From the NCBI GenBank assembly GCA_024137785.1, contig JAHRHZ010000283.1, positions 42,709,020 through 42,773,019 of the forward strand: a DNA stretch of 64,000 nucleotides, read 5' to 3'. Source of the DNA: Ginglymostoma cirratum (taxonomy: Eukaryota). The notes under the pieces were generated by a model. That model saw only the letters and a list, made by a program, of their open reading frames with translations. It made no database searches and had not been told where the DNA came from. Position numbers and translations under genes: made by a program. Of this stretch, positions 1-64,000 are shown piece by piece (positions within the stretch are counted from its first letter, which is position 1; each line of letters starts with the position of its first letter).

Positions 1-345
1 ATGTTGGTGGCCAGCCTGTCTCTGGAGAGGAGGACTCGAATGGACCAGGCGAAGGTGAGAGGAGAATGGAAATTGGAAGCGAAATGGATAAACTTTTCCA
101 GTTCTGGACGAGAGGGGAAAGCTCCACTAACGATGTCATCAGTGTATTGGAGAAAAAGTTTGTGGGTGGGTGCCCAACTAGGACTGAAACAAGGAATGCC
201 CACAAAGAGACTGGCATAACTGGGGTCCATTTACATATCCATGACCACACCTTTCATCTGAAGAGAGTGAGAGGTGTTAAAGTTATTCAAATTGAGGACC
301 AGCCTGGCCAGGTGGAGGAGGTGGATTGGGAATGGTTCAGCTTTT
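1..345 (-). mobile_element. Penelope-like element RT fragment (truncated by window edge)
   Basis: Minus strand reads approx. PSYASLFVG...LFLQYTDDIV...ELEKFIHFASNFH, the YxDD region of a PLE RT; same family as the RT at about 16900-17230. Confidence 0.7.
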
Positions 346-371
346 CCCCAGAAAATATGTTTAATGTCTCA

Positions 372-1411
372 AGGTTGTAGACATGCTCACCAAGCCAGTG
401 AGTTTGGTTGCAAACGTTCCGTCACCCTGCTAGGTAACATCGTCAGTGTGCCTCTGGTGAAGTGTCTGTGTTCTGTCCTGCTTGTTGTTTATATGCCTCG
501 GTTTGCTGGAGTGATTGGTTTTCCTCTTCATTTTGTTTCTCAGTGGTTTGTACAAAGGGTCTAATTCCATATGTTTGTTGATGGAGTTCTGGTTGGAATA
601 CCAGGCCTCCAGGAGTTCCCTGGCATGTCTCTGTTTGGCTTGTGTGATTATCGATGTTCTGTCCAAGTTGAATTCATGTCCCTCGTTCGTTACCCGAAAA
701 GCCCAATCCGCCGTTACTTCCGAGACAGACCACAACAGGAAGACACAACACGACCAGAATGACTTATCACCCTCTCATACATCAAGGGAGTTTCAGAGAT
801 GACCACAAGACTACTCAGACCCCTAAGTATCAGAGTCACCCACAAACCCAACAACCACCCTATGACAGCTACTGATGAACGTAAAGGATCCCGTACCTAA
901 AACTGCCAAAGCTGGGGTAACATGCAAATACCATGCAAGGACTGTGAGAAACACAATGTGGGCCAAAGAGGAAGAAAATTGACTGTACGGATGTATGAAC
1001 ACCAACTAACCACCAAGAAACGCGAGCAATTCTCACTTATCTCACTACGCACGAACAACGAGGGACACGAATTTGACTTGGACAAAACAACGATAATCAT
1101 ACAAGCCAAACAGAGACACAGCAGGGAAATCTTGGAGGCCTATTATACCAACAGGAACTCCATCAACAAACACATTGAATTAGACCCTGTGTACAAACCA
1201 CTGAGAAGCAAAACCAGGAGTAATGCCACCCATCCCAGCAAACCGAGGCATATAAGTAACAAGCGGGACAGAACACAGACACTTCACCTGAGGCACACTG
1301 ATGATGTTACCTAGCAAGGGGTGGTGAAACATTTGCAACCAAACCCATCGGCTTGGCGAGCGCGTCTACAACCTCATCCACAACCCGAGATACAAATCCT
1401 CTCAAATTTTA
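372..1411 (+). mobile_element. Penelope-like element 3' end (GIY-YIG endonuclease remnant) with inverted 5' copy
   Basis: ORF 922-1314 (IPCKDCEKHNVGQRGRKL..RMYEH...GHEFD...REILEA) is a decayed PLE endonuclease. 372-690 is an inverted copy of about 1055-1374 (ORF 430-735 on minus). Flanking direct repeat AATGTCTCA at 363-371 and 1412-1420. Confidence 0.8.
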
Positions 1412-2248
1412 AATGTCTCATAAGAAATGAAGTAACTAATATTGATGGTGTGAGATCATGTTAAGTTTGGAACTCGCCCCAGACCTTTTGTGGGGGACAA
1501 TTGAAATTTAATTTAATTTAATTTAATTATTGATTCTTTAATTACAGACAGTTGGTTACATTGCAGACACCAGCTAATGTTCTGTTCACACGTTATTCGA
1601 CAGTGCTTCAAAAAATCTTTTCCCCGAGTCTTGAAGCCCGCAAAATTAACACCACAAAATCAGTGAATGAGAATTGAAAAAATGCCTAGAAAAATAAGTT
1701 TTCCATGCTTCAAAGTCTGAATTTCCAGTGCTTGCCATTGGTTGCCTTTTGGACATCTTCAAGTTCGCATTGCTAACAGTTTCAGAAGTTTGTGATTTTC
1801 TGTTTAGCAATCATTTTTAGATTGCTGGAACTGTCATCTGTCACAAGTAACCCACTTTTAGTCTATTCAAACAGTTTCTCCTTTTGAATCTTTTCATTCT
1901 CTGCATCTCTGAATTTCTATTGAATATATTTAGAAGTGGTATCATTTTAAAATAACAATTTTGTAACTTTTAGACTTGGTTTGTCTTACCAGAAAAATGA
2001 ATTTTGATAAAATGCCTTAACCATGAGATTGTTATTTTAACACTTTGTGGCTCAATACTTCCAAGCTATGGCTAATTTTCTTTCACTGTCATGGTTGTAT
2101 ACAGATATTATTAATGACTGTACAAGAATTGTCTATGTAGGTGATGTAGGGAGTGTTATGTTTTGGCGGCATTTTGCTCTCGTGGAGCTGGTTCTGCATA
2201 TATTTACTTTCCTTTTGTCTTTAGAGTGATTGTTTTGTATATTTTCAG

Positions 2249-2337
2249 GTGGTACTGGAAGTCTTTCAAGCTTAACTGGTGGAACTTCTGAGCATCCTCC
2301 AGCACTACCTCGAAGAAAAGAAAAGAAAGAATTTCCC
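2249..2337 (+). CDS. MAP4K5: MAP4K5 coding exon (proline-rich linker, GTGSLSSLTGGTSEHPPALPRRKEKKEFP)
   Basis: ttttcag| acceptor and |gtatgt donor; ends in phase 0 and joins KPAINGLPPTPKV. Confidence 0.85.
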
Positions 2338-3721
2338 GTATGTTCCTTGTAATTTTCAAACCATTTGATTGTATTTCCTGCATTGTTACTTAGAAGATTT
2401 AGACCTCGAGTTTTGCTTCTGGGTTAGGATCACAGAACCGAGATATTCCTCATACTGCAAATCTAACCTCAGAAGAAGTGACATGGAGTCAAACCGAGTG
2501 GCCATGGAATGAGTGTGGAGCATGCCAGTTACTGGGGTGGGTTTTGTGGAAGGACTGCTTGTGCACTGGCACTTTGTGGTTAATTTTGTTTTAAAAGATG
2601 TAAAATGAAAACAGCCTACCAGTCCCCTCTCTCATTCTATGCCTCATCCATGCCAACCTATACTACTCCTTTCCCTTACCTATTCCATACCAATTCATGT
2701 AGTGCCTACTGTGAGAAGATCTCAGGAGCTATTCTGACATAAAGTGCTTATTAATGAAACATTATTTTTAAGGAAACTGTCATTGACTTACAAAATAGTA
2801 TTCAGTATATCAAAATCCCTTGAACTAATCTCCTACAATTGCAAACATTCACTTAGTACGCCATTCCTTCCTTTGTGAAAGCGAGCACTTCTATCCTGTA
2901 ACCACCTGAAGTTGTTAATCAAGATATCCATTCAACAAACACCACACTGTTTGGTTGATCAGTCATGCAGCACAAATCCTGTAATGATACCCTGCCAGCT
3001 GACATCAATACATTTTTCCAAACTCAAGTTTTATTTTTAAACTTGAAGCTCAACAGAGCTAAAGTTTATGATGACTTAACTCGCATGGCAGTTTCAATGA
3101 GTTTCTGCACTTTTTTTGTGCATTCAGGTCTACGCTTAACTACTGCCTCCAGAAGCGAGGCTGTGCAATTTTAGGTACCCCTTCATTCATTCTACCCCAA
3201 AAAAGCCTAATACCCTAAGCAGCATAGAGGCCAGTTTCAGGTCAAAGGCCTCAGGTTTGGGTCTAGCCCAGCATTTTTGCAAGAGCCTTTCTGACTATGA
3301 AAATTCACATTAGAGATGTACCTCAGATTCCACAGGTGATTTTCAAGGAAGCTTTCTCTTTCTATGGAAGTCATTGTGATTTTCAAGCTTGTTGTAACAT
3401 GTAAATAAAATTTCTATGACTATATATCTTACATATATAGTTACATTAAATTCATTTTACTCTGGATCAAATTGAAATGGGCACCAGACTGCACCTATTA
3501 CCTTTGTTGATGTACTCTCCCCAGCCTGGCAAACCAGGAGGTCAGATGACTTTGAATCTCTTTTTAACTTCTCACACATTACAATGGCACCTTTTGTGGA
3601 TAACAGGTGTTGGAGCCAAGTGATTATCATATACAATTTTTGTCATGCTACTAAATTGTATTTTGCTGAAATAACTGAATTTAACCTCTTAATGATGTTC
3701 AACATTGACATTTTTTATTAG

Positions 3722-3763
3722 AAGCCTGCAATCAATGGCCTTCCTCCAACTCCAAAGGTTCAT
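3722..3763 (+). CDS. MAP4K5: MAP4K5 coding exon (KPAINGLPPTPKVH)
   Basis: ttattag| and |gtaagt; conserved GCK-I family motif preceding the CNH domain. Confidence 0.95.
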
Positions 3764-4425
3764 GTAAGTCATTTTTTTAAGCATAATCCCTTTAATACAC
3801 TCAAATGTGATAGGTTGAGGATAAAGTCAGACAAATACATGGGTACTTTATTGGAGTCATTAAGCTAGGTATATTAATTGATTGATATTGTTGATATTCT
3901 ATGATAACACAAAACCCTCCTTTTATTTCTATGTATATGGTAATCAAGTATTTCGTTGAGCAGTGCGATCTCTAATGTACGTTCTGCGGAGTAAAGTGTC
4001 TCCATTGAAGATTGGCGCTAACTTTTATTCATGTTCATTTTCTTTTCCTCAAGCATTCCTATGACATCTTTGACTAGAATTGTCCCATAATACTTTTTAA
4101 AAATTTTTTTTTTTATTTTTTACTGTGGTCCGAGTACACTACGGTTTGAGTTGTAGTTGTGGATTTCGAGCTAGGACCCACTATTGTATTGACTGTGTGC
4201 TACCACACTTCACCGTTTAATTTCACCCGATTGCCTTTACCTTGAAGGAGGAATTCAGCTTAATACAACTGCATACACCTTCCACTACCTTACAGTATAG
4301 TAACTTTTCTCTAATGAACCAAAAATGTGTACAACTGAAGGCTGAATAGGAGCCACATGAACTCTATCTAAATATCCTTGTCATCCTACATGAGAAGAGG
4401 TACTGGACAACAAGCCGAAATGATG

Positions 4426-4655
4426 CAAAAACAGAAGTTGCCGGAAAAGCTGGGCAGGCCTAGCAATATCCGTAAAGAAAAGAAATCAGAGTTAACGTTT
4501 TGCGTCCGATGACTCTTCCGGTTCGGAGGAAGGGCCACTGGACCCGAAATGTTAACTCTGATTTCTTCACAGATGCTGCCAGACCTTCTGAGCTTTTCTA
4601 GCAACTTCTCTTTTTGTTCCTGATTTTACAGCATCCACAGTTCTTTTGGTTTTTA
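4426..4655 (+). mobile_element. Short hairpin-shaped Penelope-derived element with decayed hammerhead core
   Basis: Inverted arms (about 4431-4519 and 4534-4608) match the terminus of the 15663-18965 PLE; core reads CGGAGGA-AGGGCC-ACTG-GACCC-GAAATGTT. Confidence 0.75.
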
Positions 4656-5054
4656 TTCAGCAGTAGTAATACCTGTCTGAGTTCATCCGTGACAATGGCA
4701 AGACAAGAATATATTTTTTTCCTAAGGTTTAACACATCTTGTTCCCTTTCTGCTCCCACTGCTTAACCTTACCATCCTTGATGATAGCAGATATTTGTGG
4801 AGTTTGAATTTGTGCCAAATAATACAAATGACTATAAGTAATAACTATAGTTATTTGGTAGTACAGAACTTGAGCATTGCTGAAAAAACACAAATTTTGT
4901 TGAAGCTTTCATTTGCACTCAGCAGGACAGTTCACAAAAATACCAAAGTAGAAGGGAAAACAACAAGTATATTGAATGAGAAAATAGTGCTGATCATTTG
5001 GCAAGTGGACTGTGATTGATAGGGGCATTGCCTTGAAAATGCGATGTTTTCTCA

Positions 5055-5600
5055 CACCTCCTCAGGGCCCTTGAAGTACCATCAATACAGTTTGAGATAA
5101 ACTCTCCGCATCAGTTTGGAGGGCAGGCATACCATCATATTCCTTGAAAGAGCAAACAGAACCAGTGTAGTGGCCCTGGTCATCCAAAATCAACTTCGCT
5201 GGGCCAGCCATGTACTCTGGGTGTTTGACTTCTGACTGCCAAAGCAAATCATCTTTGCCCAGCCCAAGGAAGACATTTGAATGAAAGAAGGACAAGGAAA
5301 ATGTTCCAAAAGACATCCTGAAGGCCTATCTCAAGAAATGCAACATGAATGTCAGTGCATGAGAGGCACTCATTCAGAAGAAACTGACTTGGAGGAACCT
5401 CCTGTATGATGACAGGCAACTCTTTGAGAACACCAGTTGGCGAGACCAAGTACAAAAAATAAACCAGAGAAAGGAGTGCCAGCAATCTCAAGGCCAAGGG
5501 CCAATTCCATCTCCTGGAAACATCTGACAAGTGTGGTTGGAGATGTGGCTCTAGGATCAGGCTCGTCAACCACGCAAGGACTCTCTAAAACCGTGACCAT
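5055..5600 (+). mobile_element. RTE-clade LINE 3' fragment
   Basis: Decayed translation NQLRWASHV...LPKQIIFAQ...GQGKCSKDILKAYLKKCN resembles the RTE post-RT region. Confidence 0.65.
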
Positions 5601-6001
5601 GAATTTCCAAGGTGAACAATTGTACTTCATTACTGTGTGCCACCTGTAGACCATGGAGAATGCACCAGTTAATGATGACAATTGTTAACTGCCACATTTA
5701 TGTAAATTTTAAACTGGGCGGTTGACTAGTCAAGGCATTGCCCTAAGACATGAACCAGAGAATGGCTATCACCTATTTTATTGAGTTGAAGCAGGTACAA
5801 TATGTCTATATATTCTTTTTCAGCAACTTGTGTTTAAGTACCTTGATTCTAGAGCCCACTTCAAATGCTAAACAATTGTTCTGTACCATAGGTTATTTTT
5901 CAAGTAGGAACAAGTTGATTCTCAAATGTTTTCTTGGAAAGTGTTCAGTTTTTGCAAAACTAACAACTACATTTTTGAATGTTTAAACTCTCCTCCTATA
6001 G

Positions 6002-6086
6002 ATGGGTGCCTGCTTTACAAAGGTATTTGATGGATGTCCTTTGAAGATAAGTTGTGCAACATCTTGGATACACCCTGAAACAAAGG
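6002..6086 (+). CDS. MAP4K5: MAP4K5 coding exon ([31 protein letters not shown] start)
   Basis: cctatag| and |gtaatg; phase 0 to 1. Confidence 0.96.
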
Positions 6087-6197
6087 GTAATGCTATTAAG
6101 CAAAAATTGCTTTCACACTGAAGCTATTTACAAAAAAAGTTACGCAGTATTTCTTCCAATGAAATATTAACTTTGGCATTGTTTTTCTTTAAATTAG

Positions 6198-6277
6198 ACC
6201 AATATTTAATATTTGGAACTGAAGATGGCATTTATACATTAAATCTGAATGAGCTGCATGAAGCTTCAATGGAACAA
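6198..6277 (+). CDS. MAP4K5: MAP4K5 coding exon (DQYLIFGTEDGIYTLNLNELHEASMEQ)
   Basis: aattag| and |gtaagc; phase 1 to 0. Confidence 0.96.
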
Positions 6278-6462
6278 GTAAGCATAATGAACATAGATTT
6301 TATCTGGTCTTTCTTGCAATTGCAGCATTGTCAGAACTGTAACACTGAACTTTAGGATTCTGTTTTGACAAGTGGAGTAATGGCTATGCAAATCTATTGG
6401 AATAACTTTGATTTAACTTCTCAATGTTTTTAATGGATGTTAATTGAAATGTATTTTCCCAG

Positions 6463-6523
6463 CTTTTTCCCAGGCGATGTACCTGGCTGTACGTTATCAA
6501 TAATATTTTAATGTCTTTATCAG
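6463..6523 (+). CDS. MAP4K5: MAP4K5 coding exon (LFPRRCTWLYVINNILMSLS)
   Basis: ttcccag| and |gtatgt; phase 0 to 1. Confidence 0.96.
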
Positions 6524-7304
6524 GTATGTATCCATTTGGTCAAGTCTTAAGAATAATACTTGAACTTTGCTTTTGAAAATTTATTTCACTTTATTGCCGG
6601 TCAATAGGTGTAACAAGCGATATTGTAGATACACTTTAATTTATTTTCATGGGAACGCGGCAAATTGAAAATCAATTTTAATTGTTGTGATGAATTTTGA
6701 GTTTTAATCTTCCTATGTTATTATTGCAATACAATAGAATATAAAAATGATGATTAAAGCTGATGTTGCTCTGACAATAGAAGTGAAAAATAGCAGAAGA
6801 GATAATTATGCAAAAGAGAAAATTAAGACACAGCCGTATGCAGTAACTTATGAAGTAGAAATGTAAATAAAGTATGACAGTACTGAACAGTGTGTAAACA
6901 TGACTCTAAAATAAGGGTGAACTAGGGATTCAAGAAACCAAGGAGAGGGGTAACCTAGTGAAAGGAAACAGACTCTAAGAGTTTGTATAGGTACCCAATA
7001 GTCAGAGATAATACAAGTCGTATCAAAAAAATTTAGCAGCACAAAGCATCTGCTGGTTGCTTTAAAACAAGTGACATTTGCAAAATTCCTAGTTAAGATT
7101 TAGAACACACAAATCTTTGGGTGCCACTGGGGAGGTCTGACTCGCTTTGGTATTCTGGCCTCGATCCTGTACTTTTTTGTACTCTAATTTCAGTCCTGTT
7201 GTTTTGGTGGATGACTGTAAAGTAGCTCCTTATTGACTGTTTGCAGTTCTCGAGTGCCAGAAGGAATTTTATATTTTGAAATAACCTAAATTACTCAGTA
7301 GTGT

Positions 7305-7600
7305 GGATAAGTGATGGCCTACTAGTATTATCACGAGATTATTAATTCATAAACTAGATAATGTTCTGGAGACGTAGTTGTGAATCTCAACATGTTGGAA
7401 TTTGAATTCAATTTTAAAAATCTGGAATTAAGAGTACAACGATAAACATGAAACTATTATTGATTGTCAGAAAAACCCATCTGGTTCACGAATGTCCTTT
7501 TATGAAAAGCAACTACTGTCCTCACTATATATATATATATATATATACTTAAAAACTCACTGCAACATTGACTCTTAACTGCCATCTGGGTAATTGGGGA
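7305..7600 (+). mobile_element. tRNA-derived SINE, same family as 63123-63447
   Basis: Shares blocks GGAATTTGAAT...GAATTAAGA...GATTGTCAG.AAAACCCATCTGGTTCAC.AATGTCCTTT with the 63 kb copy. Confidence 0.65.
7526..7547. repeat. (TA)11 microsatellite
   Basis: Read directly. Confidence 0.95.
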
Positions 7601-8725
7601 TACTGAACTGATCTCTGGCAGAAGAGTAGTGAGGGCTAATACCATTGATATCTCAACCAGCACTTACACTCTTTACTGCTGCTCTGAACTGGATATAAAG
7701 ATTTGCTCCCTTGTGTAACTGGGGGGAAAATAATTGAACACCTGACGCTGATAGCTATCCATTGATGCCATTTGAAAAGTATGCATGTTTAAACTTGTAC
7801 AGAAACAAAATGCATCAAGAATGGTCATTCGGTTGAGATGTTGAAAATCTCTTTCTCCCTTGAAACCATACTTCCAAGATGAATTACATTGTTTAAACAC
7901 CAGAAAAAGGGATCGCTTTGAAAATAAATTACTGAATTTTGCAACATATACTGGACTCTTAATGTAAATCATTCACTGTTAAAATTTTACTTTCTGGCAC
8001 GAGTCACTGGACAGAAGTCAGAACTGTTTCTTCTACCTTTTTTTTCAAAAGCAAACCACTGCTCCTCTTAAACCCAATAATTCTGAAGTTTGTGTATTCT
8101 GTCTACTGCTTCATGTGGCGATGTTAATTGATTTTGTACATTGCAGGGATCAAATCTAGACCATCTTAATTAGTTACCATCATGAGGATTTTAAAATTGG
8201 GAATACTGACCAGCTTGCCCTTGCGGACTGCCTAAGTATCAGTCATAGAATAAGAGAGTCATGAATCAGTACTTTATTGATGTAGAACAGTGGGAAAATG
8301 TAGTTTAAATTAATTAAAATGATAAATTTATGGCATGGTTCCAATGAATATTAAACAGTTTTTTTCAGGTGCACCATATAAATATGCTTTAATGTATACA
8401 CAATGCTATTCTAAACTCAGATATCCTTTTTTGAGGTTTGTCTATTGTCGATGTTTGTATGTATTAAATAGTATAGGACGATGAAAATTTGAACTTGATA
8501 ATTTTCGAAAATAGTTTATATTGTCTTTACAATCTTATAAAATGTGCTTTGTCATTTGCACTGAAATTAGGTTTTAACTAAAATAATCGTTGAACTGTTC
8601 TTTCCTTTTGTTGTTCATAATAGACACTTGTTTAAACTCCTGAAAAATTAATCAACCCTCTTGTGTTCTCCTTTTCCCATAATGGCTTCATCTTGTGTCT
8701 AAATTGACCCGCTTACTGCGCGCAG

Positions 8726-8728
8726 AAG
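8726..8728 (+). CDS. MAP4K5: Candidate 3-nt MAP4K5 microexon (AAG; SLS-GKT becomes SLS-E-GKT)
   Basis: actgcgcgcag|AAG|gtaaac; about 100 nt AG-free pyrimidine-rich upstream zone; TGC at -9; frame-preserving in a phase-1 intron. Confidence 0.75.
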
Positions 8729-8794
8729 GTAAACACATTGTATAAACCAAAGCTGAAGATATTTAAATTATGTTTTTATCAGGATTTTTGTCAC

Positions 8795-9305
8795 TTTTAT
8801 GGATGACTTTAATCTTCATATGGATTAGGGTAGTCGGATTGGCAGAGGAAGCCATGAGGAAGAATTTGGAGTGTATTTGGAACTGTTTCCAGGAACAGTT
8901 ATGTTGTGGACCCAACCTGGGATTTGGCTATTTCAGGTCTGGTGATGTGTGTTGAGGCAGGTTAAATAAATTGTCAGAATAAACAATCTCGTAGGAAACT
9001 GACCAGAACACGGTGAAATGTAACATTTAGTTTGAGAGGGAGGAACTTGGGTTGGAAACAACTTGATGAAATTTAAATAAGGATAATAACAAAAGAGTGA
9101 GGGCAGAGATGGCTGGAGTGGACTGGGGAAGGAGTTTAGTAGCAAAGATAGTTGAGCAACAATAGCAGGCTTTTAAGAAAATAATTAATGGCTCAGAGCA
9201 AAGATAACTTCGTGAAGAAGGAGGATTCCAGGAGTGGTTAACCACCGAAGTTGAGGAGAAAATCAAATTGAAAGAAGAAAAACATACAATGTGGCAAAGA
9301 TGAGG
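8795..9305 (+). mobile_element. Decayed CR1 LINE fragment (endonuclease/tether region)
   Basis: ATGGATGACTTTAATCTTCATATGGATT resembles the GDFN.H.DW APE motif, followed by typical CR1 blocks. Confidence 0.55.
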
Positions 9306-10271
9306 AAATTTCAGAGCCCTAAGACCCTGAGGGCTCTAATGCTGTTGACGGCATGGTAAGAAGAGTTGCTGTTTGTCGGATTGGATGAGGTTGGAAATGT
9401 GAAGGAATTTAAATTAGCAAGACGGGAGTAATTGGGTATTAGTGTAGATCACCAGACAAGTGGGTATTTGATGAGCAAGAATAATTTGGAAAGTAATAGA
9501 AGAAGCAGATTTTTCGATGAGAGGCTTATGGTAAGTGGAGGATGGAGAAGATTTGAAATAGCTGAATCTGAAAACGAGATGTAATCAAGGGTTTCAGGAC
9601 AAATGTCTGATTCAGAGATGGAAACATGCAATGTTAAAGGTAGAAATAGCTGGTCTTTATGGTAGAGAGCATATAGGATTGCAAGATCTGTCCAGATTTG
9701 ATTTGGATACTGAGCAATTTGGAGTTGAGCATGGTATTGTTAATAATGAAGATGAACACCAGCTTGTATATTGTACACTTGTAGAATAGCCGTATTATAT
9801 GTATAAGTATGAGGTGTTTTTTTTGTTTTTGAATGAAAAACAAGGCCACATCGTGTATGAGTAATAGTTTACATTGAATAGAGGAACAATGTGATGTAGG
9901 AGTTCAGATATACAAGTCACTAAACGTAGTAACACAGGTTAATTGTGTAACTTTTGTTTTCTTTTATGAAAGTAAGCACTGGTGCTCACTTCTAGAATAA
10001 TAGAATTGGACAGCTGAGAAGTTAATGTTCAATTTCTTTAGGACCTTGGTCAGACCATGCCAACATATTGTGCACAGTACTGATCTCCATTCAATGAAAA
10101 GAATATGCAGGGATATGAGAAGAGCATTGGAAAATAACATTGTGACAACATTTTGCTGCTAAATTGGGTGTTACCATGACCCCACAATACAGATTCCATG
10201 TTTCCATTTCCATTTTCGTTTTGGCTGGTATTTTGGATTAAGCCTATTACTTACACTCTTCCTTCTGCACT

Positions 10272-10281
10272 NNNNNNNNNN
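10272..10281. other. Assembly gap (10 N)
   Basis: Run of N beside a C-rich tract. Confidence 0.99.
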
Positions 10282-10977
10282 CCTCCCCTTTCCCTTCCAC
10301 CTCCCACCTCCCCCGCCGTCCTTGGCTCCTATGTCCCTCTGGCATAAAGGCATTTGAAATGATGCCAGAACTGAAGATGTGCTCATTAGGAAATGGCTGA
10401 ACAAGCTAACTCTTTATTCTAGGAAAAAGAAGACCCGAGAGTAATCCGATAGAGATCTTGATAAATCCCTTCTGGTATTTGAGAGAAACCTCATTATCCA
10501 GACAGTGGTAAGAATGTGGAACATGCTACAAAGAGGATATTTGGTCAAATGCAAAACTGCATTCTTTGGGCATGGAATGTCAGTTTTTTGTGGAGTTCCT
10601 GGTGAGGGTTTCAAGGAGAGGAGGGACAGAAGAATAAAAGAATTGAATTGGAATAGCAGGCAGAAAGACTGAAGTAATAGGCTCAATTCGGAGCACCAGC
10701 CAAAATGCATATGTGAATGGATGCAAAGAATTTGGATCATGTAGCTGCAGTAAACCTTGGGAAGTTCATGTTCTCATCATAAATCAGAGATGATTTTGGA
10801 GAATTCAAAATTGAAGCTTATTTTGGGTAATACCTTGTTGGGATGAATTGGAGAATATTGATAGGCCAAATTGACTACATCCTATCAACAAACCAGTGTA
10901 AAAGTTCAGAACAGTGTGTTCTGAATAGATTTCAATTGTCCATTTTTGACTTCTTTCATATTTCTTTACAATTGCAG

Positions 10978-11092
10978 GCAAGACCTTTCAGCTTTATTCA
11001 CACAATCTGGTTGCCTTATTTGAACAGGCCAAAAAACCAGGCCTGGCATCCCATATTCAAACACATCGTTTCCCTGACAAGATAATACCCAG
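10978..11092 (+). CDS. MAP4K5: MAP4K5 coding exon (GKTFQLYSHNLVALFEQAKKPGLASHIQTHRFPDKIIP)
   Basis: attgcag| and |gtaagc; phase 1 to 2; KTFQLYSHNL and HIQTHRFPD fit MAP4K5 rather than MAP4K3. Confidence 0.96.
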
Positions 11093-11636
11093 GTAAGCAA
11101 ATACATTTGTACTGTTTGAATGTGGAACAATGTAAAATCTGTTTTCATTATTCCACATCCTCATTCCACATTTTTTTTGTGCAGTTCTCTAAGTAGCTCC
11201 AGGTAGAGCATATGATTAATTCTGGCACTGATTCATGATGTGCAAACTAATATCTGAGAACGTAAATGACAAAATCAGAAAATATGCAAAATGAAACATT
11301 TTCGGGTGTCATCCTTGGAAAAAATTACTTTCAGGTGTACAGGTCCTTTAATCAGATCTTTTGATTAAGATCTTACACTATGACAAAGATTATACCAATC
11401 AATAGCATTTTTCAAAAAGAACAGGAACGGAAGATTAAAATGGCTATAAATGTTTAGTTGGAAGATGAGGCAAAGCAATTAAAATGGTTGGTGGATGGCA
11501 TAATGAGAGGAATAGACACATTGTTGAATTCAAAGCCATATTCAAGATACCAACTTGTAGCATGAACCATAACCCACAAATGACTTCAGATAATGAATGT
11601 GAAAGAACTAAAATCTACCTTGTACGTTGTTTCTAG

Positions 11637-11695
11637 GAGGTTTGCATTAACAACAAAAATTCCAGAAACAAAAGGCTGCCACAAATGCTGCATTG
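11637..11695 (+). CDS. MAP4K5: MAP4K5 coding exon (RFALTTKIPETKGCHKCCI)
   Basis: tttctag| and |gtgtgt; phase 2 to 1. Confidence 0.95.
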
Positions 11696-12213
11696 GTGTG
11701 TAAAATTCTTTATTTTTAAAATTCTGTTCTTTTTAAGCATTTGCTTGGAACATAGCTGTTAAATATAGAAAGTTTCTGTTTAATGTGTTTTCATAAGGAT
11801 ATGATTGTGACTCTATCACTGTTCATGTGATTGTATATAATTTGTTTCAGTCAATACTACTATGATCTGTTTACTGGGAAGTGTGCAAAAATGGTCCTTT
11901 AAAATTGCTCCTTTTCCTTTTTATTTGGTATTCCAGCATACGCCCCACCCCTTCCCCAAAAAAAAGCAAAACAGCTAAAATCAGGAATTTGAACTGTAAA
12001 AGTTGTTGCAATTCACGTCTACAAATCTTTTTCTCTTGAAAAGCCCAGTAGATAAAACAATGACCATCGACATATAGAAATACTGCATGGCTGGTACAAG
12101 AAAATTTAATTTAATGACTGCATTTGGAAGCAAGTTCATATCATTTGGAAATTTTTTTTTAGTTTTTTGAAAGCTTAGTAACACGTAACCGTTGATGTGT
12201 TTGCTAACTGTAG

Positions 12214-12317
12214 TGCGGAATCCATATACTGGACATAAATACCTCTGTGGGGCGCTGCAGTCTGGTATTGTCTTACTTCAGTGGTATGAGCCGATGCAAA
12301 AGTTCATGTTGATAAAG
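12214..12317 (+). CDS. MAP4K5: MAP4K5 coding exon ([35 protein letters not shown])
   Basis: ctaactgtag| and |gtcagt; phase 1 to 0. Confidence 0.97.
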
Positions 12318-13429
12318 GTCAGTATTTGTTTTAAATTATCCATTATGTATCTAATATTTACTATTTTAGTACTGAACTATTTCTTTGGAGAGAAACAGAG
12401 ACCCAGATATCAGAGCAGCAATATTTCTTCAATTGTTTCTACTCTTGCATTCTCCTGCTCAGAGTCATTGTGCATTTCTTGCCAGGTCTTCAGAGCATGG
12501 CTTCTACAGAAATGCAGAGCATATTGTCTCTTGAAGAACTCGGTCACAGCGAGTTAGCATGAGTGAAAGACTATATGCTGCCTGTTTTACTGCACTAGTT
12601 GCATTATGGCAAGTGTTAAGGTCTGGAGTAAGTATTCGTGAGTAAATAAATGAATTAATGTGTGAATGGGCTGATGGTCAAGGTACACGGATAGGGTAGT
12701 TGGAGAGACGACAGAAGTGTGTCGGTAGTTTACTTAGCATGGGGATCAGTGTGAGCGATTTGAGGGGGCCAGTTCTATAGTTACTGGGAATTTAGACCAG
12801 GTTTTAATTTGTCTTAACATTTTCTTGGTCATCACTCAGGTTAATACCTTGGAACTTTCAGGACGAGTTGGAGATTTTTGCAGAGGACCCTAAGGAACAA
12901 ATTGCTTGCTAGAAAATCGGACTTTCCAGGCAATTCCTACAGATGTCAGTGGGACTTCTGCAGAGTCTTAAAATACATCTGTGTGTACACATCTGGTCTC
13001 TAACGATCTAGAGATTGGAACAACTGTGCCAGAGTAACGTCTCAGGTCAATAAAGGTCATTGACCTGAAATATTAACCACCTTCACCACATGCTGCCTGA
13101 GCTGAATTTTCAATACCTTTTTAATTTTTTTTCTTGTTTCTAGCATCCACGATATTCATCTTAGAGTACATACCCACAATTAAATGTTTTTTGTAAATAT
13201 CAAGTTGTAAATCTTGGGTGTTGGTGTGTTATAATGTTCACCTACCTGTTTAATTTGAAACCTTACCCTTCTTTATTTGTCATAGAATTTTCAGCCAGAG
13301 ATACTTAAGTGGGTGATCCATCTTAACCTTCTCCTGAGATCTTCATCTCTAAATGCTAATCTTTAGCCAATTTGGTTCATTCCCATGTGATATCAAAAAT
13401 GTACTGCGTGTATTGGCTATGGCTTTGGA

Positions 13430-14140
13430 CAGCATTCTAGCTGTGACACTGAAAACATGCTCTAGAACGAGCTGAGCCTATAGCCATGCTATTCCACTAC
13501 AGCTGTAACCTTGGTGTCTATCCAACAAAGTGCAAAATTACTCAGGTATGACCTATCCCCACACAAAATAAAAACATTAAATCCAAATTAACAGAAACTT
13601 AACTAGGCATAGCCACACAAATACTGTGACTTAAAAATAACTCTCACCACTTTTTCTATTGCCTGTTAATAAAAAAACATGTCAGGTGTCTGATGAAATA
13701 CTCTTTACTTATATAGATGAATACACCTCCAACAACTTGAATAGTTATGCCATCCGGGGCAAAGCTACCCACTTCAAGGGCACTCAAAGAGCACCTTGAA
13801 ATATTTCCTCCCTCTACTGCCATTGTTCTTATCTCCAGTAAGCACCGCTACAACTCGCCAAGGCTCTTCAACAGCACCTCCTAAACCTGTGGCTTTCAGT
13901 ACTGAGAAAAACAAGGAGAGTAGGCACATATGGATACCACCACCACCAAGTTCCTGTCTAAGTCTCACATGATCCTGATCTAGTACTATCTTGCTGTCCC
14001 TTCACCATCACTCAGTCAAAATCTTGGAACTTACTACTTAACATATCTGCATTTTACCCCCACAGCACAGCTCGCCATCACTTTGTTGAGGGCAATTATG
14101 GATTGACAACAAATCCTGGCCTTGCCAGCAATGTTCACAT
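13430..14140 (+). mobile_element. Decayed LINE fragment, same family as 34859-37508
   Basis: 3' blocks (TCCTGA...ATCTTGCTGTCCCTTCAC...AAAATCTTGGAACT...GAGGGCAATTATGGAT) match the reverse complement of the 34.9 kb LINE tail. Confidence 0.55.
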
Positions 14141-14224
14141 CTATGCAACAATAAGCAAACTGTTCCAAATGTATGTTGTAATGCTGACTTTAGCTTCACA
14201 AAATCTTGATTTTTTTTTTTCCAG

Positions 14225-14402
14225 CATTTTGACTTTCCACTGCCAGACCCCCTCAAAGTGTTTGAAATGCTTGTGGTACCTGAGCAGGAATATCCAATGG
14301 TCTGCGTTGCCATCAGCAAAGGTAGTGAACCCAGCCAGGTGGTCCAGTTTCAGACAATAAACCTGAACTCCTCTTCCTCATGGTTTACAGAAGTTGGCTC
14401 AG
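14225..14402 (+). CDS. MAP4K5: MAP4K5 coding exon ([33 protein letters not shown]...WFTEVGS)
   Basis: T-run plus ccag| and |gtatgc; phase 0 to 1. Confidence 0.96.
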
Positions 14403-14828
14403 GTATGCCATTTACTAATAGATTATCATAAATCAGTACAAAATAAAATTTCTAATGGGTTCTACTGCAAAACAGTTTAAAGTTCAACTGTAGATTAGAT
14501 GATTTAAAACAAAACTGGAAAGTGAGTTGTACCAACTTGTTGATAATGCAGATCTAGACATTAAATAATACTATATAGGCTTAGTTGCAAGTACTATTAC
14601 AATGCTTAATTAATTTGTTAGCGTTAGACCCAGTTACTTAATAAATTTTGCACTGTTTTCAATGTACGCTATGAATAATTTCACATTGGGGAAATAGTTT
14701 AATGTACAGCATTCGGTGGAAACTTCTTTAACCTGATGAAAATTTATCTAAAAAGTACATCTTAATACGTTAAATGTTTACTTTGTCCTGAATGTATCAT
14801 TGTCACGTCTGCCTTTTTATTGTTGCAG

Positions 14829-14897
14829 CTAGTTGCCAGTTGGATACTGTCCACATAACCCAGCTGGAAAGGGATACAGTTCTTGTCTGCATGGATC
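14829..14897 (+). CDS. MAP4K5: MAP4K5 coding exon (ASCQLDTVHITQLERDTVLVCMD)
   Basis: gttgcag| and |gtgagt; phase 1 to 1. Confidence 0.95.
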
Positions 14898-15662
14898 GTG
14901 AGTACCTGTCACTTTTTAATAATCCTAGGTTTATTCCCTTTTACTAGCATGTGTATTTCTGTCTCAAATGATCAAGTTCAGAAAAACTTAATTTGTACTT
15001 CTGTTATTCCTGTATTTGTAAACTCACACCATAGCATGCTTAACACTTACTTTCATTCAGTATAGTATCTGTTGTATATGACAGACTCATGGCTGCAGTG
15101 GAACTGCTGAGTAAGTGTTTTTTGCATTTTTCATGCGGTACAAGTTAACGGACACAGATGTTTTACTTCACTGCCACTGCAAAGGCTAATAGAGTTCAGG
15201 TTTATGAGAAGCGTACCTTTCAACCTTTAAAGTATTAGATCAGTAATCAAATGAAGGGATATTGATTCAGTGTATGTTACACATTACATTTATTAAAATT
15301 GCTGTTACTATATTTACTTCTGCTAAATTTGTTTTTATCAAATTAGTACAGTTTACGATTTGATTACCCATAAAACAAATTAAATCATGTTACTCCTACC
15401 AGGTGAGGAGGTTTAGAAGGTTCCCTTTTCTCCCTACTTGACATTTGAGGGCAACAGATTTTTTGAAAGTATGTGCTTGCCAACTCGGTGAGTGCTGAAG
15501 AGTTGATGTGCCATGACTGTAAAAGACACTATGGACAGATTTCCTCATTAAAATAGGAGTAGCATTTATTGTACTTAACATGCAATCCAAGTAAAACAAT
15601 AATTGCTCTGACTCTGTCTCACTCACACATTGAAGGGATTGCACACAATCACACTCAATTTG

Positions 15663-18600
15663 CAAAAACAAAGTTGCTGGAAAAGCTCAGCAGGTCTAGC
15701 AGCGTTTGAAGAAGAAATCAGAGTTAATGTTTCAGGTTTGGTGGCCCTTCCTCAGAACTGATGGTAGCTGGGAAAAACATCAGTTTATATGCAGAAAATA
15801 GGGAGGGGGAATGGAGTAGGGGGTAAAACAATAGCATCAAGGATAGAGCCCAAAGAGAGAGAAGAGCAGTTGGATAAACAAAGCAGTTGATGACCATCTG
15901 TCTAGGAGGGTGAATAGCTCTTAATGAGGACTGTTGGTGAATAACAATAGGTGGTGTGTAATGGCATGCTAAACGATAACAAGGCCTGGAGTGTCGGGTA
16001 GCGGGCTAGGACGTGGGAGAGTTCAGCCCCTAAAATTATTGAACTCGATATTGAGTCGAAAGGGCTGCAGGGTCCCCAAGCAGAAAATGAGGTGTTGTTC
16101 TTCCAGCTTGCATTGAGCTTTGCTGCAGCAAGCCAAAGATACAGATATTGGTCAGGGAACAGGGTGGTGTGTTAAAGTGGCAGGCAACTGGAAGCTCGGT
16201 CTTCTTTGCAAGCAGAACGTAGATGTGCTACGAAACGATCAGCCAGTCTACGCTTCGTTTTCCCAATGTAGAGGAAACCATATTGTGAGCAGCGAATGCA
16301 GTAGATTAGATTCTCTGAAGTGCGGGCAAAGTGTTCCTTCAAATGTTTGTGGCCTTGGATACTGGGGTGGGAGGAGGTAAATGGGCAGGTGTTACACCTT
16401 CGGTTGTGGGAAAGATGTCATGGGACTGTGGGAGGGGGTTGTTGGTAGGGAAGGAAGAATGGACCAGCATGTCCTGGAGAAAATGGTCCCTGCAGTCGCT
16501 GGACCAGGGAGGGAAATATGTGTATGGTGGTGGCAGAAATGGCATCTGATCTTCTGAATGTGGATGTCGGTGGGATGGCAAGTAAGGACAAAGAGAACCC
16601 TATTGCTGTTGTGGGAGGGAAGAGAGGGGCTGAGGACAGAAGTGCGGGAGATGGGTCGGACATGGTTGAGGGCCTTGACGACAATGGTACTGGGGAATTC
16701 TTGGTTGCGGAAGAAGGTGGAAGTTTCAGAGGCTCCCTTGTTGAAGTTGGCCTCATCTGAACATATGCAACAGAGACAGAGGAACTGACAGAATAGGATG
16801 GAGTCTTTACAGGAGGTAGGGCATGAGGATGTATGTCCAGGTAGCTGTGGGATTTGGAGGATTTTTTGAGGAAATTAGTGGCCAGTCTGTCCCCAGAAAT
16901 GGAAACAGATGTCAAGGAAAGGAGGAGCCAGAGATAGACCAGGTGAAACTGAGGGCAGAGTGGAAATTGAAAGTGAAATTAATTAACTTTTCCAATTCCA
17001 GATGAAAGAGGGAAGCAGCATCGATGATGTCTTCTATATATTGCTGAAAGAGTTCTGGGTGGGGGCTAGAATAGGACTGGAACAAGGAAAGTTCCATGTA
17101 CCCCACGAAGAGACAGGCATAAATGGGGCCCATGTGGGTACCCATGGCCATCCGTCTCACCTGGAGAAAATGAGAGGAGTTAAAAGAGAAGTTGTTGAGG
17201 GTGAGGACGAGCTCAGCCAAGTGGAGGAGGGTGCTAGTGGGTGGAGATGGTTCAGGTCTTTGCTCCAGGAAGAAGCGGAGCCCTAAGACCCTTCTGGTAG
17301 GGAATGGACATGTAAAAGATTATATGTCCGTGGTAAAGTGGAGGCAGCGGAGCCTGCAAACTGGAAATTTTGAAACTGGCATAAAGCGTCAGAGGAATCA
17401 CATGGGCAGGGATTGAGTCAAAGTTGGAAAAGATTAGTTCTGCGGGGCAGGAGCAGGCTGAAACAATGGGTCTGTCCAGACAGTCCTCTTTGTGGATGTT
17501 TTAGAGGAAGTCGAAGGGGCTGGGGGACTATCAACTTGGAATCAGTGGGGGGAATTACCAGATGAAATGAGGTCCTTTACCATAGTAGATACAATGGCTT
17601 GATGTACAATGGTGGGGTCATGGTCTGGGGAGAATAAGAGGAGGTATCTGAGAGCTGGCGCTGAGCCTCTGCAATGTAGAGGTCAGTATGCCAGACTATA
17701 ACAGCACTGCCCTTATTGGCAGGCTTAATAACAAAGTCGGGGTTAGATCTAAGCACATCTAAAAGTACAGTCAGTTCAGAAGGAGATAGTTGGATTGGGT
17801 GAGGGGGGCCAGAGAAATTGAGGTGACCAATATCATTTTGACAGTTCTCAATGAACAGATAGAGTGCAGGTAAAAGGCCAGAGGGAAGGATCCAGGTCGA
17901 GGGAGAGTGTTGGAATAGGGCATTCCTCCTCTCGTCTGGAATTGGAAAAGTTCATTGACTTCACTTCCAATTTCCACCCTGCCCTCACTTTCACCTGGTC
18001 TATCTCTGACTCCTCCCTTCCCTTCCTCAACATCTGTTTCTATTTCTGGGGATAGACTGTCCACTAATCTCCACTATAAACCCACTGTCTCCCACAGCTA
18101 CTGGACTATACATCCTCACACCCTGCTTCCTGTAAAGACTCCATCCCATTCTGTCAGTTCCTCCGTCTGTGTCGCATATGTTCAGATGAGGCCAAATTCG
18201 ACAAGGGAGCCTCCGAAATATCCACCTTCTTCCGCAACCGAGAATTCCCCAGTACCATTGTCATCAAGGCCCTCAACCACGTCCAACCCATCTGTTGCAC
18301 TTCCGTCCTCAGCCCCTCTCTTCCCTCCTGCAACAGCAATAGTGTTCCCCTTGTCCTTACTTGCCATCTACGTTCTGCTCGCAAAAAAGCCTCTGAGCTT
18401 CCAGTTGCCTGCCACTTTAACACGCCACCCTGTTCCCTGGCCAACATCTCTGTCTCTGGCTTGCTACAATAAAGCTCCACGCAAGCTGGAAGAACAACAC
18501 CTCATTTTCTGCTTGGGGACCTTGCAGACTTCCGGACTCAATATTGAGTTCAATAATTCTAAGGCCTGAACTCTCCCGTGTCCTTGTCCCCTACCCCATA

Positions 18601-18965
18601 CACCAGGCCTTATCACATAGCCTGCCATTACATATTACCCATTGTTAGTCTCTAACAGTCCTCATTAAGAGCTATTCACCCTCCTAGCCAGATCGTTATC
18701 AACTCCTTTGTCTAACCAACTGCTCTTCTCTCTCTTTGAGCTCTGTCCTTGATGCTATTGTTCTCTCCCTACCCCATCCCCCCCCTATTTTCTGTATATA
18801 AACCGATGTTTTCCCAGCGACTATCAGTTCTGAGGAAGGGTCATTAGACCTGAAACGTTAATTTTGATTTTTTTCTTCACAGATGTCGTCAGATCTGAGC
18901 TTTTGCAGCAACCTCTGTTTTTGTTTTTGTTCCTGATTTACAACATCTGCAGTTCTTTTGGTTTT
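15663..18965 (-). mobile_element. Penelope-like retroelement (RT plus GIY-YIG, frameshifted) with large inverted arm
   Basis: Minus strand: MAMGTHMGPIYACLFVG...QYIEDI (RT, ORF 16912-17220) and IYCIRCSQYGFLYIGKTKRRLADRFVAH (GIY-YIG, about 16220-16306). About 17925-18965 is a + strand copy of the same 3' region with an internal deletion. Confidence 0.88.
18826..18863 (+). ncRNA. Minimal type I hammerhead ribozyme motif (intact core)
   Basis: AGTT-CTGAGGA-AGGGTC-ATTA-GACCT-GAAACGTT-AATT: CUGANGA and GAAA boxes, stem II, palindromic ACGT helix III and a 4-bp stem I. Confidence 0.7.
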
Positions 18966-19249
18966 CACATAAATTACAAAGTGGGAGGGTACATTTAAGT
19001 AGTATTTTAAAGTCCGGCAAAATTTAATAGTATGTGGATCTTGCTGATTTGCCTTGAATGGTTTCAGGCTGAACTTGATGGTCCCTCTGCATTCTGTGTC
19101 GTAGGTTTAAATATGTTGATCTGAGATTTATCGTATTGAATAGTGAGCAGCTGTTGCCTTGATGCTTAAACCACTGCCTATGGTGAGTGGATGGTTAAAA
19201 CTGCTAACTGGGCTGAAACCTGCAGGCAGGATGAAGCTAATTAATAGCA

Positions 19250-19975
19250 TTCCATTGACCCATATGATCAAGATCCCTTTGTAATCTTAGAAAACCTTCT
19301 TCACTCACTGTCTACTATATCACCAATTTTGGTACTGTCCGCAAACTTACTAACCATGCCTTTTGTGTTCTCAACCAAATTATTTATATAAATGACAAAC
19401 GAAAAAGGATCCAGAACTGATCCCTGTGGAAACTGCTGGTGACAGGCCACCGATCTGAAAAGCAACCACATCTGTCTGCTGCCGTTAAGCTAATTATGTA
19501 TCCAATTGGCAAGCTCACCCTGAATCCCATGTAACCTAACTTTACTGATTAGTCTACCGTGTGGAATCTTGTCAAAAGCTTTACTAAAATCCAAGTAAAC
19601 AACATCTACTGCTTTGCCCTCATCAGTCTTTTTGGTAACTTATTCAAAAAAACTCAGTCAAGTTTGAGAGAGACAGTTTTCTTCGCACACAACAATGTTG
19701 ACTATTTCTAATCAATTTTTGCCTCTCCAATTGTCCGTAGATCCTATCTTTTAAAATTACCTCCAACGACTTATTCATAACCAAAGTCAGACTCACCATG
19801 TCTATAATTCCCGGGTTTCTCCTTAGAATTCTCCTTAAACAAAGGCACAACATTAGCCGCCCTCCAGGCATCAGGCACCTCACCCATAGTTATAGATGAT
19901 GCAAATATTTCTGCAAGGGGCTTTATAATTTCCTCCCTTGTTCCCACAGCATTCCGGCGTACATTAGATCAGGTA
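19250..19975 (-). mobile_element. CR1 LINE RT fragment
   Basis: Minus strand LDFSKAFDKIPH and SKFADSTK motifs, with stops and frameshifts. Confidence 0.8.
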
Positions 19976-20394
19976 TCTCAATGTCTACCCTGCCAAGCTG
20001 CCTCAGAATATCGTGTTACTGAATTTACACTGATTCCATGGTATCTTTCCAGATGGTCATATAATTCAACCCAAATATATTTTGGCAATTGTTCTTGTAA
20101 TTGTATCACCGATTCTAGGGTTTTGACTGACTGATACTTATATTTAAAATGGACAAAGGAACAGTACTGCAGTCCTTGAAAATAAAACCAAGACAGTAGT
20201 GAGCTGTTAGTTGTAAGCTGGTGGTCACAAAGTACAGCTTCCATTTTGTTTGCTTGCTTTTAGTAAGTCAAACTCTAAAGTGGAGCTGGATTTGGGCTGG
20301 CCGAAGACCCCTCTTGAAAGTGTTCCAGCTACCTTTCCCCCTGCTCTTCTACCATCAGTAATGAACTATAGTCCTTGCTCTTCCTGGTCCTGAG

Positions 20395-21340
20395 ACCCAA
20401 GCTGTTCACGATATAAATTAACAATTTGGACAAAGGAATTGAATGAAATATCTCCAAATTTTGCAGATGACTCTAAGCTGGGTGGCAGTGTGTCCTGCAA
20501 AGAGGATGCTGAGAGGTTGCTTAGACAGACTGGCTGAGTGGGCAAATACTTGCAATGCTTAAATGCAATATAATGTGGATAAATGTGAGGCTATCCCACT
20601 TTGGTTGAAAAAGGAGGAAGGCAGGTTATTGTCTGAATGGTGCTAGTTTTGGAAAAGGAGGTGCAACAAGACCTGGGTGTCATGGTGGGACATTTGCTGA
20701 AGGTTGGCATGCAGGTGCAGCACGTGGTGAGGAAAGCTAATGGCATGCTGGTCTTCATAGCAAGAGGGTTTGAAATTGGAGTGAAGATGTCTTGCTACAG
20801 TTATACAGGGTCTTGATGAGGCCACATCTCGGAGTATTGTGTGCAGTTTTGGTCTCCTAGTCTGAGGAAGGACGCTCTTGCTATTGAGAGAGTTCATTGA
20901 AGGTTCACCAGACTGATCCCTGGGATGGCAGGACTGATGTATGAGGAAAGACTGGATCGACTGGGCTTGTACTCATTGGAATTTAGAAGATTTGAGGGGG
21001 TTGATCTTAGGTTAGATGCAGTAAGAATGTTCCTGACATTGGGGAAGTCCAGAAGTATGAGGTCACAGTCTAAGAATAAGGGGTAAGCCATTCAGAACTG
21101 AGAAAGAAGTTCTTCACTCACAGTTTGAATCTGCGGAATTCTCTACCACAGGAAGCTGTTGGGGCCTGTTCATTAGATATACTCAAGAGGGAGCTGGACG
21201 TGGTCCTTCTGGCTGAACAAGGGGGATGGAGCGAAAGTGGGAATGGGGTATTGAAATTGCATGATCAGCCATGATCATATCGGATGGTGGTGCAGGCTTG
21301 AAGGACTGAATGGCCCAGTTCTGCACCCATTTTCTATGCT
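20395..21340 (+). mobile_element. CR1 LINE 3' fragment
   Basis: ISK-FADDSKLGG, YCVQFWSP motifs and CR1 3' tail (GAATGGCC...TTTCTATG). Confidence 0.85.
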
Positions 21341-22052
21341 TCCTTTGGTGAGTAGCACCTGGTCTGAATTAATATACATGTGCAAGAATTTTGAATTGTC
21401 TTGAATTTCCAACTGATGCCAGCTAGGAGTAAATTGAAGCAATCTAATCTGGAAGTAGCAAGAGAATGAATGAAGATTTCAGCAATAGATAAACTGATCC
21501 AAACGCAGAATCGGGTAATTTCCAGAGAGATCGTACAAGACCTTGGTGCAGTGATGAGATAGGAAGCCCATCTAGAATTACACCAAACATGTAGATGGAA
21601 CTTTTGGTGAATAGTCTCTTTGTAATAACCCCTAATTTTACATATTCTTTGAAATTTTGTAGGAGAGTGTACTATTGTATGACGTAACACATGTAAATGG
21701 GTAAACACAAGTGGATAAAATTAAGCAAGGATTTGTTAAGTAACCTAAAATGTAACTCTTCGAATGTTTCCCCACATTCTTTCCCCTACATGTCTTTTGA
21801 CCGTTGTGGAATGTGTTTTCTATCCAACCGTCAAGGGTATAGCTCTGAGCCCTTTTGGTACAGTAACCCAAGACAGCACCTAAATATCAATAATTACTTG
21901 CATGAAGTATATTTTTAAGAAATATTCTAAAACTGTCAAGATGTAATTTGAAACCTTCAGACTACAGAAAGAAATGACTGTACTGTTCATAGTTGTCCAG
22001 TAATTTACAGCACCTAAAAATTTATGCATGAATAGCCATATTTTCTTTTCAG

Positions 22053-22145
22053 AAAATGTCAAGATTGTAAATCTACACGGCAAATTGAAATCGAGCAAAA
22101 AGCTGGCATCAGAGCTAAGTTTTGACTTTTGCATTGAATCAGTAG
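22053..22145 (+). CDS. MAP4K5: MAP4K5 coding exon (QNVKIVNLHGKLKSSKKLASELSFDFCIESV)
   Basis: cttttcag| and |gtgagt; phase 1 to 1. Confidence 0.96.
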
Positions 22146-23259
22146 GTGAGTTAATTTCCCAATATTTTCATTAAAATTATTTTTAAAATAAGTTTACAAT
22201 AAAATCTATTTCATTAGCTTTCAGAATGCAAAACAGTTTTAAGATGGCCTAGTTGATTTGGGTGGGAAGAAACCAAATGGACCTGGGCTCAAGGAAATGC
22301 AGTGGTTTGTTTTTGGAGGATGACTAAGACTATGTGTGCACTACATAGGAACGTTCTAAAAGCAGTAGACTTTTCTGGAGATTAGGGCTCAGATTTTCAA
22401 ATTAAGGTTGGAAACCCTAATTCCTATCCTGATTACAGTAATGAGTAGACACACATCTTTAGATGAGTACATTCCTTGAGTTCCGTGGCTGGAATGATAG
22501 GTGGGTAAGGGTACTCCTAGGGCGCCAGGTGCCTCAGTGGCTGAGGGATGTAGGTGACGGGTTGGTGAATGAGTATGTAGTATGTGCTAAGTGATTAGGT
22601 TGGGGGAAGTTGAATTAGTAGAGACATATTGGGCCTGTTTGGTGTCAAATCCATGGGAGTTAGGGAGTACTGTCCGCCGGCTCATTCTGAGATGTGGCAT
22701 GTTAATTTGATGGGGAGGGTTGAAGAGTGGGTCAGATCTGGGTGTGGATGGTTGGTTAGTTGGAGTGAGGTTCTCTGATCTGATGAGGTCAAGATGAAGC
22801 AGGGATTCGTTTTGGTGGGCTACTCAGGATTAAAATGAGTTTTAAATTCTGTTTTTTTTTCCTGGTAACTATTGAGCTTAAATGAGTTGGAACCTTCCAA
22901 AATCACTTGCCTCATCCAAGTCAAAATATATTGTAAGTAAGTGAGACCCCAGCACGGACCCCTGTGGCACTCCACAGCTTTCAATCCATTGACAAAGTGG
23001 GTAAATATCTGAATAAAATGATGGCTTGTGCTGTAAAAAATTAAATATTCAATATTTTGACACAATCCAAAAATATTCTACATTTTTGATTGATGTGGAG
23101 TTATCTAGAGCTTTGAGTTGCATATTTTTAGAATTGACAAAATCTTCTAACCAGTTTTGAATCATAACAAGAATTAGATGCTAAGCAGATTCAAATATGC
23201 TTAATTAATTTTATTTATGCTAAAAGCATTTCTTTGACTCCCCTCTCTCTTTTTTTCAG

Positions 23260-23330
23260 TTTGTCTTCAAGACAGTATACTGGCTTTCTGGAAGCATGGT
23301 ATGCAGGGCAAAAGCTTCAAGTCAAATGAA
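23260..23330 (+). CDS. MAP4K5: MAP4K5 coding exon ([24 protein letters not shown])
   Basis: ttttttcag| and |gtaagt; phase 1 to 0. Confidence 0.97.
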
Positions 23331-24334
23331 GTAAGTCCACTACATTTACTTCCATGGTTGCCAAATAACAAATTTGATTACTTGGAACAGGACTTATTTT
23401 TATTGACTCTTGTCTCTCCTGAATGATAAGTCATCATTCAATGTACTACAAATATGATTTTGTGCCTCAACATGAACAATCATGTTATCATCAGTCTGGT
23501 GATGGAGCTAGTGCTGCTGCTATCGCTGCTCAAGCCCCAGTTCCCAAGCAGCCCCTTAGAACCCCGGTTATTGGGGTCAGATGTACCCCTGTTTTAGGCT
23601 CTGTGTGCAAGAATCTATATTCTTTCTCCTGCTTCTTATCAAGATACTGACTTTTGTCCCTCTGGTATATGCTCAAAGTTGTTCAGAAGGGACCATGAAA
23701 TGTGATTCTAAAAATTTATTCCTTTAGAGCAATAGTTTTTTTGTTTGTTCGTATGATGTGGATGTCATAACCTAGTACACCATTTATTGCCCATCTCGAA
23801 TTGTCAGAGAAGGTGGTGGTTAGCTGCTGCATTAAACTGTTGCAGTTCCAGTGGTACAGGTATCTACAGTGCTGTGAAGAAGCGTTCCAGGATTTTGACC
23901 TAGCAACAGTGAAGGAATAGTAATATAGTTCCAGGTCAGGACTTATGACTTGGAGGGGAACTTACAGATAGAAACATTCTTGTGAATATGTTGCCTTTGT
24001 TATCTAGATGATAGTGGTTGTGGGTTTGGAAATTGCTGCTGAAGGAGCCTTGGTGAGTTACTGCAGTGCATCTGTAGATGGTACACGCTGCTGCTGTGCA
24101 TTGGTGATGAAGGGCACAAATGTTAAATATGGTGGATGTGGTGCTAGTCAAGCAGGCTGCTTTGTTCAGGATGCTGTTGAGCTGCTTATGTTGTTGGAGT
24201 TGTACTCATTCAGGCAAATATTCTATTACATAGCTAACTTGTGCCTTGTAGATTTTTATCAGGCCTTGGAGATAGGAGATGAGTTACTTGTTGCAGAATT
24301 CATAGCCTCTGACCTCTTGGTCACTGTGATCAGG

Positions 24335-24452
24335 TTTAAAAAAAAAATCATTAACCTGTTTAGATATGCTATGACACATGTTGAATCAGATGGAATTGAA
24401 CCCAGATCCTCATGCCTAGAGCTAGGAACACTACCAATGTGCCACAAAACCG
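24335..24452 (-). mobile_element. Short tRNA-derived SINE nested in LINE
   Basis: Minus strand A box TGGCACATTGG and B box GGTTCAATTCC, followed by a T-run. Confidence 0.6.
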
Positions 24453-24465
24453 CTTCACAGTATTT

Positions 24466-24505
24466 GTATAGCTGACCTATTTCATGTATAGCTGACCTAT
24501 TTCAT
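24466..24505. repeat. Tandem 20-bp duplication (GTATAGCTGACCTATTTCAT)x2
   Basis: Read directly. Confidence 0.9.
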
Positions 24506-25554
24506 TTATAGCCTATGGGATCCCCCTGTGCAAGTGCATGCATGCACAACGGTGTTGACATTTGGGCATTCAGTGATGCTACTTCTGTTGAATATCAAGG
24601 GGCATTGGTTAGATTCTCTTGTTGGAAATGGTCATTGCCTAGCACCTCTGTAGTGCAGACTTTACTTGCTATTTATAAGGCCAAGCCTGGATGTTGTGCC
24701 AGCCTTGCTGCATTTGAGCACTGACTATTTCAGTATCTGACGAGTCCAAATGGTGCTAAACGATGTGCAGATATCCCCTCTTCAGACCTTATGATGGATA
24801 GAAGGTTATTGATGAAGCAGCTGAAGATATTTGGACACTGAAATGATTGACCTGTAACGACCACAACCATCTTCTTTTCTGCAATGTATGAGTCCAACCA
24901 GCAGAGTAATTCCCTCTGATTCCCATTGACTCCAGCTTTGCTAACACTACTTGATGCCACATTTTGTCAAATGCAGTCTTGATATCAAGGCCAGTCTCAC
25001 TCCTCTCATGCCTTGGCTTTATGTCTCTTTTTGTTTGCATCTGGACCAAGGCAGTAATGAGATCAGGATCCAAGACCCCTGAACGGAATCAAAACTGAGC
25101 ATAAGGCAGCAGGTTGTTCTTTTGGTAGTGTGGCTTGATAGGCCTTCAACCCTTTATGTCACTTTGATTGAGAGCAGACTGATAGGGTGGTAATTGGCTG
25201 CCTTGTCCTGCGTTTTTGTGTACATTCCTGGACAATTTTCCACATTGTCTGGGAAATCCCAGTGTAGTTGTTGGACTGGAACAGCTTGACTTAGGTGCAT
25301 AGCAAGTTCTTGATCAATCCTGTTCGGTACTACTGTTAGAATGTTGTCAAGGCTATAGCTTTTGCAGCATCCAATGCCTTCAGCTGTTTCTTGATATCAT
25401 ATGGAGTGCATCAGATAGTCTGAAGACTGGCATCTGCAATACAGGGATCTCCGAAGGAGGCTGAGGAAGATGATCCACTTGGCAATTCAGGCTGAAGATT
25501 GCAAATATTACAGATTTTTCTTTTCTCATTTGCTGAGATCCCTATTATTGAGTA

Positions 25555-25756
25555 CACGTAGTTCTGCTATAACACCTTTTGTTAACGCAAATTTTCTGTA
25601 ATGTGATTAATAAATAGTGGATGCTGTTTGGATAATGTGTACTTTTTGCTGTACAGGTATAGCGTTTTCCCTATGGTGATTTTGTTTTTCTGTAGCGTGA
25701 ATTTCTATAGCGCAAGGGCACACAAGAACGCGACTATTGTGTTACAGAACAGCCTG
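25555..25756. mobile_element. Tc1/mariner (Tigger-like) MITE nested in LINE
   Basis: TA on both sides (25553-54, 25757-58); imperfect TIRs CACGTAGTTCTGCTATAACAC and CAGGCTGTTCTGTAACAC; host LINE sequence resumes across it. Confidence 0.6.
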
Positions 25757-26283
25757 TATGAGGATATTTGAAGAGTCATGAAATTCTGTTAGTTATTAAA
25801 TTGTCAATTATCATTCATGACTGTGGCAGGACTGTGAGCTCAGATCTGATCTGTTAATTGTAAGATGAATTAGTCCTATCCATTGCATGCTGCTTCCACT
25901 GTTTGGCACACAAGTAATCGTATGTTACCAAGCTGATACCTCCATTATTAAGTCTGTATGGTGATATGCTGTCCTGCACTTAACAATGAAACAGGGCTGA
26001 TCTCTTGATTTAGCGGTGATGGTAGAGTGAGGAAATATGTCACGCTATGAGGTTACAGATTGTGGTTGAATAGTCATGTGGCTGACGATGGACTGCATTG
26101 CTTCAGGAATGCCCAGTTTTGAATTGCTAGATCTCTTTGAAGTCTATCTATTTAGCACAATGGTAGTGCCACAGAATATAGAGGATATCCTCAATGTGAA
26201 AACAGGACTTTGTTTCCATAATGAATGTGCAATGGTCATTTCTACATGAAAGCTAAGACTATCGTGAGCACTTTGAGTTTCTT

Positions 26284-26632
26284 ACAGTGGCTCAGTGGTT
26301 AGCACTGCTACCTCATAGCGCCAGACACCTAGGTTCAATTCCAGCCTCGGACGATAATCTGTGTGAAGTTTGACATTCTCCCTGTGTCTGTGTGGGTTTC
26401 CTCTGGGTGCTCCAGTTTCCTGCCACAGTCCAAAGATGTGCAGGTTAGATGGATTGGCTATGCTAAATTGCCGATTGTGTCCAGGGATGAGTAGGCTAGG
26501 TGGATTTGCCATAAGGAATGCAGGGTTACAAGGATAGGGTAGGGGAGTGAGTCTGGGTGGGATCCTCTTCAGAGTGTCGGTGTGGACTTGTTGGGCCAAT
26601 TGGCCTGTTTCCACACCATAGGGATTCTATGA
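26284..26632 (+). mobile_element. HE1-like V-SINE (tRNA head, CR1-type tail)
   Basis: A box TGGCTCAGTGG, B box GGTTCAATTCC, V-domain GGGTTTCCTCTGGGTGCTCCAGTTTCC, tail GGCCTGTTTCC...GATTCTATGA. Confidence 0.85.
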
Positions 26633-27943
26633 AATCTAGTCAGTATTTTCCCCTGTTTCCTCAAGACTGTTAACATCATTGAGTTCTGGGAATCATGGCC
26701 AAGCCAAATACTGTCCTTGTGCATACATTTTCCATTCTTTTCCAAGTTATTTGTTTGAGTAATATGGCAGCTTTTGTCAGTGTTTTCTCATTAGTTATCT
26801 GGGAGTATGTGTTCTGAAAGGATAGATTCTGATCTTAGTTTGGACCTTATGGAAATTATGAAATGATTTACTCATGTACAGCAAGTCTTTTCCAAGTAGG
26901 ATTAGTCAACACAAAGGATTTTAATAAAGCATTGTTAGTCGTGTATACAAATGAAGTGATGAAATGTAAACAATCAACAAGCACCTTGGTAACAACAAAT
27001 ACAGTGTTAGTATCTGATTCGGGGAGCGGTAGATTGTTTGTAAATGGCCTATGTATAACTGCTTTTATTGAACTGGCATTTGAGATATTAGCAGAGAATG
27101 CAGTGGACCCTGTATTCATTTGATGATAAATCATTGAATTGTGTTATCAGAACCAAAAGTTATTATCCTAGATTCCATTAAGATTCAAATTAGAATAAGT
27201 TGTGTGCAGTTTGTACTTCAAAATGTAATAATGTTGGAAATGGTTGAGCTATACTTTAATCTCCTACTCTGGCTTTAGAATTGCTATATTGCTATATTTT
27301 TCAACCAAAATTTGATTTTGATCGCTAATCTACCCTTGACCTTTTTTGGACAGTATTCTGAGTTAAGTTACAGATCAGTGGATGATAATAAGTCTTTTTA
27401 TTCAAAATGTGTGAACTAGAATGATGGGTGTTGGTATTTCTTAATGCACCAAAACAATCTTCAGAATCTTTGCAATATAGCAGTTTAAAATAAAAATTAA
27501 TTAAATTTTGCACTATTGAACTGCACTAAACTTAGTAATCCAAGATCTCTGAAAGAAAATGACATATTTGAAACTACTGTAGCATAACGGAACAGAACAA
27601 TAGCAACTAGCTGACATTGAGAAACAATAGTTACACATCTTGGGATTAAGCATATTATTTCGTGCAGTTAAACAAATACTGTAGGTTTCTACATTTTTAA
27701 TAATATTTTGTGCAATTTGTTGTATAAAGTGCTACAATTTTGCATGGAATCTACAAAGATAAAAATATAGGTCTCTGAGCAAACTTGAATGATAAATCCT
27801 CCCTGTTGCTTTGCAGCTCCTTGAGTATTTCAATCCACTGTCTGTAATTTACGTTGCATTTGTTTTAAAACCATTTCAAGGATTATTTTAAATGTTTAAA
27901 ATTTAGAAATTTGATTAATTAATTGCTGAATGTTTCAAATCAG

Positions 27944-27999
27944 GTTACCCAGGAAATATCTGATAAAAGCAGAGTCTTTCACCTCTTAGGATCTGATAG
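27944..27999 (+). CDS. MAP4K5: MAP4K5 coding exon (VTQEISDKSRVFHLLGSD)
   Basis: aaatcag| and |gtaagg; phase 0 to 2. Confidence 0.95.
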
Positions 28000-29089
28000 G
28001 TAAGGAGACACTTATTTATTCAGCTAATTAAAGGTATTATATCTGTTCAGCTAAGTTATTGTATGTATTACAGTCTTTATATCCTTTGGCAATTAGATTA
28101 AATATTTCGATTCTAGATATCCAAAGAGATAGGTGCAGCATGCAATATTCTCCTTCTGCGTTTCACTGTTGTCTATGAACACGACCTCTGAAGATCCACT
28201 AATTACTGACAGCTTTTCCAAATCCAAGTTCGATAATACAGTTTGTGTACTTTTTTTGCTTTACCCAAGAAATAGCCAACATGAAAAACATTTAATTTCA
28301 TCCATTATTTTTAAATGTGGAATAATAACTACCTGCAAGTTTATTATATCTCAAACTATCACCAGCGACCGAGATAGTTGTTTTGTTTGTGAAGAATGCA
28401 TAGGGAAATCTCTGTAATACTTCAATTTTTGAACAATCCTGAAATGTAATTGTTGTTTTCAGTCAGTTCTTTTTTAAAAAATTAGCAAATTGAAAATGTT
28501 CATAACAATGTTGCAATTTGATTTATTCTGTAAATTCAAACATCTTTGTCCATGCCTTTGTTTGAGTTTTTCAAGTTCTTGCAATTTTCAGCTGCAGAAC
28601 AGTCAACATGGAAACATAACTTGTGCAAATAGTAGTTGTCATAAAACACAGTCGTAGTGCTTGTTCGATATCACTGTTCCCTTAAAGGTGCACGTGTGCA
28701 GTTCCCTGGAAGGTATGGCACAGGCCTTGTTGCATGTTAAACATGTGTTTGCAAGTAGCCACATAAAAAAACTAAAGATACTGCTTATTGAATGAACTGG
28801 CCACATGCAACTGCAATTTTATATGAACACTGCTCACAGCCCCTCTGCATTCTCCTTGATTTGGAACGACTGCATTCTTCATAAAAGGAATGCAAAGTGG
28901 ATAAAATACATAGTGCAGAATAAAATATATAATCTACTACTAGAAAGTCATTTCAAGGTGCTAGCCTAGGAACAATTGCAGTATCTAGTTTGCATGATTT
29001 ACAAGTTCACTTACACCTCTCGCTATAAATCTTTGATTTAAATGCCTGCTATCTTGAGTTCAGTAAAACTATTTTGCTTACATATTAAT

Positions 29090-29570
29090 GGAGTCATCGA
29101 GATTGACGACACAGAAAAAGGCCCTTCAGCCCATTGTTGTCAAAAACAGCCATCAAATTATTCTAATTCCATGTTCCAACACTCTGCCCATAGCCTTGTA
29201 TGCCTTGGCATCACAAGTGCATGTCTAAATGCTTCTTAATTGCTATGAGGATTTTTATCTCTACCACCCTTACAAACAGTGAGTTCCAAATTTCCTCCAC
29301 CATCTGGGTGAAAATATTTTTCCTCACACTGTTTCTAAACCTTCTGTCCCTTACCTTAAATTTATGTGCCCAGTCATTGATAGGTCCATCAAGAGAAAAA
29401 CTTTATTCTTGTCTATTTCACCTGGCCCCTCATAATTTTATATCTCTCAATCATGTTCCCTCTCAATCTTTGCTTTAAGGAAAATGATATTAGTCTGTCC
29501 AATCTCTCTTCATAACTGAAACTGTCCAGTGAGGCAACACGTTTGTAAATCTCCTTTGCACCCTCCCCTT
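29090..29570 (-). mobile_element. CR1 LINE 3' fragment
   Basis: Reverse complement of the CR1 tail (AAAAGGCCCTTCAGCCC...GCAACACGTTTGTAAATCTCCTTTGCACCCTC). Confidence 0.7.
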
Positions 29571-30133
29571 AATGTTCTAGTTCTGGGACAGCTTTTGCAG
29601 ATTAATCTCAATTTGGTAAATGAAAGCAAATGTTTTGGTAACTGAACAAAATGAATAACTTGTGTGAGATGGTATTTAGTAGCGTCCTATCCATTGTTTA
29701 AAAATTCTCAAATCTGAAACTGTTGGTTAATTTTAAATTGTTTTGACACTGCTTAGGGAACCTTTGTGCCTTGACTCTGTCTAGGCCTACAAGAACTGGG
29801 CTTCTCCCAATGTTTCTACAGAGCCAGACATTTGTAGATGTTGATTATAGCTGCTCTCTTGCTGTCAGACATGATGGTTTATCACCGATGTACTGTTCTG
29901 TAAATTACATTGTGTGCCCACTTTTGTGCATATCTGGCAAAATGGGGGATAATAAATACATTACATTTCATCTAAATTTTAGAATTTAACATTTCAAGTA
30001 TGGTAGATTAATACATTTTAGCTACATATTTTTCAGTCAGATGCCTCATTTAGCTAAATTGATTTGAGCTGAGTTTCTGAAATAAGTAGGATGTTCCTTT
30101 ACACTACGTTCGAGCTATGTTGTATTTGGAAAG

Positions 30134-31273
30134 TTTGCCATTAGGTATTCCTGCATCTCACTATATTTAAGGAGCAGATATCCTTTATGCTATAAGAAGT
30201 ATTTAACTGGTGTAAATTATTGCAATAAATCAGTTGTTCTTTTCATATGAACTGGCTCAATAGAACTATAATTATGTTTGAAAATGTTTGTAACTTGATG
30301 GGAATATTATATTAACTAACAGATCAAAGATTAACCATGTGGTCTGTATTCCTTGAGGTTTCAAATTTTAAGCATATTTAAATGTTTAAACTGTATCTAC
30401 CTTTCATAATTTGGAATGTGATCTTGTACTCCCCTGTATTTAAGGTGCAAAACCACAGGAGAGCGAGACTCCTCAAATTGCGCAATGGTGTGTCTTTGAA
30501 ACTGCTGTCCAGTTTGTTCCATTTTCCTGCTCTTTGACCAGTGTCTTGAAAATTTCCCCTTTTAATTATATGTTCAGTTTCCATTTGAAAACCACTTCAT
30601 ATATTGCTGCTGCTCTTTTCGTAACTGAATTTATGCTAAAGATTTGAAAGATGTCTGTGTTGGAAAATGAAATACTTTTCTTTCTTTGGAATGAATCAAC
30701 CTGGCTGCATGCAGAGTAGAGCACCTTTATCCAGGTAGTTTGCCTATTACTCTAGAAGAGACATGACCAGTGATAATACACTTGGAGATTATGTGCTTTT
30801 GACCCAAGGCAAAACGGTAATAATACTGCTGTGCCTTGATACTGCTGCTGAAGTTCTGCTTAAACTGAATAAAATATAAACACCACAAGGGTTATCACTT
30901 GAACCAATTCAGAACATGAGTGAAAATGGGCAAAAGGATTTAACTGACTTTTGTAAATTCCAATATAGCCCTCTGGAAAAGTTACATTTTTTAAGAATGT
31001 TTGTTAGTTTTTGTGCTTTGCATAATATTTGTCACTTACAAGCCATATTGCTTAGCATACCAGTAGGTCAAGTGCTCCTGAAAGGAAGTTCAACCAAAAA
31101 ATAATGCTGTTATTTACAAACATTTTCAAACATAATTATAATTCTATTGAGCCTGTTCCCATGAAAAGAACAACTGATTTATAGCAATAATTTACACCAG
31201 TTAAGTACTACTTATGGCATAAAGGATATCTGCCCCTTAAATATAGTGAGATACAGGTATACCTAATCGTAAA
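30134..31273. repeat. 160-bp inverted repeat pair (30134-30293 and 31114-31273)
   Basis: The reverse complement of 30134-30293 aligns base for base with 31114-31273 with scattered substitutions; a partial third copy lies at about 31326-31376. Confidence 0.92.
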
Positions 31274-31673
31274 AATGCTGTTATTGCATATTTCGTCAAA
31301 TGATTGCTTTGGCATTGTCAACAAATCTACCTGCCCCTTTAAAAAGTGAGAGATGCAGGAATACCTAATGGTAAACCTTGAAACCCAAAATGGCTCTAAT
31401 ATAGTTAGACTCGGTGAAATGTATTCTATAGTAAATTCCAAACTGATACTTTCCCTTGGAGGAAGGTGAGAGGGTAGGAAAGGGTTGCATATAAACTCCT
31501 CCAAGTTGTGGCACACTTTTTTTAAAGTCCATTTTTCTTGCTGCACCACAGATTAACTTCTTTTGAAAGAAAATTGTCTGAACAATATTGATTCCAGCAA
31601 TCATGTTTTATAAATATATTTGGATTTTATTGAAAAATACAAAGCCTAACTATATGGTTTACTTTTATTGCAG

Positions 31674-31761
31674 GGTTGTAGTGCTAGAAAGTCGACCAAC
31701 GGAAAATCCTACAGCCCACAGCAATCTCTACATCCTAGCTGGCCACGAAAATAGTTACTAA
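31674..31761 (+). CDS. MAP4K5: MAP4K5 terminal coding exon ([28 protein letters not shown])
   Basis: attgcag| acceptor in phase 2; TAA at 31759-31761; [11 protein letters not shown]-terminus fits MAP4K5. Confidence 0.97.
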
Positions 31762-33062
31762 GCAACACCAAGAAACTTAATCACGATGATTGTTGCTTGA
31801 AACAGGACAAACACCACAACTGCTTCCAACAATGAAGATTTAGTGAGGGAAACAGAAAACAAAATAGAAGTCCGGCTGTGACTACAGTAGCCTTGCTTTT
31901 GGTGTACTTTTATGTTTGATTCTATCATGAGGTAGATTTTCTCAGCAAAGAAGTAAATTTGGTAGTTAGATGTGACTTTATTGAAATATTCAGCCACTGT
32001 GTGGTTGATCTGTCATGTCAAGTTTGCTTCATAAGAGCGATGATTGATTAACTGAATTTTGAAACCTATAAAGATCCAGTTTCTAATTATAAAAGCACAG
32101 TAATTCAAAATGAAAATATGCTGCAGTGTTCTTAAAGTGCCACACTTTCTCATAACTACCTTCTTAAACCTTCTATTTTATAAATATTTCGCAGCAAAAT
32201 TTGGTGTTTCATAATGTTCTGTGTTGTGTATTATCTGAATCTACTTTGAGTACTAACTCTATTCCTTTGGAAGTCTTCCCTTGCTTAAATTGCAACAATT
32301 TTATAGGATTTTTAATGCACCCACTGCAAGACTGTACAGCTTGAAATCTGTCATAGTATAGTGTTAAATTGAATATTTAAAAGCTTTATTTATTAATCTG
32401 CCAATTGTAAGAAAGATTAGATACTTATGGGAAAAGATAGGTAATGATGCCATTTAGTTCCATTTATGTTATTGAAGCTTGGGGCTGAAAGGGAGAAAAA
32501 TGTTCCTTTTATAAGCTGTTTGTATGCGTAAGCATATTGTAGTGTATAATTTAGATCTTAAACTCCTACACTGTCTTTGTACGACAACACCATTTAAGCA
32601 CTTTCTGTCCCACTTTTAAGTTGTAAAGCTTATCTGTTTAGGTGCCACAGCAGATTTTTTTCATATTTTAATCTTTTCACATACAGTGCATAGCAAAGGT
32701 GTCTTTTATACACATGCAGTCATAGTTTATAAAAGGTAATAAAACGTAAATTTTTCAAACATAATTTTAATTTTTTGATATAAACAATCTTCTGGCTCAA
32801 ATGATTTGGAAAATTATCCCATTTCACCATTTATTCTTTCAACTTTGGAGTTGGAGTATGATTTATGATTATAAGCAGTGAACGTTTTAAAGTCACCATT
32901 TTCAGTTTCTACCTCAACCTATAAATGGCTGGTTTCTGTGCCTCCACTTTATTTTGAAGATCTTTCAGCAAAATTTATTCACATCCTTAAAATTAGTCAT
33001 ACATATTAAAGACTCTAATTCAGTGGAATAAACACTAATTGTAGCAAAAAACTTGAATTAAT

Positions 33063-33103
33063 TGTAGCTCTGTAATATGTACCTGTAAATAATGTAAAAT
33101 AAA
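33063..33103 (+). terminator. Likely MAP4K5 polyadenylation signal region
   Basis: AATAAA at 33098-33103 preceded by five TGTA motifs; other AATAAA hexamers at 32738-32743 and 33027-33032. Confidence 0.6.
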
Positions 33104-34004
33104 ATATTCAATGCATGGGCTCAAATTTATGTATCATAATTGCTTTGTGCATAAGAGCTATTTTATAAACTTGCAATAGAAAATAATCCCTTTCTGAAGG
33201 GAGTGCTTGGATTTAAATTTATAAGTCTTTATCCTACTCATTTGTTTGAGCTGGGTGCAAATTTTGTGTATTTTGTCAACGGACCTCTATGCTAGCCCTA
33301 GTTTAAAATTAGCGATTAATCAGTATTTTTTGAAATTGGTTTACAAAACGTTTGCTTACAGTTCCTGCATTCACAATGTAGTATAGCAAGTTATGTAAAC
33401 AGCAAACTGATAAGTGTCATGAAAGTATCACGTATACATGTTCCTGAAAACAGTTGTTTAAGAAATATACATGCCTCCTGAAGTATACCATCTGTAAATG
33501 TTGAGCTTCCTTGGTGAAATGAAAGAGATCTGTTTAGCATGTAATTATTCTTCTTGAGCAGTAGTAAGGAACTACTTTGTTAAATGCCTCAATATACAAT
33601 ACAATGACAACAATGGCCATTTTTAAAGATTGATTCTTATCAGAATTTACATCAAATATTTATAAATTTGTCATTTTTCAGATGTTCAATATTATTACAA
33701 CACAATTTGTTACTGCTATCAGCTTAGAAATAGAGACAAAATAGATGTAATTCAAATTCCTGGTTTTCCATCTCCCCCTGTTTGAGTGCTATGAGAATAC
33801 CTTGTTTAAATAATTTAGAAAGTTAGAAATGGAGAAAGATTCACAGTACTTATGTAACTACTGCCCGTAAGTACCCATCAGCCATCACCCATTTTGGAGG
33901 AGTGTGTGTATTTGGACCACTTGTGTAGAAATTGTCTGCTGGGTGGATCAAATTTATATGTCAGACATACCTGAAAAAGTTGAATTTATTGATTTCTGCC
34001 AAGA

Positions 34005-34560
34005 AGACCACAGATGTTGGAATTCTGAAATAAAGCATTGCTGGAAATACTCAGCAATATCTATGAGGAGAAAAGCAGTTTACAAAGTGGCTGTCTGAAA
34101 AGTGAGAAATGTGATGGATTTTGATTGTTTGAAAGAAAGAGTGGAGGGAAAAAAATTGAAGGGAAACTTTTCTGTTCACTTGGGGAGACGAGATAAAATG
34201 AGAAAAAAGTTTAATTATGCAAGGCTGAAAGAAATGGAAATGGGACAGAAAGTAAAAGATGTGTCTAGAGGAGGCCTGAAGGCAGGATCTAAAGAAGCTC
34301 CTATCCTAAAGCGAAGAAAATAGGGGGTGGTCAGAGGAATGAGGAAAGAAAACAAAACACAAAGTGGGGCACAAATTACAACTAAAAGTGTTAACTCTGT
34401 TTTAATTCCAGAAGGTCATAAAGTACCCATTCAGGAGAACAAGTTGCTGTTCCTTGAGCTTGTGTGGAGCTTTATGGGAATATAGCAAGAAATTCAATGA
34501 CCAGCAACTGGAAGCTTTGGGTTACATTTGTGGACTGATGAAAGTTATCACTCATTCAGC
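34005..34560 (-). mobile_element. Old Penelope-like element 3' remnant
   Basis: CACAGATGTTGGAATTCTGAAATAAAGCATTGCTGGAAATACTCAGCA terminus and TTGCTGTTCCTTGAGCTTG block resemble 15663-16200. Confidence 0.45.
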
Positions 34561-34858
34561 AAAAAACTTTGCCTGTCAGTTATGAGTGATTGTAAGCTTA
34601 ACTTTATTGGATACCAACAGCCCTTTGGATCTTTGCCCTTTGACTTTGACTTTGTCCCTTCTAATAATCTCACCCTTGAAAGTTTGAGAAGATCTGTCTG
34701 CAGGATTTGAAGACATATCTGCAAACTAATCTCACCCTTGCCTTTATTCATAATTCTGACTTTGATCTCTTTGAGCCTGTCTATCTTTCTTTACTAAAAG
34801 CCTAAGTTTCATCACCATTAACCTCCACTCTATAAGAACTTCAAGGTCAGCATAAAGC

Positions 34859-37508
34859 TTTTTTTGTTTCTATTCATTTGTGGGATGTGGGCATTGCTGG
34901 CTAGCCAGCATTTCTTGCCCATCCCTAGTTGCCCTTGAGAAGTTGGTGGTGAGCTACCTTCTTGAACTGCTGAAGTCCTCCTGTGGGTTGACCCACAATT
35001 CTATTAGGGAGGGAATTCCAGGATTTTGAACCAGTGACAATGAAGGAACGGCAATATATTTCCAAGTTGGGATGGTGAGTGGCTTGGAGGGTAATTTGGA
35101 GGTGGTGGTGTTCCCATCTGCCTGGTGTCCTTGTCCTTCTCGATGGAGGTGGTTGTGGGTTTGGAAGGTGCTGTATGAGGATCTTTGGTGAATTTTTGCA
35201 GTGCATCTTGTAGATAGTACACACTGCTGCTTCTGAGCGTTAGTGGTAGAAGGAGTGAATGCTTGTGGATGAAGTACCAATCGAGCAGGCTGCTTTGTCC
35301 TGGATGGTGTCAAGCTTCTTGAGTATTGTTGAGGCTGCACTCATCCAGGCAAGTGGGGAATATTCTATCACACTCCTGACTTGTGCCTTTTAGATGGCAG
35401 ACAGGCTTTGAGGAGTCAGAAGGTGAGTTACTCACCGCAGTATTCCTAGCTTCTGGCCTGCTTTTGTAGCCAGTGTGTTTATGTGGTGAGTCCAGTTAGT
35501 TTCTGGTCAATGATAACACCCAGCATGTTGATAGTGTCGGATTCAGTGAAGTTAACACCATTGAATGTCAAGGGACGGTGGTTAGATTGTCTCTTATTGG
35601 TGATGGTCATAGCCTGGCATTTGTGTGGTGTGAATGTCACTTGCCACTTGTCAGCTCAAGCCTGGATATTGTCCAGATCTTGCATTTGAACATAGACAGC
35701 TTCAGTACCTGAGGAGTCACAAATGGTGCTGAACATTGTGCAATCATCGGCAAACATCCCCACTTCTGACCTTTTATGATGGAGGGAAGGTCATTGATGA
35801 AGCAGCTGAAGATCGTTGGGCTTAGGACACTAACCTGCAGTGATGTCCTGGAGCTGAGATGATTTGACCACGACCATCTTCCTATGTGTCAGGAATGACT
35901 CAAACCACTGGAGAGTTTGCCCCTGATTCCCGTTGATTCCAGTTTTGCCAGGGCTCCTTGATGCCACACTTGGTCAAATGCAGCCTTGATATCAAGGTCT
36001 GTCACTCTCACCTCACCTCTGGAATTCAGCTCTTTTGTCCATGTTTGGACCAAGACTGTAATGAGATCATGAGCTGAGTGGCCCTGGCAGAACCTAAACT
36101 GGGTGTCACTGAGCAGGTTATTTCTGAGCGGGTGCTGCACTATTGATGACGCCTTCCATCACTTTACTGATGATTGAGAGGAGACTGATGGTGCGGTATT
36201 TGGCTGGGTTGGATTTGTCCTGCTTTTTGTGTCAGGACTTACTTGGGCAATTTTTCAAATTATTGGGTAGATACCAGTATTGTGACTGTATTGGAACAGC
36301 TTGGCTAGGGGAGCGGCAAGTTCCGGAGAACAAGTCTTCAATACAGTTGTTGGGGCCCGTTGCCTTTGCCGTATCTAGTGTTTCCAACCGTTTCTTGATA
36401 TCATGTGGAGTGAACTGAATTGGCTGAAGACTGGTATCTGTAATGCTGGAGACCACTGAAGGAGGCCGAGATGGATCATCCACTCGGCACTTCTGGCTGA
36501 AGATTGCTGCGAATGCCTCAGCCTTATCTTTTGCACTGACGTGTTGTGCTCTTCCATCATTGAGGATGGGAATATTTGTGGAGCCTCCTCCTCCAGTGAG
36601 TTGTTTAATTGTCCACCATCATTCATGACTGGATGTGGCATGACTGGATGTGGCAGGACTGCAGAGCTTAGATCTGATCCGTTGGCTGTGGGATTGCTTA
36701 GCTCTGTCGATCACTTGCTGCTTTCACTATTTGGTGTGCAAGTAGTCCTGTTTGGTGGCTTCACCATACCTTATCTTCAGGTATGCCTGGTTCTGCTCCT
36801 GGGATGCCCTCCTGCACTCTCCATTGAACCAGTGTTAATCCCCTGGCTTGACTGTAATGGTTGAGTAGAGGATATGCTGGGCCATGAGGTCACAGATTGT
36901 GCTGGAATACAATTCTGCTGCTGTTGATGGCCCACAGCATCTCGTGGATGCCCAGTCTTGAGTTGGTAGATCTGTGCGAAGTCTGTACACATTTTGCATG
37001 GTGATAGTGCCACACAACACGATGGAAGTTATTTCCAACGTGAAGGCTCCACCAGGACTGTGCAATGGTCACTCTCACACCATTACTGTCATGGACAGGT
37101 GCAACTGCAGCTGGCAGATTAGTAAGGATTAGTTCAAGCATGTGTTTCCTTCTTGTTGGTTCCACCACCATCTGCTGCAGATCCAGTCTAGCAGCTATGT
37201 CCTTTAGAATCCGACCAGCTCGATCAGTAGAACTGCTGCTGAGCCACTGTTGGTGGTGGACATTGAAATCCCCTACCCAGAATACATTTTGTATCCTTGC
37301 TATCCCCAGTGCTTCCTCTTATGTGTTGCTCAACAGTGAGGAGTACTGATTCATCAGCTGTGGAAGATGGTATGTGGTAATCAGCGGGAGGTTTCCTTGC
37401 CCATGCTTAACCTGAAGCCATGAGAGTTCATGGGGTCTGAAGTCAATGTTGAGGACTCCTAGAGCAACACCCTCCTGACTGGTATACCATTGTGCCACCA
37501 CCTCTGAC
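34859..37508 (-). mobile_element. CR1/L2-group LINE, 5'-truncated (APE remnant plus RT)
   Basis: Minus-strand PTRRKHMLELILTNLP (endonuclease) and QFRFCQGHSAHDLIT...LDIKAAFDQVWHQGALAKL (RT); A-rich tail at 34859-34875; many frameshifts. Confidence 0.88.
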
Positions 37509-37515
37509 AGGAGTA

Positions 37516-37550
37516 GTCGTCGTCGTCGTCATCGTCATCATCATCATCAT
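37516..37550. repeat. (GTC)n/(ATC)n compound microsatellite at the LINE truncation point
   Basis: Read directly. Confidence 0.9.
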
Positions 37551-37683
37551 GTTTCAGTTGTCAAAGTCACATTACATTTCTAACCGTTCCTAGTTCCGAT
37601 GAAAGTCTACAGTCTAGAAACATGAAGTGACTGTCTCTTTTCAAATATTGAGATTGCTTGATGGCAGAGATTTCATAATTTTA

Positions 37684-39009
37684 AATGGTGGAGCGGGCTT
37701 GAGAGGCTGAATTGCGTGGTCTTGCTTGTAGGTCATATGTTCGTTTATATGATTGAGCATCTACAGCTCTCGGGTTGAGAATTCCAAATCGTTTGACATT
37801 TCACTTTGTTAGATCCTTCGTATAATATCCTGTGTGCGCCTCATCAAATAATTTCTGCGGCTATTTCTCGCTCTTGCTGTCTCTCGGGCAAAGCGGTGAC
37901 CAGCTGGCTGTCCCGGATTGTGCGCTATCGGCAAGTTATGTGTTTGCTTCGTATGCTGTTGTGCTAGAAAAAAAATCACATTTGATGTCCTCTTGGCACC
38001 TAAGATGTTTTTAAAGTAGTGTGCAACTTCTCTTGCACTTTCATAGCATCGTTGTTTTCAAAATTAGGTACAACATTAAATCTATGTTAAGAGATCGGTC
38101 CTAAAAAAGTTCAAATTCCGTAAGCCAGGTTTCAGAAAATAGCGAAAAGGAAGTTCATGGGACCCAGCATCTAACGGTGACATTGGTTGTGACTTCTTGC
38201 ATCATCCTTACCAAATGACCGTTGCTAAGTTCAGATGGGGGGATTGGGGGGCGGAGGAAAGACCGTGGTCTCTTAAAAGAGAATGTACAGTTTTCGATCC
38301 CTTGCTTGTGGAGACGTTGGAAGCAGGTTAGGGGAGGTTCACGGGATTGTTCCAAAGGTAAAAGGGTTTGCGTTATGAAGGGAGGTTAAGCAGTTTAAAC
38401 GTTCTTTACAGTTTGGAAGAACGAGAGACGATAGGAAGATGTGTAGATTGTAGGGGGATGGGTCTGGGCGGGATGCTGTGAGAATCGGTGTGGACTTGTT
38501 GGGCCGAAGGGCCTGTTTCCACACTGTAAGGAGTCTAAGTCAATAGGACTATATAATTGAGGTAAACAAGATGCTAGAGGGGATTGACAAAGTAGCTGTG
38601 AAGAGGGTGTTTCTTCATATTGGGCAATCTAGAATGACAGTTCATCGTTTTAGGATAAAAGGTAGCAGATTTAAAATAAAGAGAAATTATTTCTCTCAAA
38701 GGGTCATGAACTGCAGAATCCACTACCCCAGCTGCCAGAACATAAATTTAAGGAGAAGATAGATATTTAATCATTGAAGGGTTTTGGAGAGTGGGCAGGA
38801 AAGTGGAGTTAAGGCGAAGATGAGATCCGCTTTGCTTGTATTGAATGGTGGAGCGGGCTCGAGAGGCTGAATTGCGTGGTCTTGCTTGTAGGTCATATGT
38901 TCGTTTATATGATTGAGCATTTACAGCTCTCGGGTTGAGAATTCCAAATCGTTTGACATTTCACTTTGTTAGATCCTTCGTATAATATCCTGTGTGCGCC
39001 TCATCAAAT
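37684..39009 (+). repeat. 166-bp direct repeat pair (37684-37849 and 38844-39009)
   Basis: Two mismatches by eye (GGGCTT/GGGCTC and GCATCTA/GCATTTA). Confidence 0.95.
38330..38900 (+). mobile_element. CR1 3' fragment with nested HE1 SINE tail (about 38440-38535)
   Basis: CR1 blocks (ATGCTAGAGGGGATTGACAAAG...TTCTCTCAAAGGGTCATGAA) interrupted by GGTGTGGACTTGTTGGGCCGAAGGGCCTGTTTCC. Confidence 0.7.
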
Positions 39010-39913
39010 GATTTTTGAAAATCCAATTTTAACATCTGATTCCTTGTTCATAAAAGCAAAATATTGTACATGCTGGAAATCTGAAACAAGCACAAAGAAT
39101 GCAGCAGAAACGCAGCAGGTCTGGCAGCACTAGCAGTGTGTTGATTTCTCCTCGTTTACCAACCTTTTGTAGTTCCAACCTCAAAACGAACAAGTACCCA
39201 TTTTCGTTTTCATAAATCTGTGTTGTCTCTGTCCAATTCTATTGTGATTGAGTTACCAAATCTCTAATAATAGACATAAGAACTGGAAGTGGGGAAAACT
39301 CAACAGGCTAGGCACCAGCTGTTGCGTGCAACAATGTTAGTATCTGAACTAATAGATCAGTTAGCTAGAGGCCAAGCCTGTCGTTCAAAATATCTCCAAT
39401 TTTGGGATAAATTGGGGATTCGCCGTTTTAAACTCTGCCTTGAAAGCAGAGGCTAACGACCGCTGAAGCTGTCTGATCTGCCGAGCATGTTCCGTATTTT
39501 CTGCTTTTTAATGACGCGAGGCTATTCGGCCCATTACGCCTATGTCCAAACTCTGGAGAAACCTCTCGGTCGCTCCCAATCCTCTGCCCTGCCCACGCCC
39601 CGTCGCCCTCGGGCTGATTTTGCCATTTGCGAGCTCTTTGTTCTGATACGTATCTCTGAATATTCATCAGGGGAAAAAAAAAGTCACACAGACACAAATG
39701 AATAAAATGCGAGTGGGGGGGGGGGGAAATGGCTGAGCACCTTATTGTAAGGTTCTTCTGAAGGTGGGAAGGCTCCGCCCCCCCCAGTGGAGACGGTGAG
39801 TTTGTTGTTCACACGCTGCAGCCGCTTATTGTGTGCGAGAGACTTCCCCGAGTAAAGTGGCGGCGATACACTGGGGGAGGACGGGGTTCCCTTTGCGATT
39901 TCCCGCTGACTGA

Positions 39914-40276
<363 letters not shown>

Positions 40277-43200
40277 TAGCACCACATTGGGCTCGGGGCG
40301 TTTGTGTGTTTTTTATTCCTGTGTTGAGGTAATGACAACGTGCCATTATTTAGCGTTGGACACTTTTTTATTGAGTCCACGAATTGCCCGCACAGTCTGA
40401 GTAGATTGATCTTATACAGACCTGAAGAAGTCATATTGGACTAGAAGCAGTAACTTTGTACTCAAATGCTACCGGGACTTGATGAGTTTCTCTGTACTCA
40501 TTTCAGATTTCCAGCATCCGCGGGATTGTGATTTTTTTTTTAATTTTGCGGGTTTATTGTACAAGTGAGAAATCAATCTCGCTTCCTCATCACCTGAATG
40601 AAGTATTTAGCTCGCGTTTCGTGGACAATCGACAGCTGGGACCCATCGCCTTGTCCGAGGGACGGGGAAACTGCAGCTTTGTTGTTTTCCGGTTGAGGTT
40701 CGTGCCGATGCCGCTCGAGGGAACGCTGCAAGCTGCTAAAGGCGCCAGAATCACCGAGTTACCCTTGTGCAGGAGGAAGCCATTCGGCCCACCCTGTCTG
40801 CACTGTTATCTACTGCCAATCCCCTGCCTTTTCCCTGTATCCCCGCGCACCATTTCCAATCAAATAAACAGGAAAAGCCTGTCGTCTCTGAGATTAAATC
40901 ATATTGCTGCTGGTTTCACGCAGTGATTGACAAAGCACCACGAATGGATTGTGGCCATTCCCCTCTCAACAAAGTTCATTTCTTCGTAGCTACCACTGTG
41001 AGCATTTTGTGGATTATACCGGTCCCACCGTCTCATGTATCATTTCTCTGCTTTTCTTCAGTAATCAGGCTGTTGCAAGGCACTGCTTTGCTGTAACACA
41101 TAATGATGGTATGTGTCTAAACGAAGTGAGTGTGACCACATACTTGCCCTTGTATCTCTTTGTGTCAATTCTAATCCTTTGACCTGCCTTTCACAGCAAA
41201 TTCCTCATGTTGCTGGTTTGACGATGTCCTCCACTGCTTTAGCCATCATGTCCAGTCACTGTTGTGTTGTTGGAAATGTCATAAATCAATTTGTGCACAC
41301 CAAATTCTTCAGATTATACAGAAATGAGAGAAAGTATTAGGATTTTGTTTTAAGATGGGGAGCAAGTATTGGCCAGAAGTCCGGTCCTGCTCTTATTCGG
41401 ATAATTCCCTCGAAAAGAGGGTAAGTGAAACATGTGCAGCAGCCTGCGTTATGAGCTCAAGTCCAAGGGATTTGAACCCAAGAACTCAAGCCAAGGCTGA
41501 CACCTATTTCTGGTGTCCAGGTAATTGGCTAGTCACATACCTAATGAATAGGTTTGATAGTTCCAGAACTAAATAGAGCAGCAGGGATTTGTGGCAAAAA
41601 AAGCTAACATACAACTCAGTACTTTTAAAGTGAAAATTGATTCATTTCAAGCATACCACTTTATGAAATCTTTCGTGTTATCTGGGTACACAGCCCTATA
41701 CTTGGAAGCTTGGGACTTGCCATCCTTTCAGCATTCTACCATCATACTGAAGGAGATGAATCTCCTCTCGTTGCTTAGAAAACTGAAAATGGGGGTTATA
41801 GCTGCTGGGAAAACCAAACCAGGTAGGCCAAGTATGCGACCATGCTCGTGCCATCCAGAGATTGTTGTATTGAACCCATGATGCCGAGAAACTGCACTGC
41901 CAAATGGTAGAACCCCCAAGTAGTGGGGTTTGAAATAAAAAGTGCTGGAGAAACCCAGCTGGTCTGGCTGCCTCTGTGGGGAGTGAGAGAGAAAGAAACA
42001 GTTAATTTTTAGATATGAAGCTTACATTCAGAATCATGGTAATGTTTTCTTACGTGGTGACAATAATGAGGAGAGGTTCACTGTACTTCAGGGCATGTTT
42101 GACAATGAGTAATCATTGGAGCAGGAATTCTTTTTAATTTGGCTCTAGTCATGCAAGCCAATATTATTCCTTATGTGTGAGAGGCTTTGGCTTAGCAAGA
42201 AGTAGAAAATTTAGAAGTGTTCTGTGCTGTCAGACAGTTCTGGTTAACATCGTGTCGCTCTGTGCAAATATAGATTCCTAGGATTTGGCTCAATCAACTC
42301 TGCAAAACGTACTGTACATGGGTAAATGGATTTATCCTTCCAAGGAAAGTGTTTACTCTGTAACAGGCAAATTGAAACACTCCCTATGTGACTTTGTTTG
42401 CATGCATAAAGGTTGTTTCATGGTTTGGCAATAATAGTTAACTCAACAGCACCCAATGCTTCATTGTCTGGAATAACATTTTAGAAAAAAAAACTGTAAT
42501 GACTTGAATCTGATTTTTTTAAAAAAGCATTTGGTTTGAGAATTTCAAGTTGAAGATGTACAGTATAACCCCCCCACCTTTAATAGTTTAAGGTAATTAC
42601 TGTATATTATCATTTATTAAGGCCAGAAATGTTGAATTATAATAGCCGATGAATGCTATTATGCAGTAAGGCAATATTTCACATTTAAATAAATTTAGCA
42701 GATGTCAGCAACAATACATTTTACAGAGACAACTTTTTGACCAGTTTTTTGCTTTTTATGACTAGCACACACTGACAGCTACAGTGCTGTTGTGCCAGAT
42801 ATATCAAAGAAAGTTTGGTTTCGTTAGACATTTTCACTTCTACAGGAACAATTCAGATGGTCGGCTATGACAATTGTGTATTTTCTAAAGTTACCAGAGG
42901 AGTATGTGTGCATCTTGCACAATACAATCATGTTCATGAAAATTTAAAAACTGGATATTATTGAAGGGATGATTCTCAGATTTAAGTAATTGGTTCAGAA
43001 ACCAAACTGAGCACAGTTTCGATTTGAGAGCAGATTAAAAGTGGGAAGGGAGAACCTAAATCGTTTCTTTAAAATTTGGAGAGGCATTGATTATGTGATT
43101 TTGCTGAAGTGTTTTTTTTTGTTTTGTCATATATGCCACGGACTTTTAACATAAACTGCTAGAAAAAATAGCTGATGTTCTGTCAACTTATTCATTCACA

Positions 43201-43719
43201 AAAATAGATGGTGATATTTGATCATCTGGATTGATCAAACATATAGTACTACTACAAGTTGTTGCTTGTGGAGAACATTTCAATCCTGGCTTATTGCAAT
43301 GAAATAGGACTCAAGTTGGCTGAATTACCTACAGGGATCAAAAAAAAATTAGCATATAATTTCTCTTGAGAGGTAAACAAATAAGCCATTTTCAATGCAT
43401 TTTAAATGGAAATCGTGGACCGAATTAACTGTTTATATTCTAATTTACTGTCTGATATTCTACCTATATCACATATTAATTATTTTGTTTTCCTATTTTG
43501 GGTCAAAACACACCAATTGAGGAAAGGTAGCTAAACCATTTATAAGTGACAACTTTTTAACTGACTTATTAGCAATATACAAGAGTGGCTAATAGTTATT
43601 AATCTGCTTTCTCTTTGCATAGGCAGGAGGTCAGCTGCAATTGTTCATCAGAAACCTGCTGCACCACAAGGAGTTTATTAGTTCACCAAAGTTACTTTTT
43701 CAAATAAAAGCAAATTAAT

Positions 43720-43912
43720 TCCAATGCTTGAGATCTGAAATAAAACAGAAAATGCTGGAGAAATTCAGCTGTTCTGGCAGCATCTGTGGTGAGAGAAACA
43801 GTGAACATATCAAGCTTGTCCAAAAGAAGGGTTGAAATGTTAACGCTGCTTCTCTATCCACAGATGCTGCCAGACCTGTCAAGTCTGTCCGAAACTTTTG
43901 TGTTTTTATTAT
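43720..43912. mobile_element. Short hairpin-shaped Penelope-derived element (decayed)
   Basis: AAAACAGAAAATGCTGGAGAAATTCAGC...GGCAGCATCTGTGG pairs with CCACAGATGCTGCCAGACCTG; centre CCAAAAGAAGGGTTGAAATGTTAAC is a decayed hammerhead. Confidence 0.6.
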
Positions 43913-44841
43913 TGTCTCTTCAAAACCACCTACATTAAGAATCATAGAACATCACTTTCTTTTGCCAAAAATTGACTTGATAAATATTTGCCCAATAACT
44001 TTGGTGATGATTGAGCAAAGATTTTAATTTAGGAAAGAAGTGGAGGGTATGAGAAAAGTGGCTTTCTAGAAATATTCTTAATTGAAACATTCTGCTGACT
44101 TTGCTGAGGAGAAAATCCAGATTTTGCATGTTATGCTCAAAGATGAAGGTGCTGGTGTAAGGAAGAGTAAAGACTGCATGGATTATTTTCTGTTTTATTC
44201 ACTTTGAATGTAGCAAATTAAGTTGCTTAGTATATGCTAAAACGTGACTAAAATAGCTTCTGCATGAGTGATAACTTAAGTTGTGTGGTTTTTTAACAAG
44301 AGATGTAAGGTAGCTGCAACTCTTTGCTTTGAAATTAGACTGGAAAATGAGCATATTGAAGAGTTCTTCAAATAAGCATAGCTATAAAGTAATGTCATTT
44401 GGTGCTTGCTGGTAAAAAGCTCATTCAACCTTTGAATAATATAGCACCAGTTTGAGTAGAGGATTGACCACTGGGGCTCATTTAAGAACCAAGAAATCTA
44501 GACAAATCAATCGAATTTGAGTTCAAATCCCATTTGACTTTGGTTCAAACAATCTGGAAGTAAAAAGCTGGTCAGTAAAATTGACAGTGAGATTGTTCTA
44601 TTATATTTAAAAACCTATCTGGTTCACAAATGACACATCTTTTGAAAAACCCCTGTCCTTGCCTATTTTGGCTAATATGCCACTGCAGTGCCACGCCAAC
44701 CTGCTCTCTGAAGTGGAGGCCAATAGATTGCGCCAAACTGCTCTCAACTGGAGCATTTTAAGATGGCAGCCGAGCAGCATCTTCTCAGGGCATCAATGGA
44801 TGGGTAATAAGTAAACGTATGATAAGTAAACAAAGATTATA

Positions 44842-45134
44842 GGGCAGGATGATGGCACAGTGGTTAGCACTGCTGCCTCACAGCACCAGGGACCTGGGTT
44901 CAATTCCAGCCTTAGGTGACTGTGTCTGCGTGGGTTTCCTTCAGGTGCTCCGGTTTCCTCCCATAGTCCAAAGATGTGCAGGCTAGGTGTATTGGCCATG
45001 CTAAATTGCCCTTCATGTTCAGGGATGTGTAGATTAGGTGGGTTTATAAGGGGATGGGTCTGGGTGGGATGCTCTGAGGTTCAGTGTGGACTTGTTGGGC
45101 CAAAGGGCCTGTTTCCACACTAAAGGGAGTCTAT
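44842..45134 (+). mobile_element. HE1-like V-SINE
   Basis: TGGCACAGTGGTTAGCACTGCTGCCTCACAGC head, B box, V-domain and CR1-type tail. Confidence 0.85.
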
Positions 45135-45374
45135 AATTTTTTTTTAAAATCCTGCAAATTATATTTTTAAACTTGTGTTGTATTTATGAGATACCTTGTA
45201 CTTGTAGATTTCATACATTGTAGTTATGTCTCTGACATCACTAACTTGTAAAAGTCATCTTATGGGGTTGCTTAGTGATTTTCTTTTTAAAGTTGGATCA
45301 TGATTTGCTGTTATGCTGATTCACAGCGATGGAGCATAATATTGTATGTGTGAGTATTATCCGTTCATCAGGTG

Positions 45375-46482
45375 CATGGCGTTACGGGCAATGTATTAGC
45401 ATGGAAAGAGGATTGGTTAACTAACAGGAAGCAAAGAAGCAAAGATAAATGTGTGCTTTTCTGGTTGATGAATAGTGACCAGTTGTGTGCCTCCGGGATG
45501 TTGTGGGACTGCAATTGTTTATAAATTACATAGATGATTTGAAGTTGGGGACCATGTGTAATGTGTCAAAATTTGCGGATGGCACTAAGATGAATGGTAC
45601 AGCAAAATGTACAGAGGACTCTGAAAGTTTGCAGAGGGATATAGATAGTTTAAATGAGTGGACAAAGGTCTGACCGATGGAATTCCATGTTGATAAATGT
45701 GAAGCCAACCATTTTGGTAGGAATATCAGTAAAATGGACTATTATTTGAACGGTGAAAAATTGCGGCATGCTGTTGTGCAGAGGGACTTGGGTGTCCTTG
45801 TGCATGAATCACAGAAGGTTGTTTTGTAGATACAACAGGTAATTAAGGCAAATGGAATTTTGTCCTTCATTGCCTGAGAGATTGAGTTTAAAAGCAGGGA
45901 GGTTATGTTTCAGCAGTATAGAGTGCTGGTGAGGCCACACCTGGAGTGCTGCATATAGTTTTGGTCTCCTTACTCAAGAAAGGATGTATTGGAAGCGGTG
46001 CTGAGGAGGTTCACAAGGTTGATTCTAGAGTTGAGAGGATCGACTTATGAGGAGAGACCGAGTGCACTGGGATTATATTTATTGGAATTTAGAAGAATGA
46101 GGGGTGGGGATGAATCTTATAGAAATATATTAAATTATGAAGACCACAGATAAGATAGGAGCAGGGAGGTTCTTTCCACTGGTGGGTGAAACAAGAACAA
46201 GAGGGCATAGCCCCAAAATTAGGGGGACCAGATTTAGCCCTGAATTGAGGAGCAACGTCTTCACCCAAAGGGTTGTGAATCTGTGGAATTCCCTGCTTAG
46301 TGAAGTAGTTGAGGCTTCCTCATTGAATGTTTTTTAAAGCTAAGATTTTTTGAATAGTAAAGATTATGGTGAGAGGGTGGGTAAGTGGAACTGAGGCCAC
46401 AAAATGATCAGCCATGGTCCTATTGAATGATGAAGCAGGCTCAAAGGGCCAGATGGCCTACTCCTACTCCTGGTTCTTAAGT
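45375..46482 (+). mobile_element. CR1 LINE 3' fragment
   Basis: YIDDL...VSKFADGTK RT motif, FTQRVVNLWNSL and tail GGCCTACTCCTACTCC. Confidence 0.88.
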
Positions 46483-48921
46483 TCTATCAGAGCAATCGTT
46501 GTTTATATCGATAAAAGTTGAAACTCTGAGATTATTCCTGAAACAAAGAGAAATTGCTGGAGAAACTCTCTGGCGGTATCCGTGGAGAGAGGAACAGAGT
46601 TAAGTGACCTTTCTTTAGGTCACATCCAACATTCTTGCTCAACTCTTCCCTTTTTGACCCTTTACCTTATTTTTTTATTTATTATTTTCCCTGACAAATC
46701 CACTTTAACCTCTCCTGGATTGTTTAAAATTATTGTTTTTATTACTCTTCTTTGAAGATTTTTCAGTTATGTATGTCTTTTCATAAATGGACACCACAGT
46801 TGGACACAGTATTCTGTGTGTCTTTGCCAATGCTTTCTAGAGTGTCAGTCTTGTGTCTCCAGACCAATAAATTATGGATTTACTTGCATACTGAACATTC
46901 TCTTGGCATTGGTTATTGTTACTCTATAACGTGATACCATCAACATTTTTCCCACTGACCCATTTTAACAATATAAATGGTTTTGGCTGTATTATTGATA
47001 AGAATATCCTTGCATTTCTGAATAATTCATGCTATATTCCCCATTGTCAAATGTCTGCAAAAGCTTTTAAATAACATTGTTTCTCAAAAATGTCCCCCTT
47101 TTTGATGCACTATTGGATTGTTTGTGATAAATTTTTCTAAATTAAAAGTCATTTTAAAAGTGATTAGGTAAATCAGAAACCCTTGTACTTTTAGAAGGAT
47201 TTTAAAAGGAACACAGCACATGTATCATTTTTCCAGGGGTGAAAAATTGATCAGGAAAGTTTACTTGTATTAGCTAAGATAGTTTTGGTGCAATATGTTT
47301 CTTGTTTGTACTGCATTACTTGTTATAATGTTCATGTTCATATTCATATTCATATAGATGTTGACCAGGAAAAGACTGTAGATTTCCAAGTGGTGTGTGT
47401 TTGTCAGTAACTGCCAATTGTATTAAATATTGTATTCTGTGGGTATTGTGATGTAAACATTAATTTTGTTGTTCATGAAATGAAATATGAATTTTTTGAA
47501 TGTTAAACTATACATTTCGCAGTTTCGTTACCTGAACACGAACACAAGACCAGAACTAATTTTAAAAGCAACATATTGGAACCTAGCAATAATCTGTTTT
47601 CCTTACTGCTGCTGTTGCTAAGAATGGGTTGGCATTTGCAGTAAATACGACAACTTGTAACGAATCAGTTATTTATGGTGTGTTTGAGATGTATGAAAAA
47701 TTTGTGGGAGTGTCAAACTAACCCTGTTGCTGAACGCAAACTATATAGTGCCAAAGCATGACGTTTTGCTTTAGATATTTGTAGATTGTGCGGCATTACT
47801 ATATTCAGAAAGTAGGCAAACAACAAAGTTACAAGCTAATATAAACATGTGATAATTTGTTCAAACATGAAATGCTCTGCTATAAGTTATGCATTTTGAA
47901 ACATGCAACAAATTAAGTCTTACTGATAGTTGCTTTCTATATACAAAGCGTTTGAAACCACTAATTTAAATTTTTAAATAACTGAGGCAGGGGGCATTTC
48001 TCATCTGTAACAATGTTCTGATCTTCGTATTTGCATCTGTACAAAGCTGATAAATGAAGAACTCAGTTGTGACTGGGATAAAAATAAAAATCATCCAAGT
48101 TTTGTTCTTTATGTACCTCACTGACATCATGGTTGGGGGTGTGCGGGGTAGAATTTGTCAACAGTGTGCCATTCCGAGTGATGTAACCAAAAGTGTGTGC
48201 CAACTCCAATTCTCATGTTCATGTTTCCTTTGGATTACGATTAAAATTTTAGAGTTTGTGTGACATGTGTAGGAAACATACATTTATGCAGGAAATTTTT
48301 TTTTTCCCATTGTTGAAACCCGCCATCAGCTGACAATGTTGCAGCTACTGGTGGGCATCTTCCAAACCCACCACCACTTCCATCCAGAACGACAAAGGCA
48401 GTAGATAGTTGGGAACACCACTGCCAGCAAGTTCCCTTCCAACCCACTCACCATCCTGACTTGGAAAAATATCGCCATTCCTTCACTGTCGCTGGATCAG
48501 AACTCCCACTCTAATGGCATTATGGGTCTACCTGCAGCATGTAAACTGCAGTGGTTCAAGGGCAACTAGGGATAGACTGTAGCTGCAGGCTCAGTTGGTA
48601 ACATCCACAAAAACAAAAAAAAATGTCTCATCCTCAAACAGTAAGGCTCTGCCTCATAGCCACAACTTTCCTGCCCAAATACTTGGCCATTAATGTAAGA
48701 CTTGAGAGCACAGAGGTGCCATAAGAGATATTTCAAAATTTAAATTTCATTTGTAGATATTTCACATTAATTAAATATGAATAAAGTGCATCGTCACTAT
48801 TTGTTGAAACTAGCTGAAAGAGCTAAGTTTACTGGAACACCTCTTTATTCGTATGTATTGATGGTTACAGGAGAGAAAGGGTAACTTCCTTTATTGTGGA
48901 AGAAACAATGTTTTATTCTTA

Positions 48922-49132
48922 CAGAGATAATAGGAACTGCCGATGCTGGAGAATCTGAGATAACACGGTGTAGAGCTGGATGAACACAGCAGGCCAAGCA
49001 GCATCAGAAGAGCAGGAAAGCTGACGTTTCCTCATTTTCTGAAAAAGGGTCTAGACCCGAAATGTCGGCTTTCCTGCTCCTCTAATGCTGCTTGGCCTGC
49101 TGTGTTCATCCAGCTCTACACCTTGTTATCTC
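48922..49132. mobile_element. Hairpin Penelope-derived element (third family) with TSD
   Basis: 74-bp arms 48957-49030 and 49059-49132; centre CTGAAAA-AGGGTCTAGACCC-GAAATGTC; CAATGTTTTATT repeated at 48906-48917 and 49133-49144. Confidence 0.8.
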
Positions 49133-49979
49133 CAATGTTTTATTTTTCATTCTTTATTTAATGTTCATGTTAGTGTCCACTGTTGTACTTGTTACTCTGT
49201 GGAATGCAGCTGAACCTGCAGGCTCAGTTGACCCTTCTTTCTATGCATCAGTCTTGGACAATGGCTTTTACTTTCAGTAGGGATTACGGTAATTGTTACG
49301 TGAACTAAAAGCTCTTTGTGCCAGTCAACACCCAGTGATGGTTAACTATTTAGACAGTCCTGACTTTAGGCACCTCACTTTTTTAGCTTGATTGATATTT
49401 ACCCTTACCACATCTATGACACTAAGCTTTTCCTACTTCACTCTGCCATGACTTTGACCCCACCGTCTGTCATCCCTTGAATCCCTTATCCACTGCACCC
49501 TGCCCCCTTATCCCTGACTCACCTTTGCTGGCCTGACCCTCCAAGCAAGTTGCTATTTTCCTGATCCCCTCTCTTGTGTCATAGAGTTAAGCGAGGGAAA
49601 CTGTTGGCCTTGCAACTCAAAGCCAATCTACTGCATACCATCTTTAAACTAGCTTGAGCCCAGTTTACTGCTGACTTTAAAATTGGGTCATACCTTCAAA
49701 ATGAAAAAGGTGTATGTTAATGAATATTCATGGAATGTAAATGTATTACAAGTAAGAATCAATCACAGGTTGGCACATGGTTTAACATGCTGCTGACATA
49801 TCTGCATCTTAACCTACTGTCAGGGAAACTGAGATTATAATCCTGCCAATAAAATCACCCCACATGCCACTACTTCCACCCTTGCAGGGCATCTACAACT
49901 TCCAGCACCTAGATTCTCTATTCTGTGGACTTTAAAGACAAAGTAATGTGTGAAGACTTTACTGCCTGATATTTTAAAA

Positions 49980-50340
49980 TCATAAAATTATAAGCAGTAG
50001 GAACATGATAAGGCCATTCAGTCCATTGAGCCTGCCCTGCCATTCAGTAAGGTCATGGCTAATGTGATTCTTAACACCAGTTTCTTCCCTGCAATCCATG
50101 CTCCCAAATCCCTTCATCCGTTCGTAGATCAAAACTCTGTCAAACTCATCCTTGAAATTACATGCTGAATCAACCACTGCTGCACTTTTGGATGAAAATT
50201 GCAAAGACCAACAACCCTCTGAGGGAAGAAAATTCTCATTTCCATCATTAAAAAGGACACCCCTTATTTTTAAACAAATTAAGATTCCCTAAGGTAGAGG
50301 AGCCTCCTCTCAGGTCTATCCTGTCAAGGCCCCTTAGAAT
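49980..50340 (-). mobile_element. CR1 LINE 3' fragment
   Basis: Reverse-complement CR1 tail starting AAGCAGTAGGA...AGGCCATTCAGTCCATTGAGCCTG. Confidence 0.7.
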
Positions 50341-52546
50341 CAGTACAGTATGGAGCTGGAGGAGCACAGCAGGTCAGGCAGCATCAGAAGAGCAGGATAG
50401 TCGACGTTTTGAACCTAAACCCAATCCGGATTACAAAATTACTTGTGGTCGGTTTTAAACGGAATCTACAATTATGGTTCATCATTTAGAACGATCAGAA
50501 TTAAATGTAGACTTTTGCTTCAGTTATGCTTAGATTGAGGTCTTTTTCTGCCATAATTACACAAATATTTGTTTCAAACTTGAATTCAAGTTCTTACGAC
50601 TTGCACTAAATAGCTTTAACATAAAAAGAGCTGTACTACATCAAATGAGCACACTATATCTCAACATAGAAAATGTGCATTATTGTGATGTTAAGTTTGC
50701 ATTCTGTTTGAGGGATTAATTTATAAGCTTATCCTAAATCGAAAACCATTAATAATTGAATGGTATAACTTTTCTATAAAAATATTAATTACCTGTTTCA
50801 CAGTTAGACCTTTTTTTTAGGAAAGACAAACCTATGTTTCCAAAATTTTATACTGGTATTCAAAAGTAATAACTCAAAGCTTTATTGAACCCATCTTGGC
50901 TCCAGAGTTGAAACATGTTAGTTGTTCAGTTATGGAATGTGAAATGGGGTCAAGTAAAGACTCATTATGGCAAATTAAATTGTTGCCATTTTCCAGCTGG
51001 CACATATCATAAGCACTACCCCCATTAGGATAGAACTAGTGGTCTTTCTTGGTCATGATTATTTTTAAAACATGCATAACTCTGGCAAATCATAACACAC
51101 TGTAACCTCTCTGGTCTGGAAAAAAATATTCAGAAACACACGTTGGCCGGAAATCTTCTCAACAGGACTCGAGCAGCTCAGAATCATTTTAGTGCAGGAC
51201 TATTAGGAAACATGAAAGGTATATCCTTGGATAAATGAAAAAAATTACAACTGATTTATAACGCTTTATCCTTTGTTTTATTTTCATGGTAAATATTTAT
51301 ATTTTATGGTGTTTTCTGGTTCATACACTAAGGGTTAGGCATCCAAACATCATTCTTAAAAATGAGAAAATTCCAATATCCAAAAATGACTTGGTTTCCA
51401 GCATTCTGGGTTGGAGAGATAGCAGTATATTTAATACCAGTGGTAAGTAAATGAAATTGAGAAAAAAAAAATCATGCTTTTATTTTTGGTAGGGAAAGCT
51501 AATGTTCTTACATAGACTACTGTGCTCTTTGCTGTTCATTATCAATTTTAATCAAACATTTGTTTTAATCATTACTGCTTTGCTTGCCGCAGTGTTTTTC
51601 ATTGTAATGTGATACCTTTTACGCATTGCGAAACAGCACCATTTTTCTCCTTCTGAAAGGACCTATGTGGTTCCAAAAGTTTGGAAAAATGATCAGTCAT
51701 CCAATAGTTCACTGAATAAGTGGTATCACATGTGATAGAGAACAACTTATCCAGATCAAATAACTAGTATTTAGTTTGTTCAGAATCAGTTCATACTCGG
51801 ATCTTACATTTATGTCTTTCAGCAAGTAGAAAACCAGGAAATCCCATTTAAAAAAAATGGTATTTGCAATGGGACATGAGAAGGGAAATAATTGGATTCT
51901 TTGTGCAGGAGAAGTTATTGTTTACTATCAAAAGTTAAGCATTTGAGGTTAAAACGTCAACCGTGTAAATGCTTCAAATTACTGTTTCATTTCATTGTTT
52001 TGATCTAATAAAAGGGACATTAACATATCTGGTCCCTTCCTTTTATTATGTAAATGTCATATTGCACCAAGGAATTGTACAAGAGTAGGGAAACATTAAA
52101 TTAGAACAAATTTAAAGGCTTTGAAGCTGAAAACATGAAGCATTTGGAATAAAATTAATTACTTAGTAGTACAACTAGAGACGAAAGGATGTGATTTGGC
52201 GGTGATTACTGAGACATAGTTGCAGGGAGACCAGGTTTCAAAATTGAATATCCAAGGATACTCTGTTTTGGAAGGATAGGCAAGAAGGAAAAGGAGGTGT
52301 TGTAGCTTTGGTAAAGGAAGAGATTAGTGCTGTAGTGAGAAATGATTTAGGCACTGGAGATCAAGACATAATTTCTAATTAAACTGATTAAGAAACAGCA
52401 AGGGAACGAATTCCCTAGTGGAAGGAACCTACAAGTCCCCAAACAGTGGCAGTAGGATACAGTAATAAGATCACATGGGTTACATGTAATTTATTAGCTT
52501 AGATAGAGGTTTAGGTTACCAACAAAAAGCAGACAGTTGGGATGAA

Positions 52547-52842
52547 AAGAGGAGCAGGAAAGCTGACGTTTCGGGTCGGGACCCTTCTTCAGAAATGGGG
52601 GAGGGGGAAGGGAGCTCTGAAATAAATAGAGAGGAGGGGTGGGGCTGGGGAAAGTAGGTGGAATGGTGATAAATGAGTGCAGGTGGGCAGTGGTGAGGAT
52701 TGGTTAGTGAGGTCTGAGGAGCGGATAGGTGGGGGAGAAGATGGACAGGTCAAGGAGGTGGGGATGACCGGAAGGGTTGGTCATGGGATGAGGCCAGAGG
52801 TGGGGAGACTCCAGCATCGGCAGTTCTTGCTGTCTCTAAGTG
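52547..52842 (-). mobile_element. Penelope-derived insert with 12-bp TSD
   Basis: AGTTGGGATGAA at 52535-52546 and 52843-52854; both ends match the 48922-49132 family. Confidence 0.75.
52562..52595 (-). ncRNA. Minimal hammerhead ribozyme motif (intact core, weak stem I)
   Basis: Minus strand CTGAAGA-AGGGT-CCCG-ACCC-GAAACGTC with a GUC cleavage triplet. Confidence 0.6.
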
Positions 52843-54153
52843 AGTTGGGATGAAGAGGTCTTTTTCTGTTTGGCAAGATGTAACTAATAGTGTCGCACAG
52901 ATTTCAGTCCTTGGGCACCAAGTATTTACAATCTATGTTAATGACTTGGATTCAGGGATACTATCATCAAATTTGCAGATGTCACTAAAATCGTTGGGAC
53001 AATAAGTTGCACTGAAGAAATAAGAAATGTATAATTGGATATGGATAGGTTAGGTAAATTGGCCAAAATTTTGCAGATTGAGTGAGTTTAAATTTGATAA
53101 CGAGGTTATCCATTTTGATCAGAAGAACAGAAAGGCAATTTATTATCTAAATAGTGAGAAACTTCAGACTGCCTCAGTGCAGAGGGATCTGGGTGTCCTC
53201 ATGCATGAATTATAGAGAGCTAGATGGGTAAAAAGGAAAGCAAATGGAATTTTGGTATTTATTGCTAAAGGGAGAGTATAAAATTAGGGAAGTGTTGCTG
53301 CAACTGTACAGGGCATTGGTGAGACTGTACCTGGAGTATTATATATAGTTTGGTCCGCTTACTTGAGGAGGGATGTAGTTTCATTGGAGGCAGTTCAGAG
53401 GAGGTTCACTAAATTGATTCCAGAGATGAACAGTTTGTCCTATGGAGAGAGATTGAGCAGTTTAGGCCTATGCTGTCTGCAATTTAGAAGAATGAAAGGA
53501 GATCCAACCATGGTATATAAGATGCTAAAGGAGTTTGACAAAGTGTATAAAGAGAGAATGTTTCCTCCTATGGGAGGAAACAATCTAGAATGAGAGGTTG
53601 TAGTTTTAGGATAAAGGGTGACAGATTTAAAACATCAAAGGGTTGTGAATCTATGGAATTCATTTCCTCAGAGTGCAATGGATTGCTGGGGCATTGAGTA
53701 AACTTGAGGAGATGGACAGATTTTCAGTTAGCAATAGGTTGAAGAGTTATGGGGATTAGGCAGGAGTTGAAACCCAGATGAGATCAGCCTTGACTGTATT
53801 GGATGATGGAGCAGGCTGAAGGGGCTGAATTGCCTACTCCTAGTTCTTATGTTCATGTATATGTTGAACTGGTCTCCAATGAAGCTTCCTGTTCAAGATG
53901 TAAAATGTCCTGAACTGTGCAAAAGAGCATGGGAATTGGCAACTGAGTTGCTTTTAGTGCAAACAGATTGTCATTGAAAGTATTCATTCAGCAAATAATC
54001 TGTAGTACATGTTGGTGTTGGAAATCCGATCTTAAAATTACAGTTTCTCGAATTTGTTTGATTTGAGGTACTAAAAATATCCCTACTGATGTACATTTTT
54101 ATATTTGTAAATTTGTTGAGCTAAATTGAATCTCTTTGGCTTGTTCATACTGA

Positions 54154-54534
<381 letters not shown>

Positions 54535-54657
54535 TAAGTAACATTGAGTGTAGCCTGCACAATACACATGATTTGCATAGAAAAGGAAGGTAGCATTCTA
54601 AGCTTGATTACTCTGATTTTGTGATCTATGGCACTGATTTATTCTTGGCAATGAAAA

Positions 54658-54995
54658 ATAGAATCAGTGACTATCTACAGTGCAGGAAGCAGGCCATTCG
54701 CCCCATCACGTCCACATAAACCCTCCGAAGAATGTCCCACCCCCTCACTGTAACCCTGCATTTCCCCATGGCTAACCCACCTAGCCTGCACATCTCTGGA
54801 CACTAAGGGCAATTTAGCATGGCCAATTAACCCAACCCCCACATCTTTGGACTATGGGAGGAAACCGGTGGACCCAGAGGAAACCCACGCAGACGTGGGG
54901 AGAATGGGTGGAGTTTGCACTGACAGTTGCCTGAGGCTGAAATTGAACCAGGGTCCCTGGAGCTGTGAGGCAGCAGTGTTAACCACGGACCCACT
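54658..54995 (-). mobile_element. HE1-like V-SINE
   Basis: Reverse complement of the 26284 and 44842 copies. Confidence 0.85.
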
Positions 54996-55876
54996 ATACT
55001 GCTAGACTAGTTGGGCTTTAATTGCTTGTTGTCAGAATTATGCTACAAAAAAATGGGTTAATAATACATGGCTCTGCAAGATCTAAAGTTAAAATCATTT
55101 GATGCAAATCAAGTCAGAAAAGATGGCTGTATTGTTAGTTACAATAATTTTGTTGGCATATCTTTATAAAACCCCAAACCTGCACATTTCAATGGATAAC
55201 GTTTTGGTATATAAGAAAATAGGCAAACACAATTTAATTTATGCCACAAAATTCCACAAACAGCAAATGTAAATTGGTTCTTTAGTTTGTATTTCAAGTA
55301 CTAAATGCACTGAACAAATAAATATTTGGTAGAAAAAAATCCAGTTGTTTTTCAAGAGTTTTTAGGAATAGCATGACTTCTCTACATGTTTGAATATTTC
55401 ATATGTGATTTAAATCACATCTAGGATATAGTATTTCAGTTGAGAACCCATTACTGACTTGAGTCAGCATACGTGACGAGCATCAATTCTGCAGGACGTA
55501 TTGGTTTTCTACATCCGTCTAGTCTTGACTTACCGTTGTGAACTATGTTCTTATTGTCAATATTTAATTGAATCCTTGATTAATAATGCATATTATTGCA
55601 TGAATCTTTGCAAACAATGGAGGCTACAGAATAATTCCCATTTTAAGCATTTATCCCTCCGGTACCAAGTGTTTTTGTTAGATTTGTGTGTATTTCCATT
55701 CTTGATACATTTTTAAAAACTGGACAAATCAGGTCTCTCATATTCTTATGCATATTAAGGTGGATCCAAGTGTCTTTAATATTTTTTTGTCTGAGTGTGA
55801 TTTTGCTTTTTATTTTATTCACTACTAAATCTATGTGCCAAGTTTATAATCACTACTGTAGATAGAAGGGGAATGA

Positions 55877-56032
<156 letters not shown>

Positions 56033-56820
56033 TAGTGCACCAATGTACTATTTTTACAATGCTGATTAATTTTGAGAATGTTTAAAGCTTTAGTTAGATT
56101 TATGTACTACAATTAAACAGATGTTGCATGTCTAATCCTCATTTAGACTAAAGCCTGGTTTAAAACAAAATCACCCCTCAATATACTGAATTCTTAAATT
56201 ACTTTTGATATTTTACATTCAATTGGTCATTTATCGTCAGCGTTACTATGGGGTGGAACGTGTTGGAATGCTTGAAGCAGCTGCCTGCCATAAAGATGGT
56301 GCTGTCCATATAATCATACAGCTGCAAAAAACATTTACTTTCAATTGATTGGTAGTCCATTAAATTGGAAACTCTCAATCCATTTACTGTACACGCTATA
56401 AAGTGGAATAAGGGAAAGTGAAGAAAACAGTTATCATTAACTATATTTGTCCCCATTAATACATTTGTGCTCAGTAACAAAGCAGCCCATTATGGGCACG
56501 CTCATGGTCTCAATTTTGAGAATCTCCCCATTTGTCATGCAGACGGTGAAGTTTTTAACTGAGGAATATTTGTATTTTTCCTGAGGTATGTGTCTTTGCT
56601 GCCTGCCTGTTCTGTACACACAGCGATATTGATGTCATCGTCTGTACTTGCACAGAGACATTCTGGCAACGTAGGTCTGACTGGTGTCAATTGGGGCATT
56701 GATGCCTGCCAATCCAGTATCCACATCTAGCGTTGTGAATAGATATTCTGTAAAATCAAACAAACTAAACAGGCCATTAATTGGTTTCAATCTTTGACTA
56801 AACAATCTAAAATATATGGA

Positions 56821-56915
56821 TAACACAGTGTGGAGCTGGAGGAACACAGCAGGCCAGGCAGCATCAGAGGAGCAGGAAAGCTGATGTTTCGGATTGGGAC
56901 CCTTCTTCAGAAAAG
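56821..56915 (-). mobile_element. Solo Penelope-derived terminus with decayed hammerhead
   Basis: Same family as 48922-49132; TATATGGA at 56813-56820 and 56916-56923. Confidence 0.7.
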
Positions 56916-56984
56916 TATATGGAATCTTTTAGAGAAATCTTTTTGTGTAATAATACCAGATATTAAATTTTACCAGCTTGCAGT

Positions 56985-57640
56985 CAAGTAGGTGATACAT
57001 TTTGGAAGGTCAAGTACAGATGGAAATTATACGGTGAATGGCAGAATCGTTAGGAGTACTGATGTGCAGAGGGATCTGGTGTTGCGGTCCACAGATCACT
57101 GAATGTAGCACAGGTAAATAAGGTAGTAAAAAAGGCCTATGGCATGCTTGCCTTCATTGGAAGGGGCATTGAGTATAAGGACAGGCAAGTTATGCTGCAG
57201 CTTTATTGAACTTTAGTTAGGCCACACTTAGGATATTGCATACATTTTTGGTCACCACACTACCAGAAGGATGTGGATGCTTTGGAGAGGGTACAGAAAA
57301 GGTTTACTAGGATGTTGCCTGGTATGGGGATTTTAGCTATGAAGAAAGATTGGATAGACTGGGTTTGTTTTCACTGGAATGCAGGAGGTTGAGGAGGGGT
57401 TTAAAAGAGATGTGCAAGTCAAGTTTTTCACTCAAACGGTGGTGAGTGTCTGGAATGCACTGCCAGAAGAGGTGGTGGAAGCAGACGCAATAGCAGCATT
57501 CAAGAAGCACCTGGACGAATACATGAATAGGAAGAGAATAGAGGAATACGGAACCTGTAAGTGAAGACAGGTAAGGAAGGGCAAAATGTGTTGACACAGG
57601 CCTGGAGGGCCGAAGGGCCTGTTCCTGAACTGTATTGTTC
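56985..57640 (+). mobile_element. CR1 LINE 3' fragment
   Basis: FFTQTVVSVWNALPEEVVEADAIAAFKKHLD and tail GGGCCGAAGGGCCTGTTCC. Confidence 0.85.
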
Positions 57641-58001
57641 GTTGTTTTTTTTTTTTTTTGCAGCTGGCTGAAATTCTAGCTCCTTTTGCATCATTTGGAT
57701 TGATTTTGAACCTTCCAGATTAATCAAATGATAAAACACAGCAAGTAGTAAAAAATAGACAGTAATATATTAAAAAAAAAATTTCTGAGAGGCTGTTGGG
57801 ATATAATTAAAAATGGGTTGAAACTGCATTGTTATTGGAATTCTCCCATTAAAAGTATTCAGTATGGTTTCTCCAGATGTCTCTTATCTTATCAAGAATT
57901 ACAGTTTGTACGATAAATAAGATCTACAAGATCTGCAATTTCTGGGCTAGCATATATTTGCTATTCGTGCAACTGTTTAGCATTTTTGAACTAATCATTA
58001 A

Positions 58002-58127
<126 letters not shown>

Positions 58128-58298
58128 TGACTATCCTATATTTTCAACAAATATCTAATGGTTAGTTTTACCACTTATATACCTATAATAAGATTTATGG
58201 CAATTGTTTAGCCATTCTTGAGTGGCATTACTAAAAGAAGATAACCTTTCAGTGACTGAGTGGATTATATGCTTAAACTGAAGATAACAATTATGTTG

Positions 58299-58512
58299 GA
58301 AAAGCTCAGCAGGTCTGGCAGCATCTCTGAAGAAAATAATCAGTTAAAGTTTGGATCCGATGACCCTTCCTCTGAACTTAATGACAGTTGAAGGTCACCG
58401 GACCCAAAATGTTAACTGATTTTCCTTTGCAGATGCTGCCAGACCTGCTGAGCTTTTCCAGCAACTTCTGTTTTTGTTCTTGATTTACAGCATCCTCAGT
58501 TCTTTCGTTTTT
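58299..58512. mobile_element. Hairpin Penelope-derived element with 15-bp TSD
   Basis: GAAAAGCTCAGCAGGTCTGGCAGCATCT pairs with AGATGCTGCCAGACCTGCTGAGCTTTTC; ATAACAATT(A/G)TGTTG at 58284-58298 and 58513-58527. Confidence 0.8.
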
Positions 58513-58649
58513 ATAACAATTGTGTTGCTATATATCACAACAATTTAGGAGTTCATTATAATACCAACTTAAACTTGCAATTAACACCAACATCATCTGA
58601 ATGAAATGAAATTCTCGACTCTGTTCTAATTTTCCTATTATTTTAAATC

Positions 58650-59058
58650 TTACAAGGAGAGACTGGATAGGCTGGGAGTTTTTCACTGAGCATAGGAGGC
58701 TGAGAGCTGACTTTATAGAGGTTTATAAAATCATTAGGGGCATAGATAAGGTGAATAACTAAGGTCTTTTCCGTAGGGTAGGGGAGTTCCATACTAGAGG
58801 TCATAGGAGAAAGATTTAAAAGGGACTTGAAAGGCAGATTTTTCAAACAGTGGGTGGTTTGCATGTAGAATGAACTGCCAGAGGATACAGGTACAGTTAC
58901 AACATTTAAAAAACGTTTGGATAAGTATATGAATAGGAAAGATTTAGAGGGATATGGGCAAAACACAGGCAAATGGCACTAATTTAGTTTGGGGAAACCT
59001 GGTCGGCATGGACAAGTTGGACTGAAGAGTCTGTTTCCATGCTGTATGACTCTATGAT
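58650..59058 (+). mobile_element. CR1 (HER1-like) LINE 3' fragment
   Basis: GACTTTATAGAGGTTTATAAAATC block and tail TCTGTTTCCATGCTGTATGACTCTATGA, resembling the HE1 SINE tail. Confidence 0.8.
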
Positions 59059-59412
59059 ATTTTAAAAACTGCTGCATCTTTGGTTCAGATTTTTAAAAAA
59101 AGAGTCTCAATATTGAGAAACACGAGATTAAAACTACTTTGAAATATAAATTTCTCAATTGGGCAGTTGCAGAGTTAATAATAGATAGTAATACTGGGCT
59201 TTTTTAAGTAGCACTCAAATGCCTTTGACCAGTTTCATTCATTGAATATATATGTATCAACCGTTATATAGCATTTCTGAAGTAGTGGTCTTTATTTTGA
59301 TGAATGCATTTAAATATAGATTGGATATGGAAGTGGAATGCACTAATCTAGGCTGGTGTTTCAGTGCAATTCTAAGCTGTCACAATACTTTTTGGAAGTG
59401 CTATCCTTTAAC

Positions 59413-59782
59413 GGGTTGGTTAGCTCTGTTGGCCAGTCTGTGATGCAGTGTGATTGCTAATCATAGAATCCCTTCACCGCATAAACAGGCCATTTGGCCC
59501 ATCGAGTCTGCAGTCGAAAGAACATTCCACACAGCCACTGCCTCCATTTCCTTAACCCTGTATGGGGTCTATAGCATGGGGCTAATCACCTAACTTGCAC
59601 ATCTTTGGATTTGGTGCCAATGGCATGGGTTTTATTCCAACACCGGCTGAGGTTACCCTGAAGGACTCTCTTTCTAGAGCTTTCCCTTAGCCCTCAGGTT
59701 TAACCACCACTAGTCGTCTCTCTCTCTAATGAGAGAGCAGCCCTTTGGTCTGGTAGGACTATGATGGCTTTACCTTTACCTT
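59413..59782 (+). mobile_element. SINE with TTTACC tail, interrupted by an antisense HE1 fragment (about 59460-59612)
   Basis: 3' part (ACCACCAC.AGT...TAATGAGAGA.CA.CCCT..GGTCTGGTAGGACTATG.TGGCTTTAC) recurs at about 54230-54308. Confidence 0.55.
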
Positions 59783-59979
59783 GTCATCCTATAAAACCTT
59801 AGATTGAGGTCTTCCAAATGTTAAGGCAAACATAAAGGGTCCAATTCTACAAGTGGATGAGTTTTAAATGGGTTAAAATCAGGCTCAAAAGATCTCCTCA
59901 AGGAGTTGAGAGTTGTTTAAATGACTTGGTTAATATTTTTTTCCTCATTTGACATCCCCTAACCATATTAACTGGTCAC

Positions 59980-60282
59980 AACCAAAAGCAGAAATTGCTG
60001 GAAAAGCTCAGCGGGTCTGGCAGCATCTATGGAGAGAAATCAGTTAATGTTTTGAATCGAGTGACCCTCCTTCAGACCATCTCTCCACTGATGCTTTGAT
60101 TTGATTTATTGTCACGTGTACCCAAGTACAGTGAAAAGCTTTCTTTGTGAGCAGTACAGGCAGATCATAGTAAGCAAGGACATACAGATCAGAGGGTGTT
60201 TTGCTGCCAGACCTGTTGAGTTTTTCCAGCAATTTCTGAATTTGTTTCTGATTTACAGCATCCACAGTTCTTTCAGTTTTTA
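59980..60282. mobile_element. Hairpin Penelope-derived element with nested LINE-tail insertion
   Basis: CAGAAATTGCTGGAAAAGCTCAGCGGGTCTGGCAGCA pairs with TGCTGCCAGACCTGTTGAGTTTTTCCAGCAATTTCTG; unrelated (TTTGA)n-led insert at about 60095-60195. Confidence 0.7.
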
Positions 60283-60464
60283 CATACTAACTGGACATTC
60301 AGTGCTTTGCTTTATTGTGCCACTTTATTGTTCAAAACATAACTGCGTTATACTAAATTAACTACAATTTAAAAGTAATCGTATTGATGCATTTTGGGAT
60401 GGCTGAGCAATGTGATAAGGTACCGAAGGATCATTGGTTTAGTTAAAGTACTGTGTCCTCCCAT

Positions 60465-60640
60465 TAAACAAAATCAGAAACTGTTGGAAAAACTCAGCAG
60501 ATCTGGCCACATCTGTGGAGAGAAAGTGGAGTTAACGTTTTGGGTCCAGTGACCCTTTTTCAGAACAAAGTTGAGTTTTTCCAGCAATTTCTGATCTTGT
60601 TTCTGATTTCCAGCATTCGTGGGGTTTTTTTGTCTTTCTA
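60465..60640. mobile_element. Hairpin Penelope-derived element just upstream of CDKL1 exon 5
   Basis: ATCAGAAACTGTTGGAAAAACTCA pairs with TGAGTTTTTCCAGCAATTTCTGAT; decayed minus-strand hammerhead at about 60529-60566. Confidence 0.7.
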
Positions 60641-60685
60641 TTTAAAGTGAGGTTTGGTTGCATGAGGTCATTTAGCATTTTCTAG

Positions 60686-60988
<303 letters not shown>

Positions 60989-61055
60989 TAGTAAGTTTAC
61001 AAAAAACTCAATTTCTTGCATTTTAGCAGTATAGGATTCTTTCTAAGTGTTTAGA

Positions 61056-61482
61056 TGTCAGCAATGACTCTGCTGGTAGCGTTCTCATCTCTAAGTCAGA
61101 AGGTTGTGGATAATGTTCCAGAGACTTGATGTGAGAACCAAGACCTGACACTCCAATGCAGTATTAAAGGAGTACCACACTGTTGGAGGTGCTTTCTTTC
61201 AGATGAAACCAATGGCTTAATTCGTCCCTCGAGTGGATCCCAAGACTCTATTTTGAAGAAAAGCAAACAAGCTCTCCAAGAAATATTTCTACCTCAATCA
61301 ACATTACTAAAAATAAAAATGTAACTGGTATCATATTTTTGTTTGTGGGAGCTTGCTGTTTACAAATTTGCTGCGATATTTACTGCAATACAACCATGAC
61401 CACATCTGAAAAACGTCTAATTGGCTGTAAAGTACTTTGGGACATCCTGACGTCATGAAAGATGCAATTTAAATATAAGGCT
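61056..61482 (+). mobile_element. Deu-domain SINE (SacSINE1/AmnSINE-like)
   Basis: tRNA-like head, then CACTGTTGGAGGTGCTTTCTTTCAGATGA...GATCCC...CTATTTTGAAGAA resembling the Deu core, and tail TGTAAAGTACTTTGGGACATCCTGA. Confidence 0.6.
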
Positions 61483-62059
61483 TTTCATTAAATAATTAGG
61501 TAAAGATTTAAATAACTTTATGAACAATGACATACAAACCTATTTAAATTTATCTAAACAACAATTTACATTTCCATAGCACAAAGGAAAATGATCCCAA
61601 GCACTTCATAGCAGTATAGAGAACAAAAATTGACAAGAGTCAAAGGAGGCACTAGGAGGAATACCTAATAGCTTTGACAGGCTGTTTTTATGGAGAGTTT
61701 TAAAAGAGTAGAGATCACAAGGTACAAGGAGTGAATTCTAAAGCATGGGTATAGTTAATTGAAGGCATGGACCATGAGGTTTTTTTAAGACCAGTACTGA
61801 AGAAACTGACAGTCTTTGAGGATTATTGGCCTGGAAAACGTTACAGACGTGATGAAGGGTAAGGCTATGGAAAAGGGGAACATGTGGCTGAACACTTTAA
61901 AATGAAGGTGTTGGGGCAGTGGGAGCTAAGATTTTATCGGTAAACACAGTGGTGCCAGATAAACACCATCTGGTGTGGAGTTAGATACAGACTCACAGGT
62001 GTTTTAATGAGATCAGGTGTATGGATTATGTAGATGGGAGGCAGGGCAGTAGCACCCTT

Positions 62060-62450
62060 ACAGCACTCTGGAGTAAAGGATTCCACAAATTGACTACCCT
62101 GGAGAAATTCGTCCTCAGCTTTGTCTTAAAATGGGCAATCCTTTATTCTTAAATTATGCATGGTCTTAGATTATCCCACAACCTCTCCATATTTGCCCTG
62201 TCAAGCCCCCTAAGAATCTTTTATGTTCCAATGAGGGTGTCATCTTGTTCTCCTAAACTCCAATGAATACAAGCCCAACTTATTCAACCATTTCTCAAAA
62301 GAAAATTCTTCTGTGCCTGGAATCAATATGGTGAACTTTCTCTGGATTGCCTCTAATGTCAATGTAGCTTTCTTTAGATAAGGCATCCAAAACTGCTCAT
62401 GTCACTATTCAGACCACACCTGAAATACCTTGTATATTTTAGCATAACCT
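62060..62450 (-). mobile_element. CR1 LINE fragment
   Basis: Reverse-complement CR1 blocks (GATTCCACAAATTGACTACCCT...GTGAACTTTCTCTGGATTGCCTC...CCAAAACTGCTCA). Confidence 0.65.
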
Positions 62451-63122
62451 CCCTAACCCTGACCATGCAACTTCTGTTTTAAAAATGTCAAGCATTAAAT
62501 GTCGCTAGACCAAAGTGAATAATATGTGCAGTTGCAAATACCCTTGAGACATGCAGCAATATTTTAGGAAATAAATCCTGTATTTGTAATATTTTTTAAA
62601 AAAAACTTTCTTCTTGTGCAACCTTTTCTTTCCTATCAGTTCTCGTCAGCTTGGGGATCATTTTAGGTGCCAGAAAATGACCTTATGATTTACTCAGCAA
62701 TTACCATCAGTGCCTTCTGCAAACTGCCACCATGACTGTTTAGCCACATCTTTCCCTTCTGATCATTTTTCGATCCATCTCGGTGGTCACTTCTTTCACC
62801 CATTCTCTGGAAACTCCTTCAGAGAGATTATTTGATATCTGCTCAATGACACTTGGGTTAGATTTCAAGAAAAGTAGGACACTAAAAAGCTGCATTTGAG
62901 AAAGTTCATATTATTGAGTTTTTATGGTCTTTCATTCGGTTCGATTTGTCACTATCAATGCTTTAAGTAACTTAGCTGAAGAAGATATTCTAGAAAAAAA
63001 ATTGTTGCCTGTAGTAATGTCCTTGGGTTATTAAGATTGTCGTGAAGGCTAAAAACCACCAGTGTCAGTTTTTTTTTTAAATACTGCACAAGAAGAACTG
63101 TGAGGAATAATTGTGGAATAGG

Positions 63123-63447
63123 CGGGGAGACAATGGCCTAGTGGTATTATCGCTGCACTGTTAATCCAGAGACCAGCCAACATTCTGGGGACCCAGTTTG
63201 AATTCTGCCAGAGCAGCTGATGGAATTTGAATGCAGTAAAGATCTAGAATTAAGAATCTAATGATGACCATGAATCCATTATCGATTGTCAGGAAAAACC
63301 CATCTGGTTCACCAATGTCCTTTAGGGAAGGAAACTGCCATCCTCACCCGGACCGGCCTACAGCAATGTGGTTGACTCTTAGCTGCCCTCTGGGCAGTTA
63401 GGGATAGGCAATAAATGCCCTCATCCAGTGAATGAATAAAAAAAAAA
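63123..63447 (+). mobile_element. tRNA-derived SINE with tail shared with the 34859-37508 LINE
   Basis: A box TGGCCTAGTGG, B-box-like GTTTGAATTC, tail GGGCAGTTAGGGATAGGCAATAAATGC...GAATGAATAAAAAAAAAA. Confidence 0.75.
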
Positions 63448-64000
63448 GCCAGATTATCAGATTGGAATATCTGTTTTGAAGGAGCAGACCTGATATTTTT
63501 CTTAACATAACAATTGGGTCAAAATTGTGATTTCAGTTCTTTTGACAAATTATGTTCATATAGTGATGTCTTTTAATAATTTGATTTCTAAAATGCAATA
63601 TAGTTATATCCTCAATTTTCTTATTGATGTCCACAATCTGCCCATTTCCTTCCATCTAGCATCTATCAAAATTCCATATTTCTGAATTTGCAAATGCAAG
63701 TGTCTGTTTAAACTTGATATTCTATATCTTCCACAGTGAGGGAAATTTATAATAGATAAATAGTAAGGACAGGATATAATATTTGTAAAATGGGAACTCA
63801 AATCTGTCACTTGAAAACTATAATTGCTTTTTATTCCTTGTGTTCGATGCTACAGTTGATTGACTATATTTACTGATGGGGCTGACTTGGCACTGCAAAT
63901 GTATGCAATCAGGAACATTAAACATGAATATATTATTCTGTTGCCAAAGTGAATTATTTTAACGCTACTTGGTATAATTGCTCTGCATTTTGAATGGCAT

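Follow-up and report, generated by a model that had tools for sequence, protein, structure and literature searches.

In the passages that describe their complex insertions (PMC8557442, PMC3846280), canonical EN+ Penelope-like elements (PLEs) carry an inverted, 5'-truncated pseudo-LTR (pLTR) and a 30–40 bp tail. Minimal hammerheads are widespread as single motifs in metazoan PLEs, and PMC4209133, in which the word 'shark' is absent, ascribes opposite-strand pairs 100–700 bp apart to truncated PLEs in the part that treats them. For the Anolis Poseidon element PAc, the relevant portion of PMC11167929 reports two internal RT start sites that define the tail in vitro, with uncleaved RNA as the template; these data are for a Poseidon element and not for the families described below. 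Inverted pLTRs with a tail and opposite-strand minimal hammerheads are already in print. Two better-known processes offer analogies: in L1 twin priming, an inversion arises from two cDNAs that were primed on a single RNA, and retroviral strong-stop DNA is a short run-off cDNA made near the 5' end of the RNA. Unlike either, the shark elements would be primed at fixed internal PLE sites, and the comparison is one of analogy only. Our literature search returned no paper on palindromic hammerhead-bearing Penelope elements in sharks and no relevant paper on twin priming of short inverted Penelope-like elements.

The window analyzed here is a stretch of 64,000 nt from Ginglymostoma cirratum (GCA_024137785.1, contig JAHRHZ010000283.1, 42,709,020–42,773,019, forward strand). 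By sequence, the short hairpins that it contains come from the pLTR (leader) of PLEs of the Neptune/Nematis type, which here form two autonomous families, A and B; the hairpins probably represent abortive insertions of the parent transcript. Like the complex insertions in the passages cited above, they show a head-to-head inverted arm, a tail at one end, target site duplications (TSDs) of variable length, TATA- and Inr-like motifs in the pLTR, and solo pLTRs. Unlike those insertions, they consist wholly of leader and reach a very high copy number; the clustering of their inner ends at one site does not appear in those passages.

Short elements in the window

All eight short elements named in an earlier sequence-only reading of this DNA are present, roughly where it placed them, and match one another. 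That most of them are two head-to-head copies holds for six (4426, 43720, 48922, 58299, 59980 and 60465) and fails for 52547 and 56821. The features are as follows, with end positions given relative to hammerhead C3 (= 0).

4426–4656: family A hairpin; tailless inverted arm 4426–4519, forward arm 4521–4656 from −3 to the tail end; mutated hammerhead core; no TSD found in the flanks
15663–18965: long PLE insertion of family A with head-to-head arms; inverted tailless arm from 15663, forward arm with tail 18367–18965; decayed RT, linker and GIY-YIG on the minus strand to ~17950; junction rearranged
39070–39129: decayed A-related arm, minus strand
41933–41986: decayed A-related arm, minus strand
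43720–43912: older A-related hairpin; left arm carries the tail; most of the hammerhead deleted
46538–46597: decayed A-related arm, minus strand
48922–49132: family B hairpin; inverted arm with tail, forward arm from −3; TSD 15 bp, 1 mismatch
50345–50422: partial family B arm, minus strand
52547–52842: family B insertion; inverted arm of 260 nt, into the 3' UTR; forward piece is tail only; TSD 15 bp, 1 mismatch
52565–52592: minus-strand, fully intact minimal hammerhead motif (CUGAAGA, stem II, GAAA, ACGU, GUC triplet), in the sole window arm that has one
56819–56915: solo family B arm without a tail, minus strand, from −3; TSD 8–12 bp
58299–58513: family A hairpin; TSD 15 bp, 1 mismatch
59980–60282: family A hairpin; forward arm broken by 125 nt of another repeat at 60077–60201; TSD 12 bp, 1 mismatch
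60465–60640: family A hairpin; inverted arm reaches −3, forward arm short

TSDs of 12–15 bp with at most one mismatch flank five of the eight elements, where four with 8–15 bp had been reported; swapped flanks gave 0/200. The extra ~35 nt described on one arm is a real tail, of ~36 nt in family A and ~31 nt in family B. Among seven fainter sites proposed earlier, those near 39050, 41930, 46520 and 50345 match at E ≤ 1e-3, those near 13030 and 40420 resemble decayed arms by eye, and the one near 37590 is doubtful. The RT/EN-coding long head-to-head copy at 15663–18965 had been overlooked.

Parent families and the hammerhead motif

In both families, natural long copies that share the termini of the hairpins code for PLE RT motifs, for a C-X4-CxxC linker and for GIY-YIG/CCHH. 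Judged from motifs in these copies, a single ORF joins a PLE RT to a C-terminal GIY-YIG with CCHH, as in EN+ PLEs, and the linker before the EN has the CX2-5CxxC form of Neptune/Nematis, the basis of a provisional placement in these clades. A Pfam search of ten degraded ORF pieces found GIY-YIG in two, one unrelated weak match, and no family for the remaining seven; the GIY-YIG matches (E = 0.0079 and, at 16175–16417, E = 2.7e-4) are both below the curated cut-off. An RT-bearing homolog shows 56% identity. The structural hallmarks of EN+ PLEs are also present, with pLTRs at both ends, partial tandems, an inverted arm and a 30–40 bp tail. Long RT/EN copies carry at their 3' end the same 130–140 nt that complete copies carry at their 5' end; in the latter position, this leader precedes the ORF start by ~30 nt. 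The arms of one hairpin share subfamily variants in 20/24 and 15/16. Two candidate 5'-complete copies (L238 and L261) were rejected as short elements nested inside other copies.

The leader motif is a minimal type I hammerhead, a predicted ribozyme. Like the metazoan PLE hammerheads in the part of PMC4209133 that treats them, it has CUGANGA, an unpaired base before stem II, a G–C closing pair and a palindromic ACGU. Unlike the pairs described there, the shark pairs lie 0–20 nt apart, and stem I is weak in family B except in a young subfamily, which carries an intact hammerhead. The core is intact in 40/50 B and 8/19 A arms; the core motif and stem II are conserved across subfamilies, whose differences are confined to N7 and to wobbles in stem II. 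The variation in stem II loops noted earlier reflects the two parent families together with CpG decay, ACCG being the source of ACTG and ATTA; TA and CC are family B subfamilies. The claim of a core at the inner ends of both copies was overstated, because among 33 hairpins from the random sample and the window it is found in both arms of 6, one arm of 14 and neither arm of 13. Rfam at the gathering threshold gave no match in the window, and MFE folding gave no hammerhead fold beyond stem II. Non-LTR retrozymes, in the relevant part of a preprint (bioRxiv 10.64898/2026.07.22.740005), are likewise non-coding and pLTR-derived with a type I hammerhead, but are head-to-tail tandems, whereas the shark elements are head-to-head or solo.

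Arm ends and a proposed origin of the short copies

Arm ends were counted in 120 blind 10-kb loci with 639,182 readable bases, a sample that may be biased because 560,818 of its 1,200,000 bases were unreadable; arms adjoining N or a locus edge were censored (11/165). Among arms reaching position 0, inner ends fall at −8 to 0 in 27/32 (family A) and 31/57 (family B). This pile-up precedes the hammerhead core by 0–8 nt, on the 5' side of the entire motif and not at the cleavage site, within 4 nt of which 4/54 A and 4/77 B arms stop. Many arms end at scattered positions. Copies picked by their post-tail body, with seed loci excluded, start at the same site in 9/20 (A) and 11/14 (B), and 11/20 family A copies reach beyond it. 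An initiator-like A at −4 is preceded, by 29 or 32 nt, by a sequence that resembles a TATA box; no cap-derived G signature was seen before this A. The parent RNA probably starts at the pile-up site. The use of this site by so many inner ends appears to be the new point: among the papers listed, none dealt with clustered short-copy 5' ends.

A second family B stop cluster at −49 was rejected as long copies of other subfamilies with common upstream sequence; these were counted as passing, and family B end bins beyond −48 are invalid. A 3' splice site was also rejected as the cause of the stop, family B having no AG there and upstream sequences not being shared. Branch-point-like and AG motifs are present at the stop site in family A. 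No GT–AG joint recurred among the matches listed, which are sequencing-run contigs and cannot show starts or ends. Contigs from three sequencing runs contain a tail-to-start joint, with the sequence in between unresolved.

Outer ends are bimodal, at two sites ~31–36 nt apart that delimit the known 'tail'. A single tail is present in 27 of 33 unbiased hairpins and no tail in the other 6, none having two (P = 0.002); in a larger, partly query-biased set, 2/88 have two. Whole hairpins are enclosed by TSDs of variable length (11–19 bp) in 53/82, the 6 of 88 without readable flanks being left out (null, 0/200). The earlier view that the elements look like MITEs but are retro-derived is borne out by this variable TSD length, by arms made unequal by the tail and by termini that match RT/EN elements. 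A MITE origin was rejected, there being no fixed short TSD and the terminal inverted repeats being unequal.

Inner ends at one spot, likely the parent RNA start, point to aborted copies and not to a new self-copying element. In the mechanism we propose, the PLE protein would nick both target strands ~14–15 nt apart, and reverse transcription would be primed inside the RNA at two sites 31–36 nt apart, giving the tail. From these 5'-proximal sites each cDNA would run off after at most 100–140 nt, just past the hammerhead. Two run-off cDNAs joined head to head would yield a hairpin with one tail, and a single one joined to the flank would yield a solo arm. The hammerhead would be a passenger and the template uncleaved RNA. 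The scheme would resemble Poseidon PAc, in the in vitro portion of PMC11167929, in its two start sites and tail, AT-rich targets, cutting and extension of both strands and uncleaved template; unlike PAc, families A and B have a Neptune/Nematis linker and an ORF that starts ~30 nt after the tail, not inside the hammerhead. Missing both the TATA-like box upstream and the body downstream, the short copies are probably dead on arrival.

Alternative origins and significance

Self-templating by the short copies is unlikely; here a solo leader would be transcribed from an internal initiator and tail-primed by PLE protein in trans, and would yield further solos and hairpins, each with a new junction, in a SINE-like manner. 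Such a route would produce the same 5' end, short arms do far outnumber long ones, above all in family A, and an internal promoter has been reported for Drosophila Penelope (PMC2377424, in the part concerned). However, long copies, too, carry the terminal subfamily variants that are frequent in short arms, and in the young family B subfamily 7 short and 7 long arms are <1% apart. Junction patches copied from the post-tail body also argue against self-templating; they are scarce (2 short elements among 262 arms; null 2/600 at cut-off 13), and the two score 29–30. The RNA moreover needs ~55–60 nt beyond the initiation sites in vitro, according to the relevant part of PMC11167929, and these are absent from short copies.

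We regard as quite improbable both self-priming on an antisense template, which PMC3846280 proposes for head-to-head PLE units in the passage on them, and random 5' truncation with inversion, the pile-up then reflecting RT stalling or another structural effect near the hammerhead. The scattered stops of many arms would suit truncation. However, the main stop is 5' of the entire hammerhead and not at the 3' base of its stem, complete copies begin there too, and none of the 26 family B arms passing −8 to 0 stops within the next 40 nt; most junctions are not perfect palindromes. The sequence-only option of 5'-truncated inverted PLE insertions thus survives as to retro-derivation but not as to random truncation, most arms sharing one stop site.

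Junctions are distinct in all 33 unbiased hairpins, the outcome that the same reading had set as counting against a self-propagating family; three junction keys recur among the 88 partly query-biased hairpins. The test falls short, since the junction would likewise be rebuilt at each insertion if a short RNA served as the template. A CWG junction centre is common to 16 of the first 50 of 851 double-hammerhead loci, as CTG in 9 and CAG in 7 relative to the tail or longer arm, across differing parent subfamilies and with element-private variants common to both arms; annealing between two similar cDNA ends would be expected to give both orientations with shared private variants. Genome-wide, the exact tail-to-hammerhead pattern of head-to-tail retrozyme-like arrays gave 13 family A matches, dimers at most, with unlike junctions. 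A hairpin master copied as a unit, retrozyme-like or MITE-like, would suit the recurring CWG and the TSDs around whole hairpins, but is largely refuted and very improbable given both CWG orientations, distinct junctions, variable TSD lengths and so few tandem matches; the non-autonomous retrozyme-like system suggested earlier falls on the junctions, the missing arrays and the short-arm variants in long copies.

If the short copies are aborted copies of the parent transcript, one tentative extension, by analogy, is that PLE RNA is terminally redundant like the retroviral R region, the short copies being trapped 'strong-stop' cDNAs. The RT would run off at the start and normally transfer to the 3' leader copy, regenerating the promoter-bearing pLTR of partial tandems; the family A copies extending past the start and the tail-to-start dimers would be products of that jump.

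A rough extrapolation gives ~1 million termini and ~190,000 hairpins. The family itself is ordinary PLE debris, and its hairpins could be mislabelled as MITEs by repeat annotators. In its passage on the subject, PMC8557442 still calls the insertion cycle of PLEs undefined. The short copies would preserve an in vivo trace of where the RNA begins, where the two priming sites lie and how far apart the nicks are. Such a trace speaks for twin priming, with sense and uncleaved RNA as the template, rather than for antisense self-priming. The inferred start site gives a sharp prediction for 5'-end mapping, and the young subfamily with its intact hammerhead offers a test substrate.

Short elements and their parent PLEs

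All eight short elements of the sequence-only reading are present in the window and belong to two related Penelope-like element (PLE) families, A and B:

4426, 58299, 59980, 60465 and, older, 43720: family A short elements
48922, 52547, 56821 and 50345: family B short elements
15663-18965: long family A copy, with a tailless inverted arm and a tailed forward arm, laid out as in the hairpins

The target site duplications (TSDs) reported for four elements hold up, but on five (12-15 bp), whereas the hammerhead core ascribed to most elements is fully intact in just one window arm; an Rfam search of the window gave zero hammerhead matches. The motif is kept across subfamilies and decays in individual copies, and its sequence fits the minimal type I class (PMC4209133). 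A 125-nt piece of another repeat, with two relatives in random loci, lies inside a family A arm (60077-60201).

Tracing B and A upstream led to decayed ORFs with PLE reverse transcriptase (RT) motifs, a C-X4-CxxC linker and a GIY-YIG domain with CCHH. This linker type is a Neptune/Nematis mark (PMC8557442). Pfam GIY-YIG matches of the ORFs fall below cut-off, and just one longer homolog turned up, an RT-domain protein from a shark with 56% identity. Because 5'-complete copies carry the terminal sequence of the short elements before the body, with an ATG ∼30 nt 3' of the tail (27/30 A and 25/30 B loci), the short elements correspond to the non-coding leader, which stands at both unit ends. In natural copies the open frames are up to 306 aa long.

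Another long PLE-like insertion of head-to-head layout occupies 1-1319, with an RT-like match (3-320), inverted arms at 425-687 and 1057-1319 (263 nt, 86%) and between them a GIY-YIG-like stretch (688-1056) that looks Poseidon-type by eye. From hammerhead to tail end, the family A leader (e.g. 58430-58495) has two motifs that resemble acceptors, with a pyrimidine tract and CAG; an intron in this leader is possible, and no splice joint was seen in the contigs.

Outer and inner ends

An unbiased sample of 120 stretches of 10 kb, taken at round coordinates of large contigs (639,182 of 1,200,000 bases readable), contained 165 termini and 28 hairpins. Provided that the readable bases are representative, the whole genome would have roughly a million termini and ∼190,000 hairpins. 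Numbered from C3 of the CUGA core, outer ends are bimodal (A, ∼+96 and +131-133; B, +92-95 and +124), and the gap between the two sites is the tail known from the literature. Among 33 random and window hairpins, 27 have one tail, 6 none and 0 two, which departs from independent choice (P=0.002); over all hairpins, 2/88 are two-tailed. TSDs flank 53/82 hairpins (11-19 bp, mode 14-15, 64% AT; control 0/200). In several tailless arms (loci L013, L036, L114, L152, L159, L350) the end falls near +55 to +62, possibly a third priming site.

With 11 arms censored, 27/32 A arms and 31/57 B arms that get to position 0 end at -8 to 0, and of those passing this interval 1/5 (A) and 0/26 (B) end in the next 40 nt. 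The sequence upstream of the stop is a unique flank, an inverted arm or a short piece copied again. Few arms (4/54 and 4/77) end near the predicted hammerhead cleavage site, so cleaved RNA is not the main template. In an independent test on copies picked by post-tail body, seeds excluded, 9/20 (A) and 11/14 (B) of those getting to 0 begin in the same interval; of 29 copies per family, 7 (A) and 11 (B) stop earlier and 2 (A) and 4 (B) lack the leader. An initiator-like A at -4 is preceded by a TATA-like box, at a distance of 29 nt in family A and 32 nt in family B. We infer that -8 to 0 is the transcript start. TATA and Inr in pseudo-LTRs (pLTRs) are also noted in PMC3846280. No cap-derived G was seen before the -4 A.

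The inner junctions of L125, L138, L145, L152, L166, L175 and L180 carry short 5'-terminal pieces copied again, which template jumps at an RNA end would be expected to leave. Many family B copies (L319-L348) start at the leader and match the body for just 200-500 nt; they could have been primed further inside the ORF or have diverged from the query copy.

Origin of the hairpins

The proposal of a self-propagating family is not supported by the junctions, which differ in 33/33 random and window hairpins. Terminal subfamily variants of short arms also occur in long copies, and one young B subfamily has seven short arms and seven long ones, which are 0.7-0.9% apart over 86 nt. That subfamily (L045, L055, L064, L065, L081, L087, L118, L133, L138, L139, L145, L169) has <1% divergence, its core is intact, its triplet is GUC and its stem I has 4 bp, which suggests recent activity. 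Post-tail body patches lie inside two short elements (L058, L172). Other short elements are nested in PLE bodies (L238:550-682, with a 15-bp TSD, and L261:34-169; oriented coordinates). Retrozymes are tandem (bioRxiv 10.64898/2026.07.22.740005), whereas the 13 family A tail-to-hammerhead matches are dimers at most, with unlike joints.

Two diagnostic sites agree between a hairpin's arms in 20/24 and 15/16 cases, and by eye L351, L354, L356 and L366 have private variants in both arms. This fits one template per insertion, though later conversion between arms could also have produced the agreement. One observation speaks against this reading and for a hairpin master copied as a unit: 16 of the first 50 listed, among 851 loci with both arms at the 5' edge (exact pattern), share a CWG centre. 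When the 16 are oriented by the tail or longer arm, it reads CTG nine times and CAG seven, and it occurs in different subfamilies. Annealing of two cDNAs that share a terminal CTG would leave a central mismatch and produce just this pattern, so convergence accounts for the recurrence better than a master does.

Proposed mechanism and its place among known PLEs

The analysis shows that the short elements are PLE leader sequence, that they have two outer ends and one dominant inner end, the latter in common with complete copies, and that their TSDs are variable. An insertion would begin with staggered nicks in the target. After twin priming from both internal sites, the cDNAs would run off the 5' end of the RNA and be linked by end joining. 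Anolis Poseidon in vitro primes at two internal sites, uses uncleaved RNA and requires sequence beyond the initiation sites (PMC11167929).

Published work describes inverted pLTRs with a tail (PMC8557442, PMC3846280), as well as minimal hammerheads that are dispersed singly or lie on opposite strands (PMC4209133). That short copies have their inner ends where complete copies have their 5' end was not found in the literature searched. The short elements are real, abundant and of a known kind, and the analysis gains one testable mechanistic point.

Follow-up and report, generated by a model that had tools for sequence, protein, structure and literature searches.

In Ginglymostoma cirratum, the gene for MAP4K5, a signalling kinase of the GCK-I group with a CNH domain, carries a three-nucleotide exon, AAG, at 8726–8728 on the + strand of the window (the whole 64-kb stretch of DNA that was analyzed), and its inclusion adds a single glutamate to the CNH domain. 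That the microexon is real is practically certain, and its placement at these three bases is nearly as sure. The explanation that best fits the evidence overall, and that we consider probable, is a cassette exon of tissue-graded inclusion, dependent mainly on core splice signals rather than on SRRM3/4, whose glutamate sits in a hairpin of the CNH domain. The original prediction had presented this exon as hidden, which it is not: passages of two articles show that the one-residue event is already in print for human (PMC8632122) and catalogued for zebrafish (PMC12626424). To these known events, the present analysis adds the letters and phase of the exon (AAG in phase 1, not GAA), its specificity to MAP4K5, and the proximity of its glutamate to the counterpart of K558 in HPK1.

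Architecture and transcripts of the site

The 3′ half of MAP4K5 occupies the + strand of the window, as laid out in the exon map, and its identity follows from best matches named MAP4K5 and from 100% identity over 59 amino acids to the bamboo shark RefSeq protein P0001. The host intron (6524–10977; 4,454 nt) is of phase 1. It is preceded by a coding exon at 6463–6523, which reads LFPRRCTWLYVINNILMSLS plus the first G of the next codon and is delimited by RNA joints at 6277–6463 and from 6523 onward, and is followed by the coding exon at 10978–11092 (GKTFQLYSHNL...), matched by RNA contig pieces at 10976–11093. The position of the microexon divides this intron into a 5′ part of 2,202 nt (6524–8725, GT..AG) and a 3′ part of 2,249 nt (8729–10977), ten bases of which (10272–10281) are N. 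By translation, inclusion yields TCA GAA GGC AAG (S-E-G-K; SLSEGKTF) and skipping yields TCA GGC AAG (S-G-K; SLSGKTF). High-copy repeats with very deep read cover are present in the same intron at 7380–7600 and 9030–9300. Elsewhere in the window, degenerate reading frames at 600–1300 and 34900–37350 are presumably retrotransposon-like, and a further protein kinase gene, with exons that match Pkinase, lies after MAP4K5 on the + strand at 40049–60991 and is probably CDKL1-like, judging from sequence and gene order.

The sequence features on which the exon had been predicted across 8624–8734, namely an AG-free zone, a pyrimidine tract, a TGC, retained CpGs, and a phase-1 intron, are all in place. 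The AG-free zone extends for 100 nt (8624–8723). Within it, a motif scan finds a candidate distant branch point, TTAAT (8648–8652), directly before the main pyrimidine tract, which is itself remote from the exon (8656–8678; −70 to −48), and a candidate near branch point, TTGAC (8704–8708), whose A is at −19. A UGC then occupies −9 to −7 (8717–8719), shortly before the acceptor CAG (8723–8725, its AG at 8724–8725). Three CpGs at 8710–8722 make this the most CpG-dense 20-nt segment of the intron, whose observed-to-expected CpG ratio is 0.32. The donor, GTAAAC (8729–8734), read together with the exon as AAG|GTAAAC, fits the consensus from −3 to +4 but lacks G at +5. In size and sites the element thus belongs to the microexon class, with 3 nt between a canonical AG and a canonical GT. 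RNA structure predicted at 8600–8780 is no better than that of shuffled sequences (z −0.12), there is no Rfam match within 6000–11500, and a motif scan detects no RBFOX motif near the microexon in either shark or teleost. Candidate short motifs of QKI-like, PTB-like, CELF-like, and NOVA-like type are present near the site.

Transcripts confirm that a single codon is spliced in. The AAG-containing junction, on whose presence the original prediction had been staked, was looked for in RNA and found: six of the eight runs examined (out of 16 listed), from four studies and two organisms, join 6523 to 10976 and add a single A. The read aligner records the insertion in this way, as a lone A at a GT..GC joint; because 10976–10977 is the final AG of the intron, the transcript actually reads TCAG-AAG-GC, with AAG inserted. 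The evidence consists of three raw poly(A) reads with three distinct starts in run X14 and of one contig each in X1, X2, X6, X8, and X9, these contigs being 2.2–3.1 kb long and passing through the junction. Runs matching the stretch are not recorded as RNA; the spliced joints in their contigs nonetheless show that transcripts were sequenced. The other two runs are uninformative on inclusion, since X15 gave no reads and X3 no exon joints. No skip junction appears among the joints listed for the six informative runs, which are of unlabelled tissue and in which contigs lose rare forms; X14 was sampled at about 24%.

The AAG seen in RNA almost certainly comes from 8726–8728, given the uniqueness and conservation of that site; no read joins AAG to its own flanking introns. 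AGAAGGT occurs once in the intron (ten bases of which are N) and nine times in the 64-kb window, making this the only AG-AAG-GT available to the intron. The heptamer by itself is unremarkable, being present in 40% of 2,000 resamplings of the intron under a first-order Markov model. Nor is an AG-free zone of at least 100 nt rare on its own, as it precedes 15 of the 4,167 AGs in the window. What is unusual is a zone of this length before a 3-nt site. The + strand of the window has 50 sites of the form YAG-NNN-GTR; the zone before the microexon measures 100 nt and the next longest among them only 35. Sites of this pattern with an AG-free zone of at least 100 nt arose in 0.2% of the 2,000 resamplings, and those with a zone of at least 40 nt plus a TGC in 4.4%, with the zone and TGC thresholds chosen after the site was seen.

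Conservation, annotation, and origin

The original prediction also held that the exon is conserved across jawed vertebrates, and this is upheld by isoform pairs ranging from sharks to a gecko, by a corresponding site in a teleost intron, and by the zebrafish event. Among 205 proteins compared, 38 read S-E-G, 128 S-G, 3 S-A-G, and 1 another form, while the motif is missing from 35. Of 19 isoform pairs hand-picked by length, 13 differ solely by the glutamate; they represent eight species, namely white shark, whale shark, gar, paddlefish, lungfish, gecko, and two Danio species. For both white shark and whale shark, RefSeq holds the glutamate and the glutamate-less form.

The expectation that the exon had been missed by annotation is only partly right: the closest RefSeq protein, P0001, already includes the glutamate, whereas S-G models outnumber S-E-G models in the comparison above. 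UniRef models P0133, P0162, and P0190, from elephant shark, gar, and tuatara, have S-A-G at the glutamate site, which likely results from forcing three bases onto a shifted acceptor. Other isoform differences of one or two residues occur near window positions 2338–3721, in the linker before the CNH domain (P0142/P0139, P0180/P0183, and P0002/P0129, from zebrafish, a lizard, and sawfish), and these likely come from tandem splice sites.

At the DNA level, conservation is read from one orthologous intron, that of L020, a teleost contig from a metagenome in which the following exon matches teleost protein P0040 without a difference. Situated 252 nt before that exon, L020 carries cag|AAG|gtaatc with the exon at 409–411, so that acceptor and microexon are identical to those of the shark and the donor is GTAATC. 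An AG-free zone of 96 nt precedes it, and the L020 intron has a 12-mer identical to window 8666–8677, which is part of the distant pyrimidine tract of the shark. A shared run of 12 was reached in only 1 of 500 resamplings, and the best of 14 control acceptors attained 10. The AG-free zone of L020 lacks a TGC, and its site lacks the CpG cluster. The retention of CpGs in a CpG-poor intron, which had been offered as a mark of the site, is thus genuine in the shark but not kept in the teleost.

The human event has been described in the same gene, at the same place, and with the same isoform pair as in the shark. According to passages of PMC8632122, MAP4K5 V569E and 569del yield the pair SLSEGKT and SLSGKT, the former being the inclusion form that the original prediction had given for human, and GAA and deleted forms were noted in transcripts of human, chimpanzee, mouse, and zebrafish; human intron 23-24 measures 2,001 nt by that article. 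The two accounts differ in the letters of the exon: in shark and teleost it is a phase-1 AAG, whereas the human exon was sought as GAA, its location was stated as remaining to be mapped, and a 1-bp exon was left open (passages of PMC8632122). The word “shark” is not mentioned in the searched passages of PMC8632122, and a search that excluded VastDB, GENCODE, and subscription journals found no later mapping of the human exon. In zebrafish, the parts of PMC12626424 available list a map4k5 event with a VastDB identifier, DreEX0044744, of 3 nt, class MIC_Neural, and no human event orthologue (NO_EV_ORTH). Its downstream intron measures 259 nt by the zebrafish coordinates, near the 252 nt of L020, and no one-residue indel other than the MAP4K5 glutamate separates the isoform pairs that were compared in Danio rerio; on these two grounds DreEX0044744 is very likely orthologous to the shark exon. 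The NO_EV_ORTH call is at odds with the RNA evidence from human and likely reflects a mapping gap.

The exon is likely specific to MAP4K5, and the glutamate-less form likely ancestral, judging from comparison with paralogous and distant sequences. Two paralogues in G000, C59 and C92, which by sequence features are MAP4K3-like and MAP4K2/1-like, respectively, have an intron at the same phase-1 position without YAG-AAG-GT, and the invertebrate-type homologue L016 likewise has this phase-1 intron. In an alignment of distant relatives (92 rows from 147 representatives, three of them printed blank and some being read-through models), 78 rows have a gap at the glutamate column and 1 reads S-E-G, a MAP4K5 sequence. 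The microexon would then have arisen in the MAP4K5 lineage, in a phase-1 intron that was already there, prior to the divergence of cartilaginous from bony fishes.

Three further features of these introns may be recorded. The C92 intron (L010 ~5630–5640, − strand) contains TAG-GTA-GTAATC after a 40-nt AG-free, pyrimidine-rich zone, inclusion of which would give S-G-R-K; it is probably a chance occurrence, as this class of site is found in 18% of resamplings of the window's intron. The C59 intron (L006–L007) contains AAG-AAG-GTAAGT, with a perfect donor and a purine-rich upstream region, unconvincing as a microexon. In L016 (6101–6500), the exon after the phase-1 intron itself adds one turn residue (S-G-N-R), indicating that the hairpin tolerates one more residue.

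Probable tissue-graded inclusion and its control

Inclusion of the zebrafish exon differs widely among tissues. For DreEX0044744, PSI is 81 in neural tissue, 55 in muscle, 45 in testis, 43 in exocrine pancreas, 35 in immune samples, 17 in endocrine pancreas, and 0 in liver, with a neural dPSI of +62; in development, the value is about 5 in eggs and climbs to about 80 in the course of somitogenesis (PMC12626424, in the parts available). In human, the glutamate form predominates over the shorter one in muscle, adipose, fibroblasts, and A549 cells, and SF3B1 inhibitors raise the skip-to-include ratio from 0.32 to 4.06 (passages of PMC8632122). The neural regulation that had been foreseen stands for zebrafish, where the exon is tissue-regulated and neural-enriched; in human, the non-neural samples described mostly include it. 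Such graded inclusion is likely set mainly by core splice signals rather than by SRRM3/4. In the mechanism proposed, the long AG-free zone and distant pyrimidine tract would lead the spliceosome to the first CAG, the microexon would itself supply the exonic side of a consensus donor (AAG|GT), and inclusion would depend on branch-point recognition sensitive to SF3B1, as has been shown in human. This role of AAG in the donor would also explain why the glutamate codon is GAA wherever it has been seen.

A competing account, possible but doubtful, is that the exon is effectively constitutive in this shark and alternative only in some other lineages, most glutamate-less shark models being annotation misses. 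All six informative runs, from four studies, show inclusion only, with contigs of kilobase length spanning the junction, and P0001 has the glutamate. This uniformity is offset by the loss of minor forms from contigs, by the presence of both forms in RefSeq for white shark and whale shark, and by a human skip-to-include ratio of about 0.3 (passages of PMC8632122), all of which count against constitutive use.

The original prediction had instead assigned the exon, through its UGC, to the neural microexons controlled by SRRM3/4. In its classic form, with the UGC at −9 bound and inclusion switched on in neurons, at least in sharks, this is unlikely. The resemblance is nevertheless considerable. 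SRRM3/4 microexons are described as having a long region between branch point and AG and a distant pyrimidine tract (10.1101/2024.09.17.613571, in part), an architecture present in both shark (100 nt) and teleost (96 nt), and the shark UGC lies downstream of both candidate branch points and ahead of the AG; the exon further shares with this class, as described in the sources available, a length within 3–27 nt, an in-frame reading, deep conservation, and a position on the surface of an interaction domain. The zebrafish event is labelled MIC_Neural, with its strong neural bias and its rise during somitogenesis (PMC12626424, in part), and the teleost lacking the UGC is not decisive, since about a quarter of SRRM3/4 targets have none (10.1101/2024.09.17.613571, in part). 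Against these likenesses stands the behavior of the zebrafish orthologue, in which srrm3/4 loss produced a dPSI of −13.3 as the lowest of three comparisons, short of the cut-off of −15, so that the event was placed in the non-regulated class (PMC12626424, in part). Inclusion is moreover only 17 in endocrine pancreas, where sensitive targets are included, yet 55 in muscle (PMC12626424, in part), and human non-neural samples mostly include the exon (passages of PMC8632122). Substantial non-neuronal inclusion, the absence of the UGC in the teleost, and an srrm3/4 effect under the cut-off together set the exon apart from the SRRM3/4 class as described in these sources. Inclusion was also found in all six informative shark-type runs, of unlabelled tissue, and 4 of the 13 ordinary acceptor positions examined in MAP4K5 also have a TGC nearby. 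In searches of published supplements, Map4k5 is absent from eight supplement files of PMC7821500 and from 12 of the 13 of PMC12626420, and in 12 of the 19 files of PMC7935315 MAP4K5 appears only as an unrelated 5′ splice-site event, the SRRM4-response file being without it. Some input from SRRM proteins through the UGC may exist in the shark, but the UGC is the part of the site that is not conserved.

A quite improbable route to the glutamate-less isoform combines acceptor choice with recursive splicing, whereby use of the second AG of CAG-AAG-GT would give a zero-length exon that is then re-spliced. The sequences of both shark and teleost allow it, as the upstream exon joined to 8729 rebuilds CAG|GTAAAC. 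AAG is, though, a weaker acceptor than the upstream CAG, and the choice of AAG is already explained by the donor consensus and the glutamate codon. Recursive donors located at exon junctions or close to them are well documented in vertebrates (PMC6224609, in part); no joint 6523–8729 or 6523–8726 is present among the joints listed, poly(A) reads and contigs being poor at capturing intermediates.

Scarcely credible, finally, is a source other than a three-base exon at this site (editing of the RNA, displacement of a splice site, an exon of a single base, or some other location in the intron). Although the human exon's position and a 1-bp exon were left open (passages of PMC8632122) and the aligner does record a lone A at a GT..GC joint, such a source would need non-canonical sites or T-to-A or C-to-A changes when a fully canonical, conserved, and unique site exists, and SF3B1 inhibitors remove the insert (passages of PMC8632122). 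Each variant was considered and rejected: displacement of the donor would insert GTA and displacement of the acceptor CAG, neither of them AAG, while RNA editing and a 1-nt exon are made superfluous by the canonical site. A tissue-graded cassette exon at 8726–8728 thus remains the preferred reading.

The glutamate in the CNH hairpin

In P0001, the CNH domain (PF00780) spans residues 535–824, and the added glutamate is residue 582. An AlphaFold2 model of this protein, built on a 62-row alignment and with a pTM of 0.54 that leaves domain orientation unfixed, places E582 at the end of a strand (576–582) followed by the turn G583-K584-T585, with a local pLDDT of ~94–97. The only sequence match in the PDB is the CNH propeller of HPK1 (MAP4K1), 8EEC, which scores 244 bits to P0024 and has a gap at the glutamate. 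K584 matches HPK1 K558: when the turn lysine of an HPK1-like protein is given the number 558, the numbering reproduces I567, K574, R589, L591, A592, and K594 as they appear in passages of PMC11066036.

According to those passages, K558 was chosen on the basis of HDX protection at the kinase–CNH interface of HPK1 and was called conserved, and loss of binding was reported for deletion of the K574–K594 loop with or without a change of K558; they mention no effect of a K558 change by itself. The likeness to HPK1 comprises a seven-bladed propeller, an S-G-K turn with the conserved K558, and a blade-2 insertion that contacts the kinase domain; it ends at the glutamate, which HPK1 lacks, and in the passages of PMC11066036 kinase–CNH binding is measured for HPK1 and not for MAP4K5. 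Since the glutamate lies two residues before the lysine that matches K558, it adjoins a candidate autoinhibitory surface. There it would lengthen and acidify the β-hairpin and could mildly tune the kinase–CNH contact or the binding of partners, which is the least certain part of the mechanism. That the glutamate affects this surface is a tentative hypothesis only; in human, the two isoforms differ little in growth suppression and in partners (passages of PMC8632122). More speculative still, and to be held with considerable doubt, is the combined proposal that this one glutamate, switched by an in-frame exon of the smallest possible size and present in sharks as in humans, determines how strongly MAP4K5 is autoinhibited by displacing the hairpin lysine that faces the kinase domain, under a tissue-graded control that bypasses SRRM3/4, and that the phase-1 AAG reading is the rule by which the human exon can be located.

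As the event itself was known, the gain is modest and practical. Protein models with Val or Ala at the glutamate position are flagged as wrong, and the “no human orthologue” call for DreEX0044744 is likely false. The letters and phase of the exon, AAG in phase 1, supply what the human paper left open. Shark and teleost share a common cis-architecture, the exon probably originated in the MAP4K5 lineage before the jawed-vertebrate split, and the link between the glutamate and the kinase–CNH interface of HPK1 makes a direct biochemical test possible.
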